Source: Paraspadella gotoi (Eukaryota > Animalia > Chaetognatha). Taken from it: a stretch of DNA of 35,829 nt. The notes under the pieces were generated by a model. It did no database searches. It was not told where the DNA came from and worked only from the letters and a program-made list of their open reading frames with translations. Shown piece after piece: positions 1 through 35,829 of the stretch. The DNA is taken from assembly GCA_051294375.1 (NCBI GenBank), contig JBJCIZ010000694.1:1-35829 (forward strand), given 5' to 3'. How positions within the stretch are numbered: position 1 is the stretch's first letter; every line of letters begins with the position of its first letter. The position numbers were made by a program, and so were the translations under genes.

Positions 1-2837
1 TATAACTTTGAAAATAATATAAAATAATTTATAAAACAGATTAAATACTACAGAGTAAACCTTGGGCTTTCTATTGGCGTAAATAGGTATTAGTTTCTTA
101 ATTTTGTTCAGCAGCTATGAATTGTTAAATGTTAAAAAAATTTGAAATAATATTTATTTATTATTTTTATTATTATCTACAAAACATAAGCTTTAATTTG
201 AGACCTCTCCCAAGTTTTTACGATTTTTTGTTATTAAATTATATATAAAAATTAGATAATTTTTGTAAAAAAATATTAATAAATTAGTACTTTGAAACGG
301 ATTATTTCTTAAAAATAAAGATACAAAAATGTAGTTCTACTTATAAAGCCTTAAAACAAATTTCTAAAAAATAAAAAAAATAAAAAATTATAATAAAAAT
401 AAATAAAACAGATTATTAATTTTTTTTAATAAAAAATATATGATATATAATTAAAACTTAAACTCAAATAAATTAAAAATTCATTCGGGAAGTGAGGTAA
501 TGAAGCCTTACCAGTGGCATTGTCACTGTTGAACATCTCGCAAATAATTATTTTTATTTAATATGTTTGAAAGGGAAAATACAAAAATTCAGAATGTGGA
601 TTCCGCCTTGTATGCACTTCAAGTAAAAATGTTTTTAAAAGTTTTGGGCACTTCCATGTCTTGGGGCTTGGGGGTCAAAAGGGCAAATTAAAAAATTCTA
701 CCTTTTAATCAGTAAACGATTACATTCAAAATGGGTAGATTTTAATTTTTTTTTCTTCACTGAAATTTTTATTTAAGAAGAAATAAAAAGAAAGATAAAA
801 ATAAATTCTCTTTTTTTCTATTTAAAAAAAAATTATCAATACAATTTAACACAATGATGTCTTGCTTTGTCAAATATGTCACCAGCTATATAATTTTTAA
901 AAATTTTATTATGATAAACAAGCAGTGTGTCAAGCTTTTTGTTTGCAGTTAAAGATATTGAAAAATGACGATTTTTTTTCCACAGACAAGAAGGTAGACG
1001 TCCAGACTGTTTATATCAAGCTGAAAACATTTTTGTATTTATCATTTTTTATATTTAAAAAAACATTTTATCAAGCTACTACATAAAATTTTCCTTGTTT
1101 TTCACTTTAACTGAAAAATACAAGCAATTTTATGCAGTAGAGAAAATTTAATGGTAATCAAAATGTAATTTAGTCTTTCCTTTTTAAAATTAAGAAAGAA
1201 AAACAACAAATTTCATATAGCTTCAATGAAATTTTTAATGTAAAAAACTTTTATACTTTTAACTCCGATTTAAATAAAGGCTGTGTAAAGATTTATTGAT
1301 AAAATTTGATAAAACTATTTTAGAAAGGTGTCTCATGATTAGGGCTTAAATTTACTACCTCGCCCACATTCCTATCTTTTTTCTTTCAAAAGTTATTCAA
1401 GAAAATAACTTTTTTTACCGTTAGAGAACTAAAGATTTGAACTACGCAGTACAAATCTTTGTTAAATAAAAATTTTGGCAGAGCGGGAGTATCTCAATTT
1501 ATCCTATTGGTACAATACTTAAATTTCAAAATAAAACCTAAAAAAAAATTCTGTCCTCTCGAGACATATGACTATCAGGTGTACCCAATTGTCTTACTCA
1601 TTTATGGATTATGCTGGCAGAAATCAGTGAAACGTTTCCTCATTTTTTTAAATAGTTTGTACTAGCGCATCAGAAATCTAAGAAGAAACTCGAAAATTTT
1701 ATTCTGACAAATTTTGCCTTTCAAGGCTGACGTTTATGACTATATCTCAGAAATAATTGTAGGAATTTAAAAACGGTTTTTTGCAAGTGAATATTGATAT
1801 CATCCTCCAGGGACCGGCATAAAAATATATAAAAAATATATATATGATATTAGCTCTCGGGTGAGGTATCTAACTTATGGTATATTACCGCCGAATTAAC
1901 ACCTTTAGCCCTCTGTTCTGACTTAGTTGAAACTCAAGAAAAACAAGCTATTGCTAAAGAAATAATAAAATATGAAAAAGGAAATTTAACTTTAGGCCGA
2001 CCTGAAATGAAAGCTGTTTCAAGTCAAAGCTGAGATTAAATAGGTTCTAAAAATGTTACCGGTTTTATCGTCCAATCTCAAATTATTAGGATCTAAAATC
2101 ATTTAAAAAAATCTGCCAAACCCTGTAGCGTTAGTCAAACTACAACTTTCAATGATTGGGAGGATAAAGTGGGTAAATATTATAAAATTAAAGATCAGAA
2201 AATGATTTTAACATTTTTTAAAGATAAATTTTTTAAAAAAATAATATTTTTTTATAAATAAGAACAAACAATATTACTATTAAAAGTTAAATATGAGATT
2301 GAATTAAAGCACTCAACTAATATATACCTGCTACATTATTTGAGTTTAAGTTTTAATTATATATCATATATTTTTTATTAAAAAAAATTAATAATTTGTT
2401 TTATTTATTTTTTATTATAATTTTTTATTTTTTTTATTTTTTAGAAATTTGTTTTAAGGCTTTATAAGTAGAACTACATTTTTGTATCTTTATTTTTAGG
2501 AAATAATCAGTTTTACAGTACTAATTTATTAATTTTTTTTTAAAAAAATTATCTAATTTTTATGTATAATTTAATAACAAAAAATCGTAAAAACTTGGGA
2601 GAGGTCTCAAATTAAAGCTTATGTTTTGTAGATAATGATAGATGTATAAACATTCAAATTGTAAGTATGCACACAAAAATAATAAATAAATATTATTTCA
2701 AATTTTTTTAACATTTACCAATTCATAGCTGCCTGAACAAATTAAAACTAATACCTATTTACGCAATAGAAAGCCAAAGTTTACTCTGTGTATTTAGTCT
2801 GTTTTATAAATTATTTTATATTATTTTCAAAGTTATA
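1..2837. repeat. Long inverted repeat: 1-471 versus 2336-2837
   Basis: Near-identical reverse complements, e.g. TTTGAGACCTCTCCCAAGTTTTTACG and CGTAAAAACTTGGGAGAGGTCTCAAA. The right arm has about 37 extra nt near 2636-2675. Confidence 0.9.
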
Positions 2838-3299
2838 AAGGGAAAAAACAAAAAATGTCACTTAAAAATGCCGAGATTCGGTTTTTTAACATCAATAATT
2901 GGAAAAGTAATTTTTTGGATTTTTAAAAATAAAGTATGTAAAATGAAGTATTTTTTCCGCTCTTTAAGTTGACGCTGGTTAATTGATTCCGACTGATATT
3001 TTTAAGATACTATCATTTTAATGAAAAAAACCGTTTTTTTGCAAATTTTGAAAGAGTTGCAAAGCACTTATTGATCGATTTTTCAAAAACAAAGATGGGA
3101 AAAAATTAGTAGCAATTATGGGGACTAATTTGTACTATATAGTGCCTAAATTCTGTAAAAAGTTTTGAAATTTGCTAAGGCCTAATGGATAGATTGAGTT
3201 CAAATTTTTTGCGTGGGTAGAAAAATGTGTAACAATGCTTGATATAAAGTTTCGGTGGAAACGTACGAGTGGAAATGAGTTTAAAATGAAAAAAATATG

Positions 3300-3500
3300 A
3301 GAGAGAGAGAGAGAGAGCAGAAAAATGAGCATAAGGATCGTCGCAATTGCAAAGAGAGAGAGAGGAGAGAGAGAAAGAGAGCAGAAAAATGAGCATAAGG
3401 ATCGTCCGCAATTGCAAGAAAGGAGAAGAGAGAGAGAGCAGAAAAATGAGCATAAGGATCGTTGCAATTGCAAAGAGAGAGAGAGAGAGGAGAGAGAAGA
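3300..3500. repeat. About 60-bp tandem repeat x3 with (GA)n linkers
   Basis: GAGAGCAGAAAAATGAGCATAAGGATCGT...CAATTGCAA occurs three times; single units occur near 4515 and 31340. Confidence 0.85.
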
Positions 3501-5840
3501 AAGATAAGAAAGTAAAAGAAAGATGCATGTTTCCGAGATAAAAAGTTAGCGAATAAAAAAGTTTGCTTATTTTTATTCTAAACATGAAAATAAAAATACT
3601 TAAAATATCTTACAAAAATAACAATAAAATTTATTATTCTCGATAACATTTATTTAATCACATTGCAACTATATCTAGTAAGGCGGGCCAAAATTGAACA
3701 CTTTTTATAACTTCTAGTTCTTTCAAAAAAATTTCTTTTTTCCTTCTACTACTAAATCGATTTTCAATGTAACTTTTTGAATTAGTTCATTGGGTTTGTT
3801 GCACTGAAGCTTTTAAATATTTATTAATATATAACAAATAACCAAAAAAAATTTAAAAATATGATTTTTTTAAGAACGGGTTCTTGTAGAGCTTAAAAAG
3901 TTAAATGAAGTTAGTACTATAATTTTTCAAATTTTGACAATAAATTGGTTAAAAATAGAAAAAACCTTAAAAATCCATCATCATCATCATTATTGGCTGA
4001 ATTTTATTTTTTTTAATTTTTCATTAATAAAACAAAAAAAATTTTAAAAAGTTGTATTAATAACCTTTATCTAACTTTTAAAGCTCTATCAGAATCTATA
4101 AAAAAAATTGATAAGTAAAATTTAAAAAATTATTTTCATTTTCATATTATTTAATAGTCGCTTAACCTATTTATTTGAAAGAACTTCTAGTTTTCAACCT
4201 GTTCCGGCCTAATATCTAGTAAGTTTATAACTTCTAGTTCTCTTTTAAAAATTTTTTTTTCCTTTTACTACTAAATCGATTTTCATGTAACTTTTTGAAT
4301 TAGTTCTTTGGGGTTTACACTGAAGCTTTTAAATATTTATTAATATATATAATTATATAAAGTTTTGACGGAATTGTCCAGTGGAAATTAGTTTAGATGG
4401 AAAAAACATAAGTCACATTTACTTGAATCTTTAATATTAATGATTACTAATAAATGTTTTAATTAATTAATTAATTAATGTGAAAAAATGATGCAAGTTA
4501 AAAAATCTTAAAAGCATAAAGATCGTCGCAATTGCATAAAAAGAGAGAGAGAGAGAGTGAGAGAGAGAGAGAGAAGGAGACATAAAATAAAATAGAGATA
4601 TTTGTTTGTTTTGATAAAAATGTAAACAAAATATATTTAATAACTGTCCTAACCCAATTTTAAGGGACATTGATGATGATAAGTTTAAATATAAATTAAA
4701 ATTAATTATTACATATTAAAATTAATTAATTATTTCATTAATTAATTAATATATATAATTAATTAATTAAATAATTAATTAATTAATTATCGTAGGCAGA
4801 TCCGACATTGTTGCTCAAACTTGTTTAAAATGCTCTTTATGGACTTTCCGCGCCACTTTTTGCGCAAACCACTTCCGGTTGAAAAAAGATACGGATTTTT
4901 AAAAGAAGCAAGCAGTTTTTCAGCCAGCACACTTAGTAATTAATCAAAATACAGCTACTAATAATCCTAATACTGAAGACGCTGTCGGATCAGCGACATA
5001 GAGAAAAGATTTCGCCTCAACGCTCATTGGCGGATCAAGCGAAAACTAACGAATCAGAGATCGACAAGAAATAGCACAGACTAAAAGAGTTTACATTTTA
5101 TGAAAATTGAAACGTTTTTGATGATTACTTGTAAAATACTTAATGTACAATTACGATCATTGTATTATTAGAATCTACAAAATTGTACCTTTAATTCGAT
5201 ATGTATTTTCACAATGTTTATTGCATTTATCTATTCATAAACATTCTATTTGTATGTATAAAATAGCAAACGGATCCGGTGTTAGGGTGAAATTATCAAG
5301 TGCTTTCGATCAGGTCCGATCGCGATATACATAAACATTGTATTTTGTCAATTGTCGCTGGTTATTATTTTCTGATAATAAACTTTACGTCTACATTAAA
5401 AAGTGCCCCTTTAATACCTAATTATTTGGTTTTGCTTCACAAATTACATTTTGTATGTCAAAGGATAACAATTAGAAAACGCTTTATATTATAAAATGCT
5501 TGGTTTTGACAAAATTAGTGATAAAATTTTATTTTCGAAGACCAAGGTTTGGCGTTTTTAAAAACATGTTGCCTTTAAACCTTCAGTTGATATTGTCTTT
5601 AAGATTCGCTTTATACTGCTTTTTATGCAATTTTTTTTCATTTTAAAAAATTATTTATATAATTTTATAAGATTTGGTTGAGGTTAATAATAATGGTTAG
5701 TTTTTATATTTTGACGCATAATTTTCATATAATGCTTATTAGGTACACATATTTTGAAAACCCTCGTAAGTCGCAACAAAGAATTAAGTCAAATTAATTA
5801 GGCATCGTGAATTTCCTTTCGTTTCGTTGTGTTTGAAATA

Positions 5841-5915
5841 ATAGAAGAAGTTTGAATTTGCTTTCAACAACGTATCAATAAATCGTTGTTGAAAGCAAAT
5901 TCAAACTTCTTCTAT
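5841..5915. other. Perfect 32-bp hairpin with 11-nt loop
   Basis: 5841-5872 is the exact reverse complement of 5884-5915. Confidence 0.9.
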
Positions 5916-6700
5916 AGTCTAATTAATTAAATTTTATATTAACTACTTGAAGTATTAATAACAAAGGCAAAAGAGGTTCTTGGTTTCAACAACGTATTAC
6001 AAATATTCAGAACATTAATAAACGGACAATATAATACTATATACGATACAATATTCTACGATATACTGATAAAAATACTTTTGATGTTGATTAAAAAGAG
6101 ATAAAATGTGGTTTTAGTTCTTGGCTTGAAATTCAAATGAGAGAAACTTTACAATGTAAGGAGAAAAAAAGGTCAGCCACCGACGACGACTGAGGCGTCA
6201 CTGTAGTTCGGTGAAAGGAATATATTTATTTTTTGCTCAGACTTTTCATTCTGTCGGTAGTAGTACCTTTAAACTGTCTGTTATTGACCTCGCTACATGA
6301 ATTTGTCGTCTGAGAATTCGTCTGGATCTCAGGTCTGCTGTGAGACGTTGCCATCTTTATTGGGCCTCAGCACCGGTGGCCTTGTTTCCTCGGCGCTATA
6401 TCTACGTAACCAAGAGTTTTAGTGCCAAGTTAGCGTGAGAATTAGGGGTCTAGGAAGCATCGCTGCAAAATAATCATTTATCGCGATGTCCGCCCGCAAT
6501 TTTTGGCGACATTGCGATACAAATTATATAAACTATTTATTAAAAAATAATAGCCTCCTTGCCATTGAGTTTGGACCTGCTATGGTGAGTTAAAGCATCC
6601 ATCCCTCTTTCATCATTTTTTTTAAATTTATTTTTATTTCTTCAAATGTTATTTTGTATTTTGCACTTTATTTTCAATCAAAATATTTGATTGTTTATTC

Positions 6701-6962
6701 GGCCCTTGCATAAGTTCATCCCGCTTATAAGCATGTCTAAACCAGGTGGCTCATTGAGTAAAGCCATCAGCTCATGACCACTAAGTACCGGGTTCAATCC
6801 CAAACCGATACCGACCCTGTGGGAAGCGTGAGGACAGCCGTAAACCACCTTTGGGGCGTGGAAACCCCTCAAGCCTGGTTCCAAGCCCAGTACCCGTTCC
6901 ATGGCATGGTTGCTGACGGGGCAAAGAAGTTACGGGTAGTAGTTTTCAGCCCACTTAGCGCC
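6701..6962 (+). mobile_element. 262-bp tRNA(Met-like)-head + degenerate twister element (family C)
   Basis: A-box-like TGGCTCATTGAG, CTCATGA loop, B-box GGTTCAATCC. Twister remnants at 6819-6897: GA-GGA, TAA, P3, P4 CTGG/CCAG, L4 TTCCAAGC. TTATTC lies on both flanks (6695-6700, 6963-6968). Confidence 0.65.
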
Positions 6963-7013
6963 TTATTCATAATTTTTTTTATTATTGTCATTAACTAATA
7001 AAAAATATTAAAC

Positions 7014-7270
7014 TGTGGCAGCAAGACTTAAAGCTGCCTCACTGCTGTCCGTCCTCAGCCTCATCTCAATGGCTGAGCAGGCTAAATCATCTCATTCCAT
7101 CCGTGCGTCCCGGGTTCAATCCCTGGGTATCCCGGTTCTGGCTTAAATGTGACGGTGCCGGTATAAACATGCCAGTGACAGGAGGCGGTCACTGAGGGTC
7201 CGCAGCCCCTACGCCAGTTGGTGAGATACCCCGCGCCCCGGGTATCACAGGCTATCCTCCCGTTGCCATA
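7014..7270 (+). mobile_element. 257-bp tRNA-head + twister element (family A) with 4-bp TSD
   Basis: Starts TGTGGCAGC, ends GTTGCCATA, and AAAC is duplicated at 7010-7013 and 7271-7274. 5' hairpin GGCAGC/GCTGCC, A-box-like TGGCTGAGCAGG (7070-7081), B-box GGTTCAATCC (7113-7122), 3' hairpin GTGAGATACCC/GGGTATCAC. Confidence 0.85.
7138..7217 (+). ncRNA. Type-P5 (circularly permuted) twister ribozyme
   Basis: P5 CTGGC/GCCAG; P2 ATGT/ACAT; GA at 7151-52; T1 CGG/CCG; short P1; UAA at 7164-66; T2 GC/GC; P3 CAGTGAC/GTCACTG; P4 AGGG/CCCT. L4 is TCCGCAGC, with one conserved A replaced by C. Confidence 0.85.
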
Positions 7271-7981
7271 AAACACATATTTATAAAAATATAACAGAAA
7301 AAATATTATTAATTTAAAAGAATAGTATTTGGAAAATCTTTCAAAAATACAATTATTTTCTTTTTTTTTTTTTGAGGCAATATTGATAAAAATTTTAATA
7401 TTTTTAAAAATTTACATATAAATATAATTTATAAAAAGTAAAATAATCATTCAGCTATGTATAATTACTATAATTAACCATAAAATAAATAATTTTAGTC
7501 TAAAATTTTTTTATTCCTAAAAACAAGTTATTTTTTAACCGGAAGTGGTACGCCAAATAAAGTGGCGTGGAAAGTCCATAAATCTCTACCTGAGAAATTT
7601 TTCATTGTGATATTCGTTTTTTTCATTGAAATTGGAATGAGAAACTTTGCAAGAACCAACAACTTTTCTAAAGTGGGATATTTTTGGGAGCCCTAATATT
7701 AATATAATATAATATAATATAATTTCTATAAATGAAAAGCAAGTCAGAATACACTAGCTCGCTCACGGCGTAACGGTAAAATCCTCAATAAAGACCTTTA
7801 TGGATTTTCTTTGTTCCGGTGGCGTTGGATAGCCCAAACACTGCAGTTTCAGAAATCATCCATGGTTTTTGTAATATTTACTGCGCTACTGGTGCAAAAA
7901 TTGCTAAGAACCAAAATTATCAGAAACCGCTTCATTCTTTCTGATTTTTTTTTAAGCGCGGAGCGACATATCTGTTCTCAG

Positions 7982-8102
7982 GTTCTCGGCTTCGAAGTTG
8001 ACTTCATCAACTCTGTCCAGTTTTCGAACCACACCGGCTACGGGACCTTCAAGGGCCAAATTCTGGGCGCTGATCAACTTGGCGAGCTTTACGAAGGATT
8101 AG
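7982..8102 (+). CDS. PDXK: Pyridoxal kinase internal exon ([40 protein letters not shown])
   Basis: Diagnostic [11 protein letters not shown] motif of pyridoxal kinases. Acceptor ttctcAG ends at 7981 and donor GTttga starts at 8103. 121 nt, phase 0 to 1. Confidence 0.95.
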
Positions 8103-9650
8103 GTTTGACGTGAGCAGCAGTTTTCCTTGTTATTTTTATTACCTAAAAATTAAATTTGATTGCAATGGTTTTTTCCAAGTTGGCGTAAAATAGAGATGCG
8201 CATCGTTCAAATCGAAGTTACGATCAAGATTCCTTAATAGTTCACTTCTATTCAAAACTGCATAGACAAGGCCTCAACAAATTATATCAATATGGGCAGA
8301 TTTTGAAAGTGTGGCGTCTTGGGAAGCCAACGGAGGTAGAGCGCGATCGAAATTCCCATTTTATCATGCCCAAAAATGGTATTTAAATGGACTGGTCAGG
8401 CCGTTTTTTCCCTTTTCCCAAAAAACCTGCTAGATCTTTTGTAAAATAGAACAAATCATATCAGTATGGTTTCGGATAGCTTATTGTCTTCTCTCCAAGA
8501 TAATTAAAAGAAAAGTTTAAATTCTTTCAACCTTGAATGCTTGATAAAGCAATCAAATGAACTTGTTTTTTAAGTGAAAACTGCATCGTCAAGCCTTCAT
8601 TTTTTTTCTAAAACCATCGAAACAAACTATTGATTTTACTGTTTTAGGTAGAGCGTGGGGATAAATTTAGCCTAATTATATAAAATTTTATGCAAATACG
8701 AATGAAGTCCGTTTATCGCACGGAAAAACCGTTTTTAAGTGCAATCCGGGCCGTATTTAAAACTGGTTATAGAGGTTATCTAAGGAGGACTTCGATCGAA
8801 AAAAAGGATTGATCATGCGCGATCCGGGCCAGATAAAAAAAAATTAAAATTTACCCTACGTTTAAAGTTTTGGAACGGTTCGCGGTCTGTTTTTAGGCAA
8901 TGCCCGACTACAGATATTCATTAAACCAGGGTTAAATTTTTCATAATGATACAATCAATATCATTTAATTATAGTTTTTTTTTTCCTATTATAGTTACAA
9001 ATAAATAAATCATGGTATTTATCGAGATTAATACGTTTTAAAGGTCTATGGGAAAATGAAACAGTTCGCGGTCAGTTTTTGATGGATTTATAGTTAAATT
9101 TAATAATACTAAGCTTTTCCAGGGCATATTGGACATGGAAGAGCAAGTTGAAAAAAAAGTATGCAAGTTAAAAAGTATGCATACTAGAGCGTAGTGAAAG
9201 TTAAGTACAGAAATTCTAAAAGTCAATTATGAACAACATACCATCAGTGAACATTAATTTATAAAAAAATATAATTTTATGTTTTTTAATTTTCGCAGTA
9301 GGCTATATTTATATTTAGTATACTATCCTTATAAAATCGAAAAATATCAAAATAGGCTCTTTTTAATTTTGATTGCAGATTTAAATTCCTCGTCAAAAGT
9401 TGATAAAATAAAATATAAATCATTTTTAAAAATTCTTTCATTAAGTGGGTTTAATATATAAAAAGTTAATTTTAAGCTTAAAATATAGCTTTTTCTAATT
9501 TTTGACCCACTTAATGAAGGAATTTTTCAAAAAGAGTTATATTTCTTTTTATCAACTTTTTATGACATCCAAATCTGCAAAAAAAATTTAGAAAAAACTA
9601 TGGAAATTTTAACATTTATTGGATTAGTACTAGTATAATGCATGCTTTTT

Positions 9651-9914
9651 TCCAACTTGCATACTTTGTTCCAACTTGTATACTTTGTTCCAACTTGCAT
9701 ACTTTGTTCCACCTTGCATACTTTGTTCCAACTTGCATACTTTGTTCCAACTTGCATACTTTGTTCCAACTTGCATACTTTGTTCCAACTTGCATACTTT
9801 GTTCCAACTTGCATACTTTGTTCCAACTTGCATACTTTGTTCCAACTTGCATACTTTGTTCCAACTTGCATACTTTGTTCCAACTTGCATACTTTGTTCC
9901 AACTTGCATACTTT
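9651..9914. repeat. 19-bp minisatellite (TCCAACTTGCATACTTTGT) x about 14
   Basis: Head-to-tail near-perfect units with no spacers. Confidence 0.97.
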
Positions 9915-10248
9915 TTAGATGATTACTGCTAAATTATCGTAGGCAGATATGACATTTTAAGTTAAGTACTACGCGTAGTTCAAATTCTTATTGGATCAAA
10001 ACTAGTTCGATTTTAACCGAAAGTTGATCGGTTCGAAGAGCGATTTTTTGCCATAACTTTTGAACGGATTATCCGATTTTGATGAAATTTTGCATGGAGA
10101 TAATATTTTTCATTTCCTCTCGATCGATACCATATTCATTAAAAAATACTAAATAGTTTAGAAACGATGCCTATCCCCACGTAAAAGTACAAACGTTTGT
10201 CAAACGTACGTATCTTCGATAAAAATAAAGAATTGATTTCAATTTCAG

Positions 10249-10331
10249 TTGCCAACGATTTACATCGCGATTACACTCATATCCTCACCGGTTACATTGG
10301 CTCCACGTCTTTTCTTGAGAAAGTCGTCGAG
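10249..10331 (+). CDS. PDXK: Pyridoxal kinase exon (VANDLHRDYTHILTGYIGSTSFLEKVVE)
   Basis: Y-x-x-(I/V)LTGY motif. tttcAG acceptor, GTagaa donor. 83 nt, joins the previous exon in frame (G+TT = Val). Confidence 0.93.
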
Positions 10332-10579
10332 GTAGAAATTAGCTATCAATTTATTTATCATTTAATTTATTTACCATTTATTTACTATAGTTATTGAGCA
10401 TTTATTAACTTTTATTAACTTTTTCTCTTAGTTTTAAGAAGGTGATGATAACTCATAATGGATGAGATTTTTCCATATTTTTATCGACGCAATCGCTTGC
10501 GCTTGCGACAATTTTGTTACGATGGTCCTCATGAAGCTTTTAAAAGGCGTCGTCGTCAGTGTCGTTCCAAATAATAGAT

Positions 10580-10800
10580 TATGGCAAAAGCCGGGTTGCC
10601 TGTGATGCCCATTGGGATGGGTCATCTCACTGTTGGCTTTGGGGGCTTCCGACCCTAAGTGCCGCCTCCAGTCACTGGCGCGGTTACTCTAGGACGGTAT
10701 CGATTTGCCAACGCAGAGGGAAGTCGTTAGGACTGTGGATGGAACACAACGCCTGGGATGGTGTGTTCCCCCTCTGAGGCGGTGTGAATATACCGCCACA
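10580..10800 (-). mobile_element. 221-bp twister element related to family A, with 4-bp TSD
   Basis: The minus strand starts TGTGGCGG and ends TTGCCATA. AGAT is duplicated at 10576-79 and 10801-04, and an empty-site-like sequence ATAGATCGCCTTTTT occurs near 26704. The 3' half aligns with 7171-7270. Confidence 0.85.
10632..10712 (-). ncRNA. Degenerate type-P5 twister ribozyme
   Basis: P5 GTTGGC/GCCAAC; T1 CCG/CGG; UAA; T2 GC; P3 CAGTGAC..GGCACTT; P4 AGGG/CCCC; L4 TCGGAAGC. P2 has mismatches and the catalytic G position reads T. Confidence 0.7.
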
Positions 10801-11001
10801 AGATCGCCTTTTTATCTCGCCAGACGGGCTAATGCTTAAGCCGTCTTGGCCGTGATAATCGTCGTCGTCGCTTTTTTTACAATAGGAAAAGTGTATATTT
10901 GTAGGAAGCTAAAAATTTAGATATTGCTCGTCATCATCAAGATCTTTAAAAATCACACGTTTCATATGGATTTATGGTATAATGGCAACTAATAATGGTA
11001 C

Positions 11002-11043
11002 TATGGTGGACTAAAATCCACCAACCGTTCAGCGGCCATTGGT
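11002..11043 (+). mobile_element. Family B 5' fragment truncated by another repeat
   Basis: TATGGTGGACTAAAATCCACCAACCGTTCAGCGGCCATTGGT runs directly into the GGTTCCGC-TACAAA repeat end. Confidence 0.7.
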
Positions 11044-11351
11044 GGTTCCGCTTACAAACGGCGAATTTAGCACAAAAAAAAACTTTTTCCAATATTGTTC
11101 AGTCGTTACTTATAATATTAATTTAATTTGTACCGCAATACAAATCGGGCCGAACTAAGGATTGGTTAAAATCATCTCCACCTGCTTCTAATGATAAATT
11201 CTATATTTAGGAAAAAAAATCATGTCCATTTTCGTCCATTTTCACTTTCGTCTTCTGATTTGAATTCCAAGGAAAGTTGAGAAAATCTTTTTTCTTTGGA
11301 AATCCGTTCTTCCTTATCTTCTTTACCTCTGGGTTAATTTTTTACATATAT

Positions 11352-14286
11352 GACACAAATGAAAATAACGTGGCGTTACTGTCTCGTGCTGATTTTGTCC
11401 CCTTTAAAATTGTTTCTGAGCCAAATTAATTGATTATTACTTTTGGTAATATGTGCGATATACACTACTGGACATTACTGTGTCTGACCATAACCCTTGA
11501 CCATCAACAAAAAAGCTAACGAGATCAAAAATAGTAAAAAAAGATGAAGCAATATAGCTTGAAACGCTTACAAAATTTTAGACCATTGCTTTTATAGATG
11601 CCAAAAAAAATATTAATATTATTTTAACAAAACTTTAACAATAACTTAATAGTTAACCGAGACCAAGATGAATATTTTTTACCCATCATTTCCTCAATTA
11701 TATGAATCATATGTTTGTAATTAGTCAATTAATCTAAATAACAATATGACAAATTCATTTTCAATTTTTTTTATGAATGGAAGTTTTCTCTGCTTACTCC
11801 CCTTGTGTCTAATTATCTAATATTTTAGAGGTATTTCCAAAAACCTTATATAATTACTATATTTTCACTTTTTTTCAATTCTTTCAAACAAAAACAACAT
11901 CATAAAAACATTTTTAAATTAATAAAAAAAAATTGATTGAATGATTTTGAAAAAATATTTTGAACTTGAGAATAATGGATTTCGAGTTAGGAAAAAAATT
12001 TTGCAATTTTAAAAAAAATCAGCCTCTAGCCTTTCAATTTTTCTAAGGCTGACTTTTTTTATTTTTTTGATATTTTGATTTTCTATGCAAAACCATTATT
12101 CCAATGAGCATAGGTCGGAAAAAAATTTTTTCAACAATTTTAAAAAAATTTCAAACTTTTCTAATTAGGCTTTTTTTGGGAAAAAATAAATCAATTATTA
12201 TACGATGGGTACACCTGAAAGTGATATGTCTCTAAATGACAAAAAAAAATTTCTTCAAGTTTTATTTTAAAATTTAAGTATTGTATCAATAGAAATAAGT
12301 GAGATACCTCTAACTTTGCCAAAATTTTTATTTAACAAAGATTTGTACTGCGTAATTAAAAAAAGTTCTTTTTTTTTAAATAACTTTTGAAAAAAAAGAG
12401 CTAGCAAGATGGTGTGGTATCAAATTAAAGCCCTAATCATGGGAACACCTTTCTAAAAAAAGTTTATTAAATTAAATCCATAAATCTTTACACAGCTTTT
12501 GTTTAATTCAGAGTTAAAAGTATAACAGTATTTTGCTTTAAAAATTTTAATGAAGGCATATGAATTTTTTTATTTTCTTTTGTAATTTGAAAAAGGAAAG
12601 ACTGAATTACATTTTGATTATTATTAAATTTTCTTTATTCCATAAAACTGCTTATATTTTTAAGTTAAAGTAAAAAACAAGCAAAAATTTATGTTTTAGC
12701 TTGATAAAATGTCATTTTAAATATCAAAAATGATAAATACAAAAATGTTTTCAGCTTGATATAAACAGTCTGGACATCTACCTTCTTGTCTGTGAAAAAA
12801 AATATGGAATTTTTCATTATCTTTAACTGCAAACTAAAAGCTTGGACACACTGCTTGTTTATCATAATAAAGTTTTAAAAAAATTATATAACTGGCAATA
12901 TATTTGACAAAGCAAGACATCATTGTGTTGATAATTTTTTTTTAAATATAGCAAGGAATTTAATTCTATTATTTATCATCCATTTTAATTTAAAAAAAAA
13001 TATTTATCATAATAGCCCATTAGAACAGGGTTCATTGACTGACTTAATATTGAATTTTTAGATATCTTTACTGCCCCATTTCACAAGATATAAAAGTAGG
13101 ACTAGCTCTGACGAAAAAGTCAGAGGTTTTTTTAATATATTCTTGACCGGCCAATGTAGAATGATGGCAATATTTGCTATTTTAAGTTTCAAAAAAATCC
13201 GACCATAAATATAGAAAATATTAACCAAAATCTTGGAAAATTCACCCCTTCTTTGGAAGATTTCGCCATATAAGATTTTTTCCGAATCTGACTCCCGGTT
13301 GAAAACTCTTAGAATTCCGATCTGTAGCTCCTCTTTTACTTTTACTTTAAATAAAAATTTCAGCAAAATGGACTAATTCACTTTAACATGATTGTATCAT
13401 ATTAAAATAACCAAATGAAATGTAAAGAAAATTTTGAGAGCCCTTACACATTTGCTATCGATTCTGAATCGAAGTTATTGTAAAATAGACAACATACCTT
13501 AAATGCGTTGACATTGTATTGAAGTTGAGAAATCCCTTATTTTATATATAAAAATTGCGTCAAAAAATTTCCCAGAGCGACCAGTCCATTTGAATCGAAT
13601 GGTTCATGTCAAATGATGGTATTGTCAAGAGAAAAAAAATGCGAGCCCTTCAGATGCAACAGGATCGGAATCAAGTGTTTTTACATCTATTTTTACCCGA
13701 ATTTTTCCCAGGGGCGTTGACATTATTTGGTAGTCAGATTTGAACGAAAATTCCATTGAAAAAGTTTCCTCGATTTCTAAGAACTACGTAGACTCCTATA
13801 AAAGGTCATTGTTATCATGTCAGTAAGTCCAGATTATCTGTACCTTTATGCAACCTGCATTCTGAATTTTATTTTTTTTCCTTTCAAATGTATTAAATAA
13901 AAAAAATTATTTGAGAGAAAACAATCGGCGTGGAGGATGCCATTGGTAAGCCTTAGTTACCCCACTTCCCGATCGAATTTTTTAAATGAGGTTTTTTTCC
14001 ATCTATTTGAGACATAACACTAACTATTGGTACTATTATTTTTTTTTTATTTTTTTCTATTACAATTCTAGGAATAAATATGAATAAGTAACTTTTTAAA
14101 AAAATTTATCATCTTTCACCCTATATTTCAGTCATATCTAAAAAACAAAAAAAGATTTTGCATTGATATTTTGGATATCGACATATGAAACTATAACGTT
14201 TCAAAAAATAAAAAGAAATATAATAATATTGAACAGTAAATTTTTTTTATGCACGGAACAGTAACGTTACGCCATTTCATTGTGTC
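11352..14286. mobile_element. Non-autonomous TIR DNA transposon, copy 1 (possibly Kolobok-like)
   Basis: Imperfect TIRs GACACAA(A)TGAAA...CGTTACTGT with TATA-rich flanks. Colinear in reverse with 28108-33127; partial copy at about 475-1600. Confidence 0.75.
13097..13797 (+). mobile_element. About 700-bp TAGGA...TCCTA non-autonomous element, copy 1
   Basis: Ends are TAGGACTA(A)GCTCTGACG and ACGTAGACTCCTA with TAAAAG on both flanks. The empty site is at about 28585-28600. Confidence 0.8.
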
Positions 14287-14984
14287 ATATATATATTTAT
14301 AGTTTGCCTATGAATTAATTTAAAGTTGACAAGTCAAAAAGTTTCATTTTCAGTTTTTATCATAATTTGTTAAAAGAAAATTGTTACAAATTGGTTTAAA
14401 TTAACAGAAAATATAGGCTATTGAATTAAGCTTTTTAACACCTATAAAATTATCAAAAAAACTTTTTTTTAAAGACATTTTTTAATTTGTGATTTTTTGT
14501 GACTTGCATTTATTTTTGATAAAGAGAATATTTTCGACTCATTTTTTAGTTTTAAAAGATGAGGTACATCCCTTAACCCAATGGAAAGCGGCTAGGCAAC
14601 CAAAATTGAAATAAAATCTTGCGCTACCCAAAAATTTTTTTACGACAGTTCATTCAAAACCTCAGAAAATAAGAGAACAAGAGAAAAAGAGAAGTGGAGC
14701 GAGAAAGAGAGTGAAAAAAAGAGGAGCAGGTAGAGGGAGAGGGATTGGATTTGAAAGTAGAAAAAAAAGAGAGAAGGCAAGAAAAGATTGAAAAGGAGAG
14801 AGACGAAGAGAGAAGAAAAAAAGAAAAAATAAAAAAGAAGAAAAAAATAATAAGGTAAAAAAGGCAAAAGAGAGGAAAGGGATGAGAGAAGGATTGAAGG
14901 AGGAAAAGAAAGAGTGACAGAGAGGGAGAAAGAGAAGGAAAAAAAAAATGGAGGGGAAAAAAGAAAAAGATTAAGTGTTATGGA

Positions 14985-15160
14985 CATGGTGGACTAAAAT
15001 CCACCAACCATTCATCAGCGGCCATTTGTGCTGGAGGCAAGTCATTCGCCTCCCAACCCAAACGTCCCGGGTTCTAGCCCGGTGGTCGCCTTGCAGCCCC
15101 TGTAACATGGTGTTACAGCCTGATCCGAAGCTCAGGGACTGCTTATATTGAACAGTTCTT
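14985..15160 (+). mobile_element. Family B element with an internal deletion of the twister cleavage-site half
   Basis: Same hairpin, tRNA head, P3, P4, L4 and P5' as the 24.8-kb copy, but the roughly 28-nt segment carrying GA-CGG and UAA is missing. Confidence 0.8.
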
Positions 15161-15426
15161 GTTTTCTGTGTGTTCTTGTTCTCTGTCTCTCTCTCTCTCC
15201 CTTACTCACAAATTTAATTTCTTTTCCCTCACTTTCTCTCTCTCTCTCTCTCTCCCAAAGTCAATTTGGAAAACATGAAAACTGTAAAATTTCAAAAGTA
15301 CTAATGAAGGCTTGAATAAAAGCCGAAACTTGTCTGTACAATAAAAATAAAATCGTTGCATGTATCTAAGACTCGATCTTTAATTTCAAATATCTAAAAA
15401 CACAATGAAAGAAAGTTATAGGACTA

Positions 15427-16578
15427 TAGGACTAAGCTCTGACGAAAAAAGCAGAGTTTTTTTAATATATTCTTATACCGGCCAATGTAGAATGATGGCA
15501 ATATTGTATTTTTAAGTTTCAAAAAAATCCGACTATAAATATAGAAAATATTAACCAAAATCTTCGGAAAATTCACCCCTTCTTTGGAAGATTTTCGCCA
15601 TAAAGATTTTTCCGAATCTGACTCCCGGTTGAAAACTCTTAGAATTCCGATCTGTTAGCTCCTCTTTTATTTTTACTTTAAATAAAAATTTCACAAAAAT
15701 GGACTAATTCACTTTACCATGATCGTATCATATCAAAATAACCTAATAAAATGTAAAAAAAAAATTTTGAGAGCCCTTCAGACACTTTGCCAAAGGATTC
15801 CAAAATTGGACCTCATTGTTGAACAGGAAACATACCTCAGTCACGTATATCGTTTTCAAGGAAAAAAAATCTTTCATTTCTATATAAAATCAGAGATGGA
15901 AAATTTTTCCGTCTAGAAGCAGTCTATTTGTTCTGGCTTGTTTGATATCAAGATGTTGATGATTTGACAAGAGAAAAAAAATGCGAGCCCTTCAGATGCA
16001 ACAGGATCGGAATCAAGTGTTTTACATCGATATTTTACCAGAATTTTTTACCAGGAGCGTTTATATTGTTTGGTAGTCAGATTTGAACGAAAATCTCCAT
16101 TGAAAAAGTCTTCCTCGACTCTAAGAACAACGTTGACTCCTACTTTAAATAAAAATTTCACCAAAATGGACTAATTCACTTTAACATGATCGTATCATAT
16201 TTAAAATAACCAAATGAAAAGTAAAGAAAAATTTTGAAAGCCCTTCAGACATATTGCTATCGGATTCCTGAATTCAAAGTTTATTGTAAAATGACAACAT
16301 ACCTTAAATGCGTTGACATTGTATTTATAATATAAAAATTGCGTCAAAAAATATTTTCCCGAGCAGACCAGTCCATTTGAATCGAATGGTTCGATGTCAA
16401 AATGATGGTTATTTGTCAAGAGGAAAAAAATGCGAGCCCTTCAGATGTAACAGGATCGGAATCGAGTGTTTTTACATCTATTTTTTACCTGAATTTTCAG
16501 GGGCGTTGACATTATTTGGTAGTCAGATATTTAACGAAAACTCTCCATTGAAAAAGTCTTCCTCGACGTAGACTCCTA
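15427..16578 (+). mobile_element. TAGGA...TCCTA element, copy 2, with an internally duplicated right half
   Basis: About 15677-16142 is repeated at about 16145-16578; same termini as copy 1. Confidence 0.75.
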
Positions 16579-16989
16579 ACATTTATGGAATATGCTGGAA
16601 GAAATCAGCAAAACGTTTTCTCTTTTTTTTAAATAGTTTGTACTAGCGCGTCAGAAATCTAAGAAGAAACTCGAAAATTTATTCTGACAAATTTTGCCTT
16701 TCAAGGCTGACGTTTATGATTATATCTCGGAAACCATTGTAGGAATTTAAAAACGGTTTTTTGCAAGTGAATATTGATATCATCCTCCAGGGACCCCAAT
16801 AAAAATATATAAAAAAATAAACTAAGATTGGCTCTTGAGTGAGGTATCTACACTACGCCTTACTAACCAATGAAAGGAAAAGAAATAGTTCAGATTTCGT
16901 TGTTTAAAAGAATCTGATTGTAAGCGGAACCATTTAACTTTCTCATCTTCTTCCCGAACTGACAAAGTCCGAAATCTCTGCGTCAATAA

Positions 16990-17283
16990 TTAAATCCTCG
17001 TTGCCCAAACGATGACAACGGCGACGACGCCCAGCAAGACGAAACGAAAGACTCCGACAGCAAAAGCGACGCCGCCGCACTTCCCTCCTAAAGCCGGACA
17101 GCCTTTGCAGTTGTCGGTGCAAGCATCAAACTTCTGATCATTAACGGTAACTCCGAAGCAGCAGCCGTCGTTATACTGTTGTCCGTTTTTCTTGCAGTAT
17201 TCGTTGGACTTGCAATGGGAACCATCTTCAGCGACGCATAGGATGAACAGCATCAACGGCAGAAAGAAGAAAAGCGAATTCAT
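16990..17283 (-). CDS. Small single-exon Cys-rich membrane/secreted protein (97 aa), nested antisense in a PDXK intron
   Basis: ATG at 17283. Hydrophobic signal-like N-terminus MNSLFFFLPLMLFILCVA, eight Cys in the predicted mature part (C-C-CC-C-C-C-C) and a C-terminal hydrophobic helix. GC-rich island with GTC/GGC codon use like the PDXK exons. Confidence 0.6.
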   Translation of the reverse strand: MNSLFFFLPLMLFILCVAEDGSHCKSNEYCKKNGQQYNDGCCFGVTVNDQKFDACTDNCKGCPALGGKCGGVAFAVGVFRFVLLGVVAVVIVWATRI

Positions 17284-17703
17284 TTCTTTTATCAAATTTA
17301 AAAAAAAAAAAATCGCGAAAGAAATCAATTTTATTTTTTCAAATAAAAAATACTTGGGTCTTTATGGTTGAATTTTTCGGTGATAGAGATTTTTAAGAGT
17401 TTATTTTAATTTTTGTTTTGTTTAAAAAAAATTTATCAATTTGCAAACCCAACAATACGCTTATTGAAGAAAGCGATGCCTTTTTATTTAGTTTCGCTTT
17501 GATTGATAGAATCATTTGTTTTCCGTTAAATATCTTGCCGTGCTCTTCCCCGCAATCAGCTGTTATGTAAGCTAAAGTTTCAGTTTAATCTTTCACAAGA
17601 CTTTTATCTTCAATTCAAACACGTGTGTAAAAGGTTCCGCGTACAAACGTTGTATTTAGGAAAAAAACGACTCTTTCCAATATTGTTCAGTTGTTACTTA
17701 CAA

Positions 17704-19350
17704 TAGAGCTCCCAGAAATACCATTCATTTTTGAAAGTTCCTGATACCTGCAAAGTTTCTTGTGCCAAATTTTGTGGAGAAAACGAATATCACAATATAA
17801 AATTTTCCTGAATGCTCTTTATGGATTTTCCACGCCATTTTTTGCGTCGAACCACTTCCGGTTTTAAAAAATCATGATTTTGGGAAATAAATGAGCTGTT
17901 ATTCAGCTGGCATACTGGCATACTAATTAATCAAAATAAAGTTACTACTAACCTTATTACTAAATTTTTTGTTGTGGTTTATAAATAAGGTTAAAAAATT
18001 ATGATTATGAAAGACTTCAAATTAAAAATTATTAGTTTTTTTTAAGCCAAATCGTCTCTGACCAAATTACTCTACAAATTCTAATAAGATTTTATAAGAA
18101 AGTAAGATTTGGTTATACAAATAGAACTCTCTAAAGGATTTTAAATATTTAATCCTTAAGCCAAGATATTGGCTTTTAAAGGTTTGCCAAATGATGCCAA
18201 AAAAAGTAGCGAATTAGATAGAAGGCGCTTTGGCCTTAGTGGCTAGCAAGCCTCCCACTCAACCTTAACCCTAAACCAGGTCATAATAAGTCTTCTCAGC
18301 TCATGACTTCTCCAGCAAGCTACTTTGATAACCTTAATCTTAACACGGGCCTCCTATTTCACACTAAATTAGAAACTGAACTCTAGAATTACCTGTGGGC
18401 CTCTCCCCCAACCTAAACCTTTTATTCATTTTCAAGCCTCAACACGAATCTTAATGTCCCTGGTACAAGCCTGATTAAGTATTGCGATTTTGCAATTTGG
18501 ACAGGCTCAGAAAAGGACAGTAAGCTTGTTTTAGGGTTAGGGAAGGTACTGGGGAATGAAATTAAGGATTAAAGTTTGGCCTTATTGATGACGGGAGGCA
18601 GGGATGCCTAATGCCTAAGCTTGGGTTAGTGTTGAGGGAGAGGCTTGCATGACAGATATTAGGGTTAGAGATGTCCCTCATACAAGCCTTTCCCTCAACC
18701 CATACCTTACAGCCTTTGCCAATTCCTGTCCATCCCTTTCCCTCAACCTCAATCCTAACCCAGCCTCATAGCCATTGCCAAGGCTAAACCTTAATCCCTA
18801 ACATCCCTGGCCAGTACCTTTCCCAACCTTAACCCTTATTCAGGCCTCAATGTCTCAATGTCAGCAAGCCTTGCCCTACCCCTAAATTAAAAATTAACAT
18901 TATGGTACTCAACCTTGATGGCACAGATATAGCTAACAGCAAAATTATCATTTGGCCAGGTTGCTATGATTAAATATTGCGATTTTGCAATTTGGACAAG
19001 CTCAGAAAAGGACAGGAAGCTTGGGTTAGGGTTAGGGAAGGTACTGAGGAAGGAAATTAAGGATTAAAGTTTGGCCTTATTGATGGCCGGGAGGGTTAGT
19101 GGTAAGGGAGAGGTTGCATAACAGATATTATGGTTAGAGTTGAGGCTCAGAGGTGTTAAGGTTAGGGCGAGGGTTAGGTTAGATATCCCAAGCAAGGGAA
19201 ACTGATTAAGAATAAGGTTTTGCTTAGGGCCTGGTTTAGGGTTAGGGTTGAGTGAGAGGCTTGCTAGCTGCAAAGGCCAAGTCACCTTCCATCTTTTTGC
19301 ATCACTCTGTAAACTTTTTAAAGTCCAATATCTTTGTTTAAAGATTATAG
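17704..19350. mobile_element. TAGAGCTCCCA-ended element carrying a fold-back array of degenerate TTAGGG/CCCTAA repeats; reverse partial copy at about 33530-34439
   Basis: Alternating CCCTAA-rich and TTAGGG-rich blocks at 18260-19260. 18145-18290 is inverted at 19230-19350. Related ends at about 7500-7694 and 4830-4970. Confidence 0.6.
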
Positions 19351-19674
19351 ATTCAATTTCCTTTCGTTTCGTTGTTTTTTGTAGATTTAGAGAAAAAGCT
19401 CATTTTGAGCTTTTTCTTTACCTTTATTTTCTCTAATTCTACAACTTAGCTATCCCTAACCACATATTCTTCTTCTTTCTCTTTATTTCAATCTTAATTA
19501 ATAAACTAATTAAAATATTCTCAGTTGAATCTACTAGTTTAAACAGAAGAAAAAAAGAGAGAAAGAGAGAGCGACATATAATTAAAAGAGAGATAGAGAG
19601 AAGCCTGACAGCCGCTGGAATCAGAAGCAGCAGCGACGGAGAAAAAGAGGGAGAGAGCGCGACATATTATTAAG

Positions 19675-20450
19675 GGTTCCGCGTACAAATGTTGCATTTA
19701 GGAAAAAAACGACTCTTTCCACTATTGTTCAGTTGTTACTTACAATGTTTATTAACTTGTACCACAACACAAATTAGGCCACGAAGGATTGGTTAAAAAC
19801 ATTTTCACCCGTTTCTAATGATAAAAATGTACCATTTTGGCAACTTTTTAGCCAAAAAAAATTATGTCCATTTTTGTCCATTTTTACTTACGACTTCTGA
19901 TTTGAAGCCAAGGAAAGTTGAGAAAATTTTTTTACTTTGGAAATCCGTTTTTTCTTATCTTCTTTACCTCTGGGTAAATTTATTAGCTTAAATCATTTAT
20001 AGTTTGCCTATGAATTAATTTTAAAGTTAACAAGTCAAAAAGTTGGAGTTTCAGTCTTTATCATAATTTGTTAAACAAAATAATACAAATTGGTTAAATT
20101 AACAGAAAATGTAGCCTATTGAATAAGCTTTTAACCACCTATAAAATTATCAAAAAAACTTTTCTGGTTTAGCCACAAATAATTTTTAAAGACGTCTTTT
20201 AATTTGTGTACTTTTTGTGACTTGCATTTATTTTTGATAAAGAGAATATTTTCAACTCATTTTTAGTTTTAAAAGATGAGGTACATACTAACCTTGATTA
20301 ATCAAAAAAAACCGCATCCTTTTAATCCACTGGAAAGCATCAGGACTTGTTTTTCTCCAAATCGACAGATTTTGCGGAAAAATTTTCCGCAAAATCTGTC
20401 GATTTACTAAATTTGCTAGGCAACCAAAAAATTGAAAAAATCATGCGCTA
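19675..20450 (+). repeat. GGTTCCGCGTACAAA-ended repeat family (other pieces at 11044-11340 plus 14295-14640, 17633-17703, and an inverted end at about 16917-16930)
   Basis: Long colinear similarity between copies. The 11-14 kb copy is split by the 11352-14286 element. Confidence 0.7.
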
Positions 20451-21502
20451 ACAATTCATTTTCTTTCTTATAATGCATTTTAAATATTTTTTTTGATTTG
20501 GCTCAATGTAAACGTAGTGAGAGAAAATAGGAAAGGGAAAACAAGAAAAGGAGAAGGGGAGAGAATGAAAGAGAGGGTGAAAGGCAAAAAAACGAAGGCA
20601 ATGGGGAAAAAATAGTGAAACAATTGTAAGGTAAGAAAAGAGGGGAAAATGGAAAAGAAAAAGAGGGGAAAAAAGGGAAAGAATGAAAATGAGAAAAAAA
20701 AGGTGAGGAAAGTGCATGAGTGACCGAAAAAGGTAGGGGCCAAAAAATGGTAAGTGACAGCGTGATAATTAAGGCGGAAAGAGGAAGAGGAAAATATAAA
20801 GTAAAGAGAAGAAAAGGATGAAGAATTATCAGGAAAAGCGTATGAAGGAAAAATTGTATCAGATAATGTGCGTCTTACCTAAATCTTTTGTGTAAGTAAA
20901 AGACATGAGGATTCTTATAAGGATTCGATCTTTAAAAATCATCTGTACCATAAAAATTCAAGCATACTTTTTTCTAAAATTAAGCAGTTAATGAGATTAG
21001 ATGGACAAGCATTGAAGAAATCATGTCTTACCGTATTTTTAACTCATAGAAATTTACATGGGAAGTTCTAAGTGATAAGAAGGAGATAACTTGAGAGAGG
21101 AGAAAGAAGCTGGACGACGCTGCAGAGCCAGAACTCGTTTTAGACAAATCAGAAGAAGCAGTGACTGAGAAAAAAAGAGAGAAGAAGAGAGAGCGACATA
21201 TAATTAAAAAGAAGAGAGAGGGAAAGAGACATATAATTAAAGGTTTTTTGTTTTGTAAATAAAACAACAAATAGGAATATTGATATGAAACATGGGAATT
21301 TTAAAGATCTTGATGATTAGAAGCCATATATAAATTTTCAATTACCTATGATATCACACTTTTAGAAGCCATGATTGCAAAAAAGCGTGACGCAGACGAC
21401 GACGACGACGACTAACGGCACAAAGAAGCGAAAGCGAATTATTATAGAGACAGGACCGGCTTCGCCCGGTCTGTCTCGATAAAAATCGTTATTACAAATT
21501 CA

Positions 21503-22230
21503 TAGGAGTCTACGTCGTTCTTAGAAATCGAGGAAGACTTTTTCAATGGAGATTTTCGTTAAAATCTGACTACCAAATAATGTCACCGCCCCTGGGAAAA
21601 ATTCAGGTAAAAAATAGATGTTAAAACACTCGATTCCGATCCTGTTGCATCTGAAGGGCTCGCATTTTTTTTTTCTCTTGACAAATAACCAATAATTTTG
21701 ACATCAAACCATCAGATTCAAATGGACTGGTCCGCTCGGAAAAATATTTTCGACGCAATTTTTATATATAAAATAAAGGGATTTCTCAACTTCAATACAA
21801 TGTCAACGCATTTAACATATTTGTGATTTTACAATAAACTTCAAATTCAGGAATCAAATAGCCATATGTCTGAAGGGCTCTCAAAATTTTTCTTACATTT
21901 TATTTGGTTATTTTGATATGATACGATCATGGGAAAGTGAATTAGTCCATTTTGGTGAAATTTTTATTTAAAGTAAAAGTAAAAGAGGAGCTAACGATCG
22001 GAATTCTAAGAGTTTTCAACGCGGGAGTCAGATTCGGGAAAAATCTTCTATGGCGAAAATCTTCCAATGAAGGGGTGGATTTTCCGAAGATTTTGGTTAA
22101 TATTTTCTATATTTATGGTAGGATTTTTTTGAAACTTAATATTAACATATTTGCCATCATTCTACCTTGGCCGGTATAAGAATAGTATTTAAAAAAAACC
22201 TCTGGCTTTGTTCGTCAGAGCTTAGTCCTA
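21503..22230 (-). mobile_element. TAGGA...TCCTA element, copy 3, with 7-bp TSD
   Basis: Reverse complement of copy 1. AAATTCA at 21496-21502 and 22231-22237. Confidence 0.82.
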
Positions 22231-23619
22231 AAATTCAAAATACTTTGCTTTCTCCAATATCAATTAACAATTAAAAAGAAAGGATTATCACATCATTAAA
22301 ATATTTATATTATTTTGTAAACTGAATCTGACACAAAAGTCGAAAAGTTAACTTGCCCACAAAGGCTTTGTACTATGCTACCCGTAGTGGTCAGTAAGAA
22401 TGACCTGATTATAACAGATCATGAATGACCTTGTTATGGCTGACCTTTTCAGCCAATGTAAATACGTAGTTGTGATTTTTAGCGTTTTAGCCTTTTTTGC
22501 CACCGCAACGATTCCGCGCCTAGCCCAGGCGCCTCGCCGCGCCAATCAGCCTCTCGTTAGTCTCGTTATGTTGGCGGCGGCGCCTGTTTTGCACAAATCC
22601 GCGTCGAGAACGAGTCCACCAATGCCCACACCAATGAACTCATTCACTATATTTTTTTTCCGTGTTAAGCTCCATAATTTCCGTTTTCTATTTGGTCCGG
22701 AACCGGGATTTCGGATTTAGCGTCGATTCGGTCGGACTAATGATTAGTACTACGTAGTTTAAATATTATGTGGCTCACTTTTTTGATCGTTTAGCAGCGA
22801 AAGTAGATCCCCCGGAACGCGGGTTTTTTGGTTCGCTTTTTGGCGATTACCTTTGAACGCGTGGACCGATTTTAATGAAATTTTAAACTAAGAAACTTGA
22901 GGTTATTTGCTTTAGGGTATTAGGTAATATTTTTTTAAATATTTTTATTTTAAAAATAAATATTTTTAAATATTTTTTAAAATACTTTAAAAGTAAAATT
23001 TAGCCAATTTTTATTAATTTTTTTAAAAAATTAAATGGTTTTTCGAGACTCCAAAACCCCGGTCGGGGAAAGTAAAATATTGTCATTATATCTGGATTAT
23101 TATATGGGTTATTTGGATTACTTTTATTTTCGCCGACCGGGTTTATCTTGTGATAAACATGACATAGGGTTTTGTTTATAAAATTATGCAGGTTCTTTCT
23201 TTTTAGGGAGGAAGGTTTGTCACATGGAAAACTTAATCCACGGGGAGTAGGGTATCGAGCCGCGAAGGCGCCACTTGTGGGGTATTGAAGGCGTGAGGAA
23301 ATAGACGGAAAATCGTTTACTTCGCGAAGAGTAGAAACTAGAGTAGAGAATGTATCGCTAGACAAAATATACCGAGGGGCAGGAGGAGGAGGAAGGAAGA
23401 GGAGAATGGGACGGCAAGCTAAATCCTCCTCTGTATTTATATATTTATTTATATATTTATTTCTTTTTTATACATTAAGCCAAGTTTGTTATGTATAAAA
23501 CTTAGTTTTCCTGTATCAAATATGATTTTTTGTTTGAGTATCAAAGTTTGTCATGGGCTCTAAGTCTAACTAAGGTCGGTTCTTTCTTATGCGATTGCGA
23601 CTTTTAAGATTTTTTTTTT

Positions 23620-23686
23620 GCGAAAACAAAGTTTGAATTTGTACTACGATTTTTTTTAGTAGTACAAATTCAAACTTTGTTTTCGC
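23620..23686. other. Perfect 28-bp hairpin with 11-nt loop
   Basis: 23620-23647 is the exact reverse complement of 23659-23686. Confidence 0.9.
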
Positions 23687-23782
23687 TAAATACTAAAACA
23701 CAACGAAACGAAAGGAATATCACAATATAGATTTTTTTAGAGACGATTTAAAATTTGTAATCTTTATGTATTACAATGTGAG

Positions 23783-23957
23783 GTTGTCCGTCATCTGAAA
23801 TCAAAGAACTCGTCCCTCGTTTACGTCTGCGACCCAGTCATGGGCGACGACGGCGTCATGTACGTTGACTCGGCGCTGCTTCCCATCTACAGAGACGTCG
23901 TCCTCCCTGTCGCCGATGTCGTAACTCCCAATCAGTTCGAGGCCGAATTATTGACTG
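23783..23957 (+). CDS. PDXK: Pyridoxal kinase exon ([58 protein letters not shown])
   Basis: YVCDPVMGD and [10 protein letters not shown] motifs. Atypical gtgAG acceptor, GTcagt donor. 175 nt, phase 0 to 1. Confidence 0.95.
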
Positions 23958-24109
23958 GTCAGTAATAGTAATAGAATATCGATTTCGAGGACAAAATTAA
24001 TTAAAATTAAATTTAATTTTCCTAATATTGAATTGAATAAGCGTTGTTATTTAAAAAAGCTAAAGAATTGTGTCAGATAAGTTTATCACGCACGATACTT
24101 AAAATTCAG

Positions 24110-24226
24110 GCGTAAAAATCACAGACATGAAATCGACGTGGAGAGCCGTCGATTTTTTTCATTCCAAAGGAGTTGGAACCGTCGTCATTTCCTCGACTAA
24201 CTTGGGTGGCGACGAGAGATCTTTGT
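24110..24226 (+). CDS. PDXK: Pyridoxal kinase exon (GVKITDMKSTWRAVDFFHSKGVGTVVISSTNLGGDERSL)
   Basis: H-x-x-G-x-x-TVVI(S/T)S motif. ttcAG acceptor, GTgagt donor. 117 nt, phase 1 to 1. Confidence 0.93.
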
Positions 24227-24313
24227 GTGAGTTTATTCAATTTAAAGACTCTTAAATTATGTGTGTGATCACCATATTGACTTTATCGACTTCGTCCCTC
24301 CTGATTTCCTTAG

Positions 24314-24481
24314 TAGGACTGGCAAGTCGCCTCTCGCCCTCTTCGACGATCCCCTCGAGACTCAGCGTCTCGATTCCCAAACTGGAGGCTCATTTCACGG
24401 GGACGGGCGACCTCTTCGCGTCTCTCCTCACAGCCTGGTTGCATCACCACCCCGGAGAGCTCAAACTCGCCTTGGAGAAAG
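24314..24481 (+). CDS. PDXK: Pyridoxal kinase exon ([56 protein letters not shown])
   Basis: Ribokinase-family catalytic GTGD motif (FTGTGDLF). ccttAG acceptor, GTgaga donor. 168 nt, phase 1 to 1. The following exon was not recognised in the window. Confidence 0.95.
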
Positions 24482-24677
24482 GTGAGAAGAACCGGGTCTT
24501 ATTTAAATACAGCTATTTATATAAGTAGTAGTATAAGTGGGTTTTTTGGGGTTTTTTTAAATTATAGATAGCAGACTGTCATATTTAAAATATTTATACT
24601 TTTTAAGTGATTAATGATAAAAATATATAAAATATACTGATTATATTTAATAATAGTATTAATTAATTACAATTTTT

Positions 24678-24942
24678 TATGGTAAACAGAAATGTAATAA
24701 ATACAAATATTGAAGAGACAGTAATTATTGTTGTGTTAGTGACAGAACCGTTCAATATAAGCAGTCCCTGAGCTTTGGATCAGGCTGTAACACCGTGTTA
24801 CAGGCGAGTTAAGCGCCCCGTCCCTCTTAACTGCTTGGCGGCCACCGGGCTAGAACCCCGGACCTTTGGGTTGGGAGGCGAATGACTTGCCTCCGGCACC
24901 AATGGCCGCTGATGAACGGTTGGTGGATATTAGTCCACCATA
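24678..24942 (-). mobile_element. tRNA(Gly-like)-head + twister element (family B), best-preserved copy
   Basis: The minus strand starts TATGGTGGA-ctaata-TCCACC. 72-nt tRNA-like head at 24838-24909 with perfect acceptor stem GCGGCCA/TGGCCGC and a CTCCCAA anticodon-like loop. Putative end TTACCATA at 24678; the flanks do not match (TTTT vs ATAT), so that boundary is uncertain. Confidence 0.75.
24759..24836 (-). ncRNA. Type-P5 twister ribozyme (family B)
   Basis: P5 AAGCAGT/ACTGCTT; GAGG-GA-CGG; UAA; CTC-GC; P3 CTGTAACA/TGTTACAG; P4 CTGA/TCAG. L4 is TCCAAAGC here and TCCGAAGC in the two sister copies, which restores T1 CCG/CGG. Confidence 0.82.
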
Positions 24943-25233
24943 ATATTATATTTTCTGAATAAAACCTGTTATGAAAAAAGAGTATAAACTTAATTTTATT
25001 AGAGAATAGTAAATAAATACTCAAAATAATTTGATATCATGAACATTTGCATCATGAACATTTTTATGAATTACTTATACATCAAAAATTGAAGTACATC
25101 TTTAGTACATGTTTTTGCCGAACTAACTTGTCTTTTGGGCTAAAAATAAATTTTGATGTTTGGATAAAATATTTGAGTTAATTTAATAAAATATTAAGGT
25201 GTTTAATAAAGCTAAGTTTTTTCCTGACGTAAA

Positions 25234-25706
25234 TATGAAATTGGTACAACCAATATAAAAATTATCCATTCATTTAATAAATAAGCTATCTTTCCCCTGA
25301 CTTTGGACAGGCTTTGGTGGTTTAAGGCCTCCATCACTCTTACAAGATAATGACATAGCAGGTCCCTGCAAGCTTTCAATCAAGACTCTCTCACAGTCTC
25401 GTTTATTCACTCCCAGAGTACCTGGCTTCCTTATCAATGAAGTGGTATAATATTTCAAAGAATGTTTCAATTGTATGAAAAGACCACTCCCTTAAATATT
25501 AGATCGGGGAATACTTATTGTACTCCGCACTCGCATCAAAATACAAGGAGCTGAATTTTATGAAATTGGTACAACCAATATGAAAATTATCCATTCATTT
25601 AATAAATAAGCTATCTTGCCCCTGACTTTAAACAGGCTTTGGTGGTTTAAGGCATCCATCACTCTTACAAGATAATGACATAGCAAGTCCCTGCAAGCTT
25701 TCAATC
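25234..25706. repeat. About 150-bp direct duplication (25234-25383 and 25559-25706)
   Basis: ATGAAATTGGTACAACCAATAT...GCAAGCTTTCAATCA occurs twice. Confidence 0.85.
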
Positions 25707-28700
25707 ATATATATTATTTTCCTGCATTCTCGTTACTTTACTCCTTGATAGGTTAACTTTTCAGAGAATTCTTTAACGTGTGACAAATATACAAATATAT
25801 AATTATATTGAAGTTTAATTTTTTCTGATAAATAGCTTTAAAAGAACCCTCACCTTGTGTTAAATAATAACGAGAGAATAGCAATCATTTTTAAAGTGTG
25901 TCGATCTTAACATGATTTGCGATTCACGATTAGGATTACTTAATATAAGGAAAATGGTACAGAAGCCATCAACGAAAGTGATACTGATAGTAAACATGTA
26001 AAACATAGGTTTAGGGTTATTTTTAATCATTAAATTATATATTAAGCTTGTAAAAATGATATATCTTATATGATTTAAATTTTTGCTTTAACAATTTAAA
26101 GTTTCATATTAAAAAATTAATTAATTTTAAAAAACCCTGTTTTTTTTGCTGGGTTTTTTTGGGTGGGTTTTTTAATGCCAACCCTGAGTAAGTGAGTATA
26201 AGAGTAATTAATAGCAACTTCAAGTTTGCGAAGCATTTACTTTATCTCAAAATAAAATTTTGAGGTGATCACGACACAAGTATGAAACAAGTAAATAATA
26301 CAGCGTTGACTTTCTGGTCAATGGTCACCGTCTTTCCTGTTAATCAAATGACTACAAAAAGTATAAATCAACATCAGCTGCATTATCTGGCTAATTATTA
26401 GTCAAAATGACTTAGTATTTTTACAATTTATTCATATTCAAACATGACCCATGGACTTATTCCCTTGTGACTTTTAAAGTTAACAAAATATAAGATATCA
26501 AACATCATTCATTTCAAAGAATTTAATGGTGATGACGATTTAGGATCGGCTCAGCTTCTTTGTGACGTTGTCGTCTGCATCAGCGTCACGCTTTTTTCTT
26601 ATATAGTTATAGACTGGGGCTTACAATTGTTTTTTATTTTTTTTTTATTGTAACGCTTTTGCGCATAAGTGGCTTCGTCGTCGTCGTCGTTGTCGTCGGT
26701 ATTATAGATCGCCTTTTTTATGATTAAATTTGGGTGTATGAAGCTGAAAATTTATATACAGCTTCTCATCATCGATGTGCTTAAAATTGAGTCTGGACAG
26801 TTATTAAATATGTTTTGTTTACGTTTTATCAAAACAAACAAATTTTCTCTCTTTTATTCTCATATTTCTTTTTCTCTCTTTTCTCTTTTAATTACATGTC
26901 TCTCTCCCTCTCTCTTTTCCCTAGTCACTGATTCATAATCATAGCCATAGGGGAAAGAAACGAGTCTGCAGCTGGCTCTGCAGGGGCTTATTCTTTTTCT
27001 CTCTTTTTTCCTGCTGCTTCTGCTGCTGCCTTTTGAATTCTTTCTTTTTTTTTTGGGTGCCTCTGCTGCAGAAAACGATTTGGCTTCTTTCTCTCTCTCT
27101 CTCTCTCTGATTAATTTTTTTTCTTTAAAAACTATTATTATCGCCATTTATTCCCAAATTTACATCCGAGATTTCCGTGGATTTTTTTTCCTAAATATTC
27201 TAAATATCAATCTGAATAATATTTTTTTAAAATATATATTTACTTTATTATTTTATTTTACTTTACTTCATTTTACTTCACTTTAGTCTTTACTTCACTT
27301 CGTCAGTCTGATTTAAGTTTCACTTTTTTGTCTGGGAATGCTGACAGTGTTTAGAGAGGTCGCATTCGATCAAACTGCTTGCTTATGCGGGCTAAAAGTA
27401 AAACAAAAGTACCTTCAATAATGTCTCTCCAGACTTAGCACTTGCTAAAAATTAAACTTGAAAATAAGTTATTTTACTGTTTTATTGAAAGAACCCCCTC
27501 CTTGACCTAGCGGAGAGGGAGAAGACGTCGGGAGAGAAACTGGACACCTGAAACCGGGATACAGGAGTGGCGGCGTAAGTTTATAAGTTTCTATCACTTG
27601 GAGTTTGATATTTAATGGTACCGATTAAATAAAATATAAAGCATATAGATTTCATACAGACAATAATGAATATTAACTAATTAATCAAAGCAAATAAGTA
27701 ATAAATAACAAATTATGAAGAATACCATAAGTGTCATTAGGCTCCCACAAAACGTTTATTATTTTAGAGAAGAGTCCCGTTTCAGAGCAAAATCTGGAAT
27801 GACGCGCAAAAGAGAGAAGAGACGAATGTCGATATCTCCTTTATTAAAAGAGCATCTGAGTTACGGTCGTCTGGACTTTAACATTATATTTATTATTCTT
27901 TATTTTATTTTTTTTTAATTTTTTTTAATTTTATTTTATTTTTTATTTTTTATATTTTTCTCGAATTAAGATTTTTTAGTATCAAAATTTGTCGTCAATC
28001 CAAAGTTTTTAATATTTTAAATATCTTCTGAAAGCCCTTTCAAATCTAAAGAGAATGACGATCTTACGAATACTGTAGTATAATTTTAACTGGCAGCTTT
28101 AAGTTAAGACACAATGAAAAATGGCGTAACGTTACTGTTCGTGCATAAAAAAAATTCACTGTTCAATATTATTATTTTCTTTTTATTTTTTTGAAACGTT
28201 ATAGTTTCATATGTTGATATCCAAAATATCCAATGCAAAATCTTTTTTGTTTTTATAGATATGACTGAATATAGGGTGAAAGATGATAAATTTTTTTAAA
28301 AGTTACTTATTCATATTTATTCATAGGAATTGTAATAAAAAAAAAAAAAAAAATAATAGTACTAATAGTTAGTGTTATGTCTCAAAATAGTATGGAAAAA
28401 AACCTTATTTAAAAATTCGATTCGGGGAAGTGGGGTAACTAAGGCTTCAATGGGCATCCTCCACGCGATTGTTCTCTCAAATAATTTTTTTTTATTTAAT
28501 ACATTTGAAAGGGAAAAAAGAAATTTGAATGCAGGTTGCAGAAAGGGTACAGATAATCTGGACTTTTGAACATGATAACCATGACTTTTATATCTTGTGA
28601 AATGGGGGCAGTAAAGAAATCTAAAAAATTTCATCATTAAGTCAGTCAATGAACCCTTTCAATGGGCTATTACGAGAAATATTTTTTTCTTAATTAAAAT

Positions 28701-30174
28701 GGATGATAAATAATAATATTCAATTCCTTGCTATATTTAAAAAAAAATTATCAATACAATTTAACACATGATGTTTTGCTTTGTCAAATATGTTACCAGC
28801 TATATAATTTTTACAACTTTTATTATGATAAAAAGCAGTTTGTCAAGCTTTTAGTTTGCAGCTAAAGATAATGAAAAATGACGATTTTTTTTCACAGACA
28901 AGAAGGTGAATGTCAGACTGGGTTTATATCACAGCTGAAAATTTTTGTTTTATATTTTTACATATTTAAAAAGTGCATTTTATCAAAGCCTACACATAAA
29001 TTTTTTGACTTGTTTTTTATTTAACTGAAAAATATAAAGGCATTTTTATGGATAAAAAAAATTTAATAATAAAAAATGTAATTCCAGTCTTTCCCTTTTT
29101 CACAAATTACAAAAAAAGAAAAAATTTCCATATGCCTTCATTGAAATTTTTTAAAGCAAAAACTGTTATACTTTTAACTCTGATTATAAACAAAGCTGTG
29201 TAAGGATTTTATGGTTAATTAATAAAAATCTTTAGAAAGGTTGTCCCATGATTAGGGCTTTATTTGATATCCTAATCTACCGTGTTGCTACTCTTTCTTT
29301 CAAAAAGTTATTTAAAAAATAATTTTTTAAAATTACGAGTACAAATTTTGTAAATAAAAATTGGCAAAGCGGGGTATCTCACTTATTTCTTATTGTACAA
29401 TACTTAATTTCAAAAATAAACGTTGAGAGAAAATTTGTTTTGTCATTTAGGACATATATTTTCAGATGATCATTGTTATAATTTTATTTATTTTATTTCC
29501 CAAAAAGCTATTAGAAAAAGTTTGAAATTTTTTCAAATTGTTTTGGAAAAATTTTGTCACGACTATGCTCATTGAGAAATATGGGTTTTGCATAGAAAAT
29601 CAAAATATCAAAAAATAAAAAAATCAGCCTCTAAGAAAATCGATAAGGCTAAGAGGCTGATTTTTTTTAGAATTGCAAAAATTTTTTTCCCAACTGCATA
29701 ACATTAGTTCTCAGTTTAAATTTTTTTTCGCAAAGATCATTCAATCATTTTTTTTATTAATTTAAAACTGTTTTTTATGATGTTGTTTTTGTTTGAAAGA
29801 ATTGAAAAAAGTGAAAAATATAGCTAATTAATTATAAGGTTTTTGAAAATATCTTAAAATATTAAATAATTAGACATCAGGGGAGTAAGCAGAAGAAACA
29901 TTCCGCATTGCATAAAGAAAATTGAAAATGAATTTTGTCATATTGTTTTTATTAGATTTAATAACTATTTACAAACAAATGATTCATAAATTGAGGAAAT
30001 GATGGTAAAAAAATTTTCAATTGGTGCTCGGGTTTAACTCACTAAGTTTATGTTAAGTTTTGTTTTTAATAAATATTAATATTTTTTTGCATTTATAAAA
30101 GATGGTCTAAATTTGTAAGCGTTTCGAAGTATATGCTTCATCTTTTTACTATTTTTGATCTAGTTAGCTTTTTT

Positions 30175-31831
30175 AGTCGGATCTGCTTATCAGAGATCCG
30201 ATTATAATCACTTTTTAACTCATTTTTCGGGTCTAACGTGGTCCCGCCTCATATTGTCGGGCACACACATTATATCATTGTCAGAACTCGAATTATGATA
30301 ATTATGCAAAAAATGATCTGTCTCGGTCCCTGCCGTCGTCTTCCGTTCCGTGCTCGTCCGTCCGTCGTCCGTCGTGCACCGCTTAGCAAAAAACACACAA
30401 TAACTCGTGATTGGTATGATGGAATTTAATGAAATTTTGTGTGTGGATTGTAGTGTGTGATTGAGCTGGATATTAGTTGATGGAATCGTCCGGTGAATGA
30501 GTTAAATGGAAAAAACCAAAAAAAATATATTCACAATTTGAACACCAATTGCTATGAGTGATGGGCTGATTGACGCTGGAATTTTGTTGTGGGTAAGAGA
30601 AGTGTGTGATTGACAGGAAATCAAGTTTTCGATGGAATAGTTTGAGTGGGAATGAGTTTAAATGGAAAAAACAAAAAACCTGTTTTATACTAATTGATAT
30701 GCTTCTTTTTCCTTTTAATTAAATGTTATGCGATGTATTAATAATCAAATGATTAATGTTAATTAATCAATTAGTAATAAATTAATCTAATTAATTAATT
30801 AGTCAATCAATTCCGTCCATACGTCCATCTTAGCAAAAAGCTCCAATAACTCGTGATTGCTGGTTGGAATCTTGGAATTAATTTTGTGTGTGGGTTAGGA
30901 AATGTGTGTGATAAAGCTGGATATTAAATTCGATGGAATCGTGTGAGTGGAATTAGTTTAAATGGAAAAACTATAGTCGAATTTAACTAAAATCTTTTTA
31001 CTTATTTACCAATAAATACTCGCTATTAATCATAATTGGATGGATACGATTGGAGTTAAATTTTGTGTGTGGGTAGGAAAACGTATTGACGAAGCTTGAT
31101 ATAAAGTTTTCAGTGGAAACGTACCAGTGGAAATGAGTTTAAATTGAAAAAAATATTGAGTCACATTTACTTGAATCTTTTTATTTTATTTAACGGCATG
31201 ATAAGATTGAGATGAAATTTTGTGAGCGGTAGGAAAAGTGAGGAAGAAGCCTAGATATTAAAGTTTTGACTGGAAATGCAAAGTTGAAAAAATTGATGCA
31301 AAGTTGAAAAAATGATGCAAAGTTAACAAAATCTTAAAGCATAAGGATCGTCGCATTGCATTGAAAAGAGAGAAGAGAAGAGAGAGAAAGAGAGGAGTGA
31401 GAGGAGAGAGTGAGAGTGAGAGAGAGAAAGAGAGAGAGTGAGAGAGAGAGAAGAGAGAAAGGAGACATAAAATAAAAAAATTCTTAAAAGGACCTCAAGA
31501 TCGAGCCAGAGCCCACTATCATAGAAAATTAATGAAAAAAACCGGGAACAGACAAACGAATGATCAAGTGCGATAAACGAATTGGTGATGTACTGTAGTA
31601 TGATTGAGGTATACTAAGTGATTGATGTAATAGTAATTTATTGGATGTAATAGGAATTGATTATTGATTCGATGATAATTCAATTTATTGATTGCGATGA
31701 TAGTCATTCACTGCTGTGATTGATAGTCCATTCAGTGATGCGATGATATCGTCATTATTGATGCGAATGATTGTCTCTCATTGATGGCGATGATAGTCAA
31801 TAAAACAAAAACAATGCGTGTATGAGTGAAA

Positions 31832-31865
<34 letters not shown>

Positions 31866-32368
31866 GAGAAAGGAGAGAAGAGAGAGAGAGAGAGAAAGAA
31901 AGAGAATAGTATCCACGAAAATTCGGATGAAAATAGGGATTTGTATTGAAAAAAAGCGCGGAATAAATGGCAATAATAAAAGTTTTTTAAGGAGGAAAAA
32001 AATACGAATTTTTTTCAAAAAACAACGGATCACGCCAAAAGATCGGAAGATAGGGAGACAGACACACACAGAAGAGACAGAGAGACAGAGAGAGGAGAGA
32101 GAAAATGTAGAGAGAGAGAAGAGACACCGCTGCAGAGAAAAAGAGAAAGGAGAAAGAGTCGATATATATAATTTAAAGAGAGAGAGACGAGAAGCTCTAC
32201 AGCCCGCTTTTACTCGTTAAAGAATCAGCAGTACTATATGGCGCCGCACGTAGCGTGAGCTATTCCTCTAGACCCCAAAGGACCCGGGTTCGGCGCCTGG
32301 TTCGCGGCATCGTTTTTTTAGATTTAGTGAACACCACATTATATCTTACAAAAATTTTTTGTAAAAAA

Positions 32369-32407
<39 letters not shown>

Positions 32408-32969
32408 AGAAAGAGAAGCTGGAATGAACGCTGCAGAGCGGACTCGTTTTAAGAAGAAGCGTGACGGAGAGAAGAGAGGAGAGAGATTCGACATATAATT
32501 AAACGTTTTTGTTTTGTAAATAAAACATAACAAATACCAATATTGATAGTAACATGAGAATGTTTAAAGATCGTTGATGATATAGAAGGCCCATATATGA
32601 AAATTCCATCCCTATGATATCACCACTTTTCCAGAAGCCATGATTGCATAAAAAGCGAGAACCGAAAGCTAACGAACAAAAAATCTAGACAGGACGGCTT
32701 TGCCCGCCTGGCTCGATAATAGAGGATATTTGTTTTGTTTGTGATAAAAATGTAAACAAATATTTAATAACTGTCCTGATCAATTTTAAGGAATCGATGA
32801 TGACAAGTCTGAAATTAATTATAATTATCTATTAATTAAATAAATTAATTAATTGCCTATTAAAATTAATGTAAATCTAATTTAATTAATTCTTAAATTA
32901 TAAAATCCAATTAATTTAATTAATAAATTATCGTAGGGCAGATGCCGACGATTGTTTTGCTCAATTGTT
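30175..32969 (+). mobile_element. Helentron-associated / DINE-1-like non-autonomous element
   Basis: 5' subterminal repeat GTCGGATCTGC with a local inverted partner AGATCCGA, (CGTC)n tract, ATAACTC...GAAATTT core, and 3' partner GGCAGAT(G)CCGAC. Inserted in a T-run without TSD (empty site near 11505-11530). Related 3' ends occur near 4795, 9941 and 34727. Confidence 0.65.
32243..32309 (+). pseudogene. tRNA-derived sequence (pseudogene or element head)
   Basis: GCCGC...GCGGC acceptor-like stem and GACCCGGGTTCGGCGCCTGG T-arm/B-box, followed by a T7 run. D and anticodon arms do not fold properly. Confidence 0.45.
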
Positions 32970-33281
32970 GGTTGATCAGGTCAGTGGTTATGGTCAGATA
33001 CGAAGTATGTCCATAGTGTATATGGCACATATTACCAAAAGTTAATGATCAATTAATTTGGCTCAAAACAATTTTTAAAGGGATAAAATAGCACGAGACC
33101 GTTTCGCCACGTTAATTTTTCATTGTCTTTAATTAGTCCTACTCCACATTTGTTATTGGCTATCTTAAATCTTTTTTTCTCAAGGCTCTTTCAATGATAC
33201 TTATATAATAATAAAATATTTTAAATGTTGAATATTTAAACAAGTCATATATTTTAAAAAGATTAAAATTTAAGACATGCT

Positions 33282-33490
33282 TATGGTGGACTAAAATCAC
33301 CCGTTTCATTGCAGCGGCCATTGGTAGCCGAGGCAAAGTCTTCGCTCCCAAAAAAGGTCCCGGGTTCTAGCCCGGTTGTGCTGTGCAGTAAGAGGGACGG
33401 GTAGCGCTTAACCCGCTGTAACCAATGTGGTGTTACAAGCTGATCCGAAGCTGGGACTGGCCTTATTATTGAAACGTTATCTGTCATCAA
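33282..33490 (+). mobile_element. Family B element, indel-rich copy (twister about 33385-33460)
   Basis: TATGGTGGACTAAAATC start, GCGGCCATTGG head, GAGGGACGG...TTAACCCGC-TGTAAC...TGTTACA...CTGATCCGAAGCT. Confidence 0.75.
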
Positions 33491-34859
33491 CCAATTAAAA
33501 ATTATTCACTCTCTTTCCATTCTCTTAATTGAACAAGGGTTGGTGGAAGGCCTTGGAGTGATACAGGTGTGAGGGTTTTGAATATGGATATAAACAGGAG
33601 GCCTAGGTTAGTGTTAGGGCTAAGGAAGTGGTCTCACTGAGATTCACTAGTCAGGGGAAACCTGGTTAGGGTTTAGGATCAGGGAACCGGTTTGGAGTTT
33701 AAGGTTGAGGCAGGAGTTACACCTAGCTTATGTTAAGGTTAGGGGAGAGGCCTGCTCGGGGTTTGAAGATTCAGACTTGGGGTGAGTACAAGAGCCCTGT
33801 TAGGCTTAGGTTAGATATCCCAAGCAGGGAAAACTGATTAAGAATAAGGTTTTGTTAGGGTGCGGTTTAGGGTTAGGGTTTGAGTAAGAGGCTTGCATTA
33901 GCTTGCAATAAGGCAAGTCGCTTCCATTAATTCGGATAAACTTCTTTCTTTTGCGCATCCTTTCTGTAAATTTTTTAAAAAAGGCAAAATTTTGGTTTAA
34001 AGATTAAAGATTTAATACCCTTAGACCGTTTCTATTTGTTTAAAGCAAATGTAAATTTTATTAAAATTAGTGGAGTGGTTTGGTAAGAGCCTAATTTGGC
34101 TTTAAAAAATTATGAATTTTTTAACTTAAAGCCTTTTGTAAAACTTTTTTATAACCTATTTAATAAACAAACAAGAAATGTATAATTAAGGGGTTATTAT
34201 AATTTACGTTTGATTAATTTAAGTATATCTGGCTGAATACAGCTTATTTCTAAAAATTGAATTTTTAAAACGAAGTGGTTTGACCCAAAAACTGGTGTGG
34301 AAAATCATAATGAGCATCCAGAGGAAAATTTTATTTGGAATAAATTCGTTTCTCAACACTCTAAATTTGCACACAGAAAAAGCTTGTAGCAGGTATCAGG
34401 AACTTTCCAAATGTAATGATATTAATATGGGAGCTCTACTGAGTCAAAATATAATTAATAATTAATAATTCAGATCATTCATTCAGTGGAGATCAAATGT
34501 TGATAGTAAAAATCGTCCTAGTCGGACAATTATTTTCAACTCTATCGTCTTGATATTTATCGATTATACGAATCGTCATTGGCATTTTTGGTTTGCGTGG
34601 TTAGTTGACCAGAAAAAAACACGCATAAAAGCAAACATGTAATTGGGATGAAAAATTAATAAATTGATTAATTAAACACTAATCATTAAACACATATTAT
34701 AATTAAATATAGATAATGATCGTTTGGCCAGATCCGAAGACATTGTTTGCCTTAAACTTGTTTTTATCAGCAGGAATTCAAAATCGCATTCTTGTACAAA
34801 ATGAAACAAGTCTTTGAGTCTAACAATTGTCGGGATAACTGCCTACCGATAAATTATAG

Positions 34860-35320
34860 TGGTAATAAGCTAACTTGGTCAACTATTGCAATACTATTTT
34901 AAAATCAACTTAGCATAATTTTGGTCTACCTTTAGGACTATAATTGGTAACTCTACTGGACTATAATTTGGTCTAGACTAACTGACATCATTGGGGAATT
35001 TGGTCAACTGACACAATTTGGTAAACGTGACATAGATTTGGTCAACTGACATCATTTGGAGATCACCTGAACATACAATTGATCAATTAAGATAACTTTA
35101 GGATATCCAATCGCGGCATAAAGTTTTATCAATACTGGCCCTAATTTGGGGTCAACTGGCATAATTTGTCACAGGGCCATAAATTGGTACATTGCAGATA
35201 AACTCCTGATACAACGCATTGGCAGGAATTTGGTCAACCCTTGCATAAGCAGAATTTGGGTCACTTTATAGAATTTGTTCAACTGGCATATTTTTGTCAA
35301 TTGGCATAATTTGGTCAACT
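34860..35320. repeat. Degenerate minisatellite of about 18 bp (ATAATTTGGTCAACTGGC-like)
   Basis: Recurrent TTTGGTCAACT core at roughly 18-20 nt spacing. Confidence 0.7.
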
Positions 35321-35829
35321 CATCAATCAATGAGAGAGTAGAGAGAGAAACTTAAAAAATTCAAATGTTCTTTTGCTTATTTTTAATTTGAACTCGTTTT
35401 CCCACTCCTACGATTCCATCAAGAAAATTTTATATGCCCACCTTTATCAGCATACTTCCCCTACCCACACACACAAAAATTCAACTTTTAATAAACATAA
35501 AATATTATAGGTAAATTAAGTAAAAAATAACTTCAAGTAAATATGACTTTGGTTTTTTCCAATTTTAACTATTTTCCACTCGCCACCGATCCAATCGAAC
35601 ACTTTATTAACGCAGCTCAATAATCCACGATACAACACACGTGTTTCCTACCATCCATTAGAACAAAAATTTCAAATCAATTGCCACTAATCCACTCATG
35701 GAGCAATTTGGCGTTCAATAGTAAATGATATAATTTTTTTTTTTGTTTTTCACAGATGTTAAACGCAATTTCCAACTTGCACGATTCCTCGAAACTTCCA
35801 ATATCCATCTCAATCACACTGTTTCCTCC

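Follow-up and report, generated by a model that had tools for sequence, protein, structure and literature searches.

Short repeats that join a tRNA-like head to a type-P5 twister fold: candidate solo LTRs of retroelements transcribed by polymerase III and processed by a twister ribozyme

What kind of element joins tRNA-type promoter motifs to the fold of a self-cleaving ribozyme, and does so repeatedly within one stretch of DNA? The question arises from the window analyzed here (the whole stretch of 35,829 nt), in which a preliminary description had listed six GC-rich elements, reading each as a mobile unit with a tRNA-derived Pol III head and a permuted (type-P5) twister. Our analysis identifies them as short non-coding repeats with tRNA-type promoter motifs and a type-P5 twister, which we take, with a probability of roughly 0.5, to be solo LTRs from non-autonomous retroelements dependent on Gypsy, in which Pol III would make the RNA and the twister would cut it to unit length. 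All six elements are present (Table 1), but the list had missed a family C fragment and three headless cores on the minus strand, and some ends differ from those first given—E1 reaches to about 6971, E5 to about 24711 and E6 to about 33522. E3 is 74.5% identical to E2 over the 3' 102 nt, and E6 is 76.5% identical to E5, both belonging to family C. Read from 5' to 3', E5 comprises a hairpin and then a closing stem that encloses the tRNA-like domain and the twister, a fold (z = -4.18) matched by none of 200 shuffles. The headless pair E8/E9 resembles a partial direct tandem, like a pseudo-LTR; the open frame crossing E8 has no Pfam or protein match, and a search for the first and last exons of a host gene found neither.

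Table 1. Positions of the elements, their tRNA-like parts and their twisters in the window
Feature	Description	Positions	Strand	Remarks
E1	family A element, decayed copy of a high-copy family	6692..6971	+	5' end uncertain
E1, tRNA-like part	A box from 6747, B box 6791-6801	6747..6801	+	44 nt apart
E1, twister	type P5, P5 to P5'	6820..6896	+	predicted cut U6841^A6842; one defect
E2	family B element, 257 bp, 5' terminal hairpin	7014..7270	+	termini TGTGGC...TTGCCATA; AAAC duplication on both flanks
E2, tRNA-like part	A box from 7070, B box 7113-7123	7070..7123	+	43 nt apart
E2, twister	type P5, zero descriptor defects	7138..7217	+	core 7147-7210; predicted cut U7164^A7165
E3	family B relative, termini as in E2	10580..10800	-	4-bp duplication ATCT; without B box
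E3, twister	decayed	10632-10712	-	GA and P2 pairing lost
E7	family C 5' fragment, interrupted by another repeat	11002..11044	+	missed in the preliminary description
E4	family C copy	14985..15165	+	B box 15070-15080; 3' half of twister only
E5	family C element	24711..24942	-	termini TATGG...TCTTCA; possible ATAT duplication
E5, head	tRNA-sized (73 nt)	24837..24909	-	7-bp acceptor-like stem, A-box-like motif, B box 24847-24857
E5, twister	type P5, directly after the tRNA-like head	24759..24836	-	predicted cut U24811; one T1 mismatch
E6	family C copy	33282..33522	+	B box 33363-33373; twister core 33392-33455, one defect
E8	headless 149-bp repeat	25234..25382	-	zero-defect P5 twister core 25296-25339; missed in the preliminary description
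E9	direct copy of E8, 96%	25559..25707	-	decayed core 25621-25664
Third core of the E8 family	decayed	6563..6607	-	missed in the preliminary description

The twister fold was sought with a strict descriptor that requires both pseudoknots, and the null consisted of 200 dinucleotide shuffles in 250-base blocks. The window contains two zero-defect cores (in E2, plus strand, and E8, minus strand) and five cores with at most one defect (E1, E2, E5, E6 and E8), with none of the 200 shuffles yielding a core at either level. Stems P2 and P4 and pseudoknots T1 and T2 stand in the P5-permuted order, intact in E2 and E8 and with one defect in E1, E5 and E6; the catalytic G of GA and the U^A site are present in E1, E2, E5, E6, E8 and E9, the G being lost in E3 and deleted in E4. 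The motif order ascribed to all six elements was found at the places described, except that E3 has lost GA and the pairing of P2 and E4 lacks the 5' half of the core. The T1 pairings given earlier are there (CGG/CCG in E2 and E6, CCG/CGG in E3, GGA/TCC in E1), as are those of P4 and P5, and their covariation across families was borne out: over seven cores—a small, partly related set whose structure was drawn from the same sequences—92.9% of the cells are paired and nine of ten pairs change on both sides, which none of 500 shuffles achieved. The twister of E8 has T1 TGG/CCA, T2 AC/GT and a palindromic P1. The first adenine of L4 is replaced by C in E2, and in family C the closing pair of P4 is A-U, at a position termed an essentially invariant G-C in the available passages of one twister review (PMC5408937); flaws of this sort were often tolerated in the CHiTA survey (PMC11662667).

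The proposed check with the Rfam Twister-P5 covariance model gave a negative answer, with no core reaching the cut-off of RF02684 (37.6 bits) and best scores of 25.8 bits (E8, 25296-25338) and 18.6 bits (E1); no hammerhead family appears among the Rfam results for the elements. A covariance model built from 14 phage P5 twisters gave partial matches to E1 (E 0.009) and E5 (E 0.056) only, and a model built from the window cores alone recognized 8 of the 11 phage loci that were positive by the descriptor and 1 of the other 89. With T1 set to CGG or GGA, the phage patterns produced one strict match in 240 loci, possibly by chance; metagenome contigs scanned with the core patterns of families A and B produced none. 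In public contigs, the well-supported majority letters of family A fall on P1, P2, T2, P3, P4 and P5 and restore pairs mismatched in E1, whose defect they do not share. The assignment to type P5 is backed by the shuffles, the covariation and the cross-test against phage twisters; a real twister fold in the elements is close to certain, and the twister probably cleaves.

The tRNA-like head was assessed from promoter motifs. All five B-box matches in the 35.8 kb lie inside elements, upstream of the fold and on the strand of the twister, with A-to-B spacings of 43-44 nt in the three elements measured, and the tRNA-like part begins 33-56 nt inside the element. The A boxes are imperfect, ARAGORN found no tRNA in the sequence, and runs of at least four T are absent or lie near the 3' end only. 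Because E3 is without a B box, the head that had been ascribed to every element is limited to five of the six, in which A and B boxes lie inside the element. Such motifs suggest that the head probably acts as a Pol III promoter.

Mobility was examined in contigs from public sequencing runs, compared over 6620-7320 (families A and B); 9 of the 11 listed runs, from three studies of one organism, contain the stretch, none of them listed as RNA. The only run guessed to be RNA, X6, says nothing on expression, because that status is a guess and the flanks are covered as well. Families A and B are high-copy by contig depth, the summed depth of family A—which is not a true copy number—rising to about 1e6 in run X1. 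Contigs stop sharply at 7014 and 7270/7271, the ends of E2, with unrelated, AT-rich flanks beyond, and loose contig ends occur behind 6966, near the end of E1, in both X1 and X6. The 3' end of family A reads ...CCACA in the public contigs, and the termini are TG...TA in family B and TA...CA in family C. E2 and E3 have common termini, each with a clean 4-bp target duplication (AAAC and ATCT; chance about 1e-4 for two sites), and such clean duplications mark just two of five near-complete copies. The ATAT of E5 is one of six candidates in AT-rich flanks and is weak, E6 matches at 3 of 4 positions, and no duplication flanks the inferred ends of E1. A 6-bp TTATTC repeat around 6701-6964 was rejected as an E1 duplication because the contigs carry the family end to about 6971. 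A purine-rich, PPT-like run lies just before 7013 in one X6 contig, and the 5' end is kept in all four family C copies. We found no tandem arrays over E1-E6, no A-tail on the elements and, within the window, no two-LTR copy, PBS or partner Gypsy element. The mobility postulated in the preliminary description is supported by the high copy depth, the sharp ends and the target duplications.

Several other readings were weighed against these data. That the twister likeness is due to chance, or is an inactive relic within ordinary GC-rich repeats, seems very improbable: although the Rfam cut-off is reached by none and most window copies carry defects, the shuffles are empty, both pseudoknots covary across families, the family-majority letters bring pairs back, and, in the available parts of the CHiTA survey, about 94% of tested natural candidates were active and flaws in P1, P2 and P4 were often tolerated (PMC11662667). 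We consider it unlikely that the elements are SINE-like or Penelope/Naiad-dependent retroposons, in which a Pol III head and ribozyme would be propagated by target-primed reverse transcription of tandem or circular RNA, the twister having been borrowed from Naiad-type pseudo-LTRs. SINE-like repeats with Pol III promoter and hammerhead are indeed described in passages of PMC6765202, the E8/E9 pair combines its pseudo-LTR-like arrangement with the same short-P1 twister type, and families A and C are without proven 4-bp duplications. However, both ends of family B are sharp and fixed, with 4-bp duplications; the 33-56 nt of conserved sequence before the head would not be copied by a SINE transcript; and, as against SINE2 elements, there is no tail. 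Non-LTR retrozymes, as far as the available passages of PMC7229834 go, have larger duplications and tandem arrays, whereas arrays are absent over E1-E6 and E8/E9 alone resemble a partial tandem; Naiads are 5'-truncated partial tandems (PMC8557442), and there is no Penelope-like protein match beside E8, itself weak evidence.

Two further readings, each improbable in our estimate, concern the route of insertion and the polymerase. Ginger-like transposons have TGT ends and 4-bp duplications, and the elements might be non-autonomous cut-and-paste relatives of them whose cargo is a Pol III-transcribed, self-processed RNA gene, the RNA being regulatory or a guide and not a template. The ends of E2 pair over nine bases as an imperfect terminal inverted repeat, in family A the 3' terminus repeats the 5' end at 6692 imperfectly and in inverted orientation, and only single units were seen; yet family C has no terminal inverted repeat, one flank is PPT-like, and an RNA intermediate is the simpler way to account for selection on the fold in three unrelated families. 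Equally, the repeats could be solo LTRs that derive from Gypsy-type elements, larger or autonomous, with Pol II transcription and with a tRNA-like part that is a structural relic or processing signal (e.g., for RNase Z or RNase P) instead of a working promoter. E3, which retains its ends, duplication and twister remnant without a B box, fits this idea, as do the imperfect A boxes and an arrangement that a promoter does not need, the full acceptor-like stem of family C with the ribozyme directly behind it. Against it speak the B boxes and an A-to-B spacing resembling that of tRNAs, which three unrelated families retain, and, weakly, the distribution of T runs.

Their termini, 4-bp duplications and inwardly placed tRNA-like part suggest that the elements are of the LTR type, and insertion by an integrase/LTR route is, on balance, the likelier course. 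Placed after a SINE head, a ribozyme would truncate the 5' end (PMC5786205), which makes a second copy or a circle necessary. Given two LTRs, transcription by Pol III would begin in the left one, at its tRNA-like head, and continue onward; the twister would cut the RNA to unit length, and host tRNA ligase would circularize the product. A Gypsy-type enzyme reverse-transcribing round the circle would then give solo-LTR, unit or multimer cDNA for integrase to insert, creating a 4-bp duplication, as has been suggested for the hammerhead retrozymes of plants. Observations that count against this reading as a whole are the lack of a two-LTR copy, PBS or partner Gypsy element in the window, clean duplications in just two of five near-complete copies, the missing B box of E3, a PPT hint from a single contig and family B and C termini unlike the TGT...ACA of Helenus; the weak scores from Rfam Twister-P5 and the phage-trained model belong here too, together with the L4 and P4 deviations of E2 and family C.

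The predicted P1 helix has a further property: it measures 6-8 nt in the elements versus hairpins of 16-24 nt in the 14 phage twisters, and it is self-complementary in intact copies (8 nt in E2, 6 nt in E5, palindromic in E8). Because P1 has been cut down in this manner, dimer cleavage is suggested by analogy with minimal hammerheads, and the short strand may let the ribozymes of both LTRs pair with each other. A more speculative and rather doubtful extension is that the elements represent a new line of twister retrozymes transcribed by Pol III, with mini-LTRs, insertion by integrase and twisters acting as dimers. Two LTR copies would then exchange palindromic P1 strands, cut together and pass the joined ends to ligase, while thousands of scattered solo copies would remain weakly active within host introns. 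If true, this would give the double hammerhead its counterpart among twisters and provide a natural example of a twister gated by dimer formation; the palindromic mini-P1 offers a cheap, direct test of whether twisters are dimer-gated like minimal hammerheads.

To our knowledge, eukaryotic twister ribozymes have almost no assigned role. In families of very high copy depth, the elements link the fold to a definite proposed job: it would fix where a Pol III retroelement RNA begins and ends. Twister ribozymes of this kind are probably under-counted, because their cores score under the Rfam cut-off. Searches of the published literature listed no paper describing a twister downstream of a tRNA head, within an LTR or working as a dimer. 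The suspicion of a new class thus stands for the combination but not for an unrelated class, because the LTR-type modules are known separately, as passages on Helenus tRNA-in-LTR TRIMs (PMC10886601), hammerhead retrozymes (PMC4918200) and Schistosoma Pol III plus hammerhead SINE-like repeats (PMC6765202) indicate. The elements would widen the range of LTR-ended retrozymes from plants to an animal-like host and from hammerheads to another class of ribozyme, and would connect retrozymes to Helenus-type tRNA promoters.

Among known systems, the type-P5 twister (RF02684), as described in the available parts of PMC5408937 and the CHiTA survey (PMC11662667), has the same order of P5, P2', GA, T1', P1, UAA, P2, T2, (P3), P4 and L4. 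Both pseudoknots, the catalytic G and the U^A site are common to it and the elements, which differ in T1 (CGG, CCG, GGA or TGG versus GGG), in a P2 often with a one-base bulge, in the short, self-complementary P1 and in scores under the Rfam cut-off. Perere-3 is the Schistosoma mansoni retrotransposon with twister T-variants. This non-LTR element likewise is an animal retroelement using a twister, but the relevant passages show type-P1 order in the examples and an autonomous element, and describe neither a tRNA head nor LTR-like ends (PMC8501958). The Schistosoma SINE-like repeats are similarly short, non-coding and high-copy, with a Pol III promoter followed by a ribozyme, according to the portions available (PMC6765202). 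They and the animal non-LTR retrozymes resemble the elements, in the passages at hand, in a weak helix that bears a palindromic loop and requires a dimer, and they differ in having a hammerhead, tandem arrays, larger duplications and a Penelope-like link (PMC6765202, PMC7229834, bioRxiv 10.64898/2026.07.22.740005).

Plant LTR retrozymes (Cervera 2016, PMC4918200), in the passages available, place a ribozyme within a roughly 300-bp LTR and have 4-bp duplications and solo LTRs; no R repeat remains after double cleavage, and the circle is the proposed template. They differ in their hammerhead, plant hosts and, within those passages, the lack of a tRNA-derived head, and PBS/PPT boxes and circular RNAs have been shown for them. 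In Helenus TRIMs (TRIMp3; Kojima 2024, PMC10886601), the sections available describe a tRNA-like A/B-box sequence tens of bases inside a short LTR, with 4-bp duplications in animals, solo LTRs and proposed Gypsy dependence, as well as LTR ends of TGT...ACA and a T-rich stretch directly after the tRNA-like part; they make no mention of a twister. Six L4 motifs compared with the accessible supplement, in whose text line breaks may hide motifs, gave four matches, every one lying in an internal sequence and not in an LTR. The elements, in contrast, have a twister after the head, two of their families end in TG...TA or TA...CA, and none was accompanied by an internal part. A solo-LTR reading with a Helenus-like head and retrozyme-like processing fits better than a SINE, and the elements are likely a polymerase-III, twister-using version of retrozymes.

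The tRNA-headed elements of the window (E1 of family A; E2 and E3, family B or a relative of it; E4, E5 and E6 of family C) had been described as carrying permuted, type-P5 twister ribozymes. A descriptor requiring P2, P4, both pseudoknots, GA and UAA in P5 order found two defect-free cores, in E2 and in the headless repeat E8, together with three one-defect cores in E1, E5 and E6. The other two elements depart further: E3 has lost GA and P2, and E4 lacks the 5′ half. Whereas the composition-blind first scan passed AT-rich noise, 200 shuffles of the window, with dinucleotides kept in 250-base blocks, yielded no descriptor core. Moreover, in the small and partly kin set of seven window cores, 92.9% of the cells are paired and 9 of 10 pairs differ on both sides, among them all three T1 pairs and, through the change of GC/GC to AC/GT in E8, one T2 pair—a level reached in none of 500 shuffles, with slid controls dropping to 17-51%—so that the covariation across elements claimed beforehand is upheld. 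The Rfam twister-P5 search, suggested in the preliminary description as a check, brought none of E1-E6 to the cut-off; across the window, Rfam gives a single twister match, weak and of the P5 type, in E8 (25.8 bits vs a 37.6 cut-off), a place absent from the preliminary description, and smaller stretches gave 18.6 bits for E1 and an E value of 0.0036 for the core of E8. In E2, a C replaces the first L4 adenine, and a P4 pair termed essentially invariant in the available text of PMC5408937 is A-U in family C. According to the accessible part of a large survey, about 94% of natural twister candidates are active, with flaws in P1, P2 and P4 tolerated (PMC11662667). That the twister likeness reflects chance or a dead relic is, in our judgement, very improbable.

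As an outside set, 121 phage loci were fetched by P5 pattern, and the strict descriptor identified 14 cores in 11 of them. A model trained on the window cores and run on 100 of these loci matched 8 of the 11 positive loci and 1 of 89 others, although the GC-rich composition of the matched loci may have aided those matches; in the reverse test, the phage-trained model recovered E1 and E5 no more than partly, a shortfall probably due to differences in T1 and P1. Two viral contigs (L027 and L118) contain two or three type-P5 twisters no more than 1 kb apart, and the window-trained model pointed to a further likely one at L027:321-378.

All 14 phage cores have P1 hairpins of 16-24 nt, none of them self-complementary, whereas the P1 region of the window cores spans 6-8 nt; one further phage match has a non-palindromic P1 of 8 nt. 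In E2, E5, E6 and E8, P1 is computed to form, instead of a hairpin, self-duplexes of 6-8 bp (-8.3 to -10.9 kcal/mol). E3 retains a palindromic core, the palindrome is broken in E1 and E9 (the other headless repeat), and the family-majority letter turns the P1 of E1 into a perfect palindrome; the palindromic tetramers are of four kinds (CCGG, GCGC, GGCC and CTAG). This short P1 parallels helix III of animal hammerheads, described in the available texts as 1-2 bp long with a palindromic loop and active as a dimer (PMC4209133, PMC7229834). Twister cleavage can, however, do without P1 (PMC11662667, PMC5408937, as far as available), which speaks against a need for dimers. The mostly open-access literature searched describes no dimeric twister. 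Dimer gating by P1 is a tentative and rather doubtful proposal. Retroviral RNAs use packaging-dimer signals, and by analogy the palindrome could be such a signal instead.

The B-box pattern, scanned on both strands of the 35.8 kb, has five matches, in E1, E2, E4, E5 and E6, all on the strand of the twister and 35-39 nt 5′ of GA where GA exists; the same scan found none in E3, the one element for which the proposed tRNA-derived head lacks this mark. A-box-like motifs lie 43-44 nt upstream of the B box in E1, E2 and E5, which is the spacing of tRNA genes, and ARAGORN called no tRNA in the window. In family C, the head is 73 nt long and has an acceptor-like stem of 7 bp, the twister P5 begins at the next base, and an additional stem encloses head and ribozyme jointly. 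The E5 fold (z -4.18) is better than 200 of 200 shuffles, while the E2 fold reaches only z -1.77. Families A, B and C show little primary similarity, as previously noted: global alignment gives about 50%, the background level, with no BLAST match between them. Additionally, an isolated GC-rich stretch resembles a decayed tRNA cloverleaf followed by a T run, with no twister and no ARAGORN call.

Copy depth was assessed in public runs covering part of 6500-11100 (9 of 11 listed; one organism, three studies), with contigs of four runs aligned to 6620-7320 at 80% likeness. Summed contig depth—which is not a copy number—is about 660,000-790,000 for E2 in run X1 and peaks near 1,000,000 for E1, against 79-100 for 7 of the 8 single contigs listed for X1; with ratios in the thousands, both families are high-copy. 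Well-supported E1 majority letters map to P5, P1, P2, T2, P3 and P4 as well as to the stem enclosing the B box, and they pair the mismatches of the window copy: family A approaches an intact twister more closely than E1 itself does. E2 differs from its family majority at no fewer than two positions among the rows listed and, with so few listed differences, seems close to it. The AT-rich flank left of E1 (6620-6688) lies about 30-fold over single-contig depth, and in two runs it joins E1-family sequence at 6741; E1 may therefore lie inside a further repeat.

The termini TGTGGC...TTGCCATA are common to E2 and E3, and 4-bp duplications flank both elements (AAAC at E2, which also has one alternative boundary pair; ATCT at E3), two such matches having a chance of about 1e-4. 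Contigs stop exactly before 7014 and behind 7270/7271, with unrelated AT-rich flanks beyond and a flank consensus of ATAT at both E2-family junctions; several diverged full-length copies occur among the contigs listed. The 3′ end of family A runs on to ...CCACA. An ATAT duplication at E5 is one of six candidates, the E6 flanks match at three of four bases, and E1 has no duplication at its inferred ends. No A-tail or tandem array was found at any element. On the basis of fold, boxes, ends, the two duplications and depth, we read the elements as solo LTRs of non-autonomous, Gypsy-dependent retroelements, with a probability of about one half. The head begins 33-56 nt inside each element, and in families B and C a terminal hairpin precedes it. 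Since a SINE transcript starts at the head, it could not copy the sequence 5′ of it, and a ribozyme placed after the head of a SINE would sever the promoter (PMC5786205, available part); neither difficulty arises for an LTR. In a single contig of run X6, a purine-rich run lies immediately before 7013, like the ends of Helenus internal regions; this contig alone hints at a two-LTR form.

Under the LTR reading, RNA polymerase III would transcribe from the left LTR, the RNA would be cut at U^A in each of the two LTRs and ligated into a circle, reverse transcription would proceed round the circle, and an integrase would insert the cDNA. Plant retrozymes have been proposed to follow the same cycle: their cleaved RNA is described as lacking the R repeat, and their circles can give solo LTRs directly (PMC4918200, in part); animal retrozyme RNAs were circularised in vitro by RtcB (PMC7229834, in part). 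The Helenus LTRs examined have a T-rich stretch behind the tRNA-like part (PMC10886601, in part), whereas here the twister occupies that place. Runs of four T are absent from the elements or lie near the 3′ end—a weak point alone.

An origin as solo LTRs of elements transcribed by Pol II, the head being a relic, would suit E3, yet we consider it improbable. Quite as improbable is a Ginger-like DNA transposon carrying RNA cargo: it suits the imperfect inverted ends of family B but not family C. A SINE-like or Penelope/Naiad-dependent route has somewhat more in its favour, with a precedent in Schistosoma repeats combining Pol III and hammerhead (PMC6765202, in part) and a resemblance of the E8/E9 pair to a partial tandem; fixed ends and 4-bp duplications nevertheless speak against it for family B, and overall we consider it unlikely.

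The window is eukaryotic DNA, rich in AT and dense in repeats, with a spliced pyridoxal kinase gene extending across most of its length; the best named matches of this gene are animal proteins (at most 75% identity). The first exon was sought and not located; E1 and E2, which lie sense to the gene and upstream of the first exon found, may therefore sit in intron 1. Whole-core elements within or after the gene (E3, E5, E8 and E9) are antisense to it, and the sense elements within it (E4 and a family C fragment) have no complete core. E8 and E9 form a fourth twister-bearing family without a tRNA head, a 96% identical partial tandem with a decayed third copy, resembling a Penelope-type pseudo-LTR; an open frame through E8 gave no protein match. 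Degenerate TTAGGG-like repeats within longer repeated blocks are possibly telomere-derived or telomere-targeting elements, and the long AT-rich inverted pairs are probably copies of MITE-like DNA transposons. A further frame encodes a small protein rich in cysteine, which begins like a signal peptide and has no Pfam match.

Positions of elements, gene and other repeats in the window
Feature	Position	Strand
E1, family A	6692-6971	+
E2, family B	7014-7270	+
E2 defect-free core	7147-7210	+
E2 twister, P5 to P5′	7138-7217	+
E3, family B or relative	10580-10800	-
Family C fragment	11002-11044	+
E4, family C	14985-15165	+
E5, family C	24711-24942	-
E5 twister, P5 to P5′	24759-24836	-
E6, family C	33282-33522	+
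E8, headless family	25234-25382	-
E8 defect-free core	25296-25339	-
Rfam Twister-P5 match	25296-25338	
E9, headless family	25559-25707	-
Headless family, decayed copy	6540-6612	-
Cloverleaf-like stretch	32235-32315	+
Pyridoxal kinase gene	7979-24480	+
Pyridoxal kinase exon	about 7979-8110	+
Pyridoxal kinase exon	about 10230-10334	+
Pyridoxal kinase exon	about 23777-23959	+
Pyridoxal kinase exon	about 24106-24480	+
Tandem array (19-bp unit, 14.5 copies, 97% matches)	9639-9914	
Cysteine-rich frame	16990-17280	-
TTAGGG-like repeats	18200-19300; 33550-33900	
Long AT-rich inverted repeat pair	98-436 with 2336-2745	
Long AT-rich inverted repeat pair	931-1331 with 12445-12844	
Long AT-rich inverted repeats	13146-13714 and 15500-16497 with 21528-22175	

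A tRNA-like part inside an LTR is known from Helenus, the available text on which mentions no twister (PMC10886601); in its supplement, six L4 motifs gave four matches, all in internal regions. A ribozyme inside an LTR is known from retrozymes, and a twister inside a retroelement has likewise been described (PMC8501958, in part). Membership in Helenus is unproven because no PBS or PPT was seen, and the absence of a hammerhead sets the elements outside retrozymes. The literature searched (mostly open-access, with Repbase and Dfam outside its scope) held nothing joining these modules. Every single module is thus already described, and their joining appears new: the elements are likely a variant of non-autonomous, ribozyme-bearing LTR-like retroelements that works like a retrozyme.

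Follow-up and report, generated by a model that had tools for sequence, protein, structure and literature searches.

Likely solo LTRs with a predicted twister ribozyme and tRNA-type promoter motifs in the chaetognath Paraspadella gotoi

Ends, flanks and copy number of the two elements

Two short related elements, here E1 and E2, lie in the analysed window, a stretch of 35,829 nt from Paraspadella gotoi (contig JBJCIZ010000694.1). E1 (7014..7270, + strand; 257 bp, 58% GC), likely a solo LTR, reads TGTGGC...GCCATA, and sequence reading and flank comparison place the two copies of its 4-bp duplication (TSD), AAAC, at 7010..7013 on the left and 7271..7274 on the right. E2 (10580..10800, − strand; 221 bp, 57% GC) is a decayed copy with the same termini, set between AGAT at 10576..10579, on the 3′ side of the element's sense strand, and AGAT at 10801..10804. 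The coordinates, terminal letters and exact 4-bp duplications of the original prediction were all reproduced on re-reading the sequence, as was the absence of a tail in either element. The ends, described there as TRTGG...CCAYA, are present but not symmetric: since E2 lies in the opposite orientation, the twister sense gives 5′-TGTGGC...GCCATA-3′ for both copies, which open with TGT and close with ATA. The first letters are TGTGGCA in E1 and TGTGGCG in E2. Terminal inverted repeats are just 8–9 bp long, imperfect and asymmetric; as RNA, the element ends could pair over these 8–9 bp, always with a G-U in one orientation. The general claim that twister elements have such ends holds for E1 and E2, but not for five other twister-like elements of the window. 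A third copy of the E1/E2 type was found in the window neither by nhmmer nor by BLAST, and 0 of the 14 window ORFs scanned (41 listed) gave a Pfam match.

Left and right flanks agree at both elements solely for k = 4 among the lengths tried (k = 1–20). Given local base composition, a chance match of four bases has probabilities of 0.012 and 0.0046 (product ∼6e-5, for a TSD count that rests on two copies), and random pairs match at an empirical rate of 0.0093. Two of the 80 TRTGG...CCAYA pairs in the window have a 4-bp TSD, namely E1 and E2; with ∼0.7 expected by chance, this motif-plus-TSD scan is weak when taken alone. The boundaries are set independently of the TSDs, by an alignment of E1 with E2 that extends to GCCATA (74.5% over 102 columns) by the TGTGGC start common to both and, at E2, by the steps in contig depth described below.

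A paralogous module of the host repeat in which AGAT occurs just once (26679..26718, + strand) had been put forward as an empty site. The match does cross the junction (83%, E 2e-5), but it covers 41 columns only and the host repeat is modular; the best local alignment puts 26680–26786 against a second host-repeat module, beyond the insertion. Judged by these alignments, the paralogue, as a possible empty site, lends moderate support to the E2 insertion. As an observation of its own, a pyridoxal kinase exon has a best identity of 74% to fish proteins.

Contigs of three public sequencing runs were aligned to E2 only, and copies of the E1 subfamily lie outside this count. The depth ratio of ∼10^4 in the three runs indicates a very high-copy family. 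Contig depth steps sharply at 10580 and 10804, and hundreds of contigs display a sharp, fixed, untailed end with unrelated flanks. Loose ends at 10578–10580 run into unrelated AT-rich flanks (agreement 0.40–0.49), with counts that are suggestive of a preference for A-T targets. Constant internal sequence, which would collapse into few contigs, follows neither end among the loose-end rows listed; among the 15 of 45 joints listed, none skips the element or connects tail to head. Many other copies carry ∼30–38 nt near 10778 that E2 lacks. Pattern scans of the metagenome_contigs, viral_contigs and genome_contigs collections returned 0 further copies.

Promoter motifs and the predicted twister

The tRNA head had been described as starting tens of nucleotides inside the element. 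This holds for E1, where a Pol III box A match (7070..7081, + strand) lies 56 nt inside and a box B match (7113..7122, + strand) sits in a T-arm-like hairpin; E2, however, is devoid of box A and has a box B with one mismatch. ARAGORN found 0 tRNAs, and no complete cloverleaf surrounds box B of E1. Three further hairpins are predicted on the + strand of E1. One is 5′ terminal (7014..7041), and E2 has a predicted hairpin at the equivalent position with different paired letters. The 3′ arm of the second (7054..7077) overlaps box A. The third, near the 3′ end (7221..7248), is common to E1 and E2 with one double-sided change. Close to the 3′ end of E2, a run of four T (10586..10589, − strand) is a possible Pol III terminator, and E1 has no such run there. 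On its + strand, E2 also has a stretch that resembles 5S box C (∼10725–10760), but a 5S reading was dropped since Rfam gave no 5S match.

A type-P5 twister with P3 is predicted in E1 at 7147..7210 (+ strand). It would consist of P2 (7147–7150/7167–7170), GA (7151–7152), T1 (7153–7155/7200–7202), T2 (7171–7172/7205–7206), P3 (7173–7179/7188–7194) and P4 (7195–7198/7207–7210), with an 8-nt self-complementary linker (7156..7163, + strand) replacing the full P1 stem. The P5 order P2′-GA-T1′-P1-UAA-P2-GC-(P3)-P4 with two pseudoknots was recovered in E1 by a custom descriptor. The sole departure is C at 7203, which is A in the Rfam P5 consensus; this is the best score in the window, the next best having three departures. 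Cleavage is predicted at U^A (7164..7165, + strand), placed according to the twister model of PMC5408937, leaving 151 nt of E1 on the 5′ side and 106 nt on the 3′ side. In E2, the descriptor and covariation point to a decayed twister (10641..10703, − strand) in which T1, T2, most of P3 and P4 pair, the breaks being in P2, GA, one linker pair and P3. The assignment is based on descriptor and covariation and not on Rfam, which made no twister call on E1 or E2 at gathering and gave no RF02684 match at E up to 10; the 58-position RF02684 model appears to be without P3. Rfam scans gave no hammerhead match in either element, and on visual inspection HDV-like and hammerhead readings of the common 3′ half gave way to the twister.

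Every pair of the drawn structure forms in E1, and 90.8% of 65 cells are paired over E1 and E2. Four pairs change on both sides between the two elements, against none in slid controls with 27–46% paired; four such changes were reached by 29 of 500 shuffles, in a comparison of two sequences under a structure drawn from E1. The two subfamilies are 75% identical, and compensatory changes distinguish them in T1 and P2. At the sites where E2 deviates from the twister motif, most contigs carry another letter, in 3/3 runs read. This two-sequence covariation argues for a constraint that would act at the RNA level on the twister of the family.

It also bears on a quite improbable explanation, namely that E1 and E2 are ordinary Helenus solo LTRs that once captured a twister-bearing SINE-like unit, the ribozyme now being a passenger that plays no part in the cycle. 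Other tRNA-headed twister-like repeats of the window lack LTR ends, Kojima suggests that Helenus arose from a SINE inserted into an LTR (PMC10886601), and the core has one departure in E1 and several in E2, all of which would suit a passenger. Against it stand the compensatory changes in T1 and P2 at 75% identity, and the breaks of E2, which are not common to most copies.

Mode of insertion and a possible cycle

Integrase-type rather than SINE-type insertion, as originally predicted, is supported, because the TSD is of 4 bp in 2/2 copies, the end is fixed and untailed, and the termini TGT...ATA are CsRn1-like. A tRNA SINE would begin at its tRNA head, carry a 3′ tail and have a longer TSD of variable length; here box A begins 56 nt into E1, neither copy is tailed and the TSD measures 4 bp. 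Target-primed reverse transcription of a SINE or of a Penelope-type non-LTR retrozyme, with 4-bp duplications that arose by chance, is a very improbable origin for E1 and E2. Precedents exist in the non-LTR twister of Perere-3 (PMC8501958) and in animal retrozymes described as non-LTR (PMC7229834; bioRxiv 10.64898/2026.07.22.740005). Nevertheless, both TSDs together would arise by chance with a probability of ∼6e-5, the ends are fixed and untailed, the predicted cleavage site lies mid-element whereas that of Perere-3 adjoins the TSD, and animal non-LTR retrozymes are tandem with longer TSDs (PMC4918200, PMC7229834).

Movement as DNA is unlikely. E1 and E2 would then be non-autonomous, MITE-like members of Ginger2 or of a different DDE family that makes 4-bp TSDs, and would have captured a tRNA–twister unit. 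Ginger termini read TGTNR and its TSDs are of 4 bp (PMC2836005), solo-type copies alone are seen, ∼10^4 copies are MITE-like, and the loose ends hint at an AT target bias. Yet the Ginger alternative, raised in the original prediction, is disfavoured because Ginger TIRs measure 40–270 bp (PMC2836005), against 8–9 bp, imperfect and asymmetric, here. Ginger1 and Ginger2 target CCGG/CCGT or RTATAY (PMC2836005), and neither is found here, the AAAC and AGAT targets (n = 2) not fitting the RTATAY preference of Ginger2. Moreover, compensatory changes in a twister pseudoknot would not be selected under DNA transposition.

E1 and E2 are best read, at a probability of roughly 70%, as solo LTRs left by a Helenus-type TRIM, a non-autonomous LTR retrotransposon whose insertion would be the work of a Gypsy integrase, probably one from the CsRn1 clade, and whose LTR carries the predicted twister behind a tRNA-type promoter. 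That they are solo LTRs of a TRIM with a tRNA promoter had been proposed before; the idea gains a precedent in Helenus (PMC10886601), which the original prediction did not name, but no two-LTR copy is seen. Neither PBS nor PPT adjoins E1 or E2, as expected of solo LTRs, and the window likewise has no visible helper element. Further observations weigh against the LTR reading. The T4 run before the 3′ end of E2 could stop Pol III ahead of any internal region; T runs occur at a comparable place in Helenus LTRs (by eye, supplement of PMC10886601). The hinted A-T bias is at odds with CsRn1-like elements, for which PMC2582038 reports no target bias.

Alternatively, the 255-bp unit could be the entire element, with no internal region, copied from tandem or circular twister-cut RNA and inserted as a free LTR by Gypsy integrase. 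Improbable as this is, the window and the loose-end rows listed show no internal region, the twister is apparently conserved across a very large family, the RNA ends pair over 8–9 bp with constant G-U orientation, and the plant retrozyme model permits solo-LTR cDNAs from circles (PMC4918200). Conversely, such a unit lacks a primer site and a second-strand primer, no head-to-tail joint occurs among the 15 of 45 joints listed, and an internal Pol III start would miss the first 40–50 nt unless a second copy is present.

Under the preferred LTR reading, transcription by Pol III would begin within the 5′ LTR, a few bases upstream of box A. The transcript of a two-LTR parent would be cut at the identical U^A of both LTRs, yielding an RNA of exactly one LTR plus the internal region, in which R is not repeated. 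In line with what is modelled for plant retrozymes, a host ligase would close the circle. Reverse transcription by a helper Gypsy RT would be primed by a tRNA at the PBS, and integration of the cDNA by the integrase of the helper would generate the 4-bp TSD. LTR–LTR recombination may give rise to solo copies, as may short cDNAs. More speculatively, the palindromic P1 linker might let both twisters of one two-LTR RNA pair; this dimer is not required, because twisters can cleave without P1 (PMC5408937).

If true, twisters would have a second genomic job, in a tRNA-promoter LTR, LTR-type retrozymes would be present in animals, and Pol III-driven TRIMs might obtain copyable RNA without a repeated R region in this way. 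A 64-nt motif for which both a cut site and a dimer interface are predicted makes this cheap to test.

Comparison with known systems

The single link between twisters and retrotransposons listed by the literature searches concerns a non-LTR element. The twister T-variants of Schistosoma Perere-3 (PMC8501958) likewise lie in an animal retroelement and have a reduced P1, but Perere-3 is non-LTR and protein-coding, with the twister at the 5′ end adjoining a variable TSD. Descriptions of LTR retrozymes come from plants and involve hammerheads (PMC4918200), and animal retrozymes are described as non-LTR. In common with the reading proposed for E1 and E2, plant LTR retrozymes combine a ribozyme in an LTR (300–400 bp) with 4-bp TSDs, a Gypsy helper, solo LTRs and a proposed circular RNA (Cervera 2016, PMC4918200); their ribozyme, however, is a type III hammerhead, and that account, in the part considered, mentions no tRNA promoter, whereas here a P5 twister is predicted in an animal. 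A twister and a tRNA-type promoter in an LTR would extend plant-style retrozymes to an animal.

CsRn1-like Gypsy elements have 4-bp TSDs and termini altered to TGT...AAA or TGT...ATA (PMC2582038), and the 5′ integrase motif of CsRn1 is TGTGGYG (PMC3601003, Table 3). A CsRn1 helper would be marked by a TGTGG start, TGT...ATA/AAA ends and a 4-bp TSD, all present in E1 and E2. CsRn1-clade elements differ in being autonomous, with a tRNA-Trp PBS and gag-pol (PMC2582038, PMC3601003).

There is a close likeness to Helenus (TRIMp3; Kojima 2024, PMC10886601), which has boxes A and B in an LTR of 100–320 bp, a TG start, an occasional ata end, 4-bp TSDs in animals, a Gypsy-type PBS, common solo LTRs and no functional tRNA. 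Correspondingly, both boxes are found in E1, the TSD is of 4 bp in 2/2 copies, and the ends are LTR-type at 221 and 257 bp. By eye, five bivalve Helenus LTRs in the supplement start with tgtggc, and Helenus-6_SaGl ends in ata. Differences lie in the predicted twister that follows the tRNA part here, and in the two-LTR form known for Helenus; the copy number of the present family may exceed the largest Helenus listed (5575 LTRs). In the part of PMC10886601 covered, twister has 0 mentions, and ribozyme and hammerhead appear in one reference only.

Helenus-2_SyJa and Helenus-2_SyUm, from gall-wasp inquilines (supplement of PMC10886601), share with E1 a TGTGG start and tRNA boxes in the 5′ part followed by a ribozyme-like motif. 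By eye, a hammerhead-like core with stems, unremarked by the author, lies behind box B in an E1-like layout. Their LTR is 277 bp long with a 4-bp TSD, a full two-LTR form exists, and a tRNA-Trp PBS is given for SyJa. Unlike E1, they would have a hammerhead in place of a twister; they also end in ACA, and the complete element is known with its PBS and PPT. It is tempting, if doubtful, to propose that the family is an animal twister LTR retrozyme: a Pol III-driven, Gypsy-mobilised TRIM of ∼10^4 copies, whose LTR twisters might pair via the palindromic P1, which would confine favoured cutting to the full two-LTR RNA and give a unit-length circle. Together with the hammerhead-like motifs of two wasp Helenus LTRs, it might then belong to a wider class of ribozyme-swapping TRIMp3 elements.

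Insertion ends and target duplications

The two related repeats E1 (7014-7270, flanked on both sides by AAAC) and E2 (10580-10800, inverted relative to E1 and flanked on both sides by AGAT) read TGTGGC...GCCATA in a shared sense. Their 3′ 102 columns align with 74.5% identity, reaching the final base. [quoted passage not shown] A motif scan of the window finds 2 of 80 TRTGG...CCAYA pairs with a 4-bp TSD against ∼0.7 expected, by itself weak evidence; what gives the TSDs weight is that homology and contig depth fix the element boundaries. E1 has inverted ends of 9 bp (two G-U positions) and E2 of 8 bp (three). TRTGG...CCAYA ends, once ascribed to the twister elements at large, hold for E1 and E2 but not as a general rule: E0, E3, E4, E5 and D11, the other twister-like elements of the window, lack such ends and TSDs of that kind.

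Nine sequencing runs of one organism cover the region as contigs; in the three analysed here, 5950, 1897 and 315 contigs align to 10460-10880 (E2 plus flanks). In run X1 the summed depth of ∼1.2 million inside E2 is ∼1.1-1.2 × 10^4 times that of the flanks (101-112), a factor that is not a copy number, and depth edges lie at 10580 and about 10804. Loose contig ends at 10578-10580 (at least 140 in X1 and at least 127 in run X5) lead, among the contigs listed, into unrelated AT-rich flanks (agreement 0.40-0.44); the element therefore has no tail, and the anticipated absence of poly(A) or simple repeats is borne out. Eight contigs have a loose end at 10801 (agreement 0.5). Counts of the listed loose ends hint at an A-T bias beside the element end, a signal open to alignment-extension bias, and none of the 15 joints listed of 45 skips the element or joins tail to head. 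Contigs departing from E2 at 10778 number 90, 70 and 12, and several rejoin it after 30-38 additional letters. Thus, E2 is a deletion derivative of a ∼255-bp unit, near the 257 of E1, and the absent piece resembles, by eye, the box A hairpin of E1. At seven positions the contig majority in all three runs disagrees with E2; these include, by eye, its breaks of the twister pattern, which marks E2 as a decayed copy.

In CsRn1-like Gypsy elements the TSD is 4 bp long and the termini are altered to TGT...AAA or TGT...ATA (PMC2582038), with the integrase motifs TGTGGYG (5′) and MSYYAMA (3′, which leaves out the T; PMC3601003 Table 3). Both E1 and E2 fit such ends, oriented as an LTR requires. Ginger transposons (TGTNR ends, 4 bp TSD, TIRs of 40-270 bp, specific targets; PMC2836005) share the TGTNR start and the TSD length, but E1 and E2 have neither the TIRs nor the specific targets, and a Ginger origin is disfavoured. 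The feature is real, and given 4-bp TSDs, a fixed untailed end and CsRn1-like termini, the insertion is integrase-type, as first proposed. The suggested empty-site paralogue fares less clearly: a candidate at 26679-26718 matches over the insertion junction (41 columns, 83%, E 2e-5), but the host repeat is made of modules, and in the best local alignment this region falls against a second one past the insertion, so that the support is moderate.

Predicted promoter and twister

E1 comprises a predicted 5′ hairpin (7014-7041), a second predicted hairpin overlapping box A at 7070, box B at 7113 (a Pol III motif match), a predicted twister (7147-7210) and a predicted 3′ hairpin (7221-7248), followed by the element end. 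It contains no tRNA cloverleaf. Rfam scans call neither E1 nor E2 a twister; the twister was placed with our own descriptor of the P5 permutation, built on the Rfam consensus line and the twister fold. In the window, E1 is its best match with one departure, the next best has three and E2 four; in ten shuffled windows the descriptor matched once at one departure and once at two. In the E1/E2 alignment, 90.8% of 65 cells are paired, with four both-sided changes (in P2, pseudoknot T1, the linker palindrome and the 3′ hairpin), versus 27-46% and zero in slid controls; 29 of 500 shuffles reach four, for a comparison of two sequences under an E1-derived structure. Folded as whole elements, E1 has z = -1.8 and E2 z = -4.4, and a T4 run precedes the 3′ end of E2.

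In the E1 twister, P1 is shrunk to an 8-nt self-complementary linker (4/4 pairs), and E2 retains a palindromic core different from that of E1. Closing the linker as a hairpin costs a computed 2.9 kcal/mol, versus -10.9 kcal/mol for two-copy pairing. Three further twister-like copies of the window have 6-nt palindromes there; in E0 and the second D11 copy the palindrome is short by one pair. The linker recalls the palindromic tetraloops of amphibian hammerheads that cleave as dimers (PMC7229834). Twisters might likewise pair through it, a hypothesis only, since twisters work without P1 (PMC5408937).

Neighbouring repeats and genes

The window is AT-rich (∼32% GC) and crowded with short repeats. 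GC-rich E0 (6701-6962) ends 51 bp ahead of E1 and has GGC...GCC ends, box B at 6791 and, at 6826-6890, a P5-like twister that has decayed (Rfam E 1.6); its flanking TTATTC repeat is a possible 6-bp TSD, found post hoc. A second tRNA-headed family (33282-33490 (+), 24740-24941 (-), 14986-15180 (+) and a fragment at 11003-11045 (+)) has its start at ATGGTGGAC, a hairpin at the 5′ end, and a twister-like motif in which P3 is present and the linker is short and palindromic; its window copies show no convincing TSD, and the 14986 copy lacks the twister 5′ half. Two copies 96% identical and 325 bp apart (25234-25382 and 25559-25707) each carry, on the minus strand, a motif resembling Twister-P5 (25296-25338, Rfam E 0.18), the first with a palindromic linker, and are possibly a tandem non-LTR retrozyme-like repeat. 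Elsewhere lie a 19-bp tandem array (9639-9914, 14.5 copies, 97% matches) and long inverted repeat pairs at 168-436/2372-2640 (269 nt, 91%) and 931-1212/12563-12844 (282 nt, 89%), which are probably MITEs or dispersed repeats of other kinds. A pyridoxal kinase gene has spliced exons within 23783-24482, the first at best 74% identical to fish proteins, which makes an animal host probable. An ORF at 16990-17361 (-), without Pfam match, encodes a hydrophobic stretch and, after it, a short segment rich in cysteine, an arrangement resembling that of small secreted peptides.

Probable Helenus-type TRIM, possible LTR retrozyme

The most likely reading, at roughly 70%, is that E1 and E2 are solo LTRs of a Helenus-type TRIM carrying a predicted twister. 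Helenus elements are TRIMs whose LTRs hold tRNA boxes and frequently occur solo, and which in animals have TSDs of 4 bp and Gypsy-type PBSs (PMC10886601); three Helenus features are found here, as read from solo copies. By eye, five bivalve Helenus LTRs in the supplement begin tgtggc and one LTR ends in ata. The proposed solo LTR of a tRNA-promoter TRIM has a precedent in Helenus, with its two-LTR parent postulated: neither PBS nor PPT adjoins E1 or E2, as expected of solo LTRs. No helper element appears among the 14 ORFs scanned of 41 listed (0/14 with a Pfam match), and pattern scans of metagenome, viral and genome contig collections for further copies were empty.

In the available text of PMC10886601, twister is never mentioned and ribozyme occurs in a reference title only; supplement parts 1 and 5-9 of 11 show no twister by eye. 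Titles and abstract starts of the open-licence literature give no twister in an LTR element, the sole twister-retroelement link being the non-LTR Perere-3 (PMC8501958). A retrozyme-like working of the family, as originally envisaged, is inferred; it would follow the cycle modelled for plant LTR retrozymes (PMC4918200). In Cassandra, LTR terminators are read through in tandem arrays (PMC7215508). The wasp elements Helenus-2_SyJa and -2_SyUm have a 277-bp LTR starting TGTGG, a TSD of 4 and internal regions of 485 and 487 bp, with a tRNA-Trp PBS displayed for the former (PMC10886601). Behind box B, both LTRs appear by eye to hold a hammerhead core with three stems and complementary loops, which the available part of that paper does not mention. 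If true, the two families would represent complete LTR retrozymes of animals, with both LTRs and the E1 layout, and would be the best support for the retrozyme model.
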